NCBI GenBank assembly: GCA_963677745.1
Contig: OY782391.1
Span: forward strand, 960,001 to 1,024,000
Reading direction: 5' to 3'
DNA from: Candidatus Altimarinota bacterium
GTDB taxonomy: Bacteria; Patescibacteriota; Gracilibacteria; UBA1369
DNA length: 64,000 nucleotides
Shown here: in pieces, positions 1-64,000 of the stretch
How positions within the stretch are numbered: position 1 is the stretch's first letter
How the letters are laid out: each line of letters begins with the position of its first letter
The notes under the pieces: generated by a model
Told to the model about the DNA's origin: nothing
Seen by the model: only the letters and a program-made list of their open reading frames with translations
The model's database searches: none
Translations under genes and position numbers: made by a program

Positions 1-2
1 CA

Positions 3-1424
3 GTGGCAGGGGCCAAAGCTGATCTGATCACCGGCCGCTACAAAAACGCCATCCGCAAAGTCGAGGGCGCCAAAAAAGAAAAGTTTGCCGAGATGATGAG
101 ACAGGAAAAAGAAAAATTTTCCAGTATTTCAGATGAGATGAAAAGCAAGACAACCTCCAATTTGCTTGAAGAAGGGGAGAAGGAAATGGTCGGTATTTAC
201 GATCCCTACCAGAAAATACTTACTCATGTCCGCGGACTGAACAGGCTGGAGGAAAAAGACCTGACCAAGCTGGAAGCGCTTTTGAACGCGCTGAACAGCA
301 TGAAGGCCAATCCGAAACTGGAAGGGATCTTTTTGAAGGCTTTGGGAAAGGATCTCCTGGACCCCAAAGAAATGCAGTATCTGGTTGAACAGATTAAACC
401 GGTCAATCTCAAGCAATGCCTGGAACAGGGGAAGGGTGAGGAGATTTTTGAGGCCAGCCAGTTGGGTTCGATCATCAGTGTAATGCAGGAAGGACAGAAA
501 CTGGAACTGGTGGCGATGCTGTTTGCCAGCAAGCCCGATGATGCCGGTAAGATTTTGGACGTCTTGACTGTCACCGGACAGATCAGCAACCTGCAGCTGA
601 AAAACCTGCTGGATAACAGAAAAATACCGGATCCACCGGCCAGCCAGCTTCGTAAGCAGCTGGAAGAAGGCGAGCTGGCCAAAAGACAGGAGGAATATCA
701 GAAAAAAGTTGATACCTTGGGCCGGGTAAACGAAGGCCGTACACCCGAAAATCCGCTGGCCAAGACGGTCGGAGGACCGGCAATTTTTGGAGCAATGACG
801 CTCTGGGGAGCGGCTACAGCTTTGGTCAACTTCAAGCTCAGTATGGATTGGGACAATCCGGACGAAGGAATTGCCAGAGTTCTCAGTAATGAATACTTCC
901 TGCTGGGTATGGGCGTGGCGGGAGTGGGTGTAGCGGGCACAACCTCCATCGTGGCTCCCGAAACTTACGACAAATACAAACAGAAATTCGTAGGATTTTT
1001 CAGCGGTCCGGAGAAAAAACAGGAACAGGTGGCAGCCCAAAAGGATGAACTGACCGGCTTTATTGAAGCCCAGATGAAGAGAAACCCCTACTTGATGGGA
1101 TTTCTGACCGAGAGACAGGGCGAGGACGAATTTCCGGGCGTGATCCCCAAAAGAACCGGTTTGGAAATTATCAAGGAGCTGGTAGCGGAAAAACAGGCCT
1201 CCAAACAGACCGTCAGTTTTTCTTTCGAGGAATTGTCCGCCAAATCCGGCCGCCGCCAGAAAGAGCTGCTGACCGGTGCCTACCGACTGGAAGGCGGCAA
1301 GGATATCAACTTGCAGGACAGCATCAGAAACATCATGGCCGGACTTTATCACATGAAAATGGATGACCCGGAAAACCTGGTCGCAATGGTTAAAGACCTT
1401 AACCACAAACAGGGAATCGCTTAA
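3..1424 (+). CDS. Hypothetical membrane protein, 5' end probably outside the window
   Basis: Frame is open from the window edge. Mostly charged helical sequence with two hydrophobic segments (GGPAIFGAMTLWGAATALVNF; YFLLGMGVAGVGVAGTTSIV). The next gene starts 8 nt after the stop. Confidence 0.8.
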   Translation: MAGAKADLITGRYKNAIRKVEGAKKEKFAEMMRQEKEKFSSISDEMKSKTTSNLLEEGEKEMVGIYDPYQKILTHVRGLNRLEEKDLTKLEALLNALNSMKANPKLEGIFLKALGKDLLDPKEMQYLVEQIKPVNLKQCLEQGKGEEIFEASQLGSIISVMQEGQKLELVAMLFASKPDDAGKILDVLTVTGQISNLQLKNLLDNRKIPDPPASQLRKQLEEGELAKRQEEYQKKVDTLGRVNEGRTPENPLAKTVGGPAIFGAMTLWGAATALVNFKLSMDWDNPDEGIARVLSNEYFLLGMGVAGVGVAGTTSIVAPETYDKYKQKFVGFFSGPEKKQEQVAAQKDELTGFIEAQMKRNPYLMGFLTERQGEDEFPGVIPKRTGLEIIKELVAEKQASKQTVSFSFEELSAKSGRRQKELLTGAYRLEGGKDINLQDSIRNIMAGLYHMKMDDPENLVAMVKDLNHKQGIA

Positions 1425-1432
1425 TAAAAATT

Positions 1433-3154
1433 ATGAACTACGATCCGTTATACATTCAGAAATTAACCAAGCTGGTCAACGAGGTGCTTAAGGATGAAGC
1501 CCGATACTACCGCCGTGCCAATACGGATTTTGCTGAACTGCACGATCAGTTTTTCAACAAGGTCAAGGAAAACAATTTTGCCTCCCTGCCCGAAGAAACC
1601 CGCAAGAAATTTAGAAAATATTTTTACGAGGGTTCCGATCTGACCACTCCGCGCCAGGACGTCCCATTTACCGGATCGGAGGAACAGCAAGCCTTCTTTT
1701 TTGACTCGCTGCGGATGCAGGTGCGCCATTGCACTTTCGGTCTGGATGAAATGAGATTTTTGATACCGAGCTTCTCCGATGAAAAAGCCACCGAGCCAAG
1801 CTTTTCCAACGCCCAGTCTGAACTGCTGCGCAGGGGGCTAGTTTTCCCGATCATGCAGGGACTGGAACAGCGTGAGATCAGTCTGATTGAAAAGAAAAAG
1901 ACCGGTGGGGAACAGCTCGCTGAAAGAGAGCCGGCCAACGCCAATCCTTATCAGTCTGCCGGAGACAAGATTCTGGTACAGAGCGAGTCCGGGGAATTTG
2001 ATTCCATACTGACCTATGATCAGCTGCTTATCCTGGCCGGATTTAAAGGAGATCTGGAAAAAATAAAAGAATATCTCCGCGCCAACGGACTGAATATCAA
2101 GCTGGACGAAAACGGAAATGTCTTCACCTATCTGGGATCTCTGGGAATTTCCGCCTATGATATCCCGGGCAACGGGCCGGCCGGACAAGACATCCAGTCC
2201 AATGCCAGCTTTTCATTTTCCCAATTGCTCGGTGAAATGAAAGCCAGGCAGGGCAGGGCAAACCAGTATAAAAGTCTGATTGCCGGCAAAGGCACCTTAA
2301 GTCTCAGTCAAAATAATTTTACTTATACGGATGCCGCAGGAGCGGAAGTCCCGTTAAACGGCCTGAGTCTCAAAATTGATCAGGGCGGCAACGGCTCCAA
2401 TGTGGTATTTGTCCTGACCGATAACGGAGACCGGGAAGGCAGAAACAGTACTTCCACCCTGGTGGAACTGAATGTGGATGATGACAGAGCCGGACAAAAT
2501 CCGCAGGAAAAATTAACATTTTATGAAAATCCGCAGGAAAAAAGTCCCACCGGTCCCACTATGGCCATTGCTCCGGCCGACCCCCGTCTGCAAATCCCGC
2601 TCCGCCAGCTTTATGAACAGGTCAGCCAGCCTCCCCAATATGAAACCTTTCCCGCTGCTCCGACGCCTCATCCCCGTGGAGAGGGGGGCGTGCCTGAAAT
2701 GCCTTTGGGCGTAGCTCCAACAGCAGGAGCCATTCCTGTGCCGATGACACTAAGATTGAATCTGGGCCGTCCCGAAATAACAGTAAAACAACCTCCTGCC
2801 ACCGCAACGGAAGAACCGGGAGTAAGACGTACTGTCACCACACGACGCCCCACCCCGACCTATACGGTGGCTCCCAGAACGTCAGCCACCGCCTATGGCA
2901 GATCCTCCCGCCCCAAAATCTTGGCCAACGCCCCGGCTCAAAGGCCGTCTCCCCGCCCCGGACAGCCCGCCGGTCCGGCAACCGGACCGGCCAGAGGAGG
3001 AAAGGTTACCGCCGAAGACCAAACCGCCCAAACCACTCCGCCGGCCCCCGGAAAAAAGACCAATCCCTTGATAGCGCTTATTCCCGGTGCGACTGTTTTA
3101 GGCGGCAGCGCTGTAGCGGCCCTACTTCAGGTACTGATGATGCCGCCCAAATAA
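1433..3154 (+). CDS. Hypothetical protein with Pro/Thr-rich linker and C-terminal membrane anchor
   Basis: 573-aa ORF with ATG after an A-rich spacer. The last third is P/T/A/R-rich and ends in a hydrophobic tail (LIALIPGATVLGGSAVAALLQVLMM). Confidence 0.85.
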   Translation: MNYDPLYIQKLTKLVNEVLKDEARYYRRANTDFAELHDQFFNKVKENNFASLPEETRKKFRKYFYEGSDLTTPRQDVPFTGSEEQQAFFFDSLRMQVRHCTFGLDEMRFLIPSFSDEKATEPSFSNAQSELLRRGLVFPIMQGLEQREISLIEKKKTGGEQLAEREPANANPYQSAGDKILVQSESGEFDSILTYDQLLILAGFKGDLEKIKEYLRANGLNIKLDENGNVFTYLGSLGISAYDIPGNGPAGQDIQSNASFSFSQLLGEMKARQGRANQYKSLIAGKGTLSLSQNNFTYTDAAGAEVPLNGLSLKIDQGGNGSNVVFVLTDNGDREGRNSTSTLVELNVDDDRAGQNPQEKLTFYENPQEKSPTGPTMAIAPADPRLQIPLRQLYEQVSQPPQYETFPAAPTPHPRGEGGVPEMPLGVAPTAGAIPVPMTLRLNLGRPEITVKQPPATATEEPGVRRTVTTRRPTPTYTVAPRTSATAYGRSSRPKILANAPAQRPSPRPGQPAGPATGPARGGKVTAEDQTAQTTPPAPGKKTNPLIALIPGATVLGGSAVAALLQVLMMPPK

Positions 3155-3184
3155 CAAAAAAATAAAAAAAATTATCAACCAACC

Positions 3185-5362
3185 ATGCTCAGATTAAGAA
3201 AAAAATTCGACTTCAGGATGAAACTGCTGATTCCCCTGGCCCTGATCCTGATTTTCATGCCATTGACGGCCCTGGCTGCCGAAAGCGGAACCAGCGATGT
3301 AATCAATAATGTCTTCAAGTTCTTTGCTGTCATTCTACAGACGCTGCAGGCGGTCTTGTGGCCGATTTTGTTGCTGTTGGGAGGACTCCTGAATAACGAC
3401 TTGCTCTTCAGCGGAGGAATGCAGACCATGTTACTCAATATCTGGAGTGCCATCCGCGATTTTGTAAACATTCTTTTTGTCCTGGGACTGCTCTTCATCG
3501 CTATTTATAACATTATCGGCCTGGCCAAGGACGAATTTGCCATTCCCAAAATCCTGCCGACCTTTGCCATTGCCCTGATTGCCGTAAATTTTTCCTTTCT
3601 GATGTGCAAGGTGGTGCTTGATGTGGTAAACGTAACCACCACCGCTATTTTCGCCGTCCCGATGGCGTCTACGTCCCTGCAAAAATACAAGGAAGATGCC
3701 GGTGCCCTGAAATCCCTCGATGACAAAATCTGCAATGACATGATGAATATGAAAGAAGTAAAAGAAACAGATAAAAAAAATCCCTATTGCGAACAGGCAG
3801 AATTCGATGCGGATAAAAAAGAAATGAAATACAAACTCAGCGATGCCGGAAAACAGTTCTTCAGCACTTTCAATTCCAGAAACGCCGCTCTGGTCATGGC
3901 GGTCGAGCTAATGGGTATTACCGATATCGACAAAGTTGAAATAAACAAAGTAAAAGATATTACCACGCTGGCCATCAATACTATCTTTTCATTGATCTTC
4001 TTTATTATTTACGCCACCGCCTTCATCGCGCTTTTTGTCACGATGCTGGTGCGCGTAATTATTCTCTGGATCAGTATTGCGCTGATGCCGATCTCCTTCC
4101 TGGGTATCGCCTTTTCCAATATTAAAAAAGAACTGGGCAAAAACGACCCCATGGAGCTCTTTTTCACTCACGCCCTGATTCCGGTTAAAGTCTCGGTGGT
4201 TTTGACCATTGGCATGATCATGATTACCCAACTCAAACAGATCGTGCCCGGCGGTACTTTCGCCACCCAGCCGGCCACCCTCAACGCCATTACTTCCAAT
4301 ATGAGCACAATCCAGGAAATCATCGCCGGACTGGCCACAGCTGCCTTTATTTGGATTGCCGCCTTCGAAGCCATGAAGGGCACTATGGCCGAAGGGATTA
4401 CCAACACAATTAAAAAGACAGTGGAAAAAGCCGGTTTGGATGTGGCCAAAATGCCTTTATATGTACCAATTTTGCCCACCAAGGGTGGTGAGAAAGTCGG
4501 TCTGGCCGCAGTGCTGCCTGCCCTGGCCGGTGCCAATCCCGCAACCGCCTATAACAAGGAGCGCCAGGCGGAAATTGATAAGAGATTCGCAGACAAAGGG
4601 ACCAGGCTTGGCAAACAACTGGATGAAGCAAAGACACAGGAAAGCGCCAAAAAAGCCGTGGCCAATACCATTATTGAATCAAATTATAAAGTTTCACCCG
4701 AATTACAGACAAAAATGGCCGCCACTATTGAAGGACAAAAACTTACTGCTGTCTTAAAGCAGCCTTCGGGTTATGGCAGCATGAAAGAATTCGTCGAGGC
4801 TTTGAGGGGCGGAAAGGTGAGTGAAGAAAAAATGAAAGAATTCTATGCTGCCAATCCCCAGAATCTGGCCGCGCAGGCTTCGGGAGTTCCGGAAGAAGCC
4901 AGCACTGCCAAGGATGTGGCTAAGAAAGCCAAAGATTCCGGAGAGAAAAAGGGCGTTGATGTCAAAGAAATCGACGATGAAGCCAAAGCATTGGAGACTC
5001 AGGCCACCGATCTTGCTACAAAACCTGACCCTGATCAGGCCAAATTAGCTACTGCTCGAGATGAGTTGAAAAAAGCCCGGGAAGCACTTGAGCGAAAAGT
5101 AGCAGCCCGCGACAACTTCAACGAGTCAACTTCAGCTGCTCATATTAAAGATACTGTTGCTGCCGATGGTACGATTTCCAGTCCTGCCAAAGCCAACGAA
5201 ATGAAAGCTAATGCCGACCGGTTTGTCGGATCACTCGATCAAAATAATAAACCGGCCAACGAAGCCGCTGTATTAAAGGCGCTGACCGCCAGAGTTAAAG
5301 AAGCTTTGGGACCGAATGTGGATGCGGAGAAAATTGCCAAACAAATACTCGCAGGTTCCTGA
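3185..5362 (+). CDS. Polytopic membrane protein, TrbL/VirB6-like, with long charged C-terminal tail
   Basis: Signal-like N-terminus, about 7 hydrophobic segments, and motifs WSAIRDFVNILFVLGLLFIA, LPTFAIALIAVNFS..D..N and VRVIILWISIALMPISFL, which resemble the VirB6-like proteins common in CPR. Start could be the ATG at 3218. CDS is certain; family call is from recalled motifs. Confidence 0.65.
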   Translation: MLRLRKKFDFRMKLLIPLALILIFMPLTALAAESGTSDVINNVFKFFAVILQTLQAVLWPILLLLGGLLNNDLLFSGGMQTMLLNIWSAIRDFVNILFVLGLLFIAIYNIIGLAKDEFAIPKILPTFAIALIAVNFSFLMCKVVLDVVNVTTTAIFAVPMASTSLQKYKEDAGALKSLDDKICNDMMNMKEVKETDKKNPYCEQAEFDADKKEMKYKLSDAGKQFFSTFNSRNAALVMAVELMGITDIDKVEINKVKDITTLAINTIFSLIFFIIYATAFIALFVTMLVRVIILWISIALMPISFLGIAFSNIKKELGKNDPMELFFTHALIPVKVSVVLTIGMIMITQLKQIVPGGTFATQPATLNAITSNMSTIQEIIAGLATAAFIWIAAFEAMKGTMAEGITNTIKKTVEKAGLDVAKMPLYVPILPTKGGEKVGLAAVLPALAGANPATAYNKERQAEIDKRFADKGTRLGKQLDEAKTQESAKKAVANTIIESNYKVSPELQTKMAATIEGQKLTAVLKQPSGYGSMKEFVEALRGGKVSEEKMKEFYAANPQNLAAQASGVPEEASTAKDVAKKAKDSGEKKGVDVKEIDDEAKALETQATDLATKPDPDQAKLATARDELKKAREALERKVAARDNFNESTSAAHIKDTVAADGTISSPAKANEMKANADRFVGSLDQNNKPANEAAVLKALTARVKEALGPNVDAEKIAKQILAGS

Positions 5363-5414
5363 TAAACCAACATTGTCCCGCGACAGCCGCTCCCTGAAGC
5401 CAACCAACCAAACA

Positions 5415-5444
5415 TTGACAAGTTTAAAAATTATTAGTTAAAAT
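5415..5444 (+). promoter_or_regulatory. Sigma70-type promoter for the 1243-aa gene
   Basis: TTGACA (5415-5420), 18-nt spacer, TAAAAT (5439-5444), 31 nt before the ATG. Confidence 0.65.
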
Positions 5445-5475
5445 ACAGTGTCGAGCATCGTATAAATCTCAAACC

Positions 5476-8400
5476 ATGGCCAGAAGAAGAGGACCACCAA
5501 GGGGTCTCAGACAACCAGGCATCGATGACACGCAGGAGCAGCAGACCGGAGCTGTGGAAGCCGGCAGAGCCGCTGAAAAGGAGATACCTCAGCAGTCTGT
5601 CGATCTCTCCGAAAACATGTGCAATGACTTCAACAAAAAAGTTGAAGGCGTGATGTCGCGTGTCGAAGGCCTCCGGGATTTTTATCTGAAAAACCGGAAA
5701 GTCGAGGATTTTAGCGAATTCTTTGAACAAAACCACGACGCCGTGGAAAAGCTGCTGAAAACCGATCTCAATAAACCTTATCAGGACGCGGTTAAAAATT
5801 CCGCCAGACGTGATGCCCTCTATGCCAAGATGGTCAAGCCCGACAAGCCGGGAATGCCTCCAGCCATCGAGGAGGCCGATCTGGAACGTCTGATGGGCAC
5901 CATTTCCACCAAGGCGTATCTGACACTGGTTGATAAACTCAGTAAAGATGCCACCCGTGCCGTGCCTTTGACTGCCGATGATACCGACCACCTTAACAAT
6001 GCCACCGTCGACAATTTCCGGCTTGTATTGGACAATCTGAAGAGCCAAAACAAGCTTACTGATCAGGAAATACTGGACTTGACCGCGGTCGGACCGAAAA
6101 CCGCTGAACAACTGAAAGTGGCCCGTGACGAAGTGTTTACCAAAATCGCCTCCTATGACGCCAGATACAAGACCAGCCTGCTGCCCGCTTATCAGAAAAC
6201 GGTCAAGGAGGAGGAAAGGGTCAATGCCGAATTCGACCAATATATAGAAGAATACAACCGTCTGGTTAAAGGTCTGGGCGAACAGATTCAGGCCATTTAC
6301 GATAAGGAACAGGACGACAAACTCCGCCAGAAACAGCTCAAATCCCTGTCCACTCAGTCCGGCCTGCCCATCAAAGAAGGACAGGTGCTCTGGGGCGCGG
6401 AGAGGAACGCCGATGGTACTCCCGGCGGCAAAAACAACCGCATTGAGATTAAAAGCCTCAGTTTTGAGGGCGTTGCCGAACCCGACCCGGAAATGCATCC
6501 GGATTTTCACACGCTGGTTCCGACCTTTGAACCTGTGGTGACTTTCAATTCTTTGGCCCAGGACGGCAGCGGCACCGTGATCGAACAGAAACTTACCGCC
6601 GCCAATTTCATGAAATGGCTGGTGGCCAACCAGGTTACCGAGAAATTTGAATCCGTACAGGAGCTGGAAAATGCTTTGGATCTTCCCGGATTTATTAAAC
6701 CCGGGCAATCATTTGAGTATCTGGAACCGGTGAAACCGGCTGCGGCAAATACCGACGGAACGGACCAGCAGCCCCTTCCCGAAGCCAAAACGGTCACCAT
6801 TGTGAAAGTTGAGGACGGCAAAATTTACCTGAGCGGAGAGGTCTTTTTGGACGGATTCGCCATGGGAAAGGGGCTTGACGCTCCACACCTGACCTCGGAA
6901 TTGGATTTCGGACAATTTGCCCGCTGGTACAGAAAACTTAACGCCGTACCGGAAATCGATGACCTGAAAAAACTCGATGAGATGCTGGAACTGCATCATA
7001 AAAAACTGGTGGCGGAACTGGGCATGGAAGAAATTTCCGGGGATCCGATCAATCTGTCCGACGCGGATTATCCGCTTACCCTGACCTCTGCCTATGATTT
7101 GGAAAAGCCTCCCTACCAGATTAATAAAGTGGAAAACGGTCTGATTGAGGACTCTGAAGGTCACGTCATGACCCCCGGTCAGTTTCTGCGCAAGGTCCGG
7201 GAAGACGGTTTAATGCTTCCGACTGAAGAACAACTGGAGGAGATGAAGAAAATTGCCGAGGGGAAAAGGGATGCCGATCAGTTGGATGCCCTGGCGGAGC
7301 TGGAAAATCAGATGAAACAGAAGCAGCAACCGGAAGGGCCGGCCGGAAAAACAGTGGACAAAGCTGCCGCCGTCTCGGCGATTAAAAAGAAAGGTTACTG
7401 GAGCAGCCTCTGGGAAAAAACTCATTTTCTCAATCTGATCGAAATTTATGAAATATTTATCAAAGCTCCTTATGACAGGATCAAGGCCAAGCTGAAAGAT
7501 AATTCGGAAAGACGCGTGGCAGAAGCGGGCAAGGAAATCTGGCGGGGAACACCCAATGTGCTGGGTTTGGGCGATCTGCCGGGCATTTTTGAAGATAAAG
7601 CCAACGGTAAAATTGCCAATGACGTCAAGGAACTGGAGGAACTCTATAATAAGAACAAAACCACCCAGGAAGTATTTGAGATTCTTTATTCCACCAATAA
7701 AAAAGTTGTCGTAAAAGCCTGTCTGCAATTTCTGTCCAAAAAAGGAGTGATCCGCTGGGAGGATGACAAAAGGCTTTGGAGCGTGCTCAATCATGTCTTT
7801 CCTAACACCACTTATCTGGAGGAATTTCATCAGCAGGTTGGCCCCGGTGCCAAAGTTGAGGTGGGGGATGGTACCCATGAACGGTTTCCGCAGGTTGGTA
7901 TCCGTGAACAGATACGCTGTCTGCTGGACAAGAACTTTTCTCCGGGTACTTTCGACTCGATTGACCGTGAGAATGAAGGCAAATACAAATCTGAAAAGCA
8001 GAATACCGCCGACAACATGCACCGTTATGAATTCATGCAGGGTGGAATTCAGAACCAGTTGCAGAAAATGCTTAATGACTGGGAAAACGGCGTGGCCGTC
8101 AAATCCTTTGAATTCGATGGTCTGTTGACACAGGCCGTCCAGAAAATGGAGTTCACCTTTGAACAGGGCATCATGTTTTTGATAGCCGGATTTTCCATCC
8201 CCAATAAACACGGTCAGACCCTGCTCAGTTATTCCCGCCTTAATTCCTATGTGGGAGGCATGGCCAACCACCTGATGTATTTCTATTTTGCCACCGGTTA
8301 TCCCCAGATCGATGAAAACGGCAATCCGGTGCTGAATCCTGATGGCAGTGTCAAAGAAGGCAAGATCAGCCTCAATCATTTGAAGCAGATCTATAACACT

Positions 8401-9207
8401 GTCATTAAAAAAGACATTGATGAAAACGAACGTAAAGGCAAGACCGGCAGCGCCAAGTTTACGGCCGGTAAAAATACCATCGAGTGGATCCAGAAAGAAA
8501 TGCTCGGCAACAGTCTGGTCAAGAAGAAACTCGGTCTTAAAGCCGGCAGCACCGACATCGATGTGGGTCTTTACCATTATATCGGTCCCAATATCCGCCA
8601 GGAATATCTGGATAAACTGCTCGGAAAGACTTACGGCTCACTGCAATCCACCGACGCCCTGAAAAATATGTACGCCGGCTACAACAGCCAGCTGATCATC
8701 AAGGCCAACATGCTCGAACCAAGCACAGATGAGTCCAAAAACCAGACCAATGCCGACGAGTTTGCCAATATGCTTTACGGATTTATTTATTTCAACAATA
8801 TCCTGAAAAGCCGTATCAAACGCGACAGCCAAGCCTATATCAGATTTAACGATCTGGCCTTTAACAGTGCGCCGCTGGCCGATAAAAAGAAAAAGACCGG
8901 AGTGTTCTGCAATGAACTGGAAAACTTTACCGCCGCCTTTGCCGGCGGGCTGGCCCAGCTGTCCGGAGATGAAGAACTGGCCCGCCTGGCCGGACAAGTC
9001 GTCCCGCCGGAAATTAAGGCTGTCCCCGATGAAGTGGAAGCCGACTTCAGAGAGTCTCTTTATAAGAATATTATGAAAATGTCCAAGGAGAAACCCGATG
9101 AACTGGCTAAACTGGCGAGCAACGCTGCTTCCCTGATGAATGGTATTTCCGGTTTCCAGCTGACCCCCGAGGAACTGAAAAAGCAAAGAGAAGAATCGGC
9201 AGCCTGA
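5476..9207 (+). CDS. Large soluble hypothetical protein (1243 aa)
   Basis: Long ORF with its own promoter and terminator. Coiled-coil-like N-terminal part, no signal peptide, no recognised catalytic motif. Confidence 0.9.
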   Translation: MARRRGPPRGLRQPGIDDTQEQQTGAVEAGRAAEKEIPQQSVDLSENMCNDFNKKVEGVMSRVEGLRDFYLKNRKVEDFSEFFEQNHDAVEKLLKTDLNKPYQDAVKNSARRDALYAKMVKPDKPGMPPAIEEADLERLMGTISTKAYLTLVDKLSKDATRAVPLTADDTDHLNNATVDNFRLVLDNLKSQNKLTDQEILDLTAVGPKTAEQLKVARDEVFTKIASYDARYKTSLLPAYQKTVKEEERVNAEFDQYIEEYNRLVKGLGEQIQAIYDKEQDDKLRQKQLKSLSTQSGLPIKEGQVLWGAERNADGTPGGKNNRIEIKSLSFEGVAEPDPEMHPDFHTLVPTFEPVVTFNSLAQDGSGTVIEQKLTAANFMKWLVANQVTEKFESVQELENALDLPGFIKPGQSFEYLEPVKPAAANTDGTDQQPLPEAKTVTIVKVEDGKIYLSGEVFLDGFAMGKGLDAPHLTSELDFGQFARWYRKLNAVPEIDDLKKLDEMLELHHKKLVAELGMEEISGDPINLSDADYPLTLTSAYDLEKPPYQINKVENGLIEDSEGHVMTPGQFLRKVREDGLMLPTEEQLEEMKKIAEGKRDADQLDALAELENQMKQKQQPEGPAGKTVDKAAAVSAIKKKGYWSSLWEKTHFLNLIEIYEIFIKAPYDRIKAKLKDNSERRVAEAGKEIWRGTPNVLGLGDLPGIFEDKANGKIANDVKELEELYNKNKTTQEVFEILYSTNKKVVVKACLQFLSKKGVIRWEDDKRLWSVLNHVFPNTTYLEEFHQQVGPGAKVEVGDGTHERFPQVGIREQIRCLLDKNFSPGTFDSIDRENEGKYKSEKQNTADNMHRYEFMQGGIQNQLQKMLNDWENGVAVKSFEFDGLLTQAVQKMEFTFEQGIMFLIAGFSIPNKHGQTLLSYSRLNSYVGGMANHLMYFYFATGYPQIDENGNPVLNPDGSVKEGKISLNHLKQIYNTVIKKDIDENERKGKTGSAKFTAGKNTIEWIQKEMLGNSLVKKKLGLKAGSTDIDVGLYHYIGPNIRQEYLDKLLGKTYGSLQSTDALKNMYAGYNSQLIIKANMLEPSTDESKNQTNADEFANMLYGFIYFNNILKSRIKRDSQAYIRFNDLAFNSAPLADKKKKTGVFCNELENFTAAFAGGLAQLSGDEELARLAGQVVPPEIKAVPDEVEADFRESLYKNIMKMSKEKPDELAKLASNAASLMNGISGFQLTPEELKKQREESAA

Positions 9208-9222
9208 ATAGATTTAAAGTGT

Positions 9223-9273
9223 GCGCCCCGCGCGATCAAGTCCTTCTGGACGATCGGCGCGGGGCGCTTTTTT
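9223..9273 (+). terminator. Intrinsic terminator (long GC hairpin plus U-tract)
   Basis: GCGCCCCGCGCGATC...GTCC-TTCT-GGAC...GATCGGCGCGGGGCGC followed by TTTTTT, just after the stop at 9207. Confidence 0.8.
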
Positions 9274-9278
9274 CTGAA

Positions 9279-9560
9279 CTATCCGGTCCGGGAATGGCTG
9301 ACAGAGGCTTTCCTGATCTCCACCCTGATTTGCGGCCGGTCATCCATCTTGTAGATGACATTTTGCCACAGCAGTGCCTTCAGGGGGGGCGAGGAAGGGG
9401 CGGTAGGGCCCCCGTACATCCTCATCCAGACCAATGCCAGCAGTCCCAATGCCGCGGGCAGCACTTCCTCCGCCAGATATCCCAGTCTCAGCAGACCGAA
9501 GGCTCCCGCCACCAGAAAAGTCATGATTGCGGCCAGCAGAACCAGCACCAGAGGTCTCAT
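9279..9560 (-). CDS. Small hypothetical membrane protein (2 TM)
   Basis: 93 aa with two hydrophobic stretches. AGGAGG lies 9 nt upstream of the ATG on the minus strand. Stop lies just before the 9223-9273 hairpin. Confidence 0.55.
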   Translation of the reverse strand: MRPLVLVLLAAIMTFLVAGAFGLLRLGYLAEEVLPAALGLLALVWMRMYGGPTAPSSPPLKALLWQNVIYKMDDRPQIRVEIRKASVSHSRTG

Positions 9561-9807
9561 TAAGCACGTCCTCCTCTTCCCGCAGTTTGCGGTATCCCGG
9601 TTAATTATAGTTCAGCAAAGTGTATTCTGCGGACAAAATCGCTCCGGCCAGGCCGGATTGGCGCCTTGCACGCAAGATTCACTCTGCTACTTAGAAATTT
9701 TAAGGATCAACAATAGAACTGGAGAAGAGCCATTTAAGCACTTTCCAGAAAAAATGCAAGTGGCCGTGCAAAAGTCCGGAACTGGGCTGAAATAAGCAGA
9801 AAATAGG

Positions 9808-9836
9808 TTGACAACCGCAAACCGGACTACTATTAT
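9808..9836 (+). promoter_or_regulatory. Sigma70-type promoter
   Basis: TTGACA (9808-9813), 17-nt spacer, TATTAT (9831-9836). Confidence 0.75.
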
Positions 9837-9931
9837 CCGGCGCGTGTGATCGCCAGCTGTTTCAAGCGGCCGGCTTTCCGACCCTAAACAAACCGGAAAG
9901 GTAAGGTTACTAGCGTGGAGAGACGGATGAA

Positions 9932-10402
9932 ATGACTTCCAACACAGCAGTTATCAACCAGATGGACGTGACCATTCACAGCAATGAGATTTGGCCGTAC
10001 ATCAACCAGAACAACATCTCTACGGCGCAATTCGGAGCAGTCTGCGTTCGGCTCTACCGCCTGTTCCGCGACTGCCAATGGCCCCTGATCGACTATGTCA
10101 GGCCGCCCCATTCGGATGGCATCGAGGAGCTTCACAAGCAGCCGTACGCTACCGTTCTGCGTCTGATCGCAGTGTCCAAACTGGAGGAGGAGATCAAAAA
10201 AGTAAAATCCAAAACCAAGCTCTCCGAGTACAGCCCCGAAATCCGGGGATTCCGCGAGCAGATGGTTGAGCATTTGGAGACTGTGCTCGCCACTGCTCCC
10301 GAGCTGGTCATCAACGATTCAGTCCGGAATTGGCTGCAACGGATTCAACCCCGTCCCGCCAGTCATCCGGCTTCCATCCCCGCTCCGGCTCCGCAGCCGT
10401 AA
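9932..10402 (+). CDS. Hypothetical protein (156 aa)
   Basis: ATG ORF downstream of a near-consensus promoter and followed by a long hairpin. Helical composition with a Pro-rich tail. Confidence 0.7.
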   Translation: MTSNTAVINQMDVTIHSNEIWPYINQNNISTAQFGAVCVRLYRLFRDCQWPLIDYVRPPHSDGIEELHKQPYATVLRLIAVSKLEEEIKKVKSKTKLSEYSPEIRGFREQMVEHLETVLATAPELVINDSVRNWLQRIQPRPASHPASIPAPAPQP

Positions 10403-10425
10403 AGTACCCTTCGCCGTTCCGGTCT

Positions 10426-10474
10426 GGCCTGTTCCCCCTTTTCATCGCCATCGCGATAAGAGAGGGGGCAGGCC
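10426..10474. terminator. Long imperfect hairpin between convergent genes
   Basis: GGCCTGTTCCCCCTTTTCATCGC-CATC-GCGATAAGAGAGGGGGCAGGCC between the stops at 10402 (+) and 10494 (-). No clear U-tract. Confidence 0.5.
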
Positions 10475-10493
10475 GATCCGAAATTTCAGAATA

Positions 10494-12386
10494 TTAAAGA
10501 TGCAGTTTCCTTTCCTTGATTTCTTCCAGTAATTGTCCGATAAATTTTTCTCTGGACAGCATTTTTTGTTCCTTACTGCCATAACGGCGCACCGAAAAGT
10601 CTTCACCGCCGACTTCCTTGTCACCCACTACCAGCATGTAGGGTATTTTCATCATCTCGGCATTGCGGATGCGTTTGCCCAGACTGTCATGGCTGTCGTC
10701 CACCTCGGCCCTCACCATCTTATCAGTCAGTTCAGCCTGCAGTTGGCGGGCAAATTCCTGATGGCTGTCGGAAACCGGAATAATCTTCACCTGCACCGGC
10801 GCCAGCCAGGTCGGGAAAGCTCCGGCAAAATGTTCGATCAGAAAACCGATCAGACGTTCATGCGTGGACAGGGGCGCGCGGTGAATGCACAGCGGTGTCT
10901 GTTCTTTGCCATCCTGGTCGATATAAGTCATGTTAAACCTCTTCGGAACGGCAAAATCCACCTGATTGGTGGCCAGTGTAAATTCGCGGCCGATGGCGCT
11001 CCAAACCTCCACGTCGATTTTCGGACCGTAAAAAGCAGCCTCGTTTTCAGCTTCTACCGTCGGCACATTGGCTTTTTTGAGGATTTTCCGTACCATTTCT
11101 TCGGTCTTTATCCACAATTCCGGTTCATCGACATATTTCTTCCCCAATCCTTCTTTGGCGTGCAGTGACAGTCTCATCACATATTTTTCAATGCCCAACA
11201 GCTTGAAATAATCCAGATACATTTGGACTACATCCAGAAACTCTTTTTCAAACTGGTCCTCTGTGCAATAGATATGGGCGTCATTCATTTGCATAGAACG
11301 CACGCGCATCAGGCCAAACAGAGACCCGGAATCTTCATAGCGGTGGCAGGTGCCGTATTCGGCCAGACGCAGCGGTAAATCACGGTAGCTCTTAGGCGAG
11401 GCCAGATAACACTGATGATGGAAAGGACAATTCATCGGCTTCAGATAGTAATTCTCATCGTCGATCACCATCGGCGCATACATTGAATCTTTATAATAGG
11501 GAAGATGACCCGATTGGATGAACAGGTCTTCCTTGGTGATCAAAGGAGTGCGCACTCTCTTGTAGCCGGCCTTGAATTCCACTTCCTTGGCCAGTTTTTC
11601 CAGCTCTTCGATCAGCACGCCGCCGTTGGGCAACCATAGTGGCAGTCCCGGGCCGATTTTCTCCGAAAAGGCAAAAATTTCCAGGTCGGCCCCCAGTTTG
11701 CGGTGATCGCGTTTCTTGGCTTCTTCCAGCATCTGCAGATATTTGTTCAGTTCTTCCTTGGTTTCAAAACACAGTCCGTAAATCCTCTGCAGCATCGGGC
11801 GATGCTCATCCCCGCGCCAGTAGGCTCCGGCGATTTTGTATAGTTTGAAAGCTCCGGTTTCTCCGGTACTGGACGCGTGTCCTCCCATGCATAAATCCCA
11901 GAATTTCATCTTTCCTTCCTTGTCGCGGTTTTCGTAAAAAGAAAGTTCTCTTTCGCCGGTTTTGGCCAGATCCTCCGCCAATTCTACTTTGTAGGGCTGA
12001 CCGGTGCCTTTCAGAAATTCGATGGCCTTGTCAATCGGCTCCACGTTGCGGTGGAAAGTTTGTTTTTCATTAACGATTTTGCGCATTTTCTCCTGCAGGA
12101 TATCCAGATCTTCGGGGATCAATGTGCGGGGCAGTTCAAAGTCATAATAGAAACCGTTGTCGATGGTTGGGCCGATGCCCAGCTTGGCCTCCGGGAACAT
12201 CTGCAGTACGGCCTGGGCCAGAATATGCGAGCAGCTATGGCGCATGTGATCCAGACGCTCTTCCGGAGTGTCGGCGCGGTCAATAGTGTCGTTGTCGGCG
12301 GTGGTAGTCCCTGTAGCTTTTGTTGTCTGGGCGGCCTTTTCTTGATGGTCATTTGGGCTTTTCTGTTCAGCTTTTTTGGGGGACAT
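10494..12386 (-). CDS. thrS: Threonine--tRNA ligase
   Basis: RHSCSHILAQAV, GFYYDF, AGAYWRGD, RDHRKLG, LKPMNCPFH, SYRDLPLR, AAFYGPKID, IHRA, HFAGAFPTWLAPVQV. The N-terminal TGS domain is absent. Confidence 0.99.
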   Translation of the reverse strand: MSPKKAEQKSPNDHQEKAAQTTKATGTTTADNDTIDRADTPEERLDHMRHSCSHILAQAVLQMFPEAKLGIGPTIDNGFYYDFELPRTLIPEDLDILQEKMRKIVNEKQTFHRNVEPIDKAIEFLKGTGQPYKVELAEDLAKTGERELSFYENRDKEGKMKFWDLCMGGHASSTGETGAFKLYKIAGAYWRGDEHRPMLQRIYGLCFETKEELNKYLQMLEEAKKRDHRKLGADLEIFAFSEKIGPGLPLWLPNGGVLIEELEKLAKEVEFKAGYKRVRTPLITKEDLFIQSGHLPYYKDSMYAPMVIDDENYYLKPMNCPFHHQCYLASPKSYRDLPLRLAEYGTCHRYEDSGSLFGLMRVRSMQMNDAHIYCTEDQFEKEFLDVVQMYLDYFKLLGIEKYVMRLSLHAKEGLGKKYVDEPELWIKTEEMVRKILKKANVPTVEAENEAAFYGPKIDVEVWSAIGREFTLATNQVDFAVPKRFNMTYIDQDGKEQTPLCIHRAPLSTHERLIGFLIEHFAGAFPTWLAPVQVKIIPVSDSHQEFARQLQAELTDKMVRAEVDDSHDSLGKRIRNAEMMKIPYMLVVGDKEVGGEDFSVRRYGSKEQKMLSREKFIGQLLEEIKERKLHL

Positions 12387-12514
12387 AATTAAAAATTAAA
12401 AAAATAGAGCAGAACCACTATACAGCAGAACCAGCTTTATTTACAAAAATTTCCTGGCCGCCGGGATGGTCACTTAATCATTCGTTGCACAAACTTTTAC
12501 AGGTCAGCCGAACC

Positions 12515-12528
12515 TGGTCACGTGACCA
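12515..12528. repeat. Perfect 14-bp palindrome TGGTCACGTGACCA (intergenic copy)
   Basis: Read directly. Same core as the palindrome at 13184-13199. Confidence 0.9.
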
Positions 12529-12696
12529 TTCGTTTGGCAATCTTTTACGGCGGGGTACAGATAGTGGAAACAGCATGTGAAAGCCGGAAACCGCGTGTAT
12601 ATTGCGCGTCAACTACTGGTGGACTTCAAGCACTAAAAATCGCGCGGAGGGCTTGTTTATGCTATATAATTGATAATACACCTTCACCGGAAAACC

Positions 12697-13611
12697 ATGG
12701 CCAAGCGGAACGATTTTCATCAGTCAGCTTTGTCTCATCAGTTGAGCGAAGACGCCCTGACCGATCAACAACTTTTGGAAAAATTTAAATATTATGGAGC
12801 GCGGGCCATGAATGCGCGCAACAAATGCATCGGGCTATTGCCGGAGATCCACCGGCGTGAATTGTTTCGCCGGCATGGATATGAATCAATTTACGAATTT
12901 GCCTCCAAACTGGCAGGCCTCAGCCACGAACAGGTCAACAGGGTGATCAATTTGGAGCAGCGGCTTCAGGATAAACCGGATCTGCACGCTGCTCTTGTTA
13001 AAGGCGAGATTGGTGTCAACAAACTGCGTAAAGTAATTAGCATTGTCACTTTGGAAAATCAGGCGGAGGTTGCGGAAACGGTGCGCACATTGTCAGTCAG
13101 GGCAGTGGAAACTCTGGTGAGAGATCAGAAAGTGGCAGCAGCTCTGGCAGATGCCCGGCCCGGTGACGGGGAAAAAATTAGAGATGGTCACGTGACCATG
13201 CAAAAGACCATGTTTTCCGAGGAGTTGCAATTAGATCCGGAGGTCCAAAAGCGGCTGTTAGATATGCAGAAAAAGGGCTTGGATATAAATAAATTGCTGA
13301 AAGAGTTTTTGCAAAAACATCAGGAGGTAATCGAAGCCGAGAAAAACAGGATCGCTGAAAACCTGCCCTCTACGGCTTCCAGCCATTATGTGCCAGCCAG
13401 AGTAAAAAATGTGCTTCTTCAGGAATTTGGTAAAAAATGCAGTGTACCAGAATGTTACCGGCCAGCTGAGACTCTACATCACACGCGGCGATTTGCCCTG
13501 GTAGCCAGTCATGATCCGCGTTTTATGGCGCCTTTATGTGTCGGGCATCATGAGCTGGCCCATCGGGTGGATGGAAAAGTGCAGCGACACAGAAAAATTA
13601 ACTTTACCTGA
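12697..13611 (+). CDS. HNH endonuclease domain protein (helical N-terminal region, C-terminal Zn-binding HNH; DUF222-like architecture)
   Basis: C-terminal CSVPEC..ETLHH..RFA....HDPRFMAPLCVGHHELAH. ATG at 12697 preferred over TTG at 12670, which overlaps a TATAAT box at 12665-12670. Confidence 0.8.
   Translation: MAKRNDFHQSALSHQLSEDALTDQQLLEKFKYYGARAMNARNKCIGLLPEIHRRELFRRHGYESIYEFASKLAGLSHEQVNRVINLEQRLQDKPDLHAALVKGEIGVNKLRKVISIVTLENQAEVAETVRTLSVRAVETLVRDQKVAAALADARPGDGEKIRDGHVTMQKTMFSEELQLDPEVQKRLLDMQKKGLDINKLLKEFLQKHQEVIEAEKNRIAENLPSTASSHYVPARVKNVLLQEFGKKCSVPECYRPAETLHHTRRFALVASHDPRFMAPLCVGHHELAHRVDGKVQRHRKINFT
13184..13199. repeat. Perfect 16-bp palindrome ATGGTCACGTGACCAT inside the HNH gene
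   Basis: Read directly. Encodes D-G-H-V-T-M in the interdomain linker. Confidence 0.9.
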
Positions 13612-13638
13612 AAAGACGCTTACTTTTTCAAGAGATGG

Positions 13639-14793
13639 TCAAAGATGTTTCGCTTTTCCGTCTGCCACTTCAACAAAGTCTCCCGGGAGGAGTTTTTCCT
13701 GATTGATGACAGCGGAATCTTTGGTGGTGGCAATAAATGTCTGATAATTAACTACTCTTTCCAACAGAAAATGCTGTCTTTCATGATCAAGTTCGGAAAA
13801 CACATCATCCAGGAGCAATATCGGCTGCAGCCCGTCTTCGTTAAAGTAATCCATTTCAATCAGCTTCAGGGCCAGTAAAATTGTCCTGAATTCCCCGCGT
13901 GACGCATGGCGCAGAATCGGAATTCCTTCCAGGCTGATCTCCATATCGTCCCGGTGCGGACCTATCTGGGTGTGGCCGGAGGCAATGTCCCTCTGCCGGG
14001 ATTTCCATAATTCCTCGCTAAAGATTTCTTCCAGATTGCCGGTAACGGACAGCATGGGAAAATCCAGTCCCAAACTGTTCAGATAGCGGATATTCAGCCG
14101 GCATTTTTTCTTGCTTATTTCTGCGTATTTCCCATTCAATTTTTCATCGATGAAGGCCAGCGCCGCCGCTCTTTCCTTCCAGACCAGCGCGCCCTCCCGT
14201 ACCAATTGCTCATCCCAAATGTCCAAATCTTCTTCGCCGGCCCGGCGTTCCTGAATGGCTGTCAGAAGAGCGTTCCGCTGCTCGCGGATTTTGCGGAATT
14301 TGCGCAATGCGGCAAAATAGGGCCGGCTTTTTTGGATTATCAGAATATCCAGGTAACGGCGGCGCAGGTCGGGGCCCAGATAAAGCACATTGAGGTCTTC
14401 CGGATGAAAAAACACCACCCTGATCTGTCCCACAAAGCTGGTGGCCGGGGTTTTGACACCGTTGACCTTGAACAGGCGGCGCGGATGAGGCGCTTTACCC
14501 AGAAAAATTTCCAGTTCCTGCGCGCCGCCGGCCATGCCGCCGCTACCATCGCCGCCTTGCCCGTTACTGAAATTACCCTTGATCCTGCCGAATTCCTCCT
14601 GCCAGAGGATCAGGTTTTCCTCGTCGGCCTGCCGGAACGACTTGGCTAAAGCCAGCATATAGACGGCCTCCAGTATATTGGTTTTGCCCTGGCCGTTGTC
14701 GCCGATCAGGTAAGTAAGCCCGGCCGGCTTGTCAAAAGCCAGCTTTTGAGAGCGGTAATTGCGGAAATTTTCCAGTGTCAGTGACTTGAGCAT
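13639..14793 (-). CDS. recF: DNA replication/repair protein RecF
   Basis: MLKSLTLENFRNY, Walker A GDNGQGKTNILEA, GPDLRRRYLD, GPHRDD, ASRGE, LLLDDVFSELD. Start moved to the ATG at 14793. Confidence 0.97.
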   Translation of the reverse strand: MLKSLTLENFRNYRSQKLAFDKPAGLTYLIGDNGQGKTNILEAVYMLALAKSFRQADEENLILWQEEFGRIKGNFSNGQGGDGSGGMAGGAQELEIFLGKAPHPRRLFKVNGVKTPATSFVGQIRVVFFHPEDLNVLYLGPDLRRRYLDILIIQKSRPYFAALRKFRKIREQRNALLTAIQERRAGEEDLDIWDEQLVREGALVWKERAAALAFIDEKLNGKYAEISKKKCRLNIRYLNSLGLDFPMLSVTGNLEEIFSEELWKSRQRDIASGHTQIGPHRDDMEISLEGIPILRHASRGEFRTILLALKLIEMDYFNEDGLQPILLLDDVFSELDHERQHFLLERVVNYQTFIATTKDSAVINQEKLLPGDFVEVADGKAKHL

Positions 14794-14858
14794 AACCGGC
14801 AACAAATTATAGCCAGAGCATACCTCAAACCGGGTACGGCCAGCAACACCCCATCCGG

Positions 14859-14887
14859 TTGTTAAAATCCCCCAAAAATGGTACAAT
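14859..14887 (+). promoter_or_regulatory. Promoter for the PrsW-family gene
   Basis: TTGTTA, 17-nt spacer, TACAAT with an extended TG (TGGTACAAT). Confidence 0.55.
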
Positions 14888-14951
14888 GAAAGGATTCCAA
14901 AGCATGTCAAACCGGCATTCTGAATCCGTGTCCCCACTCCCTAAACTTATT

Positions 14952-15791
14952 ATGAGCAGCCACAATATCACCTATATCGCCTTGGCAGGCCTTCTGGCTC
15001 TGGTACCAGCCCTTTTCTGGGGGGTGATCTTTTATAAGAAACAGCCGGAAAATAAAGTTACTACATTGCGGTTGTTCGTCGGCGGTGCGATTTCGGTAGC
15101 CCCGTTGTTGCTCTACAAGTATCTCTGGCAGTATTTCCCCTGGATTAATGCCTTCCTCTATACCAATACTTTCCAGGACGACATGATCGGCTTTGCCAAC
15201 CTCAAGTTGTTGCCCTTGGATGTGCTTTTTACCTTTATGATTGTCGGAGTGATTGAAGAGATTGCCAAATTAAGCGCTGTCAGAATGACCGACCACAAAA
15301 AAATCGACTCGATTACTGACTGCATCGAATATTTTATAATCGTAGCTCTGGGGTTCGCCTTTGCGGAAAATATCATCTATTTCTACAACATTATCCAGGT
15401 GCGCGGCATGGACAGCGTTTTCCTGCCCTTTATCTTCCGGTCCCTTTTTTCCACTTTTGCCCATGTCATGTTTTCGGGAATTTTCGGCTATTATTACGGC
15501 CTGGCCAAATTTGCCGGACCGGTACTGGAAGAAAGTTACAATCGCGACAAATGGCCGGTGTTACGCTATCTGGTGGCCTTGTTGCATTTGCGCCGCACCA
15601 AAACCTTTCATGATCAGAAAATCTTTCAGGGGCTGCTAATCGCCGTGGTATTGCATGCCTTTTTCAATATATTTTTGGAAATGAACTGGACCTTTTTAAT
15701 TGTCCCGTTCCTGACTGTCGGCTTCATTCTACTCTCCTATATGTTCGATAACCGCCGCATGGAAAAACATTATCAGGAGATAGAAGAATAA
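14952..15791 (+). CDS. prsW: PrsW-family intramembrane glutamic protease
   Basis: GVIEEIAK, ALGFAFAENIIY, FAHVMFSGIFGYYYG and LHAFFN motifs; multiple TM segments. Start placed at ATG 14952, downstream of the promoter. Confidence 0.9.
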   Translation: MSSHNITYIALAGLLALVPALFWGVIFYKKQPENKVTTLRLFVGGAISVAPLLLYKYLWQYFPWINAFLYTNTFQDDMIGFANLKLLPLDVLFTFMIVGVIEEIAKLSAVRMTDHKKIDSITDCIEYFIIVALGFAFAENIIYFYNIIQVRGMDSVFLPFIFRSLFSTFAHVMFSGIFGYYYGLAKFAGPVLEESYNRDKWPVLRYLVALLHLRRTKTFHDQKIFQGLLIAVVLHAFFNIFLEMNWTFLIVPFLTVGFILLSYMFDNRRMEKHYQEIEE

Positions 15792-15806
15792 GTTTCCCCC
15801 AAATTA

Positions 15807-15835
15807 TTGATATTAATTCAGTTGAGTGGTATTCT
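15807..15835 (+). promoter_or_regulatory. Promoter for uvrA
   Basis: TTGATA, 17-nt spacer, TATTCT with an extended TG. Confidence 0.5.
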
Positions 15836-15943
15836 AATTGCCGCTTAAGTTTCAGTAAAAGATCAATCCGATTGCAGCCCGGCGCTGAAGAAAGCGCTTG
15901 TTAACATTAATATTCGTATTTACGGTAATTCATCCATCTGTCC

Positions 15944-18844
15944 ATGCAAAACGATAAAATAATTATCAGGGGGGCCAAAATCCACAATCTCAAGAACATC
16001 AACGTGGAAATCCCCAAAAACAAACTTACTGTCATTACCGGTCTTTCCGGTTCCGGTAAGTCCTCCCTGGCCTTCGATACCATTTATGCCGAAGGCCAGC
16101 GCCGCTATGTGGAAAGTCTCTCCACTTATGCCCGCCAGTTCTTACAGCTGATGGAAAAACCGGATGTGGAATCCATTGAAGGATTGAGCCCGGCCATTTC
16201 CATCGATCAAAAATCCGCTCCCCGCAACCCCCGCTCCACGGTGGGTACGGTTACTGAAATTTATGATTATCTGCGCCTGATGTTCGCCAAAGTCGGTACT
16301 CCTTATGATCCTGTTACCGGTGAGCCGCTGACCCGTCAGTCCGCCTCCGAAATCGTAGAAATAATTTCCCAGATGCCGGAAGGAAAAAAGATTATTCTGC
16401 TCGCACCGGTTATCAATCAGAAAAAAGGTTCGCATCTGAAGGTTTTTGAGAAAATCAAAAAGGACGGTTTTGTGCGCGTGCGGGTGGACGGAGAGGTTAT
16501 GACCGTGGTGGACGTACCCGAATTGGCAGAGAACAAAAAGCACAATATAGAAATAGTGGTTGACCGTCTGGTGGTCAAAAATTTCCGCAAACTCTATAAG
16601 ACCATGTCCAACGGCGATCAGCTGGAAATCTCCAATCCCGACCGCAGCCGCCTGGCGGATTCCGTCGAGCTCTGTTTGAAACAGGGTAACGGCCAGATGA
16701 TGGTCGTCGATCATGACAGCAAAGAAGAACAGATCTTTTCCGAACAATATGCCTCGGCCGATTCCGGCATCAACATCCCGGAAATCACCCCCAGCCTCTT
16801 TTCCTTTAATTCTCCTCAGGGAGCCTGCGAATACTGCCACGGCCTCGGCACGCGCCTGGAGATCAACCCGAAACTGGTTATCCCCAATCCCAATCTGACA
16901 CTGGCCGAAGGCGCCATCATGCCCTGGTCGGCCACCACCAGCCATCTGACCTGGTATAACCGCATTTTGGAAACCGTGGCCGACCAGCTGGGTTTTTCCA
17001 TGTCCACGCCTATCAAAAAACTTACGCCGGAACAGTTGAATACCATCCTTTATGGCACCGGTGAACGTAAATATAAGATCCGGGTTGGTCAGCAAAAAAA
17101 CACCGAAGAAGGAGCCGGTTTCAACGGAGAATATCAGACCCGTTTTGAAGGAGTTATCCCCAATCTGGAACGGCGCTATCATGAAACCGATTCCGATTAT
17201 ATCCGCCGCAAGATCGAAAAATACATGCAGGTGTTGATCTGTCCCAAATGCCAGGGAAACCGTCTTAAAAGCGAAGTTCTGGCTATTAAAATTGACGGGA
17301 AATCAATCATCGAGGTCACCCGTTTATCCGTGAAGCAGTCGGTACATTATTTCCAAAACCTGACACTCACTAAATATCAGCAGGAGATAGCCCGGCCTAT
17401 CATTAAAGAAATATTAAACCGGTTGCAGTTTCTGGAGAATGTCGGACTGAATTACCTGACTCTGGACCGTTCCGCCAATACCCTGTCCGGAGGGGAAGCT
17501 CAGCGCATCCGTCTGGCCACCCAAATCGGTTCCAAGCTCTCGGGAGTGATTTACGTGCTGGACGAACCTTCCATCGGCCTGCATCAAAATGATAACGCCA
17601 AACTGATCAATACGCTGATATCTCTGCGTGACCTGGGCAACACGGTGGTGGTGGTGGAACATGATACCGATACCATGCTGTCCTCCGACCACATTTTGGA
17701 TATTGGCCCCGGTGCCGGGAAAAACGGCGGTTATGTGGTGGCGGAGGGGACTCCTGATGAAATTATGAAAAATCCCGCTTCACTTACCGGAAAATATCTC
17801 AGTGGTCTGGAGAAAATTGCCATTCCTAAATTCCGCCGTCCGGGCAACGGCAGCTGGCTGAAAATAATCGGGGCCACCCACCATAATCTGAAAAATATCA
17901 CTGTGGAGCTGCCTCTGGGCACTTTTATTGCCATTACCGGCGTGTCGGGTTCGGGCAAATCCACCCTGATCAACGACATTCTGGTCAAGGAATTATCCAA
18001 GACCATTTACGGTTCCAGAACCAGCTCCGGCGCCCATGAGGCCATTACCGGCCTGGAATATCTGGACAAAATTATCAATATTGACCAGTCTCCGATTGGC
18101 CGTACGCCGCGCTCCAATCCCGCTACATATACCGGTGTCTTTACCGACATCCGCGATATGTTCGCGGCCAGTCCCGAAGCTAAATTGCGCGGCTATAAGT
18201 CGGGCCGCTTCAGTTTCAATGTCAAGGGCGGTCGCTGTGAAGCCTGCCAGGGCGACGGTATCAAGAAAATAGAAATGCATTTCCTGCCCGATATTTATGT
18301 TCAATGTGAAGTATGTAACGGCAAGCGTTATAACGCCGAGACTCTGGAAGTGACCTATAGGGGCAAGAGTATCGCCGATGTTCTGGCTATGTCGGTGGAA
18401 GAGGCAATGGAGTTCTTTGATGCCATTCCCAATATTAAAACCAAGCTGGAAACTCTTCATCTGGTCGGTCTTTCTTATATTAAACTTGGCCAGCAGGCCA
18501 CAACACTCTCCGGAGGCGAGGCTCAGCGTATCAAGTTATCCACCGAGCTGTCCCGCAAATCCACCGGACAAACTTTTTACGTTCTGGACGAACCGACCAC
18601 CGGTTTGCATTTTGCCGATGTTAAAAAACTGCTGGAAGTACTGCAGAAATTGGTGGAGAAGGGGAATACCGTTCTCTGCATCGAACATAATCTGGATGTT
18701 ATCAAATCCGTGGATCACGTCATTGATCTTGGGCCCGAGGGGGGAGATATGGGCGGAAAAGTTATTGCCACAGGCACGCCGGAGGAAGTCAGCCGGGTCA
18801 AAGAGTCATATACGGCGATTTGGCTGGAAAAAGTATTAAAATGA
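15944..18844 (+). CDS. uvrA: Excinuclease ABC subunit A
   Basis: [32 protein letters not shown], two LSGGEAQRI signatures, zinc fingers, LDEPTTGLH. Confidence 0.99.
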
Positions 18845-18942
18845 TTTTCAATTAGACTTTCCAGGGGATGATTTAATCTGGCCCATCTTATTGACGATGG
18901 GTGGATTTGTTGTACCACCTATTAAAGGTGCTTTAAAAGAAT

Positions 18943-19101
18943 TGTGTAAAGTTTAATAAAATTGGGTAAAATATGGTAGAGTGTGGACTGTGGGTAGCGT
19001 CGAAAACAGTCAAAAAGGCTTCAAAGGGGGCAAATAATGTTAAAAAACTGTGCAAAAGTTGTAGAAAAACTGTGTAAAGTTTAATAAAGTTAGCTGAAAG
19101 T
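18943..19101 (+). repeat. Direct-repeat arrays upstream of the HTH gene
   Basis: TGTGTAAAGTTTAATAAA identical at 18943-18960 and 19071-19088. TAAAGT/TAAAAT/TAAAAT/TAGAGT at 18947, 18957, 18967, 18977. AAAAACTGTG at 19043 and 19065. Confidence 0.8.
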
Positions 19102-19112
19102 CGAAAAATCTA

Positions 19113-19140
19113 TTGAAAACAGATAAGTCTTATGTAAAAT
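19113..19140 (+). promoter_or_regulatory. Candidate promoter for the HTH gene
   Basis: TTGAAA, 16-nt spacer, TAAAAT. Confidence 0.45.
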
Positions 19141-19229
19141 ACAGTACAGATAAATAAACATGGCTGTATAGATTGATGAACGTTAAAAATACTGCTAAAA
19201 TTTAGTTAATAGGTAAAACAATTAACTAA

Positions 19230-19628
19230 ATGCAGGAAAGAATACTTACTCCAGAGCAAGTTGCCCAAATTTTGCAGGTACATCCGTACACGGTGCTAAA
19301 ATTTATAAAACAGGGCAAACTACAGGCTAGCAAACTAGGGCGTGTCTACAGAATCCGGGAAAGCGCATTGGAAAGCTTCCTTGATCAAACTTCGGGAAAA
19401 GCTGCCAAAGTGGAGGAAAGTACAACAAATGATTATAAGAAAAGCAAAAACAAAAACAAATTTCCCCAAAATATATTGGTTGAGCCTGCCGTAACCGTTG
19501 ATCCGTCCAAGGATAACAAAAACAAAGTAAAATCACCTGAAATTACCATAAGTAGGGTAGAGACGATTGAACCTTCGGACGGAGCGGAAAAAAGTGGCGG
19601 CGAAGACGAATACTACATACTTCAATAA
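19230..19628 (+). CDS. Excisionase/BldC-like helix-turn-helix (HTH_17) protein with disordered C-terminal tail
   Basis: ILTPEQVAQILQVHPYTVLKFIKQGKLQASKLGRVYRIRESALESFL is the MerR-like Xis/HTH_17 pattern. Confidence 0.9.
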   Translation: MQERILTPEQVAQILQVHPYTVLKFIKQGKLQASKLGRVYRIRESALESFLDQTSGKAAKVEESTTNDYKKSKNKNKFPQNILVEPAVTVDPSKDNKNKVKSPEITISRVETIEPSDGAEKSGGEDEYYILQ

Positions 19629-19641
19629 AAAATAAAGATAG

Positions 19642-19821
19642 ATGATCTTTAATTGCCTAAACTGCGGAGTTTCCATCTCCTCCCGCCACGAGCACTGTCC
19701 CCATTGTAAAATCAGCAATCTGGAGGCATTGGATCACCTGACCGGAAAAAGCAAAAAGAAAGAATACCTTGCCTGGAAAGAACGTGTAAAAGGATCAATT
19801 CTGACCATGGTCGCCCGGTAA
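19642..19821 (+). CDS. 59-aa zinc-ribbon protein (not in the ORF track)
   Basis: Hand translation: MIFNCLNCGVSISSRHEHCPHCKISNLEALDHLTGKSKKKEYLAWKERVKGSILTMVAR*. CxxC-x10-CxxC. Starts 13 nt after the HTH stop and precedes a terminator. Confidence 0.75.
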   Translation: MIFNCLNCGVSISSRHEHCPHCKISNLEALDHLTGKSKKKEYLAWKERVKGSILTMVAR

Positions 19822-19865
19822 AACGGTCACTTAACATACTTTTAACTTCCGCCCTAGAATACCTC

Positions 19866-19890
19866 AAAAGCCCCCGCGCAGCGGGGGCTT
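19866..19890. terminator. Intrinsic terminator between convergent operons
   Basis: AAAAGCCCCCGC-GCA-GCGGGGGCTT. U4 follows on the minus strand and a T-rich run follows on the plus strand. Confidence 0.8.
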
Positions 19891-19958
19891 GGTATTTTTT
19901 ATTTTGAAAAAGAGTCCTTATAGTAAAACGGGTCTTTGTCGTACGGAGCGGCCGGAAA

Positions 19959-21155
19959 TTATTTGGCGGCCGGCGCAGGTTTATTGCTGCATTGCTTGCC
20001 GAGAATATTGGCTGTGCATTTTTCCACTCTGGTCAGCGGAGTAAAGGTATCTTTGATAATTGTCTGGAGATCGTCCAGATTGGATTTTAGTTTATCCAGT
20101 CCCAAGCCCTGCACCTGGCGATATTTCAGATCATAGTTTGTTACATATTCCAGATCCAGTTCGCTGGTTCTGTCCCGGTCCTGAATCGTGTTCATATCCG
20201 CCGAGACCGATTGAAAGGTAATTGCCGGAAGTGCCGCTTTGCCCTCGCCATAAGAAAATGGAGCGTTTTCTTTGGCGGTATTGCTGATGCTTTCCCAGAC
20301 AGTTGCTTCCTGTGCGGGCTCCGCATTGACTCTGAGGTCGACCACTCTGTTGAAAAAATCTCCCAGTCCTTTTGAGCTGAAAACGGTGGCCAGTCCCGGA
20401 TTTTCCTTGACTCTCGTTTTCATTGCACTCCATCGTTTACTGGCTTTTTCGGCAAATCTTTTACCAAGGTTGTTGATGGTATCAATTGTGCTGCCGAAAT
20501 TATTGATTCTGTCCATCAGCTGTTCCAGGTTTGGATCGGTGCAGTTTCTGTAGCTTTCGATTTTACTTTCATATTTCTGAAAAAGTTTTTCAAACACCGT
20601 AGCAGCCTGTTGTTGGTCGAAATAGGCCATTTTATTGACAAACAAGTCCATGAATTTGGCTCTGACGTCATTTTTCCTTGCTACCTTCTGTTTCTTTTCC
20701 TCTTCTCCGTTTTTGGGATTGGCCGAAGGTGCGGTGTCGACAAAATGCCGCAAATAGTAAAGTTCAGCCGATAATTCATAATACTGAGCGGAGACCGTGG
20801 TGGTGGTCTTGTTGTCACAGACATAGAAAGCCTGACGGATCTGTTTACGCGCCTTGTCGATCCGGTTGAGCAGACTGTCGATGTCCATAAAACGGCAATA
20901 ATTTGTACTGTAACGGCTGTACCCGACGCCGGGAATGTCCAAAATGTCAGTCCAGTAATCCAGGAACCCTTCGCCATCAAAATCCAAACCGTTGGTCAGG
21001 AAATTGCTGAAATCCCGTTTGCAGAATAGCTGGGTCCCGCTGCCTGCATTATTTTCCAATCCCTGCGCTCTGACCGGATCGGCGGAAGGTACCAGCATCG
21101 CCAGTGTCAGCATCAGCGTAAAGAGGGTTTCTAATTTTATGGTGATTTTATTCAT
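19959..21155 (-). CDS. Secreted Cys-containing helical hypothetical protein (398 aa)
   Basis: Signal peptide (..PVRA-QG). Ends EKCTANILGKQCS... Start overlaps the upstream stop (TGATG). Confidence 0.88.
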   Translation of the reverse strand: MNKITIKLETLFTLMLTLAMLVPSADPVRAQGLENNAGSGTQLFCKRDFSNFLTNGLDFDGEGFLDYWTDILDIPGVGYSRYSTNYCRFMDIDSLLNRIDKARKQIRQAFYVCDNKTTTTVSAQYYELSAELYYLRHFVDTAPSANPKNGEEEKKQKVARKNDVRAKFMDLFVNKMAYFDQQQAATVFEKLFQKYESKIESYRNCTDPNLEQLMDRINNFGSTIDTINNLGKRFAEKASKRWSAMKTRVKENPGLATVFSSKGLGDFFNRVVDLRVNAEPAQEATVWESISNTAKENAPFSYGEGKAALPAITFQSVSADMNTIQDRDRTSELDLEYVTNYDLKYRQVQGLGLDKLKSNLDDLQTIIKDTFTPLTRVEKCTANILGKQCSNKPAPAAK

Positions 21156-22999
21156 CAGGTGCAGGCTTTTTTAGTATCAAGTTTTTCACAGGCCTTGGAA
21201 GAAACCAGTCCTGGAACGTCTTCGATCAGGGTTCTAATCTGTTTCTGGAAATTTTCAAAGAAATCATTCATGGCTTTCATTTCATCTTCCAGTGCTTTCA
21301 TGGAGTCCACTTCCGCGTAGGCATCCTTGGCAATCTCCGCCACCAGCATTTCCTGTGTTTCCGCGGACTGTTCGGCGGTCAGCGCCTGGCTGGTTTTATT
21401 CATGATCTCAGCCTGGGTGGCGCCATCCGGAGCGTTATTGATAACCACTTCCAGCATTCTTTGGGCCGTAGACATGATCGGAGTTTTGTTTCCCTTATTT
21501 GTCCCTTCTTTGGCCTCCAGCTGACGGCGTTTGATTTCACTGTAATTCCAGAGGCCGTTGACCTGTGCATATTTGTCCCATTCATCTGCAATATTGCCCA
21601 TATTGATCATTTCTTCTTTGGTCGGCGTGATCATCGGCACGATTGAGATGCTCACATTCATTCCCACCGATCTCAGGGCGTCGGCAGCGGAATTTTTACA
21701 GAGGGCGCTCTCCCCGAGATTACCTGTAGCCTTAGCCGGAATCAAACTGTGACCAATGGTTTTCTGTAATCCTTCATTGATGAACTGAACATGGCACTGA
21801 ATACAATTGTCAGTTTTCTGGAAGGATGCTGTAGCGGGCTTTTTGACAAAATCCAGGGAGATGCAGACGATATCGTCACACAGGGGAGGGGCGGAATAAT
21901 CACCCGGCGTGGCCGGAGTGAGAGGGGGCGCGGCCGGCGTCGAATCGACGGGGATATTTACATCCCCGGTACCGTTTCCCGAGCCCGTGCCGCCAGCACC
22001 GGCCGCGCCCGATCCAGTCCCCGATCCGGTCTGGCCGCTTCCCGCCTGACCGGAGGATTTTTCCACAAAAGTACTTTGCAGTTTGGGATTGGTGGCGGAG
22101 TCCTGCGAAAATTTTTCCAGGGCCTGATCTATATTCTGATTGGCAAAACACTGATTGGGATTGATTCCCCCGGCGAACAAATTGCTTTTATCTTCAATTT
22201 CGGCTGCAAAAGGATTGGGAGCGGGCTTGGCAGTGCCGGCTCCGCCGGCACCTGATCCGCCTGCGCCGGGCGTTTGTCCGGATGAACTTCCACCTCCCGC
22301 CGGGCCGCTGGTATCTACGGGAATATTGGTTTCCCCGGATGCTGGGGGGTTTTCTCCTCCCGCAGGCGTATCTTCCTCGGCATTGTATTGCCCGCCAAAA
22401 GTGACCAGATCATTTTTTTGAAAAAGAATTACCTCGATATTGTCCAGGTCTTTGATCAGATCAAAACCGCCTGAATTATCAGGATCGCCGTCGGCAAACA
22501 TCTCCGCCGGTTCAATTTTGGCGTTAATGGTAGCCTGTACGTCCTGGGTGTTCTTCTTGTCGTTATAGGTGGCAATCATGCCGTTATAAATATTCACGGC
22601 ATCGTCTATCCTCATCATCGGCGATTTTTCCAGAATCGGGGTGATATCTCCCCCCAGAATCAGCGACATTCTTTCGGGAGGAATACCGTACTGGGCGGCA
22701 GTTTGCTTGATGGCTTCACCCATTGGATTGGTCTGGGTCTTATTGTAAATCATCAGATATAAATTCTGTCCGACCTCATCCGGTGTGGTCGCTCCAAAGC
22801 TTTTACCCCAATCCAGGCCTTTATTGCCCTTCTCCCTCAAAGCATATTCCAGCCTGTCCGTCACCATACAGGCGGGATCTTTCAGCACATTGCAGGACTG
22901 GTCCTGCGGGGACTCTTCATCCGCCGCCAGGCCCAGCCAGGGGTGCAGGGGGGCACTCAGGAACATCAGTAAGCCAATTGTATAAAGCATTTTTTTCAT
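21155..22999 (-). CDS. Secreted Cys-containing hypothetical protein with Gly/Ser/Pro linkers (614 aa)
   Basis: Signal peptide; LCDDIVC and NCIQCH; ends KACEKLDTKKACT. TAATG overlap with the upstream gene. Confidence 0.88.
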   Translation of the reverse strand: MKKMLYTIGLLMFLSAPLHPWLGLAADEESPQDQSCNVLKDPACMVTDRLEYALREKGNKGLDWGKSFGATTPDEVGQNLYLMIYNKTQTNPMGEAIKQTAAQYGIPPERMSLILGGDITPILEKSPMMRIDDAVNIYNGMIATYNDKKNTQDVQATINAKIEPAEMFADGDPDNSGGFDLIKDLDNIEVILFQKNDLVTFGGQYNAEEDTPAGGENPPASGETNIPVDTSGPAGGGSSSGQTPGAGGSGAGGAGTAKPAPNPFAAEIEDKSNLFAGGINPNQCFANQNIDQALEKFSQDSATNPKLQSTFVEKSSGQAGSGQTGSGTGSGAAGAGGTGSGNGTGDVNIPVDSTPAAPPLTPATPGDYSAPPLCDDIVCISLDFVKKPATASFQKTDNCIQCHVQFINEGLQKTIGHSLIPAKATGNLGESALCKNSAADALRSVGMNVSISIVPMITPTKEEMINMGNIADEWDKYAQVNGLWNYSEIKRRQLEAKEGTNKGNKTPIMSTAQRMLEVVINNAPDGATQAEIMNKTSQALTAEQSAETQEMLVAEIAKDAYAEVDSMKALEDEMKAMNDFFENFQKQIRTLIEDVPGLVSSKACEKLDTKKACT

Positions 23000-24039
23000 T
23001 AACTACATTTGGTTGTGGTGGCGTCAATAAACCGGATCGGGAAGGCATCGGTCTGTTTGCGGATTTCCACCAGGTGGTCACGGTATTTGACCAGTTCCGC
23101 AAAAGTATCCATGTACTTCACATGCATCTGCCAGGCTGAGCGCAGCTGACTGTAGGCGTCCAAAGTCTGGTCCAGAGCTGTTTTGGCGCGGGCAATTTCC
23201 TCATCGATAAATTTGATTCTGGCGGCCGTCGAATCAGCCGCATCGGTCAGAGTGAAAGTTGCGTTCGATAGAGCGCTCTTGCCAGCCGATTTCCACCATT
23301 GTATCTTGTTTATTTCATAATATAATTTGTTCTGCAGTTTGGTCTTTTTTTCCATGTCTTTCTCATCAATGACCTGTTTATTCAGCCGGCAGATGGTTTT
23401 ATCTTTCATCATGGCGGCCAACTTGGGATTGTTGCACTTATTCAGAATTGACTGGGGAGTGCTGTCATAGAGGGCGTCCCGCTTCAGATCCAGTGCCGCT
23501 TTGTAGCAGAAATAACTGTATCTCAGCTGGCTGATTCTCTTCACCCCCTCATAATCGTAATTGGCAAATTTGGTGGATGGCACTCCCAGCAGCGTTACCC
23601 CTATACAAAAGGGATGGGTAGCCGGGGAATCCGTTGTATTGACCGGATTGCAGACCGCGATGGAGCGGCAGGTCATATCATTGGTTTCTTTACCATTAGC
23701 GTTTTTGCAGAGTCCTCCGCCCCGCGTTGGATATTCTTCCAGACTGGGGGAGGGAACTTCCGCCACCAGATCCTGACCGCCTTCCGTGGCTGATTTCATG
23801 ATCTTCAGAATCTGTTCGTTGAAATAATCATTGGTTTTCTCGGTATACATATTGGCGAGGTCCGAAACGTCCATGTCATTGACCAGTCCGTCAAAACAGA
23901 ACTTCTCTACAAAACCCCGCGAATCCGTGGGAGGAGTTTGATCGTCATCGGCGCTTTTGCCCGTGGTCGCACCAACCACCATCAAGACAGCCATTGATGC
24001 CAGTAAAACCGTTGATGTGTAGAGAATTTTATTTTTCAT
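22999..24039 (-). CDS. Secreted/membrane-anchored Cys-rich hypothetical protein (346 aa)
   Basis: N-terminal hydrophobic segment, 9 Cys, C-terminal helices ending TTTKCS. ATG at 24039 overlaps the upstream TGA. Confidence 0.88.
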   Translation of the reverse strand: MKNKILYTSTVLLASMAVLMVVGATTGKSADDDQTPPTDSRGFVEKFCFDGLVNDMDVSDLANMYTEKTNDYFNEQILKIMKSATEGGQDLVAEVPSPSLEEYPTRGGGLCKNANGKETNDMTCRSIAVCNPVNTTDSPATHPFCIGVTLLGVPSTKFANYDYEGVKRISQLRYSYFCYKAALDLKRDALYDSTPQSILNKCNNPKLAAMMKDKTICRLNKQVIDEKDMEKKTKLQNKLYYEINKIQWWKSAGKSALSNATFTLTDAADSTAARIKFIDEEIARAKTALDQTLDAYSQLRSAWQMHVKYMDTFAELVKYRDHLVEIRKQTDAFPIRFIDATTTKCS

Positions 24040-24701
24040 CAAATGCAGGTCTTAAGATAACAGGGCATTTTTTCCTCAAAAGTGCGGATATTGATCACCA
24101 TTTTCATGATATCCAGATCCAGTGATCGCAGTTTGGAGTTGATCTGTTTATATTTCTCCACAAACACCGAGGTTTTTTTGATGCTGGAAGTGGTATAGGC
24201 ACGCATTTCCAGGAGTTTTGAGGCATTATCGATATATTCCGCGGCTTTGGCTTCGCACTCCGACAGGCCGGGGAACTGGGCGGCATTGGCGGCCCCCGAT
24301 TGGGCGGCCGCGGCCAGCTGGCTTCCCACCAGAATTTCCAGCTGGCCCCTGATATTCTTTTTGAGCAGTTCATAGCGCTCTATGCCCTTTTTCAGAAGCG
24401 AACTGGTGGCACTTTTATTTTTAAAATTGTCCTCCATGAAGGTTTGATAGCTCTCAAATTCGGGATCTGCATATTTGGTTAATTCATAAATACAGATCTG
24501 CGGTGTTATGGCGTTTTTGTTGGCAGCGGTTCCTTCCACCACAGTAATCGGGGTGTCGGAAGCGGGTGGGGTGGTCTCGTCGGCCTGACTGACATAACCT
24601 GTGCCAAGGGCATTGCCCAAAAACAGCAGCAACATCAGATTAATGGTAATTACTACCGGATGAAGCAATCTTTTACTGTTTGTATTGGTTTTATTTTTCA
24701 T
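24039..24701 (-). CDS. Secreted Cys-containing helical hypothetical protein (220 aa)
   Basis: Signal peptide (..VSQA-DE). Ends KMPCYLKTCI. Confidence 0.88.
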   Translation of the reverse strand: MKNKTNTNSKRLLHPVVITINLMLLLFLGNALGTGYVSQADETTPPASDTPITVVEGTAANKNAITPQICIYELTKYADPEFESYQTFMEDNFKNKSATSSLLKKGIERYELLKKNIRGQLEILVGSQLAAAAQSGAANAAQFPGLSECEAKAAEYIDNASKLLEMRAYTTSSIKKTSVFVEKYKQINSKLRSLDLDIMKMVINIRTFEEKMPCYLKTCI

Positions 24702-24710
24702 CTTCTTGTT

Positions 24711-24719
24711 ATTCTAGCA
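24711..24719 (-). promoter_or_regulatory. Possible internal extended -10 promoter for the four accessory genes
   Basis: TGCTAGAAT on the minus strand, 9 nt before the ATG at 24701. Confidence 0.35.
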
Positions 24720-24747
24720 TATTTTGGCTTTTAATTCAGCCTTGGTA

Positions 24748-27700
24748 CTATTCGCCGTATTCTTTTATTTCCTTGATTTCCACCAGGTTGCTTTCGCTGA
24801 ATATCTCACTGTTATTGTCATTGGAAATTACTCCGATCAGTTTGTCTCCCACGATCAGGTCGGCGGTATGGTCGATGGCCGATGGGCAGGGGCAGCTGGC
24901 ACAGGGTTCGGGAATTACATACACTCCCTCACCCAGATCCTTTCGGGGATCGATCAGATCGTCGGCCGGATTAAGCGGGTCAGTGCCGCGTTTAACCTCC
25001 ATGCCGTCTTTGATACCTCCCCCGTCCGTATCGGGATTGAGAGGATCTGTCTTATAGATATCGGTTTCTTCCTGGTCTCCCAGGCCGTCTCCGTCCGTAT
25101 CGCGGTCATCCAGCCGGTTGAGCGGATTGGTTCCGTTTTTAAGAACTTCATCTCCGTCCTTTACGCCGCCTTTGTCGGTGTCGGCATCGTTGGGACTGGT
25201 TTTATATTTATTTATTTCATCCTGGTCGGAAAGGCCGTCGCCGTCAGCATCCAAATAGTCGTCTGAAGGATCGAGCGGATTAGTATGTCTGTCCAGAACT
25301 TCCACACCGTCCCAGATCCCGCCTTTATCTGTATCGGCCAGCCAGGGATCCGTACCGAATTTATATTCCTCCAGATTGACCAGCCGGTCTTTGTCCGGAT
25401 CATCGTCGGCATCGCTGGGATCAAGATAATCCAGATTATGTTGTTTCTCCCAGAAATCCGGCATGCCGTCGCCGTCGGTGTCAATCAGTGAACAGTCATA
25501 GGCCAGCAGGACCCTGTCGGCCAGTTTAATAAATTCGCCGCGATTCAGATCGGCTTCGGGATTCACGGCTTCCTCCGCCGTCAAAAGATAGTTGGATTTA
25601 AGAGTTTTACCGGGTTTGATGACGGTGGTCAGATTCTGGGCGATCTGCAGATAGGGGACATAATATGGTTCGGTCAGAGGGACTTTATCTAGGCTGATCA
25701 GTCCTTCCCGCTCCAATGCTTCCAGAATAATTTTCACGGCCTCGGCCTTGCTGATAGTGGCATCCGGGGCAAAGGGTGTCTTTCCTGAAACTTTATCGAT
25801 AAGTCCGCGGTAACCGGTAATGAATCCCTGGAAATAAGCTTCCTTGGTGGCGGCATAATACCAGGGCGGGGCCACACCTTCCTGATAAGGAATATCAGTA
25901 AAGACAGCTGGTCCGATTTTGGCTTCGGGGCGGGGCACTATACAGAAAGTATCCAGTATGACTTTGGCGAATTCCGAACGCAGAATCGGTTCGTCAAAAC
26001 CGAATTTGACCCGGTTGCCGGAAGGAATGCCTTTCAGTATTCCTCTCTGGAAGAAATTCAGGATGCTTTGATAATAAGGATTATTCTTATCCACATCGCT
26101 GAAAGGTGACGTAGCTGCTGCATTCGGATCAGTGCCGAAAACTTTTTCAAATGAATCGGGATATCCGTCGCCGTCACTGTCCGCCAGCAGCGGATTGGTG
26201 CCGGCCAGATATTCCTCCAGATTGGACAGTCCGTCCTGGTCGGAATCTTCGTCGGCATCCGCAGCATTGTCGATATTCAGGCCGTATTGCTGTTCCCACA
26301 GGTCGGGCATGCCGTCCTTGTCGGTATCGAAATCGGGGCCTTTATTGGATGACGCTCCCACAAACAACTGGAAGCTGGCTGGATCAAGAATAGTAATCGG
26401 CTTTTTATAACTGAAGGAAATGTAAAACTCGGCAATCACCGCGGTGGAATTATCGGGCTTTTGCAGAACCACCTGGAAAATCATCGGATCTTTCAGAGCG
26501 CTGGCGCTCTTCAGGGCCAGTTTGATGCGCGGATCATAAATGTAAAAATTTCCGCCGGAATCCAGAACGGCCACTCTTTTTAGCGAGGATTTTTCCAGTA
26601 TTTCCACCCCTCCGGCAAATTTTTCCGCGTCACCCGGGATTTTTTTGATCTCAAAATCAGAGCTGCCGCCAGTCGACGAACCAAGCAGATCCTTAATGTG
26701 TACTCCTTTGAACAGCAGTACGGATGGCCCCGTATAAACCACCTCCGGGCCGTCAACCACCACGTCGGTATTGGCATCAGATACCACAAACAGCGTGGCA
26801 ATGATTTTCCCCTGGGGATCTTTGACCACTACCCGAGTCGGCAGCAGGGGTTCTTCCGCCGGCAGTGCTTCCACCGAATAAAGAGGATTTTTCAAAATCA
26901 CCCGGCCCGTCTTTGGATCTATCTCCGCCACTACCTCGCCCTTTTCATTCTTTATGACTACCGTGTCATTTAAATTTAGATCGTTGACGGAGAACTTTCC
27001 TTCCGCATTGCTAAAGTATTTGCCGTTGGCATTGGCGGACAGGGTATGCAGAGCCTCCTTGACGCCTGCGCGATCCCTCAGCAGCGAGATTGGCATTTGG
27101 TCTTCGACCGGATCAAGCGAACCGCTGACAGTTTCTCCTTCCCCGTTTTGTTTGATCTGGAGAGTGGCGGATTGTTCGTCCAGGGAGATTTTTGGAACAT
27201 AAATTTCTATATCGATTTGCTGTTGGCCGGTATTATTGGACTGATCAACTACATTCAGCATCACCTGCCGGGGATTCAGATCTTTATAAGGTCCCAGTGT
27301 GAATACCGGATCATCCAAATCGTCATAGGCCAGACCGTTGCCGTCGCTGTCCACCCCGGGATTAATGTCATGTCCCAGGTTTCTGTCATTGGTCGGGTTG
27401 CCGTCGCCGTTGGAATCGTAAGTCAGGTCAGTATCGATGTAGTAACTCATTATTTTCCCGAAAGTGTCGAAAGATCTGCCGGTGTCGACGGTCAAAGTTT
27501 TGAAAATGGCGACTTTCCTCAGGCTCGGTCCGGCCACGGGTAAAGGCACCTGACGGTCCGAACAAATATTGGGTGACAGTGGAACCGCCGCCGTCTGCAG
27601 ACTGCGGAATCCAGTCCGGTCAAAAGACCTCACCACGGCATAATAAAAACCGTTGGGCAGGTTGAGCGTGATGGCGGGATTAGCAGGATCATCCAACACC

Positions 27701-30700
27701 CCGATCTGCATATTTTGTTCCGCATCAACCCTGGTATAGGCCTCCTGTGGCAATTTGATCAGGGCACTTCCGTCGCCCACCGATTCGTAGCGTGTATTCA
27801 GTTCGATCTTTGCACCCGGTAACAGTTTCTGATTTTCAACGGTGGAAGAGGGCGTGATGATGGTAACGGAACCGCTTTCCACCTTTATTTCCAGCTGCGC
27901 GCCAAAACTGTCGGGCAGTGAAATCAATTCACGGGCGGACATTTTCTTTTTAGCCATTTCCTGTCCGTCCGACCAGACCTGCAGCACGCTGTCCTGGGAA
28001 GCAAAAATCTGTTCTCCGGCCGAGAGCAAATATCTTTCGCTGCCCCCCGGCAGTATTTTTTGCTGCGGTCCGGTGAAGACTACTTCCCCGCTGACTTCGG
28101 CAGCCACCATTTCATAGAGTTGCGAGGCCGGGAATTCATAAGCATTTTCTTCGGCCTGCAGTACCGAATTGGTCAGCATTCCGCCGGTTGATTCCTGGGA
28201 ATTCAGATATACGTATTTGGACAAACCGGAGGCTTTCAGGTCATTGATAACGCCCTTATAGGCCACACCGCCCAGTTTCGGTCCGACAATCAGTTCATAG
28301 CCGGTGGAATCGGCGGCGGTGATGGCGCTCCAGGTCAAATCCAGAGTCTGGTTGCCGGTAAAGGTAGCCAGCAGTCCGCTGACCGATCTTTCCGCCGGAA
28401 CCAGTTCCTCCAGATCATAATACTTGGGCATCCCCCCATAGAATTTCCCGATTTTGCCGGTGGTTTTGTAATTTTCTTTCAGATAGACATTGCTGCCGAA
28501 AGAATAAACCAGATCTTTGTCTGTGTCCCCGTTCACATCCACAAAATTCATGGTGGAAGGCAGGGAAAGCTCATCTTCGTAACTGATCAGTTTTTCATTG
28601 ATTTGTTGGGCTTCATTATAGATAAACATCCCTTTGCTGACCGGTTTTGACTGCAGGGAAGCTGGCAGGCCGGAATTCGCCGTCAAATCGTCCATGCTCG
28701 GCACTTTGGCATAAGTCTTCTTTTCGGAAGCCATCATGGTGCCCTCCGCATAGCCCGATTTGACCAGCAGGTCGGAGATGCCGGGTAATTTGGCGGTCAA
28801 AGTGGCAAATTTGGACAGGTCATTGCTGGCCAGCAGTTGTTCATCAATTTTTTGATTTTCCCGGGCATAGGCAAACAGATTTTGACGGAGATTAGCCAGT
28901 TTTTTGGTTTCATCAAAGCCGTCTCCCAGTGCCAGCATCACTCCGTCATAATCAAAATTCTGTAAATTCTCCAGTGATTTATTGACCGAGCTGTCGGTCG
29001 GATTGATCACGGTTGCTCCGGCTACCAGTTTGATATCCTGAAAATCCCTGTCGATAATCTCACGGTAGCGGGCGGATTCCGCCTCCAGTTCCTTGCTGAC
29101 TGTCATCAGTCCGGCAATCGATTCGGCCAGCTGCGGCGAAAATGCGGCAAACTCACGGGCCAAAGACTGATCTGAGGAAAGCTGGGTTTGTAGATCGGCG
29201 GGCAGATAGTTCAGAAGGGCGTTGTTGCCGGCATTTCCCTCAGGCATATTGTTTTGCATGGTCGCATTGGCTGCGGCGGCCGACGCGGCCGCCGCATTTT
29301 CGATTCCCTTGGTAAGAGAGTTGGCTGTCTCGGAAAAGGTAGTCGAGACTTTATTCAGATTGTTGGCCACCAATTGAACCATGTCATAAATAGTGGTGAA
29401 TTGCAGTGCCTTGTTGAGGTTGATCTTCACGGTCAATACAATCCTGTCCACATAATCATAACTGATATTGGGAAGTTGGAAGGCCAGTCCCAAATCAAAT
29501 GGCAGAAGCGGATCCAGACCGCGTTCCGTCATGTGTTCGACGGTGGACTTCAAGACATTTTCATTGGTGGGAATAAATCCTTTTTTGATCAGACACAATA
29601 TTTTGAAAATCTTTTTCAGTATGCTGATGGTCGCCTTGATCGCGCCCGGAAGTGCCGGAATCTTGGGTGGAGGGGGCAGATTGGGCAAAGCCGGGATGAT
29701 CAGCGGCGGCAAATCGGGAAGTTCCGGCAGACTGAAGGACAGATCGGGCAAGACCGGGATCTCCGGCAGGGTAATCTGGAAAGTTGGTAATTCCGGCAGC
29801 ACGATTCTGGGAAGTTTGGGCAGAACCAGTTTTTCCGGTCTGAATTTAATATCCGGGAAGAGTATGGTAATACCCATTTGCACCTGTGAAAAATCCAGAT
29901 AAATATCGGGAAGTTTGGGAAAGGGGATAATGGGCGGGCTGGGAATAAAAGCAAATAGTTTTAAAATCAGCTCCAGCAGGGTGAAACGGGCCGAACTGCA
30001 CTTATCGCAGGAAGTCTGGTAATCGATAATCAAATCGAACATCATCTTCCAGGTGGCAATTGTTTCTACCAGCTTGGCCACGGCATCTACCCAGCCATAA
30101 GCCTGGTCCAGCCACTTGGCAATATTTCCCACGAAAAACTGTACTATGGCATCGATATAACAAATCACCTGAGAAACATATTTGGTCAGCATATTTCTCC
30201 AGGCCAGCAGTTGTCTGGGTAATTTCTTATACCCCTCAAGCACTTCGATATTTTTTTCCACCGACTGAATCAGCTTGGTCATGTCGGCGGTAAAGATGTC
30301 GCACACCTTGGCGTAAGGACGGTCACCGTAGACTATCACAGTCTTGCCTTCCGCGTCGGTGGTTTCATAACCGGGGACTTTTCCTCCTCCGCCGTTCGGA
30401 TCATCCACCATCTCCTTGAAAGGTCCGCATTTCCACACGGCCAGGGCTCTTTCCAGCTCATATTTTTCATCCTGCACCCATTGCTTGGCATCATTGATGA
30501 AACGTTCTATTTCTCCGGGAGTAAGCGAAGGTATCTTGATAATTACTTCCTGAGGCACTATGGAAAGAAGCGGGAATTGATTGATTTTATTGAGTACCCC
30601 CCTCAGTCCGCTTGGATTTACCGGTTCGTCTTTGACTCTCAGATTTCCCTCTTTCAGATCGCTGATAACCTTGCCGGCATCCTGGAATGGCGCCCAGACC

Positions 30701-33700
30701 TTGGGAAAAAGTATATAGATATCAGGAAGATCGGTCAGTTTGTTGATGATTTCCGAGCTCTGGTTGTCCAGCCAGTCTGTCAATACCGACGGGAATCCGG
30801 GCATACGGATATTGGATTTGGCGTTCACCTTAAAGCCGTAATTGCCCAAGCTGGAAGAGGCTTCAAAACCGCCTGTATAATTTTTCCCATCGGCCGTCGG
30901 CGTATCGGCCAGGCTGCCGTCGGAAACATTACCAATGGTTCCGGAAACGTCGGAAACAATACTGTTGGCCGCTCCCAGGGCCCCTTGCATAGCTTTGTTG
31001 ATAGCCTTGCATAATTCTGCAAAAGGATCGATCGGCAATACAATTGTGAAACAGTTGCCCGGCACAGGGCCAAATCCCACCAGATAAGTCCCGAAACAAT
31101 TGGCCATGGCAATTTTTCCGGTCAGAGTTGGCGACAGATAAAGACGGTACTGGGAAGCTTGAAAAGGCGACGGAGGCCAGATGGGGACAGGGCTGGGTAT
31201 GCCTGCGGCAAAAATCGGGAAGCCGGGATCGAAACCCGAGGGGATTCCCATTACGTTGATTGCACCCGGAGCCAGAAAAGCAAAATTGATCGGTAAAGGT
31301 ATGCAGCCGCCGGTACAGGTCAGAGCCGCCAAAGCGCCCTCCAGTTTATCCGCCGCCTGATCCAAAGCCGCTCCTGCACCGTCATAGAAGGCACCCACAC
31401 CCGGTATACCCGAGACGCTGTCTCCTTCGGTAGAACCGCCGCCTCCTCCGCCACCTCCGCCGGTGTCACCCATGGTTATTCCCGGGAAGGTCCCGTAATC
31501 CATCAAGTATTTAACGGCAATCGGCATCCCGTCCGGACCTTTTTGTTCGAACAAACTCAAATCTATTCCCACCGGTTTGCCGGTTTCGGGATTTGTCGGT
31601 TGTTGATAGCCGGTAGTTGCGCTGGCATTGGGATCAGGGGTGACGTAAGTCCCATAGGTCATTTGCCCCGTGCCGTTGTTTTTGCTGATTGAATAATAAT
31701 AAACCATTCTGCCGGTTGGATTGCCGTCAGGTGAAGCTGCAATGTCGGGATAACCGTCCTGCACCGGATAGGAGCTGGTCAGATTTTGACCGACCGCGAT
31801 TTTCACTTTTGGTAATTGCTTTACGGTTACCCTGTAAGTGATGGTCCGGGTTGAATTGGCAGGCAGATCGATACCGGTCGCCTCATCACTCCCCGTAATC
31901 AGATAGGGACGCAGACTCATCCCGGAGTCAATCAGTCTGATTGGCTTTTTACAGTCGGAACATTTGATGGAATCCTTATTCAGTTCCACGTTTTCCGGGA
32001 CTATGTCCGCCAGCATTAACTGGCTGACGGCTTTATTGAGAGTATTTTTCAGCTTGATGGTGTATTCCAGCTGATCCCCCAGACTCAGTACGTCAAACGG
32101 CTCGGTGATATCCTGGGCCTTCTTGGTGCTATATGTTCCAAGAGTTCCCAGAGGCACAACATCATCGGCCAGTGATTTGAATTCCAGCGTTTGATCCTGG
32201 GCAGCAGTATCGCCCTTCAAAGTAATCTTTTCAAAATATTTATCGTCCTGTGACCCTGCCTGATTGCCCTGCATATTGTCGTAATGGACAAAAACCTCTT
32301 CCTTCAGGTTGTCGGTTTGGTTAATCTTCACGCCCAGATTGCCAACCTGGCTGCCCTTCAGGTTGATCTCTCCTTTGTGGACATAGAATATTTTAACGTT
32401 GCCGTTGTCGTCGGAAACCACCAGGTCGGTAAAAGAGTCCTGATTCATGTCCGCCGCCCGCAGCATGAAAACTTTATTTTTTGCCGAATAACCTTCCAGT
32501 GCCAGATTTTTACGGACAAAATTACCCTGATTGTTGAGATAGGCATCCACGCACACTTCACCGATCTTGCAGCTGTCGGCTGTGGCGACTACCAGATCCT
32601 GCCAGCCGTCATCATTGATATCCAGGACTGCCTGGCTCAAAATCCCGGTCGGGAAATTTAGCAAGACTCCCCGTGGTAAGAATTCTTTACCGTAATTGAC
32701 GTTCTCCATCAGTTTGATGCGTCCGTCTTCGAAAGACACAAATAAATCTTTGTCGCCGTCATTGTCATAATCGATGGGCGTTACTTCTTTGACGGTTTTA
32801 TTGTCGGCCAAAATCATTTTGCCCATGTCCATCGTAAAGCCGGTGGCGGAATACAGCCGGTCCAGAGTGGTGGGGTCCCTTCTGTTATCCAGACGTACGG
32901 TGGGATCTCCCAGCACCACGCCCGCGTCGGAAGAATAAGGAAGATTGGCTTCACCGGCCGAATTGCCGGCGGAAAACAGCAGCACGTTTTTATTATCGCC
33001 TTTCAGTCCGATACCGTCTTCCTGGTCGGCTGATTCCAATGACAGATAAGGCATGCCCGGAGCTTTGTCCTTACCCAGCGGCTGACTGTCGTCGGTATAA
33101 TAATATCCCCGCGGGGCGGCGGAAGAATTACCTGAAAACGACTGCACGAAACTTCGGTCGGGCAACTCCGAAAGTTTCCTCAGATAGACCCCCGGAATAC
33201 CTGCAAGCGGTTCATCCTCCAACAATTTCACGCCGACCGGATTGGCAGTGGAGATAATCACCTGTCCCAGTTCATTGCCCATGTCGCGCAGGCTCCAGTT
33301 GATGTTGCTGGGATAATTTCCTTCACCCGTCACCAGATCAACCGTCGGGCCAAACAGCCTGACTTTAGCATCGCGTCCGATTTCAGCCAATAACTGATTG
33401 TCCCGGGTCAGGGTAATTTTTTCACCTTCATTTTCAAAAATATAATGCTGGTCTTCCGCTACCAGATTGAGAACATTAACGGTTTCATGGGTCAGGTCCA
33501 GATCGGCGGGGTCCAGAACCAGTTTGACCTGGCTTTGGGGTTTGGCGACTATACTGACTTCCATCAGCTCTTTTTTCTTGTTCAGATCATTCACCACCTG
33601 TTTTACCGGCGCATTATCCTGTCCCGTGGGTACCAGCCTGATTTCAAAACTGTTGCTGTCGTTCAGTTTGACCGCTCCCGAAGTCAACACCTCCAGCAGT

Positions 33701-36700
33701 CTCATTTTTGGTTTCGGATCGGTGATCAGGGAAGCCGCGCTCTGAACCTTTCCACTGAACACAAACCATCCTCCGAAATAATCCGTCTGCGTTACCTCGC
33801 CGAAGGATGCTCCCAGCAGATCGGCATAGAGAAATTTTGGTTTGATCTGACGCAGATCACGTCCGGCCAGTTGATTAACCACCGAAACCTCCAGATATCC
33901 GTCCAGCAAATCCTTGGCCTTGGCACGTATTCGCACCGGCCCGGTCAGTGTACCGGTCTGGAAATCGACATCGGCCTGTCCGTTTTTAACCTTAACCGCA
34001 GGCTGGGAAATGATCTGTCCGAACTTGGCGGATTCAGGATCAATCGAAAAGGTCAGAGACGTGGAATTGTCGCGTTTGACCAGATTGCCGTTGCCGTCAA
34101 AAATTTTGGCCCTAACCGTATAGCCCTGGGCCGGATCGGCTTTGACTTCCATCTGACTGCTTTCCAGGACAATCATTTTGGGATTGAAGGCGTAGTTTTC
34201 CAAAGTCAGGGAGCTGGTCGAAAGTCCCGGAATACTGGCCAAAAGTACCATCTTACCGGCTTTGGTGGAGCTTCTGACTGTAAACTTCACCAGTCCGTTT
34301 TCCAGCGGAAGAGTCAGTGAGGAAAGGGGGTTTTTTTGCGCGTCGAGGATCTGGCCCATTTCCGGATTCATCAGCTTGAGGTTGGCCTCGCCCTTAAAGG
34401 AGGAGAGATTATTGCCCAGGGCATCCTCGACGCGCACTTCCACCTGTGTGTTGTCGGTAGCATCAGCCTTCAGTTCGGGCTTGTTGGATTTGATAATCAG
34501 TTGCAGGTCATCCCTGGTCTGTACGGTTGCATCTGCCTCCACGCTTGCCGGCAGGAAAATTTGACTACCAGCCTTAAGCAGCGTGGCGGTGGAATTATTG
34601 GGAATTTCCTGGGTAACCAGTTCCGGATCCTGATAGGACACTTTGACGTTCAAACCTTCAGGGGCCTGACCGGAAAGCAATTTCAGCTGATACTGGCCGG
34701 TCACGGAGGTGACCTGTATTCCAGGCAGGGCTTTATCTTCATCCTGTTTTGGATCAAGCTGGGCAGGTTTTTCTCCTCCCGCATCCGTCTCCAGACCGAA
34801 AGTGGCCGTGTAACTGGCACTGTCGGCCAGATTACCGTTTTTATCCCGGAAAGTGGCCAGCAGATCGGTGGTTGATTTCCCGCCGCTGGGGATGATCGGG
34901 GAGACTGCTTTAAGTTCGGCTTTGGCTGGAGGAAGAGCATAAACCTCAAGCAGTTTTTCGTCACTGGGAACATTTTTCCCGTCGATTGAGGCAATCACTG
35001 TTGGCAGGCCGGTGGTGGTTTTGGTGGTCAGGGTGGTTTCCGCCACGCCGTTTTTTGCCTGTACATTCAGAGGGTAAAGCGAAGAAGTAATTCCGTCATC
35101 CTTATCCTTAAACCCGAATTTTACCACGCTGAGACTGTCATCATTTCTTAAATTGCCGTTCTCATCATAGATCGATGCCCGGATATAAAGCTGGCTTTCA
35201 CCGTCGGCCGGGACGCGGTCTGTTTCTTCCGTATTGATTTGCGCGGCATCGGCAGCGGATATGTCAGGTACCTCATAGATGGTCTTCGGACCTATTTCCA
35301 GACCGGACAGATAAGCTCCGTCACCGGCGCTTTCCAGGCCGCTGCCGCTGCCAAACAGTTTATCGTCGCCCGTATCCAGAGGATCGATTCCCAGCAGCAC
35401 TTCGGTTCCGTCCCGCACACCACCTTTATCGGTATCGGGATCAAGCGGATTGGTTTTGGTATCTTCCGTCTCACGGGAATAAGTCAGCCCGTCATCATCG
35501 TCATCACTATTGGCGTCCGGTTGGGGAGGTTTGGGGAAATCATCAGCAGGATCAAGGGGATTGGATCCGCGTAAAACTTCCTCTCCATCCTTTACCCCTC
35601 CTTTATCCGTATCGGCATCACCTGGATTGGTGCCATAAACATATTTCTCCAGATTGTCCGGGAGGCCGTCGCCGTCCTTATCATTGGTCAGACAGTTGTA
35701 TTTGTCGCTGAACCTGGAAACCATAATAGCAAATTCCACCCGGCTGATCGGCTGATTCAGCCAGATCATGAATTGACTGTTGGCCAGTCCGCCCGGCAGT
35801 CCGGAACTGGAGTTGATTATTTCCTGATCAAAATATGCTTTGAATTTATCGGACGACGGATCGTCCAGTAGCTGGAATTTTCCTCGCGGGAAAATCCCTT
35901 CTTTCTGGGCGGTCAGAACATAATTGTAATACCAGGGTTTGCCAGACAGATTTTCATTGGCCACGAATTGCGGAAAACTCTCGATCTGCTGTCTGGCCGT
36001 TTCCAGTATCACCTTGGTGGCTTCGGCTCTGGTTATGTTGGCCTTCGGTACATAATAACCGACATTCTCATAAGCTTTGTAACCGGAAATTATTCCCCTG
36101 TTTTTTCCTTCCGCCACGCAGTATTTATAATCCTGTCCGATGTCTGTATCCGGAAAAGCTGTCCGGGTATAAACTTTCATGACCGATTCTTTGACTTTCT
36201 CACTAAAGCGGTCACACATCACACAGATGCCTCCCAGATCCAGTTTGATAAATTCTTCCCTGGTGATGCTGTCGTTTGGTCTGATGTCTCCGTTACTGTC
36301 CGCCACCACCACGCCTCTGCGCAGCAGCTTAACCACCTCGTTGAAACCTTCCTGGCCTTTGGACAGATCATTAAACAACAGTTTATCCGGCAGCCGGGGA
36401 TCATTGCCCTCCGTCAGATCCTGCAGGTCGCTCTGTCCGTTTCCGTTGGTATCGGCTTTATTCAGATCGGTTCCGATCGACAGTTCTTCCAGATCGTTCA
36501 AACCGTCCTTATCCGTATCCGGAATAATCAGACCGGTTGGTGTTGTGGTGGAAACGGGAACAGTTGGCTCCTGGGCATGTGCCCGTCGTGTTGAAAATTT
36601 TGCGGCCAGCCAGTTTCCGGCCAGCAGCACTCCGGGTAATTTTGCAAAAAACTCATTTATCTCTTCATAGGGGAGTTCCGTGATTTTTTCAAAACGGCTG

Positions 36701-39700
36701 CCCACATAAAGTTCCAAAGCGGGCTGCCCATTGGAATTTTCTATCTGGAAAATCACCGGACCGTTGGTGGGGCCTTCCTTGATTTTCATTTTCAGGGCGG
36801 TAAAGGCATTGCCGCGCTTATCAATGTAACCGACTCTTCCTTTATTATCCTGGGTGTTTTTGTCGATAATCAGATATCCGCCTTTCATTATTTCTTCCTC
36901 ATTGGCACTCTGCAGACTCAGGTGGTCGCCGGCCGAGAGATCTTTCAGGTGCACGCCGTCCAGACTGGTAAAGTCTTTTGAATAGTCGGTACTGGTTGCG
37001 TCGATGTTTACGGCTTTATCACCTCCAGCCACAAAATACAGAATGGCGTAAATTTTGCCGTCTTCCTTACCGGCCACCGCCTGACGCAGAGGTTTTTTAC
37101 CGCTGGCAGCCAGTACCCGCAGTTCATATTTGTTTTTGTCGAGGATGTTGATGTAACCGGTCTTTGGATCGGTTTCCGCGATGGCATTGCCGTTACCGTC
37201 AAAAATCGAGTAGCCGGCTTCCGCGCCTTCGGTAAATTTATAGGTTGTATAACGGCGGAAAGACATTAATTTGATTCTTTCACTGGTCACTTTTAGCACC
37301 AGCACGTCACTTCTTACTTCCGGTCTGTCAGCCAGTTCGGCCTGCAGCGAAACCGTGCCGGAATTGTTTCCCGCCCCGAGCAGAAAATAGGCTTTTCCTC
37401 CTGCCAGCTGGGTGTTGTCTTCACCGATAATCGTTGCCACCGGGTCGGTGCCGCTTTCAGTTTTCAGCGTCAGTTTTACTTTGCTGTTGCTGTCCGCTTT
37501 ATTCCAGACTCCATTGTCATCCAAAGCCTGTACCATCACTTTGGTCTGATCGCTGGTTCCGCCTGCCAGAATGTTTTTACTGTTTTTGTCGTATTGCAAA
37601 GAAAGCATTACAGTCTGATCGGCCTGATCGGGAATACCGTTGCCGTCGGTATCCACCGGTACGCTGACGACCATATCCGGCGTATAGGCACTGCTATCCA
37701 CCGGTCCGGACCCGGGAAGATCTGTAAAACCTCCCGCCGGACAAGCCAGCGTCGCACCCTGGCCGGCCATAATTGACATTGTTTCTTTGGCCCATTCGCC
37801 CAGCTTCTGGAACCATTCGGTCAGGAAGACCGGCATGGATGATTCGCCATTTCCTTCTCCCGCACCCGGTGCGGAACCCGATCCTCCGCTGCCGGACTCG
37901 CCGCTGCTGGGAGGTTCCTGCCCTTTACAGGCCAGATATTTGGCAAACTGTGGATCGGTACAATCAACACTTTCCGTTTTGACTTCCTCTTTCGGCGGTG
38001 GAATGTCCTTATTGAACTTCATCGACATGGCATCCGACGCGCCTGTGGAATTCAGATATAAAACCTCATAGCCGTTTTTGGATTCGGAAAGTGGAGTGAA
38101 AGGATTATTGGCACTGCCCCAATAATGGCTGAGCGCATAATTGTGTTTCTGATCAATATCAAAACTCTTCCACTGCAGGGCGTCCGCCAGTTTGCTCTCG
38201 GAGGCCACACTTACTTCGTCCAGGGCGGTATTCATCACATCATTGCTGAGAGCGGGTTCCAATATTCCGGTCAGATAACCGTTTACTGAAGGCAGTTCCG
38301 GATCTGCGTAAAGAGGGTTTACTTCGATCAGTGATAATTGCTGCTCCAGGTCGGCCAGCTGTTGTTTCAGCTCCGTCACATTCGCGGCGCGGAAGGAATT
38401 GGGATAAACAATTTCCTGATAATTACCCTTGGAATCGCGGAAGGTGGCGTAGCGCGGACTGTCAATCGGAATACTCAAAGCACTGCGGGTTTCTTTTTTT
38501 ACGGTGATGGTTTGCCCCTCATTATTGGGATCGGGTACGGTTTTGGTGGCGACCTGATATTTCCCGTTCAGTTTTTTCTCCTGATCGGACAAGGTGTTAT
38601 CTTCGAGCAGATTGCCGTTGGCATCGCGGGCCAGCTCATAGGTTTGCGATTGGATGGTGTCGATGGTCGGATCCTTATGGTAAACCAGCGAACTGATCTT
38701 TTTGCCGACCAAAGGCGCAACTTTGATATAAACTTCCTTGGTGCCCGGAATAACGTTATTTCCGAATTTCAGTGGTTTGACCTTTCCGTCAGGATCATTT
38801 TCATTAATGCGTAATTTTTGCAGAAGTTGTTCGCCAACCTGATTCCAGTTGGGTTGGCCGTTCTGGTCAATCGGGAAAAATTGCAGATTGGCTTCCGCCG
38901 CCTCGTCAATTTGTCCGTCGCTGTTGTCATCCACGCGGTTGCCTCCCAGAAATTTTTTCAGGACATCTTCCAGATTGACGCTGAAAGTTCCCAGATTTGG
39001 GTCGGCTTGTGCGGCATCGATTGTTGCCTGGGGAATGATTAGGGCCGGTTCCATTTCGGTCGGCGGCGCATTGGTAATATCCAGCAGCTTGATTTGTTTG
39101 GGGGGCTGATAGATGGCAGCCTGTGAGGGTTTTTCAGGATCGTAGGAAGCCTTGCCTTCCGGAGTTTGTTGGGCGGCGATATGTTTCAGGTAAATATTGG
39201 CGGCCAGGGCAAAAGCGTCAAATCCGTTCTTTTCCTTCAGGTCAAAACAGGCCTGATGGCTGGTGGCATTCTTGGGAATTCCGGTAACCTGTCTGGTACC
39301 TCCCAGACTGAAGATGTAGCGGGTGGCCAGGGCAGGAAAACATCGGGTAGGTTCTTTGACGTTCTCAGAGAAGCATCCGGCGAAGGATTTGTTCAGTATC
39401 CTCTGGTCATTCAGCCATTTAAAAATTGTAGGTGTGTGGGCTGCAGTTGGCAAAAACTGAAACACTCCTTCATCCAGAAAATTTTCCGGTCCGTTATTCC
39501 AGTGCCAGAGCAAGCCGTGATAGTCATTGCCATCGGTGCCGGTCAGCGCGTCCTGTGGGTAACTGTTCCAGGATTCGGGCATCCTGGGCGTGGAGGCCGC
39601 GTTCAGATTGGCGGAGGGATCATAAAGGGTGGAGGCAATCACCATCTGGCTGTTCTCGTCGCCTTCCGACCCGCGGTAAAGGGAGCACTCGGAAATATCT

Positions 39701-42285
39701 TCAATAGTGTTGATCGGTTTCCCGTTGATTAAAATTTGGGTGGTATCATCGACCGGTTTCTGGATTGATTTAAGAAAATCCGTTTTGGCCTGTTCAATCA
39801 GAGTTGGATCCGGTATCAGGGCCAATGCATCCAGCCAGGGCTCAATGGCACTGAAGAAGTCGTTATTCTTATATCCAAAATTTACAAAATTAATGTTGTT
39901 GAATTTGAGTTTTGATCCGGGCGGAAAAACCCCGTTGGCATCCGGCAGTATCACATAACCGCTCAGGGTAGAGCCTTTGACCAGCTCAATATCATACTGC
40001 AATTGCTGCACATATTTATCCACCCTCTTTTCAATGGCATCATTGACGGCTTTGAGATAAAGCCGGGTGAACTCGTCTTTGGCGGCCACCAGAAAAGGGA
40101 AAGTTACCAGATCGGAAACGTTCTTATTGTTGCTGTCTTTATAGGTCTGCTTGTAGCGCCCGGTGGAATCGGTCCAGACATTGATATCGGCAAAGAATTT
40201 ATCAAACAGATCATTGTATTTCTTGAAAAAATTCATGATGATATCCTTGGTGCGGATATCCGGCAGATTCTCAAAGATGTCCCCGCCGTCACTCTGCGTA
40301 CCCAGGGCATTTCCGGGATCTTCATCCTTTGGTCCGTCCTGATCTTTGTCATTGTCCGCCCCCCCATCCTCATCCACCATACCGTCTTCATCGTCATCCG
40401 ACGGACTACCCTCGTCTATCCACTCATCGCCCGACGGAAAAGGCCCCAGAAAACGCGGAATCAGCATCGGCGGCAGGGGCGGGATCAGCATGGTGATGAT
40501 CGGGAATGACCACCAGGCTTTCTTGTCCGTAGTACTCTTCATGCTGTCGAAGGCCTGTTTCACGTTGCCGTTGGCGGCTGCACTGAGCAAATCGCCAATC
40601 TGAAAAGGGGTCAGCATCAGCGAGCCATAGTCGCGTTCATAACCATCGGGCCAGCCATCCTGGTCCGAATCGACTGAGTCATTGTCTTCATCCGTGTCGC
40701 ATTCACCCGGACAACCGTCACCGTTCATATCGCCCAGATCATCTTCATCCTGTTTGCCATCCTGATCGGCGTCATTATCCTGGGAAGTATCCTCATCAAT
40801 TCTTCCGTCACGGTCATTATCCACCTGGATGAACGCGTCTCCTTCATCCTCGTCTGTGCCTTCGTCGACCCGCATGTCTTCTTCGGGATTGTTGTTGACG
40901 TTATCGGATACCTTGTAAAGGCTTCCCGGTTTGGTGTTGTAATAGTTTCCTGTTTTGTAGGGTTGGCCGGCAGCCTGGCACTTTTGAAGTACGGTTTTAC
41001 CCAAAGCAGGTATCGGGGAGCAGATTCCCCAAACACCTTCTTCATCATTATCGATTTTTCCATCATTGTCGTCGTCCACCCGGTTAATCAAACCGAACAG
41101 GGGACTGCCCGGTTCACCGTCGCCGTCATCATCGTAACCGTTGGATGGATCCTCATCTATCTTGCCGTCGCCGTCATTGTCCACGCCGTCTCCTTCGGGC
41201 TTGCCGAGCGGTGACTCGGACAGCAGTTTTTTGGCCCAGGTTTTATTGAAACGGAAATAGCTGATGTCTTCCCAGTATTTCAGATACTGTTCGTAACTGG
41301 GCAGGCCTTCCGCACCCATCAGCTGGTATTCCTTGTTCAGGTCGCTATAGAAAAGTTTCTTGTCGAAATCACTCCAGCCCGGTTCCCCGATCTTGAAGAG
41401 ATGGTTTTTATCAAAATATTCCGCCAGTAATTCATTACCCTCCTCTCCGTCCGCCGGAGGAACAATCAGGCCGTGCCAGACATCCGCAGCGGGATTCTGA
41501 CTAGCCGTGTTGATTTTGAAATCCCCGCTGGCCTGATCAAAAACATAATATGGTTCGTCAAAGTCGGTATAAGGAAAAAGGCTGACAAAACGGTTATCAT
41601 TTTTATTTACCACCGGCAGTGGCACCTGGCCGACGATCACCAGACCGGTCAGCCGGTTGGTTTCGGAAAGAGTGCCGTCACCTTCCCGGTAGAGTTTTTC
41701 CAGCGCTGCCGCAATGTCCTGTGTCGGCTGGTCGCGCTTGACCTTGATGATGGCGGTCTTTGTAAAAGGTACCGGATTTTTTACCTTATTGATTCCCTGA
41801 ACGTCTCTGGCATATCTCTCAACGCGTCCCATCAGGGTCTGTTCGGTCAGTTTGCGGTAAAGCTGGTCAGGCGAATCCGGTACTGTCTGGTTATGTTCAG
41901 TCGTCAGTCCGTCATAGCTCCGGTTGTTATTGGCGATTTCTTCGTCCACCAGAATAGCCACCAGGTTGAACTGGGTATTGTTTTTCACCTGGGTCTGGTA
42001 GGCGGCGGCTCCGGCGGCACTGTCAAACTTCTCCAGGATTTCCCCGCTCTTGCCAAATACCGAACTGACCGCCGAACTGATCATCCCACCGAAATCCGGA
42101 GCCGCCGCTTGCGTCACCTGCAACTCCCAGAAAGCCAGGGCGGTCGGGCTGGAAACATGAAAAATAAACACCGTCAGTAGCAGCAGGGACAGGCCCCGCT
42201 TCAGATCAAACCGCCGGACTGCCCGCAGCAGGGCCGTTTTGGCGGTCAAAAATCTCACCTTTAATGGTATTTTTTTTACGAACAT
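24748..42285 (-). CDS. Giant (5845 aa) multi-domain cell-surface protein: signal peptide, Asp-rich Ca-binding repeats, invasin-like Ig domains, two SLH triplets, FG-GAP/VCBS repeats, DUF11, Cys/Pro-rich core, FN3/PKD-like domains
   Basis: Uninterrupted 17.5 kb ORF. Motifs: DGVDNDGDGKIDE; DTDKDGLNDLEE and DTDKGGVKDGEE; IRPNDSITREEF, ANITRAEATKVIL, TISKAEAVKIIL (SLH); DYDNDGDKDL, DINDDGWQDLVV, DMNQDSFTDLVV (FG-GAP); GDQLEYTIKLKN..TITYRVTV (DUF11); VPADGESQ and LKADATDNT (Big_1-like). Confidence 0.95.
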   Translation of the reverse strand: MFVKKIPLKVRFLTAKTALLRAVRRFDLKRGLSLLLLTVFIFHVSSPTALAFWELQVTQAAAPDFGGMISSAVSSVFGKSGEILEKFDSAAGAAAYQTQVKNNTQFNLVAILVDEEIANNNRSYDGLTTEHNQTVPDSPDQLYRKLTEQTLMGRVERYARDVQGINKVKNPVPFTKTAIIKVKRDQPTQDIAAALEKLYREGDGTLSETNRLTGLVIVGQVPLPVVNKNDNRFVSLFPYTDFDEPYYVFDQASGDFKINTASQNPAADVWHGLIVPPADGEEGNELLAEYFDKNHLFKIGEPGWSDFDKKLFYSDLNKEYQLMGAEGLPSYEQYLKYWEDISYFRFNKTWAKKLLSESPLGKPEGDGVDNDGDGKIDEDPSNGYDDDGDGEPGSPLFGLINRVDDDNDGKIDNDEEGVWGICSPIPALGKTVLQKCQAAGQPYKTGNYYNTKPGSLYKVSDNVNNNPEEDMRVDEGTDEDEGDAFIQVDNDRDGRIDEDTSQDNDADQDGKQDEDDLGDMNGDGCPGECDTDEDNDSVDSDQDGWPDGYERDYGSLMLTPFQIGDLLSAAANGNVKQAFDSMKSTTDKKAWWSFPIITMLIPPLPPMLIPRFLGPFPSGDEWIDEGSPSDDDEDGMVDEDGGADNDKDQDGPKDEDPGNALGTQSDGGDIFENLPDIRTKDIIMNFFKKYNDLFDKFFADINVWTDSTGRYKQTYKDSNNKNVSDLVTFPFLVAAKDEFTRLYLKAVNDAIEKRVDKYVQQLQYDIELVKGSTLSGYVILPDANGVFPPGSKLKFNNINFVNFGYKNNDFFSAIEPWLDALALIPDPTLIEQAKTDFLKSIQKPVDDTTQILINGKPINTIEDISECSLYRGSEGDENSQMVIASTLYDPSANLNAASTPRMPESWNSYPQDALTGTDGNDYHGLLWHWNNGPENFLDEGVFQFLPTAAHTPTIFKWLNDQRILNKSFAGCFSENVKEPTRCFPALATRYIFSLGGTRQVTGIPKNATSHQACFDLKEKNGFDAFALAANIYLKHIAAQQTPEGKASYDPEKPSQAAIYQPPKQIKLLDITNAPPTEMEPALIIPQATIDAAQADPNLGTFSVNLEDVLKKFLGGNRVDDNSDGQIDEAAEANLQFFPIDQNGQPNWNQVGEQLLQKLRINENDPDGKVKPLKFGNNVIPGTKEVYIKVAPLVGKKISSLVYHKDPTIDTIQSQTYELARDANGNLLEDNTLSDQEKKLNGKYQVATKTVPDPNNEGQTITVKKETRSALSIPIDSPRYATFRDSKGNYQEIVYPNSFRAANVTELKQQLADLEQQLSLIEVNPLYADPELPSVNGYLTGILEPALSNDVMNTALDEVSVASESKLADALQWKSFDIDQKHNYALSHYWGSANNPFTPLSESKNGYEVLYLNSTGASDAMSMKFNKDIPPPKEEVKTESVDCTDPQFAKYLACKGQEPPSSGESGSGGSGSAPGAGEGNGESSMPVFLTEWFQKLGEWAKETMSIMAGQGATLACPAGGFTDLPGSGPVDSSAYTPDMVVSVPVDTDGNGIPDQADQTVMLSLQYDKNSKNILAGGTSDQTKVMVQALDDNGVWNKADSNSKVKLTLKTESGTDPVATIIGEDNTQLAGGKAYFLLGAGNNSGTVSLQAELADRPEVRSDVLVLKVTSERIKLMSFRRYTTYKFTEGAEAGYSIFDGNGNAIAETDPKTGYINILDKNKYELRVLAASGKKPLRQAVAGKEDGKIYAILYFVAGGDKAVNIDATSTDYSKDFTSLDGVHLKDLSAGDHLSLQSANEEEIMKGGYLIIDKNTQDNKGRVGYIDKRGNAFTALKMKIKEGPTNGPVIFQIENSNGQPALELYVGSRFEKITELPYEEINEFFAKLPGVLLAGNWLAAKFSTRRAHAQEPTVPVSTTTPTGLIIPDTDKDGLNDLEELSIGTDLNKADTNGNGQSDLQDLTEGNDPRLPDKLLFNDLSKGQEGFNEVVKLLRRGVVVADSNGDIRPNDSITREEFIKLDLGGICVMCDRFSEKVKESVMKVYTRTAFPDTDIGQDYKYCVAEGKNRGIISGYKAYENVGYYVPKANITRAEATKVILETARQQIESFPQFVANENLSGKPWYYNYVLTAQKEGIFPRGKFQLLDDPSSDKFKAYFDQEIINSSSGLPGGLANSQFMIWLNQPISRVEFAIMVSRFSDKYNCLTNDKDGDGLPDNLEKYVYGTNPGDADTDKGGVKDGEEVLRGSNPLDPADDFPKPPQPDANSDDDDDGLTYSRETEDTKTNPLDPDTDKGGVRDGTEVLLGIDPLDTGDDKLFGSGSGLESAGDGAYLSGLEIGPKTIYEVPDISAADAAQINTEETDRVPADGESQLYIRASIYDENGNLRNDDSLSVVKFGFKDKDDGITSSLYPLNVQAKNGVAETTLTTKTTTGLPTVIASIDGKNVPSDEKLLEVYALPPAKAELKAVSPIIPSGGKSTTDLLATFRDKNGNLADSASYTATFGLETDAGGEKPAQLDPKQDEDKALPGIQVTSVTGQYQLKLLSGQAPEGLNVKVSYQDPELVTQEIPNNSTATLLKAGSQIFLPASVEADATVQTRDDLQLIIKSNKPELKADATDNTQVEVRVEDALGNNLSSFKGEANLKLMNPEMGQILDAQKNPLSSLTLPLENGLVKFTVRSSTKAGKMVLLASIPGLSTSSLTLENYAFNPKMIVLESSQMEVKADPAQGYTVRAKIFDGNGNLVKRDNSTSLTFSIDPESAKFGQIISQPAVKVKNGQADVDFQTGTLTGPVRIRAKAKDLLDGYLEVSVVNQLAGRDLRQIKPKFLYADLLGASFGEVTQTDYFGGWFVFSGKVQSAASLITDPKPKMRLLEVLTSGAVKLNDSNSFEIRLVPTGQDNAPVKQVVNDLNKKKELMEVSIVAKPQSQVKLVLDPADLDLTHETVNVLNLVAEDQHYIFENEGEKITLTRDNQLLAEIGRDAKVRLFGPTVDLVTGEGNYPSNINWSLRDMGNELGQVIISTANPVGVKLLEDEPLAGIPGVYLRKLSELPDRSFVQSFSGNSSAAPRGYYYTDDSQPLGKDKAPGMPYLSLESADQEDGIGLKGDNKNVLLFSAGNSAGEANLPYSSDAGVVLGDPTVRLDNRRDPTTLDRLYSATGFTMDMGKMILADNKTVKEVTPIDYDNDGDKDLFVSFEDGRIKLMENVNYGKEFLPRGVLLNFPTGILSQAVLDINDDGWQDLVVATADSCKIGEVCVDAYLNNQGNFVRKNLALEGYSAKNKVFMLRAADMNQDSFTDLVVSDDNGNVKIFYVHKGEINLKGSQVGNLGVKINQTDNLKEEVFVHYDNMQGNQAGSQDDKYFEKITLKGDTAAQDQTLEFKSLADDVVPLGTLGTYSTKKAQDITEPFDVLSLGDQLEYTIKLKNTLNKAVSQLMLADIVPENVELNKDSIKCSDCKKPIRLIDSGMSLRPYLITGSDEATGIDLPANSTRTITYRVTVKQLPKVKIAVGQNLTSSYPVQDGYPDIAASPDGNPTGRMVYYYSISKNNGTGQMTYGTYVTPDPNASATTGYQQPTNPETGKPVGIDLSLFEQKGPDGMPIAVKYLMDYGTFPGITMGDTGGGGGGGGGSTEGDSVSGIPGVGAFYDGAGAALDQAADKLEGALAALTCTGGCIPLPINFAFLAPGAINVMGIPSGFDPGFPIFAAGIPSPVPIWPPSPFQASQYRLYLSPTLTGKIAMANCFGTYLVGFGPVPGNCFTIVLPIDPFAELCKAINKAMQGALGAANSIVSDVSGTIGNVSDGSLADTPTADGKNYTGGFEASSSLGNYGFKVNAKSNIRMPGFPSVLTDWLDNQSSEIINKLTDLPDIYILFPKVWAPFQDAGKVISDLKEGNLRVKDEPVNPSGLRGVLNKINQFPLLSIVPQEVIIKIPSLTPGEIERFINDAKQWVQDEKYELERALAVWKCGPFKEMVDDPNGGGGKVPGYETTDAEGKTVIVYGDRPYAKVCDIFTADMTKLIQSVEKNIEVLEGYKKLPRQLLAWRNMLTKYVSQVICYIDAIVQFFVGNIAKWLDQAYGWVDAVAKLVETIATWKMMFDLIIDYQTSCDKCSSARFTLLELILKLFAFIPSPPIIPFPKLPDIYLDFSQVQMGITILFPDIKFRPEKLVLPKLPRIVLPELPTFQITLPEIPVLPDLSFSLPELPDLPPLIIPALPNLPPPPKIPALPGAIKATISILKKIFKILCLIKKGFIPTNENVLKSTVEHMTERGLDPLLPFDLGLAFQLPNISYDYVDRIVLTVKINLNKALQFTTIYDMVQLVANNLNKVSTTFSETANSLTKGIENAAAASAAAANATMQNNMPEGNAGNNALLNYLPADLQTQLSSDQSLAREFAAFSPQLAESIAGLMTVSKELEAESARYREIIDRDFQDIKLVAGATVINPTDSSVNKSLENLQNFDYDGVMLALGDGFDETKKLANLRQNLFAYARENQKIDEQLLASNDLSKFATLTAKLPGISDLLVKSGYAEGTMMASEKKTYAKVPSMDDLTANSGLPASLQSKPVSKGMFIYNEAQQINEKLISYEDELSLPSTMNFVDVNGDTDKDLVYSFGSNVYLKENYKTTGKIGKFYGGMPKYYDLEELVPAERSVSGLLATFTGNQTLDLTWSAITAADSTGYELIVGPKLGGVAYKGVINDLKASGLSKYVYLNSQESTGGMLTNSVLQAEENAYEFPASQLYEMVAAEVSGEVVFTGPQQKILPGGSERYLLSAGEQIFASQDSVLQVWSDGQEMAKKKMSARELISLPDSFGAQLEIKVESGSVTIITPSSTVENQKLLPGAKIELNTRYESVGDGSALIKLPQEAYTRVDAEQNMQIGVLDDPANPAITLNLPNGFYYAVVRSFDRTGFRSLQTAAVPLSPNICSDRQVPLPVAGPSLRKVAIFKTLTVDTGRSFDTFGKIMSYYIDTDLTYDSNGDGNPTNDRNLGHDINPGVDSDGNGLAYDDLDDPVFTLGPYKDLNPRQVMLNVVDQSNNTGQQQIDIEIYVPKISLDEQSATLQIKQNGEGETVSGSLDPVEDQMPISLLRDRAGVKEALHTLSANANGKYFSNAEGKFSVNDLNLNDTVVIKNEKGEVVAEIDPKTGRVILKNPLYSVEALPAEEPLLPTRVVVKDPQGKIIATLFVVSDANTDVVVDGPEVVYTGPSVLLFKGVHIKDLLGSSTGGSSDFEIKKIPGDAEKFAGGVEILEKSSLKRVAVLDSGGNFYIYDPRIKLALKSASALKDPMIFQVVLQKPDNSTAVIAEFYISFSYKKPITILDPASFQLFVGASSNKGPDFDTDKDGMPDLWEQQYGLNIDNAADADEDSDQDGLSNLEEYLAGTNPLLADSDGDGYPDSFEKVFGTDPNAAATSPFSDVDKNNPYYQSILNFFQRGILKGIPSGNRVKFGFDEPILRSEFAKVILDTFCIVPRPEAKIGPAVFTDIPYQEGVAPPWYYAATKEAYFQGFITGYRGLIDKVSGKTPFAPDATISKAEAVKIILEALEREGLISLDKVPLTEPYYVPYLQIAQNLTTVIKPGKTLKSNYLLTAEEAVNPEADLNRGEFIKLADRVLLAYDCSLIDTDGDGMPDFWEKQHNLDYLDPSDADDDPDKDRLVNLEEYKFGTDPWLADTDKGGIWDGVEVLDRHTNPLDPSDDYLDADGDGLSDQDEINKYKTSPNDADTDKGGVKDGDEVLKNGTNPLNRLDDRDTDGDGLGDQEETDIYKTDPLNPDTDGGGIKDGMEVKRGTDPLNPADDLIDPRKDLGEGVYVIPEPCASCPCPSAIDHTADLIVGDKLIGVISNDNNSEIFSESNLVEIKEIKEYGE

Positions 42286-42333
42286 TGAAAAGCTGCTTTT
42301 TGTTTGTGTTTTGCGGTTTTCTACCTTCCTTAC

Positions 42334-42400
42334 ATTATAACAAAGGTCGCCTATACAAAAAAAGCCTCGCCGCCTATACAGTTAGCCAAAAACGCCTACT
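42334..42400 (-). promoter_or_regulatory. Extended -10 promoter of the giant gene with three phased upstream direct repeats
   Basis: TGTTATAAT on the minus strand (42334-42342). CGCCTATACA at 42348 and 42371; CGCCTAC at 42393. Confidence 0.6.
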
Positions 42401-42624
42401 TTGTATTGACTTGGGGGGAGAGTATTGAATAACTAGGCATTTCACCTGGTTTTGCGCCTCAAATCTGAATAGTCGGGAATGTTTACAAGGGGTCTCCCTC
42501 TGAAATTCACCAGACCGGGTCCGACCGGTGAAAAACGGTCCCTGGGTGGCTAAACAAGTCCAAAAATCATATCAAAAGAATAAAAAGATACGCGAAAAAG
42601 ATGAAAATACATGAAAATAACAAT

Positions 42625-42652
42625 AAAAAAGGGCGCCGTTCGGCGCCCTTTT
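42625..42652 (-). terminator. Intrinsic terminator after the pilin gene (bidirectional shape)
   Basis: AAAAAAGGGCGCCG-TT-CGGCGCCCTTTT. Confidence 0.88.
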
Positions 42653-42669
42653 CAATATCGTTGTGGATA

Positions 42670-43212
42670 TTAGTTGAGAATGTAATACCAGTTGGAGTCA
42701 ACACCGGCACCGGCGTTGAAGTTTGAAACGTTTGTCACATCCGTAGTGGCATTGGGGCAAGTAGCAGCCAGTTTCATAACATTATTACCCTTTACTGTAT
42801 CTGCAACACCTTTCATTGGAGTTTCCATTCTGATAGCTACTGCATAGGAATAACCCTTTGAACTTAGAGCAATTGGACAATAGGCAACCGGTGCGTCTGC
42901 GCCCTTGACAGCAGAACAACCCACAACAGTCTCATCAGCGGCAGAGGTGTTCTTAGCACCTACTGGTGTGATATTACCCTTGAGGTAGCTATCAACTGCA
43001 GTTCCCAGACAACCGCTGGTAGCAGCAGGATAGGAACCGTTGGCAGCCTTGTATTGTTCCAGACCGATAACGATGTCATTGAGCAGGGACTTTCTTCCGG
43101 CATCTCTGGCTGTTGCAGGGGCACTCAGGATGCTGGGCAGCAGAGCAACTGCCAAAATTCCGATGATCGAGATAACGATCAGGATCTCTATTAATGTGAA
43201 ACCTTTTTTCAT
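42670..43212 (-). CDS. Type IV pilin / GspG-like prepilin, probably a major pilin
   Basis: Class III signal MKKG/FTLIEILIVISIIGILAVALLP, then ARDAGRK..L..I..GLEQY...NGSYP; 4 Cys. Has its own promoter and terminator. Confidence 0.95.
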   Translation of the reverse strand: MKKGFTLIEILIVISIIGILAVALLPSILSAPATARDAGRKSLLNDIVIGLEQYKAANGSYPAATSGCLGTAVDSYLKGNITPVGAKNTSAADETVVGCSAVKGADAPVAYCPIALSSKGYSYAVAIRMETPMKGVADTVKGNNVMKLAATCPNATTDVTNVSNFNAGAGVDSNWYYILN

Positions 43213-43248
43213 ACTTTTATTTTGTTATTTGTTAAAAGCTTTCAATTT

Positions 43249-43277
43249 ATTCTACACTGAATACCTGCAAAAATCAA
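43249..43277 (-). promoter_or_regulatory. Pilin promoter
   Basis: TTGATT, 17-nt spacer, TAGAAT on the minus strand. Confidence 0.65.
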
Positions 43278-43413
43278 GTACCTCTGAAAAAAAATTCTGT
43301 ATAATTACTTTTGGCAGTACCTTTAATGGGGAGAGACAATCACGGATATTATAGAGGAATAGTCTTTCTGGAAGGGATTGTTTCATGATATAATATTCAG
43401 ATCATAACTACAC

Positions 43414-44745
43414 ATGTCAAAAACAAAAACCAATAAGGTCAAAATATCGTGTACAGTCCTGCTGTTGACGCTTACCTGGTCGCTGACGGCCATCTGCGCC
43501 GCACCGCCGGGTGCAACAACAGCCCCCTATCAGCTAACTTACACGGCTAAATTGACCGATTCCACCAATACTCCTGTGACCACATCGCAGTCTGTGCGTT
43601 TCTCTCTCTGGACCGATGCTGACTGGGATGCCGGTGATATCGACGGTCTTGGCAATCTCAATCCGCTGACTCCCGGTTATGCAGGCTGGCAGGAAACCCA
43701 TACCGTGATGCCCAATTCTGATGGTATTTTTACAGTGCAATTGGGGTCTATCAATACTTTTCCCAATTTTACCTCTTCAGTCCATCAATTTTTGGAAGTC
43801 GACGTCAAACCGGCACCCTCTCCCAATACTTCTTTTGAAGTACTAGATCCGGACGGAAACACCACCAATCTGACCGACCGCAAGCCCTTCAACTCTTCTC
43901 CTTATGCAGTCAACGCCGATACGCTGGATAATCGGGATGCGGGAAACGGACCAAATAATATTCCCATTCTGGACGCTCTGGGAAAACTGGTCTACGGGGT
44001 GCTTCCCGACGGGGTAAACGCCGACACTTTCATCATGGATTATGACAACAATGCCCCGGGAAACGTCATTACATTGCAATTCGGCCAGGCTCTGGCCCAA
44101 TATCTGCGCTGGAACAATCCGGTCAACCGATTTGAATTCTCGAGCAACGTCGACATCAACGGCGATCTGACTTTCAGCGGAACCGGCAACATTACCGGTG
44201 CTACCATCGACGGGACTTTAAACACTATTACCAATATACCGGTGACAGCACTGGCTGCTTACACCAAGCAGATCAGGCTCAGTCCTGAATACGACGGAGC
44301 CACACTGAAAGCTGACGGTACAGCCAATAACGGCATAATGACACTGGATAATGAGGATTTGGGAGGGCTTTCCAAACACAACTACTATCAATGGGTCACC
44401 AACAAGGCCGCCTCTCAGGACTTGGATATAAAGGTCCGTTACCAGCTTCCCACCGATTTTGTGGCATTTACGGCAGCGCCGTTGACTTTCACTTACCGGA
44501 CAGCCGATGGTGTTCCAGCCAATAACAGCCTGGACTTGACCATGTCCGACTCAACCGGCGCCGCCGTAGCTCTGACCGGCGCTTCCGGACTGGCCAACGC
44601 CGCCTGGACCGATGCCTCCATTACCTTTGCCGCCGCACCCACTTTCACCCCGGGCAGCTGGATTGAATTTGATATCAAAGCTGCTGCCGTCACAGGTCAA
44701 TATGCCCGTGCCGGGGATCTGGTACTGAATTATACCGGCAGATAG
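43414..44745 (+). CDS. Secreted beta-rich fibre-like protein, paralog of 45938-47413
   Basis: Signal peptide; LTYTAKLTDSTNTP..VRFSLW..WQETHTV..DGIFTVQLG domain; PYAVNADTLD; C-terminal ~155-aa domain shared with the 491-aa protein. Confidence 0.85.
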   Translation: MSKTKTNKVKISCTVLLLTLTWSLTAICAAPPGATTAPYQLTYTAKLTDSTNTPVTTSQSVRFSLWTDADWDAGDIDGLGNLNPLTPGYAGWQETHTVMPNSDGIFTVQLGSINTFPNFTSSVHQFLEVDVKPAPSPNTSFEVLDPDGNTTNLTDRKPFNSSPYAVNADTLDNRDAGNGPNNIPILDALGKLVYGVLPDGVNADTFIMDYDNNAPGNVITLQFGQALAQYLRWNNPVNRFEFSSNVDINGDLTFSGTGNITGATIDGTLNTITNIPVTALAAYTKQIRLSPEYDGATLKADGTANNGIMTLDNEDLGGLSKHNYYQWVTNKAASQDLDIKVRYQLPTDFVAFTAAPLTFTYRTADGVPANNSLDLTMSDSTGAAVALTGASGLANAAWTDASITFAAAPTFTPGSWIEFDIKAAAVTGQYARAGDLVLNYTGR

Positions 44746-44809
44746 AAAAAAACATAGGCGGCGGTTCAATCTGCCCGATTGCCTTTTAGTCAGTCCTGTA
44801 TTAATATTT

Positions 44810-45856
44810 ATGACGGATAATCTTTCACAAATAAAAATGAAAAACCGTTATGGACTTTTGTCCCTGCTGTTGGTACTGACTTTAGGCACTTTTATGGCTG
44901 CTCCGGTGCTGGCAGTCACTGCTACCGGTGCCAGTTTCAGCGATGTACCCGCTGATTACCCTTATTATACAGCCATTGAATTCCTTAAAACTGAGGGGAT
45001 CATCGGTGGGTATCCGGATGGCACCTTCAAGCCTTCCCAGGTTGTAAACCGCGCCGAAGCCCTCAAAATTGTTTTCAACGCCAAAAAAACTGCCCTGAAG
45101 GAATCCACTGCCAGCAGTTTCTCGGATGTTTCACTGACGGACTGGTTCGCCAAGTATGTTGAGACTGCCAAATCCCTTAAGATAATCAGTGGCAATCCGG
45201 ACGGCACCTTTGCCCCTGCCCGCACCGTCAACAAAGTGGAATTTCTGAAAATGTTGCTGCTTACCTATGAGGTTCAATTTGTCAATTATCAGGCTCCCAC
45301 CAGTCCGCTTTATCCTGATGTTACTGATAACAGTCAATGGTATGTACCTTACCTGGATTTTGCTAAAAACATTAACCTGATCACTCCTACCGCTACCGGA
45401 AATATTGAGCCTAACAAGGGGCTGACCAGAGGGGAGGTGGCAGAGGTGACCTATAAAATGATAGTTATAATTCGCGGCGGTCCGGTACAGTTGCTTCTCA
45501 GCCGGTCCGAAGCCCTCTTGATGCAGTCGATTTTTGACCTGCAGGCGGGAGCGCTGGACAATGCAGCCCTCAATATCAAATCCGCCAAAGACCTGGCCAA
45601 TCAGGCCTTACAGAAAGCCCCCGAGGAGGCGGTGGTTAAATCCGCCGTGAAAATTATCACTGCTTTTGAATATCTGGTAAGCTCTTTCAAAGAATCGGCT
45701 GCCGGTCAGGATGATCAGGCCTTGAAATCTGCCGGATCTGCTTATAATACTGCAGAAGAAGCCAAAGGGATCAGTAATTCGGTTGAGAATCTGGCCATTC
45801 AGGTCAAGTCTGCCGCAAAATCTCTGGCCGACAGCATCCGGGCCAGACAAGGTTAA
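44810..45856 (+). CDS. S-layer homology (3x SLH) protein with helical C-terminal domain
   Basis: FSDVPADYPYYTAIEFLKTEGIIGGYPDGTFKPSQVVNRAEALK plus two further SLH repeats; signal peptide. Start may be the ATG at 44837. Confidence 0.93.
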   Translation: MTDNLSQIKMKNRYGLLSLLLVLTLGTFMAAPVLAVTATGASFSDVPADYPYYTAIEFLKTEGIIGGYPDGTFKPSQVVNRAEALKIVFNAKKTALKESTASSFSDVSLTDWFAKYVETAKSLKIISGNPDGTFAPARTVNKVEFLKMLLLTYEVQFVNYQAPTSPLYPDVTDNSQWYVPYLDFAKNINLITPTATGNIEPNKGLTRGEVAEVTYKMIVIIRGGPVQLLLSRSEALLMQSIFDLQAGALDNAALNIKSAKDLANQALQKAPEEAVVKSAVKIITAFEYLVSSFKESAAGQDDQALKSAGSAYNTAEEAKGISNSVENLAIQVKSAAKSLADSIRARQG

Positions 45857-45878
45857 AACCAAGCATGATAATCTTTTA

Positions 45879-45908
45879 GAAAAGGCCCCGCGTTCGCGGG
45901 GCCTTTTC
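45879..45908. terminator. Bidirectional intrinsic terminator
   Basis: GAAAAGGCCCCGCG-TT-CGCGGGGCCTTTTC between convergent genes. Confidence 0.9.
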
Positions 45909-45937
45909 ATTTGTCTCAATTAACTCTCTTCTTATTA

Positions 45938-47413
45938 TTATTTTCTAACGTAGTTCAGCTTCAGTGAATTTAGTTGAGTCACATAGTTGGTACCGCCTGT
46001 CTTGATGGCATGGAGCTTGAAGGTCATTTGCATTCTGGAACCGGCTGTAAACGTACCACCGGTGATGCCGATGTTCTTAGCTGTCCAGGTGTTGCCTGCT
46101 GAACCTACCAGGTTTGAGGCACTGGTAAGGGTCATGGCTGCTCCGGCTGTGTCCACGCCGGTTACATCGATTTTATTGTGGGCGGTATTGGTGTCGGTGG
46201 TCAACATATCAAGTTGAACCGGATTGGTAGCCTGCCAGCTGGCAAAATCCTGTGGGAGTCTGACATCCAGCACTACATCAATATCCTGCAGGGCGGCATT
46301 ATTGGAGTACCAGTTATAATAATTTCTGAAATTGGTGGCGTCATAAGCTGAGCTGAGAGTACCGATGTTGGTACCACCGTCTGCCCTGACTACTGCATCC
46401 TTGAATTCTGCAGCGAATTCCATAGTGTTATTGGTACCGCTCTGGCTCGATTTGATCCAGTTGGTGCCATCACAGACATATTGGCCGGGCGGATTGGTGC
46501 CATCCAGAGTAGTCAGATAGAGTTCTCTTCCGGTGGAACCGGCATTACATACCGGCAGAGTGGCCACATTCTCCAGTCTCAGATCCTGTACCTGATTCAG
46601 ATTCAGGTCTACTGATCCGCCGGAATTAACTACCAGTGCATTGGAAGTCAATGTCCCGCTGACAGTAGTCGCATTATTTAAAGTGAAGTTGCCGGTTGTG
46701 TCGTTCCAGGCGATAGTGCCGGATCCGTCACCAAAGGACAGAGTGGTTGTGTCGCCATTAGCTGCGTCATTGTTAAAAGTAAAAGTATTGGCGGTGGTCT
46801 GGGGCAGATTGACAGTAGTGGTACCGGTGAAAGTTACTGTTGTACCGGCATCAAAGGTCAGTATGCCGGAAGTAAAGTTATCAGAGGTATCTGAACGGAG
46901 AAATTGAGTAGAATCCAAACCATCCAATGTACTGGCGTCACCTCCGGAAGCTGTAGTCACCCATCTGGTGGCTGCGCCATTGGTGTCATTACAGATATAT
47001 TCAGTGTTGGCGGACAGGGTCTGTGCACCATTTACACCGGCTATAGTCGCTGCTCCGGTATAGATTTTCTTACCTCTGTCCGTGGAAGCTGTACAGGCAG
47101 GCACATCAGCCAGGACTGAAACGTTCTGCACTCTGGCGTCCAATAATTGATGGGATTGCAGGTCCAGATTGTTGGAAATCTGGAACTTGCTGTTCAGAGT
47201 ATCATAGCGGAAATAAGTGGTACCGGCACTGCCGAAAGACAGACCGATATTAGTGGCGGATGTGTCATCGTAATCAATGACGTACTGATCTGCCGTAGTA
47301 ACACCCGGCTGGTCTGCGCCATCGTATAAAATGGCTGCGTTGGCCGCTGACAGCAAGCTCATTGAGAGAGCCGCAGTCGCCAGGACAAAACCGATTATTT
47401 TTTTTCTGTTCAT
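45938..47413 (-). CDS. Secreted Thr/Asn/Gly-rich fibre-like protein, paralog of 43414-44745
   Basis: Signal peptide (..AANA-AI); DASTLDGLDSTQFLRSD; two C..G..Y..Y.C..W modules; shared C-terminal domain. Confidence 0.87.
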   Translation of the reverse strand: MNRKKIIGFVLATAALSMSLLSAANAAILYDGADQPGVTTADQYVIDYDDTSATNIGLSFGSAGTTYFRYDTLNSKFQISNNLDLQSHQLLDARVQNVSVLADVPACTASTDRGKKIYTGAATIAGVNGAQTLSANTEYICNDTNGAATRWVTTASGGDASTLDGLDSTQFLRSDTSDNFTSGILTFDAGTTVTFTGTTTVNLPQTTANTFTFNNDAANGDTTTLSFGDGSGTIAWNDTTGNFTLNNATTVSGTLTSNALVVNSGGSVDLNLNQVQDLRLENVATLPVCNAGSTGRELYLTTLDGTNPPGQYVCDGTNWIKSSQSGTNNTMEFAAEFKDAVVRADGGTNIGTLSSAYDATNFRNYYNWYSNNAALQDIDVVLDVRLPQDFASWQATNPVQLDMLTTDTNTAHNKIDVTGVDTAGAAMTLTSASNLVGSAGNTWTAKNIGITGGTFTAGSRMQMTFKLHAIKTGGTNYVTQLNSLKLNYVRK

Positions 47414-47493
47414 AAGTTTTTTGTTAAATTTTTCTATTTATATATTATATATTTTGGATTTTCCCGGTTGACCTAGGGCAATCTCACTTTTCA

Positions 47494-48795
47494 TCATCCC
47501 CCTACCAGACTGGTCATTGAGAAAATTGGTACCATGATTGCAGCCACCAATCCTCCCACAACAATACCGACAATAACCATAATCATGGGTTCCATTATTT
47601 TTGTCAAACTGCCGACCGCCGTACTGACTTCATCATTATAAAACTCGGCAACTTTCTGCGTGACCATTTCCAGCTGAGCCGTCTGCTCTCCAACCTCGAT
47701 CATGTTTACCAGCATGGTCGGAAACAGTTTACTGTTGGAAAGATTTTCGGCCATGGGAATTCCGCTCTTCATGTCTTCTGCAGTCAGTAAAAACCTTCTC
47801 CGGTATACTTCATTGCCAATTGCCATTGACACAATTTCCATTGATTTGATGATTGGAACTCCGGAGGAAAGTAGATTACCGAAACCGTAAGCGAACTTGG
47901 CCAAAGTTGATTTGACAATCAGATCTCCGAAAAGCGGTAGTTTGATCAGGAAATAATCCCAGTAGTACCGGCCCTGTTTGGTTTTTTTCCAGACAGAAAG
48001 ACTCACCACGAAACCCACCACCATTAATATCATCAGCCACCAATACTGAAGTGTAAAATTACTCATCTGTATCAGGATTTTTGTGGCGAGTGGCAGTTCC
48101 TTTCCGGATTGCGTAAATAATCCGGCAATTTGAGGTACCACCAGTACCATCATCAGTACCACCACACCGGCCACCACACACAAGATTACCACCGGATAAA
48201 CCAGAGCACCTTTAACTTTTCCGGCGATGGAGGCGGCCTTCTCGGCTTCTTCAGCCATGTTTTTAAAAGTCTTATTTAGCTGGCCGGAAGCTTCACCGGC
48301 CTGAATGGAACCGATCTGCGCCTCCGTAAACACTTCGGGATACTTACTCATGGCTTTGGAAAGAGTGCTTCCCGCTTCCAGCTGCTTGGCCATGTCAAAC
48401 AAAACCTTGCGCAGTTTGGGGCTTTTTTCCGCCTGCACCGCCAAAGTATTGAGAGACTTGATCAACGGTATGCCGGCATTGATCATCGTAGCCATCAGAC
48501 GGAAAACCACGGAAATATCCTTGATCTTGATTTTACTGTGCTCTATCAGGTACTCGTTAAACTTGATAAAGCTGTCGATAATCGGGTTGCCTGTAAGTTG
48601 CATCTGGCCGGTGGGAGTTTTCTTTAAAAAGACTTTCTCGGACTTTTTGGCTTCGGCTCCGATGTTCATCACAAATCCCACACCCCTGGCGGCAGGTTTT
48701 TCCGCAGCAGCTGACTGTTTTTGGGCTTCAGGGCCGACTTTGAAAGTCTCCCCTTCAATCTCCCTGTAAAATCCTTTTGTTTGTTTTTCGGTCAT
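47494..48795 (-). CDS. pilC: Type IV pilus platform protein PilC / T2SS F family
   Basis: ATMINAGIPL, AGEASGQL, KVKGALVYP, VVPQI..LF....ELPLATK, MIEVGEQT, IMEPMIMVIVG. Confidence 0.95.
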   Translation of the reverse strand: MTEKQTKGFYREIEGETFKVGPEAQKQSAAAEKPAARGVGFVMNIGAEAKKSEKVFLKKTPTGQMQLTGNPIIDSFIKFNEYLIEHSKIKIKDISVVFRLMATMINAGIPLIKSLNTLAVQAEKSPKLRKVLFDMAKQLEAGSTLSKAMSKYPEVFTEAQIGSIQAGEASGQLNKTFKNMAEEAEKAASIAGKVKGALVYPVVILCVVAGVVVLMMVLVVPQIAGLFTQSGKELPLATKILIQMSNFTLQYWWLMILMVVGFVVSLSVWKKTKQGRYYWDYFLIKLPLFGDLIVKSTLAKFAYGFGNLLSSGVPIIKSMEIVSMAIGNEVYRRRFLLTAEDMKSGIPMAENLSNSKLFPTMLVNMIEVGEQTAQLEMVTQKVAEFYNDEVSTAVGSLTKIMEPMIMVIVGIVVGGLVAAIMVPIFSMTSLVGG

Positions 48796-48798
48796 ATC

Positions 48799-50088
48799 TT
48801 ATTTTGTTTCCATTTTCTTGGCTACGCGGTAGATTTCATCCAAAGAGGTAAGCCCCTGGATGGCTTTCAGCACTCCATCCTGCTCCAAAGAAACCATACC
48901 GTTTCTGAGAGCCGCCTTCTCGATTTCCACTGCCGATCCGCGGTCCAGAATCATTTTGCGGATTTCATTGTTCATGCTCATGATTTCATACAGACCGACA
49001 CGGCCTTTGTAGCCGATACCGTCACATTGCGGGCAACCGCTGGGAGATCCTTTCCAGAACATTTTGTTTTGAATCTGTTCCGGCGTAACCTTGCCCGGCA
49101 CCCCGATATTTTCCAAGGCCAACTTTACTCTCTCATACATTTCCGGTTCCAGTTCATACTGAACATGGCAACTCGGACAAAGTTTTCTGACCAGACGCTG
49201 GGCAATGATCAATTCAATACTGGAAGCCATTAAAAATGGGGGAATTCCCATGTTATCGATACGGGTCAGGGTTTCCACAGCACTGTTGGTGTGGATGGTG
49301 GAAAGCACCAGGTGACCCGTCAGTGAGGCTTCGATAGCCACCTGAATGGTTTCCTGGTCGCGGATTTCACCCACCATTATGATATCTGGATCCTGACGTA
49401 AAGCCGTACGTAAACCGGAGGCAAAGTTGTAATTGATTTCGTGATGCACCTGACTCTGATTTAATCCGTCCATCTGGATTTCCACAGGATCCTCAATGGT
49501 CATTATATTTACATCCACCGTATTCAGTCTGTTCAGACAGGAATATAGAGTAGTGGTTTTACCTGAACCTGTCGGGCCGGAAGTCAGCAGAATGCCGTTT
49601 GGTAAATCAAGCGCGGCGGAGAGCAGCTCAAAATTATGCGGGTCCAGACCCAGTTCGGGCAAATCCGGAATCTTGCGGGATTTATCCTGAATACGCATTA
49701 CTATCTTTTCTCCGTTAACCGTGGGCAGAGTGGAAACGCGGAGATCCATTTCCCTGTTGTCCTTTGTGGTGACTGAAGCGCGTCCGTCCTGGGGGATTCT
49801 CTGTTCATCAATCTTCAGATTGGACATGATTTTTACCCTGGATACCACCGCCGGATGAATATTCAGCGGGTATTCCACAATTTGTCGCAGTACGCCGTCT
49901 ATTCTATAGCGCAGACGGACGGTGAATGTTTCCGGCTCGATGTGAATATCCGAACCGCGCAGATCCAGGGCATAACTGATGATATTCAATACCATCTGCG
50001 GAATATTTCCGGACAATATAGCCTCCTGCAGCAATTGCAGTTTGGGGTTTTGGGGGGGAGTGTCTTGTGTCTGTACGGTATTTTCCAT
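48799..50088 (-). CDS. pilB: Type IV pilus assembly ATPase, PilB/GspE family (short, no N-terminal N1/MshEN domain)
   Basis: SDIHIEP, RYRIDGVL, PQDGR, GPTGSGKTTTLY, TIEDPVE, LRQDPDIIMVGEIRD, TGHLVLSTIHTN, tetra-Cys (CPSC, CPQC), GYKGRVG. Confidence 0.95.
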   Translation of the reverse strand: MENTVQTQDTPPQNPKLQLLQEAILSGNIPQMVLNIISYALDLRGSDIHIEPETFTVRLRYRIDGVLRQIVEYPLNIHPAVVSRVKIMSNLKIDEQRIPQDGRASVTTKDNREMDLRVSTLPTVNGEKIVMRIQDKSRKIPDLPELGLDPHNFELLSAALDLPNGILLTSGPTGSGKTTTLYSCLNRLNTVDVNIMTIEDPVEIQMDGLNQSQVHHEINYNFASGLRTALRQDPDIIMVGEIRDQETIQVAIEASLTGHLVLSTIHTNSAVETLTRIDNMGIPPFLMASSIELIIAQRLVRKLCPSCHVQYELEPEMYERVKLALENIGVPGKVTPEQIQNKMFWKGSPSGCPQCDGIGYKGRVGLYEIMSMNNEIRKMILDRGSAVEIEKAALRNGMVSLEQDGVLKAIQGLTSLDEIYRVAKKMETK

Positions 50089-50096
50089 TTTATATA

Positions 50097-50786
50097 TTAC
50101 TGTTTGGCTGTAGTGACGGGCTTTTGATAGAAAGCGTTCAGGGTCAGTGAAGAATTTATATTTTTTACATCCGGATTATAAACGGCTGTGGTGGTCCCGG
50201 TTTCCGTTGAGGTTTCGGCGCCGGCCTGTTCAGTTGGTTTTATAAAACCAAGGGAAATGCTGACGATGTCGAGCAATCGTGTTTCTTCATTGATGTCGCC
50301 GCTTTTTTCCACATTTTTCAGGAAAGCCTTTAGACCGTCCTCATCACCGGAGATACTCATGCTGAAAGGCAATTTGGCCAATTCGGAGGGATCTTGTTTG
50401 TCAGTTTCGGAGAAACTCAAATTACTTAAAAACATCGGATGGGCGGTTCCCCTGGTATCCAGAAAATATTTGTCGAGAGCTCTGGCCAGGTTGGTAAAAT
50501 CCTCATTGGCCGGAAGAATCTTTTCAATTGATTGATTTACAGTCAGATTTTCGGTATCCAGTTCCTTTTTAAGCGCCAGATAATCCTGCTTGGCCTTATC
50601 GGCTGAGGAACGCAATTCGGTCAGTTTTTCGTTTTCCGCTCCCAGCGCGGTCTGTGCGGACTGGTATTCGGTATAATGCATATAGCCGAAATATCCCCCC
50701 ACACCCAGTATGAGCAGAGTCAGCAGTGCAAACTGCATGATCTTCTGGTCCATCTTCCTTTTTGTGAATACTTGAGTGCTTTTCAT
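50097..50786 (-). CDS. PilO-like pilus alignment protein
   Basis: N-terminal TM, coiled coil, ILP, then LPFSMSISG....LKAFLKNVE....RLLDIVSISL. Located directly upstream of pilB. Confidence 0.75.
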   Translation of the reverse strand: MKSTQVFTKRKMDQKIMQFALLTLLILGVGGYFGYMHYTEYQSAQTALGAENEKLTELRSSADKAKQDYLALKKELDTENLTVNQSIEKILPANEDFTNLARALDKYFLDTRGTAHPMFLSNLSFSETDKQDPSELAKLPFSMSISGDEDGLKAFLKNVEKSGDINEETRLLDIVSISLGFIKPTEQAGAETSTETGTTTAVYNPDVKNINSSLTLNAFYQKPVTTAKQ

Positions 50787-50788
50787 GG

Positions 50789-52792
50789 TTATTTATTATG
50801 CTTTACTGGTACTTTTAATTTGGCAACTTTTTCTCCCGCCTGCAGATCTACAATCGGTGTGTTCATCTTTGAGAAAGCTCCGCTTTCAATTTCCATTTCC
50901 ATCGAAAAGGGCAGCGAATATATCTGTACCCCGTTTTCATCGGTTGACTCGCTCAGAGGGAAAGTGCGGTTAAAGACATTTTTAAATTCGGGAGAGGCTT
51001 CAAAGGCTTCAATTAAATATGTGACGACTTCTCTGTTGGTTGCGCTTCTTGTGGTATTAATTCCACTAACGGAAATCTTTCCGGTCTTCGCGTTGAAGTT
51101 ATAGCCGGAATATTCAATCTTGCTGGCATTACCGATGCCCTGACCACTGTTATGCTCAGTATTGACTTGATTGGTGACTCTTTCCAATGAGTCGATAACA
51201 TCCGACCAGGCAATTCGGGAGTTTCTCAGATTGGTGATTGTTGCGAGATTTACTTTGGTTGAAGCCAGCAGATTATCAATATAGGTCTTAAAAGCTAGAC
51301 GCTGTGCCGGATCGGCATTGGTCTGATAATCTTCCGCATCCAGTTTGAAGGCGTCTACGGTATAGGCCTTCAGGTTGGTAACCAGTTTCACGTTGCCCAC
51401 CAGTTTGGTGGCATTGTCAAAAAAGGCCAGTTGGTCAGGAGGCAGTTTTTCATTATTTTGAGTGCTGGATGATGCCAGGGCGATTTTTTCAGCTGCAATG
51501 GCGGTTTTCAGATTCTGCTGAAATTGTATTTCTTCGGTGGCTGCATCGGTAGCTGTTTCACCACGGGTTTTAAACGTCTCAACTACTATTGGTCTTTCCA
51601 AATTCTTCTGGGCCCCTGCCAGCAGATCCGGCATTTTTGTTTTGGCCTCATCCACCTCACTCTGGATGGCGATTTTTTCGGAAGTCAGTCCGGTTGTTTC
51701 CAGGTTGGCAACACCGTCAAGAAAACGGGTGCTTTCATATCCAAACTGGTTCAGATATAGCTGACCGGTCAGAAAACTGTATTTATTCAATTCGGTTTGT
51801 GTTGAACGAAGATTTTCATTGAGGTTAAACAGATCACTGCGCAGATTGGAATCAAAAGTAATATTAGTCAGTCCAAACAGGTTGAGTGACGGGCTAAGCT
51901 GATAGTATAAAAATCCATTGACGCCAACAGCTACGACGGTCACAAAAAATGCCATAAACTGAACCGCCCGCAGTTTCTTTTTTAACTTCAGCTGGGCTTC
52001 CTGTTCTATCGACTTCTCCAGGATGGTGGATTTCTTACCCAGCAATTCTTCCATTTTGGGTTGTTCCAGTTTTGCTTTCTGGGTGGCGATATTTTCCACG
52101 AGCTTACTGCCGCCGCCCGATTTCTCCTGAAGTGCCGCACTGCTGAAAAATTCGATCTTTTCAGTGGAACTCTTATCTTCGGTTTTGGGATTCAGTGCAA
52201 GTTTTGTGTCGGGTACGGAAGCAGGGGCGGCTTTGAGGTCGGGTATTTTGACTGCAGCCGGTTTGATTTCCGCAGAAGTTGTTCCACCCAGTTTGATTTC
52301 ACCGGGATTATCGGGTTTGGGAGCATCCAGTGCATCTCCCCAGGCCGAGCTGGGCTTGGTTTTCATGGTTTCAGGCTTTTTTGCAAAAAGACCTCCCAAA
52401 AGACCTTTTTTCTCGGGTTGGGCATCAATTTTTATTTCCGGAGTTGTCTCTTCCGCTTTTTGCAGATCCGCTCTCTTTATTTCCAGATTCATCACGGCGG
52501 GTTGGCCGGCTGTGGCGGCAGGAGTGGAAAGACTGGCGGCCAGTTTGCCGGTTGAGTCGGCGTTTTTTGGAGAAAGATCAATCGAAGGGGATTCTCCGGC
52601 GAGTGAAATTTTCGGAGTAAAGTTTATGGAAATTGAATCCGGTCCGGCCGGTTTGGCTGGATCGCCCGGAAGGCCTATATCGACATTTGGTGTGGCGCCG
52701 TCTGTTGCCGGTAAGCCCGTATTTGGCTTAATGGAGGTATCTGTTGCCCCCAGGTCCATGTTCGGATCAGCGCCAAGATTGATGGTTGCCAT
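50789..52792 (-). CDS. Bitopic protein with long disordered N-terminus and C-terminal PilN-like domain
   Basis: One TM (FMAFFVTVVAVGVNGFLYY); C-terminal RIAWSDVIDSL..ISVSG..VTYLIEAFEASPEFKNV..FSMEMEI. Start moved to ATG 52792, downstream of TGGTATAAT at 52818-52826. Confidence 0.7.
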   Translation of the reverse strand: MATINLGADPNMDLGATDTSIKPNTGLPATDGATPNVDIGLPGDPAKPAGPDSISINFTPKISLAGESPSIDLSPKNADSTGKLAASLSTPAATAGQPAVMNLEIKRADLQKAEETTPEIKIDAQPEKKGLLGGLFAKKPETMKTKPSSAWGDALDAPKPDNPGEIKLGGTTSAEIKPAAVKIPDLKAAPASVPDTKLALNPKTEDKSSTEKIEFFSSAALQEKSGGGSKLVENIATQKAKLEQPKMEELLGKKSTILEKSIEQEAQLKLKKKLRAVQFMAFFVTVVAVGVNGFLYYQLSPSLNLFGLTNITFDSNLRSDLFNLNENLRSTQTELNKYSFLTGQLYLNQFGYESTRFLDGVANLETTGLTSEKIAIQSEVDEAKTKMPDLLAGAQKNLERPIVVETFKTRGETATDAATEEIQFQQNLKTAIAAEKIALASSSTQNNEKLPPDQLAFFDNATKLVGNVKLVTNLKAYTVDAFKLDAEDYQTNADPAQRLAFKTYIDNLLASTKVNLATITNLRNSRIAWSDVIDSLERVTNQVNTEHNSGQGIGNASKIEYSGYNFNAKTGKISVSGINTTRSATNREVVTYLIEAFEASPEFKNVFNRTFPLSESTDENGVQIYSLPFSMEMEIESGAFSKMNTPIVDLQAGEKVAKLKVPVKHNK

Positions 52793-52936
52793 TTGGTCTT
52801 TGTTATTAAATCCTATTATTATACCAAAAAACGGGTACAAAAAAAAGCCTGAACTGGTGAAGTTAGTCAAATTTATGCGCGAACGTGATTAGGTCACAAA
52901 ATCACAAAACCGCAAGTTAAGGGAAAGGGGTTTTGA

Positions 52937-52960
52937 AAGTTTGTGCCCGGGCACAAACTT
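52937..52960. repeat. Perfect 24-bp palindrome AAGTTTGTGCCCGGGCACAAACTT
   Basis: Read directly. Intergenic, upstream of the pil operon. Confidence 0.9.
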
Positions 52961-52994
52961 AAAGTAATTTATTTCAATCAATGCAAGGAGGCAA

Positions 52995-53040
52995 AGAAAA
53001 AATGCCTAAGCGTATAAATGATACGTGAAGGCATTTTTTT
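52995..53040 (-). terminator. Terminator after rplL
   Basis: AAAAAATGCCT..CGTAT-AAATG-ATACG..AGGCATTTTTT. Confidence 0.7.
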
Positions 53041-53072
53041 CTGCGGTCGACGCAGTAATGCGCAGAAAGAAA

Positions 53073-53462
53073 TTATTTCAGTTCGACTGTGGCACCGGCT
53101 TCCTCCAGTTTCTTCTTCATTTCCATAGCTTCTGCTCTGGGGACACCTTCTTTCAACGGCTTTGGGGCGCCATCCACCAGATCCTTGGCTTCTTTGAGTC
53201 CAAGAGCGGTAATTTCACGTACCACCTTGATCACGGCGATCTTTTGTGCACCTCCGCTGGCCAGAATCAGGTTGACATTGGCCGATTCTTCTTCTGCGGC
53301 TGCTCCGGCTGCACCTCCTGCTGCTGCCATTACTGGGGCGGCGGCGCTGACACCGAATTTTTCTTCCATGGCCTTGACCAGGTTGGCCAGGTCCAAGACT
53401 GATAGATTTCCTACCATTTCCAGGATTTTTTCAGCATCCTGACTTAGTTTAACGTCTGACAT
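53073..53462 (-). CDS. rplL: 50S ribosomal protein L7/L12
   Basis: [50 protein letters not shown]. Confidence 0.99.
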
Positions 53463-53530
53463 GTGAGAAATAGTTAATTGATAATTATTGATAATTTACG
53501 TACAGGCAAGCTGCCTGTTCCGGCATTCCA

Positions 53531-54037
53531 TTAAGCGGCCGGAGCTTTTTCCGACAGGCCTTTGATAACCATATAAAATCCTGTAAGAGGTGATTTCATC
53601 GATCCGACCAGGCGAGCCAGTAGTTGCTGCTTGGAAGGTAGGGAAGCCAGTTCAACGGCTTCAGCTTTGCCTAGCAGTCTGCCCTCCATGATTCCTCCGG
53701 TCAAAACGACTTTGTTTTCCACGCTGTCTCCAAAATCTTTAACCATTTTGGAGGGAGTGATCAGATCATTTTCGTCATAACCGATTACGGCGGCGATGGG
53801 ACCTACCAGAACTTCATCCGAAATTTCGGGGAGGTTCTGTTTTTTGGCGGCCAGTTTCATCAGTGTCTTCTTGGCTACCACAAAGTCCATTCCGTTGTCA
53901 TGCAGTTTCTTTCGCAGGGCGGTGACATTCTTGACGGAAAGCCCCTTGTTCTCGGCGAAATAAACTGATTTGGCTCTGGAAAACTTCTCTTCCAGCTCTT
54001 TCAGGATTTGGCCTTTTTTTGATTTAGTAATTGCCAT
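53531..54037 (-). CDS. rplJ: 50S ribosomal protein L10
   Basis: MAITKSKK, GLSV..VTALRKKL, VAKKTL, LASLPSKQQLLARLVG. Start moved to ATG 54037. Confidence 0.98.
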   Translation of the reverse strand: MAITKSKKGQILKELEEKFSRAKSVYFAENKGLSVKNVTALRKKLHDNGMDFVVAKKTLMKLAAKKQNLPEISDEVLVGPIAAVIGYDENDLITPSKMVKDFGDSVENKVVLTGGIMEGRLLGKAEAVELASLPSKQQLLARLVGSMKSPLTGFYMVIKGLSEKAPAA

Positions 54038-54051
54038 ATTGGGGACCAAAT

Positions 54052-54231
54052 TAAAAAAATAACTCAACTTTGGTCTAAGACAGTTGAGTGCGATGAACTC
54101 CATTCTGGTTCCCGCAGGCCGTTCCGCCTTTTGTAGACAGTGGGCTGCAACCTGGGAAATGGACTGTTGATGCGTCTCGGTAGGGGGTTTTACGGCACGA
54201 CCTGACCGTGCCTACCTACTGTCTTTGACGG
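54052..54231 (-). promoter_or_regulatory. Ribosomal protein L10 leader RNA with attenuator-like hairpin
   Basis: Minus strand CGTCAAAGACAGTAGG-TAGGCACGGTCAGGTCGTGCCG-TAAAACCCCCTACCGAGACG matches the AAGAC.GUAGG...CCUACCGAG pattern of L10 leaders. Hairpin ACTCAACT..AGTTGAGT plus a U-tract lies just before the start. Confidence 0.85.
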
Positions 54232-54235
54232 GGGA

Positions 54236-54264
54236 AATCTAATTGCTGTCCGGGGAAAAGTCAA
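54236..54264 (-). promoter_or_regulatory. rplJL promoter
   Basis: TTGACT, 17-nt spacer, TAGATT, placing +1 at the start of the L10 leader. Confidence 0.7.
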
Positions 54265-54344
54265 GAAATTCGGCAATCATTTGACTTAGTCTGTCGGATA
54301 GCGCAGAAAATACAGAGTGATACCAAATAACGTCGGGGCAATCC

Positions 54345-55382
54345 ATGAATACAAGTATTACGACGGCTAGTCAGCTGATTAAGCTGGTGGATAGCCATCT
54401 CAAAACGGCGAAGCGTCAAAGGAAAATTCCCCTGTTGGCGGTGATTGGTCCGACTGCTTCCGGGAAAACCGCTTTCGGAATTGCCTTGGCCTCTCATTTT
54501 AATGGGGAAATTGTTTCCTCCGATTCCCGTCAAATTTACAGGGGAATGATGATCGGCACCGCTCAGCCGACCGCAAAAGAAAAAGCACAGGCCAGGCATT
54601 ATCTGGTGGATTTTCTGGAACCGGATCAGCCTTTTAATCTGGCTGAATATCAAAGATTGGCCACAGCCAAACTTCAGGATATTGAAAAACGGGGGAAATT
54701 ACCGCTGTTGGTAGGAGGAACAGGTTTATACATCAGCTCGATTACCGAAAATTACCTGCTGCCCGACTCGCAACCGGACCAGGAGCTGCGTCTGAAAATG
54801 AATAAACTGGCGGAAGAACAGGGCAAGGAGGCTGTTCATCTGCTGCTTGAAAAACTGGATCCGGAAGCGGCAAAACGCATTCATCACAATAATCTTCGTT
54901 ACGTCATCAGGGCATTGGAAATTGCCTGTCGAAAAAAAAAATTCAGCGCTGTCTCGACAGCCGGTCAGTCACCTGATAAATCGCCTGAACAATCACCTTT
55001 TTATCCACTCTTTCTGGAGGTGCGGTGGCCCCGTGAAATTCTTTATCAGCGTATCGAAAAAAGGATTGATCAGCAGATGGAGCAGGGATTGCTCAAGGAA
55101 GTGAAAAATCTGTTGACGAAGTATGATGAAAATCTGCCAAGTATATCTTCGCTGGGGTATCGGGAACTGGGACTATATCTGCAGGACAAAATTACTTTAG
55201 CCGATGCCCTTGAGCTGTTCAAAAAAAACACCAGAAATTTTGCCAAAAGACAATTAACTTGGTTTAGAAAATTTCCACAGGTATACTCAATTCCCGGAGA
55301 AGCCCTGTCGGAAGTGATTAATGACCTCCTCACCGTGCGACCAGCCGGAACAGGAAAAACGGCGCGGCCAAAGGAAAAATAG
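54345..55382 (+). CDS. miaA: tRNA dimethylallyltransferase
   Basis: IGPTASGKT, GEIVSSDSRQIYRGM.IGTA.P, VGGTGLY, RALEI, LGYRE, TRNFAKRQLTWFR. Confidence 0.98.
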   Translation: MNTSITTASQLIKLVDSHLKTAKRQRKIPLLAVIGPTASGKTAFGIALASHFNGEIVSSDSRQIYRGMMIGTAQPTAKEKAQARHYLVDFLEPDQPFNLAEYQRLATAKLQDIEKRGKLPLLVGGTGLYISSITENYLLPDSQPDQELRLKMNKLAEEQGKEAVHLLLEKLDPEAAKRIHHNNLRYVIRALEIACRKKKFSAVSTAGQSPDKSPEQSPFYPLFLEVRWPREILYQRIEKRIDQQMEQGLLKEVKNLLTKYDENLPSISSLGYRELGLYLQDKITLADALELFKKNTRNFAKRQLTWFRKFPQVYSIPGEALSEVINDLLTVRPAGTGKTARPKEK

Positions 55383-55396
55383 AAATAATTTCGCCA

Positions 55397-57106
55397 ATGC
55401 AGGAATTGTCACCACACAAATCGATGCTGGAACAGACTTGGAAGCTGCGGCCGCAGGATCCGGATCTGAATATTATCCAGAATATTCTGAAGAATCGCGG
55501 AATCGTTGATACTGAAGCGGTAAATACTTATTTTAACCCCAATCTTAAAAAGGGCTTTCATAATCCCTTTTTGATGAAAGATATGGACAAGGCGGTCACA
55601 CGTCTTAACAAGGCAATCAAAGATCAGGAAAGAATAATCATTTTTGGGGACTATGATGTTGATGGAATAAGCGGTACCGCCATTCTCTATAATGCCCTGA
55701 AACTGTGCGGGGCCAATTCGTCTTATCGTTTACCGCACCGAATCAATGACGGTTATGGTCTGAACGAGAAATTTATCGATGAATTTAAGGAGAAAAACGT
55801 CAAACTCCTGCTCACGGTGGACTGCGGCATTTCCTGCCGCGATCAGATTTCCAAGGCCGCTGATTATGGAATTGATGTAATTATCACCGACCATCATACC
55901 GTTCCCGCCCAGATTCCCGACCGCGCTTACGCCATTTTACATCCCAAACAGCAGGATTGTCCCTATCCTTTTAAAGGACTGACCGGGGCCGGCGTGGCTT
56001 ACAAGCTGGCTTCTGCGCTGATCACGGACCGGTTCGCCGGCCCCGAACGCGACAAGATTCTTTATTCCCTGCTCGATCTGGTCAGTCTGGGAACGGTGGC
56101 GGATCTCGGCCCCCTGCTCGGGGAAAACCGGATTATCGTCAAATACGGACTGGAGGCCATGCAGAATTCCAATTGGCCGGGCCTGAACCTGCTGATGGAG
56201 TCGGCCGGCATCAACCTCAACCAGAAACTGGGCGTATCGGATATCGGTTTTAAAATCGGGCCGCGCATCAACGCCGCCGGCCGCATTGACCATCCCTATC
56301 ATGCTCTGCAAATGTTGCTGCACGAAGGTGATTTGCAGGAAGGAAAATCCAAAGCCAGCCGGCTGGAAAAACTGAATCTGGAAAGACAGCAGATGGTCCA
56401 GAAAGCTCTTCAGGAGGCAGAGATTCAGTATGCCGACTACCCCTCCGGCCGTAAAATATTTATTGCCTGGAGTCCGGAGTGGCACGCCGGAATTTTGGGA
56501 CTGATTTGCAGCAAAATGGTGGAAAAATACGGGATTCCAACCATTGCCATGCAGGAATATGACAATCAACTGGTGGCTTCATTCCGCAGCAATAAAATGC
56601 TGAACGCTGTTGATTCGCTCAATCATGTCGCCGACTTACTGGCCCATTTTGGAGGACACGCCCAGGCCGCCGGCTTTAGTCTGAACAAGGAAAACCTCCA
56701 GCCTTTTATCGAAAAAATATCGGCTTATGCCGCAGATGTACTGGAACACCACACCTTCGAACAGGAATTGTATATTGATGCGATTCTGGATAAACAGGAT
56801 GTTAACGATAATTTTATGCGTTTGCTCGAGCAGATGGAACCGTTCGGAGTCGGAAACGAAAAACCGGTTTTTATGCTGAAAAACGTCTTGCCGGAAGATC
56901 TCAAGACGGTCGGTCGGGAGCAGCAGCATCTGCATTTTCAGTCCAACACCGGCATCAGCAGATTTTCCTCAATCGCCTTCAAACTGGGATCCTATTTCCC
57001 GCAGCTGGAAGGCAGCGAAAAAGTGGATCTGGCACTTCATCTGGAAAAAAACATCTGGAACGGCCGTGAATCGGTGCAATTTCAGGTGCTGGATTTTATG
57101 AAATAA
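55397..57106 (+). CDS. recJ: ssDNA-specific exonuclease RecJ
   Basis: GDYDVDG, TVDCG, ITDHH, LGTVAD, ENRIIVKYGL, GPRINAAGR, FGGHAQAAG, EPFGVGN. Confidence 0.98.
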   Translation: MQELSPHKSMLEQTWKLRPQDPDLNIIQNILKNRGIVDTEAVNTYFNPNLKKGFHNPFLMKDMDKAVTRLNKAIKDQERIIIFGDYDVDGISGTAILYNALKLCGANSSYRLPHRINDGYGLNEKFIDEFKEKNVKLLLTVDCGISCRDQISKAADYGIDVIITDHHTVPAQIPDRAYAILHPKQQDCPYPFKGLTGAGVAYKLASALITDRFAGPERDKILYSLLDLVSLGTVADLGPLLGENRIIVKYGLEAMQNSNWPGLNLLMESAGINLNQKLGVSDIGFKIGPRINAAGRIDHPYHALQMLLHEGDLQEGKSKASRLEKLNLERQQMVQKALQEAEIQYADYPSGRKIFIAWSPEWHAGILGLICSKMVEKYGIPTIAMQEYDNQLVASFRSNKMLNAVDSLNHVADLLAHFGGHAQAAGFSLNKENLQPFIEKISAYAADVLEHHTFEQELYIDAILDKQDVNDNFMRLLEQMEPFGVGNEKPVFMLKNVLPEDLKTVGREQQHLHFQSNTGISRFSSIAFKLGSYFPQLEGSEKVDLALHLEKNIWNGRESVQFQVLDFMK

Positions 57107-57108
57107 AC

Positions 57109-57137
57109 TTGACAAACCAGGGTAGCTTATTTATGCT
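57109..57137 (+). promoter_or_regulatory. Promoter for the 1157-aa gene
   Basis: TTGACA, 17-nt spacer, TATGCT. Confidence 0.7.
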
Positions 57138-57154
57138 GACACCTTATTTTTGAA

Positions 57155-60100
57155 ATGTCAAACATGGGAGAAGATAAGGACAAACGTTTTGAAAAGGCGT
57201 CTCCGGCTGAAATTCAAGAGGAAATTGACCAGATAGTCAAATACCACGAGGATAACGCCGCGCATTTTTATGATGAGGGCACGGTTGGCGAACCGGCCAT
57301 GGATACCGGCAACCGGTTGTTTGATCTCGCCAATAGAATCGGAGTGGATGGTTTTTGTCTGATCAGCCCGCTGGCGGCAGATGAACATAACATTCGGGCG
57401 GAAGCCAGTAGTAAAATCGAGAAGGCCGTGGCAAATGTCTATCAGGAAATTATTAAGGCGGCAAAAACTTACGCTGCCAACAGAGATACCAACTCTTTTA
57501 ATGAATATTGCAGAATAATTACGCCTGCTTTAAGGCTTATTGATGATACCCTGGGCACACTCGGCATGGAAGAAACTTCTACCAGTTTGTCCTCGGCCTA
57601 TGGGGCTGGATCCACTACCCATATCAAATTTACCGAGCATCTCAGACGTTTATTTGATGAAAAGTCAGGTTTTGCCCAGCTGGAGCAATTACCTGCCGAA
57701 GGAACTGATCCCCGTACTTTTTTGGAAGGATTGATCGAAGAGGAGGCGGAGCAAAATAAACCCCGAACCCGCACTCATATGGGCTTGGGAGTGCCGCACT
57801 TCTCTCCACCACCAGCCAAGGCCGAAACACCTACTGCTCCTCAACCGCTTGCCCCGGCACTTTCACAACCCGCTGACGATCCGGTTATTATGACCGGCGT
57901 AAGCAGAATGATTCCCTCCGTTACTCCGCCGGCAGACCTGCCCGCAGTTAAATCCGTTCCCCAGAAAACAGAAACCGGTTTGGGAAAAATCCCCGTTTCC
58001 GCCGATAATCCCGGGCTGGGACAACTCTCCGCCATGAATGGAATTCCTCTTGCCCCCAGACCCGAGATTTCAGTTCCGCCTCCGGGCAGACTGCCTACGG
58101 ATGACCCCATTGTCAGCAGTTACATGGCCTATGAAGACGAACATGAGGAGGACCCGGTCACTTCTGATTCTGAAAAGGTGCAAAAAGAATTGATTCCGGA
58201 TGAACAAATCTCCAATGAAGTCGGGGAAATTCCACCATCCGGTGTCTTTACGCTCGGAATTGGTGAAAGCATGCCCCAGAACGGAAATCGTCAATACACT
58301 TTACCCGTTGCCAATCCCGATGATCCTGACTCTCCTCTGATTGGCGTAAATCACATAGATCATAGAGAGCTGGGGGATCTGCCTGAACATGAAAGCCATG
58401 AATCGTCTGCTCCCAGAGTTCCGACCATACTTCCAAGAGCCCTGGGATCGCCGGCTCAATTCAGCGAAGAGGCGGTCACAGTTAAATCGGTCTCAACCGG
58501 AACGCTCAGTGTTCCGACAATAAATTCCGTTCCAGAAATTCGCGAAGCTCCTGAAGTTCATGAAGTACAGATGGCATCCGACCTGCAGCCTGCCGTGGAA
58601 ATTCCGGCCAAGGCAGAGGAAGCGACATTTATTCCTCCATCCGCTTTTCATAATTTCGGAGGGGGCGATTACCAGGCTCCTTACTGTCCCAGTGAAAAAC
58701 GCCAATCCAATCCGCCACCGGCTGAGGCGGTAGTTGTAACACCTCCGGCCGATCTGGAACCGCCTCCCTTTACCGAAGAACATAATAAATGGGTGGCCAG
58801 ACAAAAACTGGCTGCGGGGGAGGAAGAAGCCCCCGATTCCGAGGAAGGCAGGCGCACTGCGGTACTTCCCGCAGCCGAGCCGATTATGCCGACTGAACCA
58901 ACTCCTTCCTCAACTTATTTAAAAACCAGTCTTTCCAATAGACCGGCTGCCAGCCCTGTTGCACCGGCTCCGCTTCCGATCCCGGTTGCAGTTCCTCCTG
59001 CTCCGATAGAAGAAGAAGAACCAGCTCCATTTACCAAAAGTTGGGCGGCCCGACAGGCGGCACAAAACACGATACAAAACGGCACTGTTGATGCCAAAAC
59101 AGCCGTTTCATCCTCAGTTGAAGGACTTAAACCGGCGGAAAAAGTTAAAGCAAAGTCTTCCGGAGAGGAAGAATCGGAGATTACGCCACGACGTTCCGAA
59201 CCACCTACCCCCGAAGACACTCAAACCCAGTCCAGATCCAAATTATGGCGCTGGGCAGGAGCTGGAGCGACTGCGCTCGGCCTGACCGGCTTGTTTGGCG
59301 GATTGATTGCCGGAGATACTTTTTCTCATACTACCGATAGTAAATCCACTGCCGCCGCTTCAGCCAGCGCGTCTTCCAAAACTGCCGCCACCCCGCCTTC
59401 AGCTTCCTCCAGCGCCGCTTCCAACAAAACTCCCGACAAACCGGCTACTGTGGAAAATCAGGCCAAGGGAGAAAAAGGAATCTATAGAATCGACGTCCAG
59501 TCACCGGCATTTCAGGGATATTTGTGTCATTTCAAAGGCGCTTCCATGCTTTCCGACACCATGAAGAAAGTCGCTCTGGCCACCCAAGTGGGGTTCAATC
59601 AGAATTTACAGGAACGCCAAACGGCACAGAAACAAGGGAAAACAATGCTGGTCGGCAATGAAGACGAAAATTCGCAGCGTCTGGCTTTGCTGGAGGCCTA
59701 TCTGAACCAGGCCCAAGCCGATTCGACTGATAATTATTTTATAAAGAACTATTTCCGTAAACAGAAATCAGCCTTTGAAGACTTTAAAGCCACTGGAGTT
59801 TGGAGCCGTGAGGCCAGGGCTTACGCCGTCGATAAATTGTATGATTCTCTGGTGATGGAAAGATTGGTTACCTCGCCGGAAATAATCGGTTTCGCTCCGG
59901 TTGTGGATTCTTCGAACTGGAAACAGGTCAGCGACTATGCTCCGGCTTTCGCCAAGGTCAGTCAGGAAGCCGCACGCCGTCTGCACCTTGCTGGAAATGT
60001 CCCTCCCTTTAATGATCCCCGTCTGATGAAAGTATCTATGTGTGACGAAATTCAAAAAATCGGCAAGGACGTTCGGACGATCAAATCGCTCAAAATCGGT

Positions 60101-60628
60101 AAACCCGAAGACGTAATGGCCGGTATTCATTATATGTATAACGCCTGGTGTAAAGACACCTGCCCTGCTTTCGTCAATCCTTTTGAAAAGGCCATTCGTG
60201 TGACAGAACCGGTCAAGGCCGAAAAACCACAACCCGTTCCGTCACAGGTCAATCAACCAAATGTCGTGCCAAATCCGGAACCGCTTCCCGGCAATTTAAA
60301 TCCGGCCCCCGTGCAGCAACCTCAACCGAAACACACCTGGTTCAAATGGCCTTGGCAGAAAAACTCAGCTCCCGACCGGCAGGTCATGCCTCAAAATTCT
60401 GAGACTCAGTATGCCTGCGCCGCTCCCGAGAAAAAGCCTGGTTTACTGTCACGTGCCGTCAGTAAGGTTAAAGAATTCTTCGGGTTCGGCGGGAAGGTGG
60501 AACAGTCTTCTCAGTCACAATACGCTTCGACTTCCGATGCCAATTGGTCACCATTTATTATGGATGATACAATAGTAACTCCCAAACAAACCTGGAAAGA
60601 AACCCTTAAGGAATATTTCTGGGGATAA
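57155..60628 (+). CDS. Large Pro/Glu/Ser-rich bitopic hypothetical protein (1157 aa)
   Basis: Helical N-terminal domain, about 500 aa of low-complexity sequence, one TM (WAGAGATALGLTGLFGGLIAG), Ser/Ala linker, Cys-containing C-terminal domain. Confidence 0.88.
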   Translation: MSNMGEDKDKRFEKASPAEIQEEIDQIVKYHEDNAAHFYDEGTVGEPAMDTGNRLFDLANRIGVDGFCLISPLAADEHNIRAEASSKIEKAVANVYQEIIKAAKTYAANRDTNSFNEYCRIITPALRLIDDTLGTLGMEETSTSLSSAYGAGSTTHIKFTEHLRRLFDEKSGFAQLEQLPAEGTDPRTFLEGLIEEEAEQNKPRTRTHMGLGVPHFSPPPAKAETPTAPQPLAPALSQPADDPVIMTGVSRMIPSVTPPADLPAVKSVPQKTETGLGKIPVSADNPGLGQLSAMNGIPLAPRPEISVPPPGRLPTDDPIVSSYMAYEDEHEEDPVTSDSEKVQKELIPDEQISNEVGEIPPSGVFTLGIGESMPQNGNRQYTLPVANPDDPDSPLIGVNHIDHRELGDLPEHESHESSAPRVPTILPRALGSPAQFSEEAVTVKSVSTGTLSVPTINSVPEIREAPEVHEVQMASDLQPAVEIPAKAEEATFIPPSAFHNFGGGDYQAPYCPSEKRQSNPPPAEAVVVTPPADLEPPPFTEEHNKWVARQKLAAGEEEAPDSEEGRRTAVLPAAEPIMPTEPTPSSTYLKTSLSNRPAASPVAPAPLPIPVAVPPAPIEEEEPAPFTKSWAARQAAQNTIQNGTVDAKTAVSSSVEGLKPAEKVKAKSSGEEESEITPRRSEPPTPEDTQTQSRSKLWRWAGAGATALGLTGLFGGLIAGDTFSHTTDSKSTAAASASASSKTAATPPSASSSAASNKTPDKPATVENQAKGEKGIYRIDVQSPAFQGYLCHFKGASMLSDTMKKVALATQVGFNQNLQERQTAQKQGKTMLVGNEDENSQRLALLEAYLNQAQADSTDNYFIKNYFRKQKSAFEDFKATGVWSREARAYAVDKLYDSLVMERLVTSPEIIGFAPVVDSSNWKQVSDYAPAFAKVSQEAARRLHLAGNVPPFNDPRLMKVSMCDEIQKIGKDVRTIKSLKIGKPEDVMAGIHYMYNAWCKDTCPAFVNPFEKAIRVTEPVKAEKPQPVPSQVNQPNVVPNPEPLPGNLNPAPVQQPQPKHTWFKWPWQKNSAPDRQVMPQNSETQYACAAPEKKPGLLSRAVSKVKEFFGFGGKVEQSSQSQYASTSDANWSPFIMDDTIVTPKQTWKETLKEYFWG

Positions 60629-60636
60629 AAGCTTGA

Positions 60637-60665
60637 TTTACAGGAAAGAGAAAGTGTTTTATAAT
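60637..60665 (+). promoter_or_regulatory. Promoter for the DHH-family gene
   Basis: TTTACA, 17-nt spacer, TATAAT. Confidence 0.7.
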
Positions 60666-60717
60666 ATAAGGATACCAAGCTCTAAATATCCACTAAGATT
60701 CCGGGAAACAGTCATCA

Positions 60718-62091
60718 ATGAAAAACATCGAAAACCAAATCCTTAAGCTGATTGATAACGCCCGGAGCATCCTGGTGATGCCCTCCAGTCCCCCGGACGG
60801 AGACTCTTTGGGCAGCGCCGTGGCTATTTATCTGGCTCTCCGTAAAATCGGAAAAACCTCCACTGTGGTCTGTGCTGACCCGGTGCCGGAGGTTTTTCAG
60901 TTCCTGCCGATGATCAATACCATCACCAATGAATTTACCCCGACTCCCGATTTTATCATCACTGTGGATGCAAAAAACGCTGAACTGGCCAGCATCCAGA
61001 GTGAACTGAAGGAGAACAAGATCAATATCATTCTGACTGCCAAGAGCGGACAATTCAGTTCCGACAAAGTCAGCTTTTCACACGGGGAAAATCGCTATGA
61101 TCTGATTATTACGGTTGATACGGCCGCCCAGCAGCAGTTGGGCAGATTTTATGAGGACAATGTAAAACTGTTCAGTGAAATTCCAGTCGTAAACATCGAC
61201 CATCATGCCTCCAACGAGCAATTCGGACTGATTAATTATGTGGAGGTGATGAGTTCTTCCGCCGCGGAAATTGTTCAGAGTCTGCTGGAAGCAATGGAGG
61301 AGTATAAAGGAATAGAAATTATTGATGAAGATATCGGCACACTGCTCCTGGCAGGTATCATCACCGATACCGGATCTTTTCAGAATTCCAACACCAATCC
61401 CAAATCTTTTTCCAATTCGGCCAAATTGATACGCAGGGGAGCCAGGCAGCAGGAAATCATTCAGCACGTTTTCAAGACCAAACAGCTTTCCACTTTGCGT
61501 TTGTGGGGACGGGTACTCACTAATATTCACATTGAAAAACCCCATCGTTTTCTGTGGTCCGTCATTACCAAAAAGGATTTACTGGAAACCGGCAGCCAGG
61601 CCGATGAATCCGGAGGTATTATTGACGAACTGATGACCAATGCCCCCGATACGGACATCATACTTTTATTAAAAGAGAAGGAAGACGGTTTGCTTTCGGG
61701 AAGTCTGCGTACCACCTCCGACGGAATAGATGCCAGCGAGATTGCCTCTATCTGGGGCGGCGGGGGACACGCCAAAGCGGCGGGTTTCCGTATCAAGGAT
61801 GCCTCGTTTGCTTCGGCCGGCCGGGATATTGTTGAAAAAATTAAGGAATTTCAGTCCCGCAGATTGAACATTATTCCTGAGAATAACAGCGATACTCAGT
61901 CAGTCAAAAAAGAGGAAAAAGAAATCCTGCCGGCCAAAGTCGAACTGAAAAAAACATCAGCCGGACAGAGTCAGGCGGAGTCTTCAGATGACAAAGAGCA
62001 AAACCATCAAAAAGAGTCCCGTGTCATTTCCAAAAAAGATCAACAGCCCAAAAAACTCACTCCCGGCGCGCTGTATAGATTTGAAGAATAG
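60718..62091 (+). CDS. nrnA: DHH/DHHA1 phosphoesterase, NrnA-like nanoRNase/pAp phosphatase
   Basis: PDGDSLGS, ITVD, NIDHHASN, GIITDTGSF, SGSLR, GGGGHAKAAG. Has an insertion after the first motif and a charged tail. Confidence 0.88.
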   Translation: MKNIENQILKLIDNARSILVMPSSPPDGDSLGSAVAIYLALRKIGKTSTVVCADPVPEVFQFLPMINTITNEFTPTPDFIITVDAKNAELASIQSELKENKINIILTAKSGQFSSDKVSFSHGENRYDLIITVDTAAQQQLGRFYEDNVKLFSEIPVVNIDHHASNEQFGLINYVEVMSSSAAEIVQSLLEAMEEYKGIEIIDEDIGTLLLAGIITDTGSFQNSNTNPKSFSNSAKLIRRGARQQEIIQHVFKTKQLSTLRLWGRVLTNIHIEKPHRFLWSVITKKDLLETGSQADESGGIIDELMTNAPDTDIILLLKEKEDGLLSGSLRTTSDGIDASEIASIWGGGGHAKAAGFRIKDASFASAGRDIVEKIKEFQSRRLNIIPENNSDTQSVKKEEKEILPAKVELKKTSAGQSQAESSDDKEQNHQKESRVISKKDQQPKKLTPGALYRFEE

Positions 62092-62106
62092 ACGTAGAGT
62101 TCTGTC

Positions 62107-62838
62107 TTATTCCAGATTGGTGTAAACCTCGCTAACGTCATCCTCATTTAAAAGTGTTTCCACCAGCAACTCCAGTGACTCACGATGGGGATCGTTTTCC
62201 GGCATGGAAAGGTTGTTCTTCGCTTCAAAAGTCAAAGTGGAACTTTCAATTTTCCAGCCTTTTCTAAGTACTTCCGCCCTGAGTTTTCCGAAATCATCAG
62301 GGGAAGTTGTGACCTTCAGTATATTTCCGTCGGCTTCCACATCGTTGGCGCCCAGATCGATCAATTCCAATGTAATCGCCTCCAGCTGATCCAGTTTTTT
62401 CTCCTCGATCTCAATAAAGATCAGCCCGACTCTATTGAACATCCAGGCCACTGCTCCCGCCTCGGCCAGCCGGCCCCCTTTTTTATTGAGTATGACCCGG
62501 ATATTGCCCAGGGCCCGATTTTTATTATCGGTCAGTGTTTCGATCAGCATGGCGACCCCGCCGGGACCAAAAGCGTCATAAACAATTTCTTCATAAATAG
62601 CAGCATTTTTATCCTCACCACTGCCTTTTTTAATTGCCCTTTCAATGTTGTCGTTGGGTACATTTTCCGCGCGCGCCAGCTCCACCGCTGCAGCCAGCAG
62701 AGGGTTGGTACCGAGGTCTGCACCCCCGCGCGCGGCGATGGCGATCAGTTTGGCGTGCCGGGTGAAAACTTTGGCCTTGCGGGCATCCTCAGCCATTTTC
62801 CGGTGTTTGATATTGTGCCATTTGGAATGTCGGGCCAT
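62107..62838 (-). CDS. yebC: YebC/PmpR family protein
   Basis: HSKWHNIKHRK, NIERAIKKG, GPGGVAMLIETLTDNKNR, GAVAWMF, DDVSEVYTN. Confidence 0.97.
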   Translation of the reverse strand: MARHSKWHNIKHRKMAEDARKAKVFTRHAKLIAIAARGGADLGTNPLLAAAVELARAENVPNDNIERAIKKGSGEDKNAAIYEEIVYDAFGPGGVAMLIETLTDNKNRALGNIRVILNKKGGRLAEAGAVAWMFNRVGLIFIEIEEKKLDQLEAITLELIDLGANDVEADGNILKVTTSPDDFGKLRAEVLRKGWKIESSTLTFEAKNNLSMPENDPHRESLELLVETLLNEDDVSEVYTNLE

Positions 62839-62848
62839 AACTGAAAAT

Positions 62849-63121
62849 TTATTCGGTTTTGAGAGGCAAGGTCAGTCGTATGTTTTCCTTGGTGGTCACG
62901 GCCTGGGCGGTGGGAGTTTCCGGGGGAGGGGCGGTGGGGCCTTTCATGGTTTCCGGACCTGCAGTCGGACCGTTGGAATAGGGAACACCGTATTTTCCGA
63001 CCTGATCCTCAGCTTTTTGAGGGGCATCGGCACCTTTTTCCTTGTTCATTTCCCCATTTTCCTGTTGGCATCCGGCCAGCAGAATAATGCTTAGAACTAA
63101 GATTATTTTCCAGTATTTCAT
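62849..63121 (-). CDS. Small Pro-rich lipoprotein
   Basis: MKYWKIILVLSIILLAG-C lipobox; GPTAGP and GPTAPP segments. Confidence 0.75.
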   Translation of the reverse strand: MKYWKIILVLSIILLAGCQQENGEMNKEKGADAPQKAEDQVGKYGVPYSNGPTAGPETMKGPTAPPPETPTAQAVTTKENIRLTLPLKTE

Positions 63122-63132
63122 TGTTGCTTAAA

Positions 63133-63999
63133 TTAAAAACTACTGCTTTTACCTGATTTGGTCGCCAGAATTGTGGCAGAATTGCGGTCAATTTTCAAAG
63201 TTAAATCAATTGTCTGGCTGTAATAATAATCCACCGGACCGGTCCCGATCCCGATTGAATCGGTCTCGAAAAGATTTTCATCGGTTAATTTCTGTGTAAC
63301 TTCGGTGGCCTGACCTTCAACCAGTACCATTTTCAAAATTTCAGCCTTCAGCTGCTCGGAAGCGGACAGGGCCGGGGTGGTAGAAGTGACGACGGTTGAA
63401 CTGTTATCCGTTGCGGGAGCGGACTGCGTGGCGGTTGGAAGCGTGGCCAGACAATTTTCACTCTGACCGTCACTGGTACTTGATTCACGGATGCTGCCAA
63501 TGATGTACCGCAGTTCTTCTTTCAGTTGCGGACCCAGAGGACCGTCGCCCATTTGGGCATATATTACCAGTATCTTGCCGTTACTCAGTTGCAGATAACT
63601 GTCCTGCAGACCGTTACCAGGCAGTGAAACATAGGCATAAGGCATACCGTTCAGGGTGATCACCTGTTTGGTTGCCCCGGCACCATATTCAATTTGATCC
63701 ATGTAACTTTGCAGCGTCAATTTACCTTCATTGTTGTCAACGGCCACTATCGCTACCAGGCTGTTCGGGAAAACCCTTCCGAAACTGACCTGCCGATTGG
63801 CGACATCCTGTTTCCATAATATCAGCTGGTTGCCGGCGGGCAGGGTGAGCCAGGAAAAAGGTCTCTTGATGCTGTAACCCATTTCGAAATTATTGCAGGC
63901 TCTCCAGTTCAGGTTGATCGGAAAGCGGTCGGTTTTGTTCAATTGTATATACATCGTACGGTAAAGTGCCTCCGCAAAATCCGCCCGGGACATCTTTCT
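63133..63999 (-). CDS. SLH-domain surface protein, C-terminal part (5' end outside the window)
   Basis: Frame is open to the window edge. MSRADFAEALYR resembles the end of an SLH repeat and is followed by a possible PsbP-like beta domain and a Thr/Ser linker. Confidence 0.7.
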   Translation of the reverse strand, partial: RKMSRADFAEALYRTMYIQLNKTDRFPINLNWRACNNFEMGYSIKRPFSWLTLPAGNQLILWKQDVANRQVSFGRVFPNSLVAIVAVDNNEGKLTLQSYMDQIEYGAGATKQVITLNGMPYAYVSLPGNGLQDSYLQLSNGKILVIYAQMGDGPLGPQLKEELRYIIGSIRESSTSDGQSENCLATLPTATQSAPATDNSSTVVTSTTPALSASEQLKAEILKMVLVEGQATEVTQKLTDENLFETDSIGIGTGPVDYYYSQTIDLTLKIDRNSATILATKSGKSSSF

Positions 64000-64000
64000 T

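Follow-up and report, generated by a model that had tools for sequence, protein, structure and literature searches.

A stretch of 64,000 nt from a Peregrinibacteria genome (the window) was analyzed, in which a giant gene is followed by four small genes. The source bacterium is ultra-small and probably host-dependent, and the operon of these five genes takes up about 1.7% of its genome. All five genes lie on the minus strand. The single-copy giant gene (24748..42285) encodes a protein of 5845 aa (P0005), and the start of the first small gene is located 46 nt past its stop codon. The small genes P0001 (24039..24701), P0002 (22999..24042), P0003 (21155..22999) and P0004 (19959..21155) are joined by three stop/start overlaps of 1 nt, which were read base by base (TGATG with the shared A at 24039, TAATG at 22999 and TGATG at 21155). 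A GC-rich hairpin (19868-19890), palindromic and with runs of T/U on either strand, is the likely operon terminator. These ORFs, the gap, the overlaps and this terminator had been listed in a first-pass annotation and all were re-found; in addition, a terminator was located after the upstream pilin gene (42653-42626, minus strand), which sets the upstream boundary of the transcription unit containing the giant. With terminators at both ends, the five genes constitute one bounded unit. No terminator was found within the 46 nt that separate the giant from the first small gene, and no sigma-70-like promoter in the 385-nt leader of the giant. Five DNA sequencing runs from two studies contain the segment 19800-26000, and no RNA run was listed for it. 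In 20 loci of relatives, 56 of 59 junctions overlapped or were at most 20 nt apart when the first start codon of each frame was used. The overlaps and the recurrence of such tight junctions in relatives place the arrangement well beyond chance.

The giant begins with a basic stretch, a hydrophobic segment (residues 34-52) and an ALA site (residues 1-52, 42130..42285), read by eye as a putative Sec-type signal peptide or signal anchor; a PSALA-like motif recurs at this position in the orthologues. It is followed by an N-terminal domain (residues 100-360, 41206..41988) with 33 invariant columns in 21 sequences. A gingipain- or caspase-like identity of this domain, suggested by an apparent resemblance, found no support in searches (a 'Caspase-2' row had an E-value of 0.2). 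Pfam placed a first SLH match at residues about 1971-2013 (36247..36375, E 4.9e-11) with a TSP3_bac repeat just N-terminal to it, a Big_1/Invasin_D3 Ig-like domain at 34969..35226, a second Ig-like match (Glyco_hydro2_C5) at 34207-34491 and FG-GAP repeats at 32587..32772, within a conserved block spanning residues 3050-3300. A second SLH match (residues about 5394-5440, 25966..26106, E 3.1e-5) has TSP3_bac on either side, the best stretch lying at 26122-26181. Both SLH regions were found again in a separate genome-wide SLH search. The genome holds 67 SLH matches, indicating that wall anchoring via SLH is in general use, and it encodes a CsaB-like pyruvyl transferase (PF04230, E 1e-45, over the cut-off), the type of enzyme that produces the pyruvylated wall polymer to which SLH domains bind.

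Apart from these types, scanning the entire giant against Pfam (E≤0.01) returned only two BBS propeller matches, and about half of the protein is devoid of family matches. Of the domains assigned to the giant earlier, SLH (in two places), Ig-like and FG-GAP domains were thus recovered, whereas DUF11 was not detected at E≤0.01; PF01345 (DUF11) is precomputed for several giant orthologues, and some sources name orthologues DUF11 or TIGR01451. Conservation is highest in a central domain (residues 3640-4340, 29266..31368), where 59 columns are invariant among 21 sequences. Besides many Cys and Pro residues, this domain contains CxxGC and SCDxCxxxR motifs, a run of LPxLP and an amphipathic stretch rich in Lys. 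Neither this domain nor the N-terminal one matched Pfam, NCBIfam, PHROGs (E≤0.01) or PDB sequences. At the C-terminus a domain with a CxxCPC motif (24751..24918) retains its three cysteines in 21 of 21 aligned giants, and in total 22 cysteines are invariant among 21 orthologues.

The four small proteins each start with a basic stretch, a hydrophobic stretch and an AxA-like site. By eye, as for the giant, these N-termini read as export signals, in agreement with the first-pass annotation, and all four proteins are predicted to be secreted. P0001 (family fam0, 220 aa) carries a C-terminal heptad module (residues 150-212) followed by PCxxxxC (C214, C219). P0002 (fam1) has 347 aa if translated from a TTG and 346 aa if translated from the ATG that forms the next codon; a conserved heptad module at its C-terminus (262-336) precedes a TTTxC motif, the cysteine of which (C346) is kept in 40 of 40 loci. 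P0003 (fam2, 614 aa) consists of an N-terminal domain, a low-complexity linker, a Cys/His-rich core (C374, C379, C399, C402, H403, C434) and a heptad module that ends with C604...C613. In the model of P0004 (fam3, 398 aa) a terminal helix spans residues 314-389 and ends with C380...C389.

The C-terminal modules of all four proteins (56-75 residues) show a best hydrophobic period of 3.4-3.5 residues (z 4.1-5.9), and the observed power was reached by 0-3 of 1000 shuffles. The P0004 model is nearly all-helix at low-to-moderate confidence, being the higher-scoring of two models (pLDDT 62.8 and 57.3); the lower-scoring one, of the central domain of the giant, is likewise of low-to-moderate confidence. 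The earlier description of the four proteins as helical is therefore backed for P0004 by a model, while for the other three it concerns the C-terminal modules in which the periodicity was detected. Outside these modules the small proteins share 22-31% identity between families, compared with 63-72% for UvrA and PilB.

BLAST detected no paralogy among the four proteins. In profile-profile comparison the best pair was fam0-fam1 (37% probability, P 3.5e-4, C-terminal modules in register) and the other pairs were weaker, so that shared ancestry of the four is not supported. P0001-P0004 gave no match to a Pfam or NCBIfam family, to a PHROG (E≤0.01) or to a PDB sequence, and the weak PDB rows of their profiles were coiled coils throughout. 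When the models of P0004 and the giant central domain were compared to the PDB with Foldseek, 0 matches were obtained at E≤0.001 (best E 0.15 and 0.87), which is weak evidence for a new fold since the models are of low-to-moderate confidence. The ESM Atlas gave nothing usable for P0004 or P0003. The absence of a recognizable family noted at first pass was upheld by these searches, and judged by their sequences the small proteins represent four distinct unclassified families. Two specific identities found no support. For pore-forming toxins of the ClyA, Hbl, Nhe or Xax type, the four proteins had no matches and the P0004 model gave none in Foldseek at E<0.1. For a phage tail or fibre, no PHROG matched the four proteins or the central and N-terminal domains of the giant.

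To what extent the module is conserved was analyzed in 61 relatives. Single-sequence searches retrieved P0001 in 48, P0002 in 54, P0003 in 59 and P0004 in 54 of them, and the centre and the N-terminus of the giant in 55 each. Giant and cassette were located together on one contig in 44 of the 61 genomes, tallied by hand from coordinates, and in two further relatives a contig end falls between them. The sole real exception to linkage is one relative (G052), in which the giant lies about 40 kb from the cassette on the same contig; the remaining unlinked cases are contig breaks or missing matches. According to the family profiles, the order fam0-fam1-fam2-fam3 is kept in 37 of 39 fetched loci, and in loci L078 and L079 the fourth ORF is in place, below the profile threshold. 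A single frame in one relative that could be taken for a fam2-fam3 fusion crosses masked bases and for this reason was not accepted as evidence of a fusion. In a genome of another order (G255), the giant is followed by ORFs of 224, 237 (fam1), 542 (fam2) and 405 aa; uvrA is about 600 kb away there, and the pairing of giant and cassette is kept. The expectation in the first-pass annotation that homologues of the four genes stay with the giant thus held across the order, as well as in a single genome from a different one. A related family (f22) has a giant-like gene without adjoining cassette in both genomes examined, and fam2 gave one weak match across three of its genomes. Use of the alternative genetic code 25 in f22 was considered and rejected (giant-like frames with 0-1 in-frame TGA, 'extra ORFs' rich in TGA).

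These data bear on the possibility that the small proteins form a separate secreted complex, such as membrane-active or pore-forming host effectors or a pilus accessory, which is merely co-transcribed with an independently acting giant adhesin. The distance between giant and cassette in G052 and the giant-like genes of f22 would fit such a separation, as would the confinement of the contact evidence described below to the small proteins. Further points for it are the coiled-coil character of the weak PDB rows and a weak resemblance between the alpha-xenorhabdolysin model and a helical part of the giant, which stayed below threshold (E 0.007, 15.7 bits, cut-off 125). However, the cassette adjoins the giant in 44 of 61 genomes and in G255, where other synteny is lost, and the genes are separated by 46 nt without a detected terminator. 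Moreover, toxin, pilin and pore-former families were absent from the matches of the four proteins, which also lack the prepilin motif of the neighboring pilin. We consider a separate complex improbable, and favor a common function of the five products.

In a sample of 401 genomes of the phylum, the module was present in 13: in 8 of 8 genomes of the window's order, in 5 of 17 from other orders of the class and in 0 of 376 elsewhere. As sampled, the module is restricted to the class. The giant orthologues are full-length and colinear, with about 4,400-6,200 aa. A giant that is single-copy, near-universal and colinear looks more like a core structural component than like a rapidly changing adhesin, which raises the alternative of a housekeeping envelope scaffold, i.e. 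an S-layer-associated spacer or strut, or a scaffold for shape or division, needed with or without a host. The two separated SLH regions and the genome-wide use of SLH agree with this, and a large investment in the envelope is emphasized in the accessible part of the Peribacteria genome paper (PMC4736985). On the other hand, the giant carries Ig-like, FG-GAP and TSP3 domains, as binding proteins typically do, the small proteins diverge rapidly beyond their C-terminal modules, as expected for exposed, interacting surfaces, and the neighboring genes are pilus genes rather than wall-synthesis genes. A scaffold is in our view rather unlikely, although it is an alternative to be taken seriously, and a structure for cell contact remains the preferred reading.

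Evidence for contacts between the small proteins came from the covariation of their terminal cysteines. The comparison spanned 40 loci, with 39 counted for each pair; the 39 loci had been picked where cassette genes had previously been found. P0001 C214 and P0003 C613 were both present in 30 and both absent in 9, and P0003 C604 and P0004 C380 were both present in 29 and both absent in 10; neither pair had a discordant locus. Neither pair tracks the other. On a tree calculated from the two families themselves after deletion of the cysteine columns, each cysteine trait changed at least three times and the partner always changed too. Per pair, the best tree counts 3 independent events, or 2 when only well-supported branches are taken, a number at which significance is unreachable (sign test, p 0.5). 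Three shifted cysteines, one each in L077, L062 and L072, were counted as present; with those in L062 and L072 rescored as absent, the pair P0003 C604/P0004 C380 shows 2 discordant loci. P0003 has exactly one of its two terminal cysteines in 11 of 40 loci (9 if two cysteines shifted by four positions are taken as absent), and such frequent retention of one cysteine argues against an intrachain loop. The paired losses suggest an interchain disulfide knot that would link P0001, P0003 and P0004. When interfaces were predicted among the four C-terminal modules and P0004 was scored as the partner, the score was 0.32, against 0.28 for a control in which chain 2 was replaced, a result that favors neither binding nor its absence. 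As to the complex of all five products proposed in the first-pass annotation, cysteine co-loss thus speaks for P0001, P0003 and P0004, while the membership of the giant, a fixed stoichiometry and a role in host attachment or penetration are conjectural.

Conserved cysteines in the small proteins would also be compatible with a role as maturation or assembly factors of the giant, i.e. chaperones, disulfide, folding or wall-attachment helpers that are absent from the finished structure. The 22 invariant cysteines imply that the giant needs oxidative folding outside the cell, and a single message suits helpers that are required at the same place. Against this, P0001-P0004 matched no thioredoxin, chaperone or peptidase family, long heptad modules that are locked at a single end typify structural fibres rather than enzymes or chaperones, and VKOR and DsbA-like proteins for extracytoplasmic disulfides are already encoded elsewhere in the genome. 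Such an auxiliary role is very improbable, and we regard the small proteins as parts of the structure itself.

Upstream of the giant, likewise on the minus strand, the window encodes components of a type IV pilus, a cluster that together with its pilin gene had been overlooked earlier. The pilin (42670..43212, N_methyl, with a GFTLIE prepilin motif) is located directly upstream of the giant here and in four relatives. It is accompanied by a PilC-like platform protein (47494-48795), a PilB/GspE-like ATPase of 429 aa (48799-50088) and two unclassified membrane-anchored proteins of 229 and 693 aa (within 47494..52870), all of them conserved upstream neighbors. All relatives inspected for this (4 of 4) have the pilin, PilC and PilB genes immediately upstream of the giant. 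By hand tally, about 38 of the 55 genomes that matched the giant N-terminus have a PilB orthologue on the same contig within 16 kb of the giant. The unrelated gene uvrA is likewise adjacent in about 38 genomes; because it is equally syntenic, the pilus adjacency was downgraded as a functional argument and may be plain block synteny.

Several known systems resemble the module in part. In Pseudomonas, a PilY1/PilC-type pilus adhesin is encoded with four minor pilins in the fimU-pilVWXY1E operon. The argument put forward previously, that an ordinary adhesin would not need four dedicated partners, is weak, as PilY1-type pilus adhesins use four minor pilins. Both systems combine in one operon a large adhesin, a beta-propeller-type region, calcium-binding-type repeats and four small partners, and pilus genes adjoin. 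However, the four partners found here have ordinary Sec-type signals instead of a prepilin GFTLIE motif, and they match neither N_methyl (Pfam) nor TIGR02532, whereas the neighboring pilin matches both. The giant is about five times longer than PilY1 and SLH-anchored, and the PilY1/PilC C-terminal propeller family was not found in it (Pfam, E≤0.01). In addition, C-terminal disulfides are the predicted link between the partners, in contrast to the N-terminal helices of pilins.

With the SLH surface proteins of monoderms, such as S-layer proteins and the anchoring scaffoldins of cellulosomes, the giant shares SLH domains, a large exported multi-domain chain and calcium-binding-type repeats, and the CsaB-like pyruvyl transferase of the source genome adds to this likeness. 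It differs in its two far-apart SLH regions, in having no cohesin or dockerin matches and in its four dedicated partner genes. Laminin and fibrinogen are heteromeric parallel coiled coils with interchain disulfides at the helix ends. Similarly, three chains of the module each have one long heptad-periodic helix with covarying cysteines at the same end; they have no sequence relation to laminin or fibrinogen, are bacterial and 220-614 aa long, and their disulfide pattern is a predicted one.

Exported proteins of great length that contain DUF11, integrin-like or Ig-type domains are reported from related CPR bacteria in the accessible parts of papers on Vampirococcus lugosii (PMC8080830) and Peribacter (PMC4736985) and of a survey of 'huge proteins' (PMC11573180), and attachment roles are proposed for them there. 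The giant resembles these proteins in kind and belongs to the same broad clade. The five-gene module, the partner proteins, the central domain and the cysteine pattern are not described in those parts of the three papers, and a search for a published description of the module found none. In the accessible part of a 2024 survey, Peregrinibacteria lead the bacterial phyla for proteins of more than 5,000 residues, which we attribute to the one copy of the conserved giant in each genome.

Taken together, the operon product is most likely a cell-contact structure that is not yet described. In the arrangement suggested by the covariation, P0001, P0003 and P0004 would lie parallel and side by side, with interchain disulfides locking their C-terminal ends. 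The proposed bonds are P0001 C214-P0003 C613 and P0003 C604-P0004 C380, and probably P0001 C219-P0004 C389. The enzymes that such bonds would require, VKOR and DsbA-like proteins, are encoded in the genome. The outcome would be a heteromeric coiled-coil stalk bearing variable N-terminal heads. P0002, the single terminal cysteine of which is never lost, would be bonded elsewhere, possibly to the giant. The giant would be held on the cell wall through its SLH regions, and the stalk complex would sit on it or work with it. The entire assembly would function in contact with a second cell, presumably the host, alongside the type IV pilus encoded upstream. That the module in this form, a wall-anchored giant with a disulfide-locked stalk for cell contact, is a lineage-specific surface module of Peregrinibacteria and some sister lineages is a proposal for which we see even chances. 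More tentatively, and with clearly lower confidence, the wall-anchored giant with its partly amphipathic Cys/Pro-rich core, tipped or extended by a disulfide-ringed coiled-coil fibre, could act together with a dedicated pilus as a surface organelle that docks onto the host envelope and possibly opens it, and that would define Peregrinibacteria and their closest relatives.

To our knowledge, cultured Saccharibacteria are the only ultra-small CPR bacteria for which the way of recognizing and holding a host has been described, and type IV pili take part in it; we know of nothing comparable for Peregrinibacteria. The four small proteins and two domains of the giant are six families or domains without known relatives that are candidates for structure work, and the predicted disulfide pairs are concrete and cheap to check biochemically. 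The module is the largest single investment of these genomes of 1-1.5 Mb. Its size, its near-universality in the order, its absence elsewhere in the sampled phylum and its pilus neighbors make it the first experimental target for understanding the lifestyle of this clade.

The genome is a single contig of 1,335,835 bases (97.9% complete), and homologues of the window's proteins are labelled Candidatus Peregrinibacteria in public databases. On the minus strand, the ORF of the SLH-anchored giant protein (24748-42285, 5,845 aa) is followed after 46 nt by a cassette of four small ORFs encoding P0001 (24039-24701, 220 aa), P0002 (22999-24042, 346/347 aa), P0003 (21155-22999, 614 aa) and P0004 (19959-21155, 398 aa). 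Successive small ORFs are joined by TGATG, TAATG and TGATG junctions with one base in common each (24039, 22999 and 21155), and a hairpin terminator lies 3' of the last gene (19868-19890). Giant, small ORFs, overlaps and terminator, as described in the first-pass annotation, were borne out at every coordinate. A terminator closes the upstream pilin gene (42653-42626), and a search of the giant's 385-nt leader gave no sigma-70-type promoter.

This module is real, clade-wide and built largely of undescribed protein families. The same annotation had recognized no family for the four small proteins, and P0001-P0004 indeed gave zero matches in Pfam, NCBIfam and PHROGs as well as in profile searches of the PDB. 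P0004 and P0003 were queried against the ESM Atlas with no usable match. The P0004 model is helical nearly throughout (pLDDT 62.8, core 80-95); Foldseek with this model returned nothing at E<0.1, and the P0004 family is annotated as hypothetical in databases. A search of 1.84 billion clustered proteins gave 598 representatives of the P0003 family (E≤0.001); among the 150 matches listed, proteins are mostly 480-700 aa long and most span nearly the full profile. P0003 further contains a conserved cluster at residues 374-434 (C374, C379, D397-N398-C399-x-x-C402-H403, C434), with little or no variation among 21 sequences. No family match was obtained for this cluster, which could be a metal-binding site or a small knot of disulfides.

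The giant starts with an export signal (basic, hydrophobic, ALA-type). Pfam matches comprise two SLH regions, TSP3_bac repeats, Big_1/Invasin_D3, another Ig-like domain and FG-GAP repeats, and are generic surface-protein domains only. DUF11, which had been named from the sequence, was not detected here (E≤0.01) and is recorded for some orthologues. Database names given to these proteins vary: 'S-layer homology domain-containing', 'DUF11 domain-containing', 'VCBS repeat-containing', 'TIGR01451 family' or hypothetical. Residues ~1-1900 and 3300-4800 are without a family match. Alignment of 21 full-length orthologues demonstrated colinearity over the entire length, with conservation maxima at residues 150-350, 3050-3300, 3650-4300 and 4900-5845. 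Twenty-two cysteines and a CxxCPC tail are invariant in this alignment. The central region 3640-4340 has 59 invariant columns in the 21 sequences and harbors CxxGC and SCDxCxxxR motifs, a long run of LPxLP and an amphipathic stretch rich in Lys. Its structure model is poor (pLDDT 57.3), and no solved structure was matched by this model or by profile. Asp-rich DxDxDGxxDxxE-type repeats, seen by eye at residues ~365-665 (window 40291-41193), look calcium-binding; Pfam reported no TSP3_bac there at E≤0.01, and the segment is variable and gappy among orthologues.

To analyze the synteny of giant and cassette, which the first-pass annotation had set as a test, 61 relatives from 19 families of one order were searched with single sequences. 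P0004 was found in 54, P0002 in 54, P0003 in 59 and P0001 in 48 of them, and the giant centre and N-terminus in 55 each. A match to the central domain was absent in six genomes (G005, G012, G025, G029, G035 and G042), and only G042 (86% complete) lacked all six queries. By hand tally of match coordinates, giant and cassette share a contig and keep their order in 44/61 genomes; the contig ends between P0001 and P0002 in two more (G009, G022), and in eight fragmented assemblies giant and cassette lie on separate contigs. The sole clear linkage break, and a real exception, is G052, where ~40 kb of a single contig separates the two. This interval (G052:C28 ~45,300-85,300; loci L060, L061) is filled with ordinary-looking genes in both orientations, and the pilus ATPase orthologue of this genome is on a different contig. 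Among 39 loci fetched where prior searches had placed cassette genes (L030 incomplete; L062 and L069 with masked bases), family profiles recovered the order fam0-fam1-fam2-fam3, corresponding to P0001-P0004, in 37. In the other two (L078, L079) a fourth ORF is in position and ends with the KQC motif of the family, below the profile threshold. Junctions were overlapping or ≤20 nt in 56/59 cases.

With a central-domain profile run on 401 genomes drawn from the whole phylum, the giant was detected in 13: 8/8 in the order, 5/17 in the other orders of the class and 0/376 elsewhere. The giant of G255, a genome from another order, still precedes four ORFs, with lengths of 224, 237 (fam1), 542 (fam2) and 405 aa. 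Two genomes of f22, a family outside the order, have no cassette beside a more distant giant-like gene, and in three f22 genomes the fam2 profile gave one weak match only. Two class-level relatives (L053 of G270, L054 of G204) carry a giant-like gene followed by a single 198-aa ORF with no obvious export signal. Reading TGA as a sense codon in these loci was considered and rejected, as the giant-like frames have 0-1 in-frame TGA and the standard reading fits.

Next to linkage, contact between the small proteins was addressed. A C-terminal stretch of 56-75 residues in each of P0001-P0004 shows a hydrophobicity period of 3.4-3.5 residues (z 4.1-5.9), with the observed power reached by 0-3 of 1000 shuffles. 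Conserved cysteines follow this heptad stretch: PCxxxxC in fam0, TTTxC in fam1 and Cx8C in both fam2 and fam3. Cysteine covariation was examined over 40 loci. fam0 C214 and fam2 C613 were both present in 30 loci, both absent in nine and never found singly (n=39); for fam2 C604 and fam3 C380 the numbers were 29, ten and zero (n=39). fam0 C219 and fam3 C389 were jointly lost in the one locus without either, and fam1 C346 was kept in 40/40. Cysteines shifted by one (L077) or four positions (L062 and L072) were counted as present; when those of L062 and L072 are counted as absent, the fam2 C604/fam3 C380 pair has two discordant loci. Exactly one of the two terminal cysteines is kept by fam2 in 11/40 loci (9 under strict scoring), by fam0 in eight and by fam3 in nine. 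The cysteines of one protein are thus not lost together, which argues against intrachain loops. On a tree of fam1 and fam2 with cysteine columns removed, each cysteine trait changed at least three times, always together with its proposed partner, and the two pairs do not track each other. Raw counts are inflated by kinship of the loci, and no covariation test is significant because only 2-3 independent events are available per pair. The genome encodes VKOR and DsbA-like proteins that could form interchain disulfides. P0001, P0003 and P0004 would most likely run in parallel, and a ring of interchain disulfides would close their C-terminal end. This new evidence, though thin, suggests that three of the four partners may form a disulfide-locked coiled-coil complex.

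Upstream of the giant, the minus strand encodes a type IV pilin carrying a GFTLIE motif, a platform protein resembling PilC, a PilB/GspE-like ATPase of 429 aa (48799-50088) and two unclassified membrane-anchored proteins (693 and 229 aa). Four relatives, each from a different family, share the gene order L10, 693-aa and 229-aa proteins, PilB, PilC, pilin and giant, the 693-aa match, the 229-aa match and L10 each missing in one. By hand tally, a PilB orthologue shares a contig with the giant and lies ≤16 kb from it in ~38 of 55 genomes with a match to the giant N-terminus. The unrelated downstream gene uvrA, used as control, is adjacent in about as many, so within the order pilus adjacency reflects block synteny and does not speak for a common function. 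Beyond the order, uvrA is far away (~600 kb in G255), while the ATPase stays near the giant on the opposite strand (≤19 kb in G255, ~10 kb in G270), a mild hint at a giant-pilus link. The ATPase is a short form whose alignment to PilB/GspE models is confined to their C-terminal two thirds, with scores under the model cut-offs. Because a second T2SSE-family match with a longer open frame (617 aa) exists at C1:877176-878321, the genome may encode two distinct pilus systems, as reported for Saccharibacteria (PMC11623550).

Between PilC and pilin, three genes (43414-47413) are absent from this position in the four relatives: a 443-aa ORF (43414-44745, plus strand), a 348-aa SLH protein (44810-45856, plus strand) and a 491-aa secreted protein of no family (45938-47413, minus strand). 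For the 443-aa ORF, a weak match below threshold was obtained to the N-terminal domain of the Bdellovibrio mosaic adhesive trimer fibre (E 4.8e-4, 20 bits, cut-off 60). The segment looks like a local insertion of more surface proteins. Two long plus-strand ORFs of the window (5476-9207, 1,243 aa; 57155-60628, 1,157 aa) had no Pfam match at E≤0.001.

In functional terms, the module comes closest to the PilY1 adhesin with four minor pilins; however, it lacks both features that define this group, pilins as small partners and a PilY1 domain in the large protein. As to anchoring, the giant belongs to the SLH proteins. With 67 SLH matches, the genome uses this mode of anchoring very heavily for its 1.3 Mb, and it encodes a CsaB-like pyruvyl transferase (C1:1305837-1306700). 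Laminin and fibrinogen are heteromeric coiled coils locked by disulfides, and the putative partner complex, with its presumed disulfides, resembles them in architecture. Passages in earlier papers describe large extracellular proteins rich in cysteine (1,219-3,861 aa) in Peribacter (PMC4736985), giant membrane proteins as long as 4,163 aa with a proposed role in host attachment in the related Vampirococcus (PMC8080830), and Peregrinibacteria as first among bacterial phyla for proteins >5,000 aa, none with a COG assignment (PMC11573180). In these passages of the three papers, neither the five-gene module and its partner families nor the central domain and cysteine pattern are described.

The proposal that all five products form one extracellular complex is partly supported, by the linkage and by the covariation among three small partners; the giant would be a presumed member. 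We regard the module as an adhesin-type giant protein, anchored to the wall, that comes with dedicated partners and lies beside a pilus; that it represents a categorically new surface organelle seems rather unlikely. Its function, for which a host-attachment or penetration apparatus had been suggested, would most likely be cell contact in a host-dependent bacterium.
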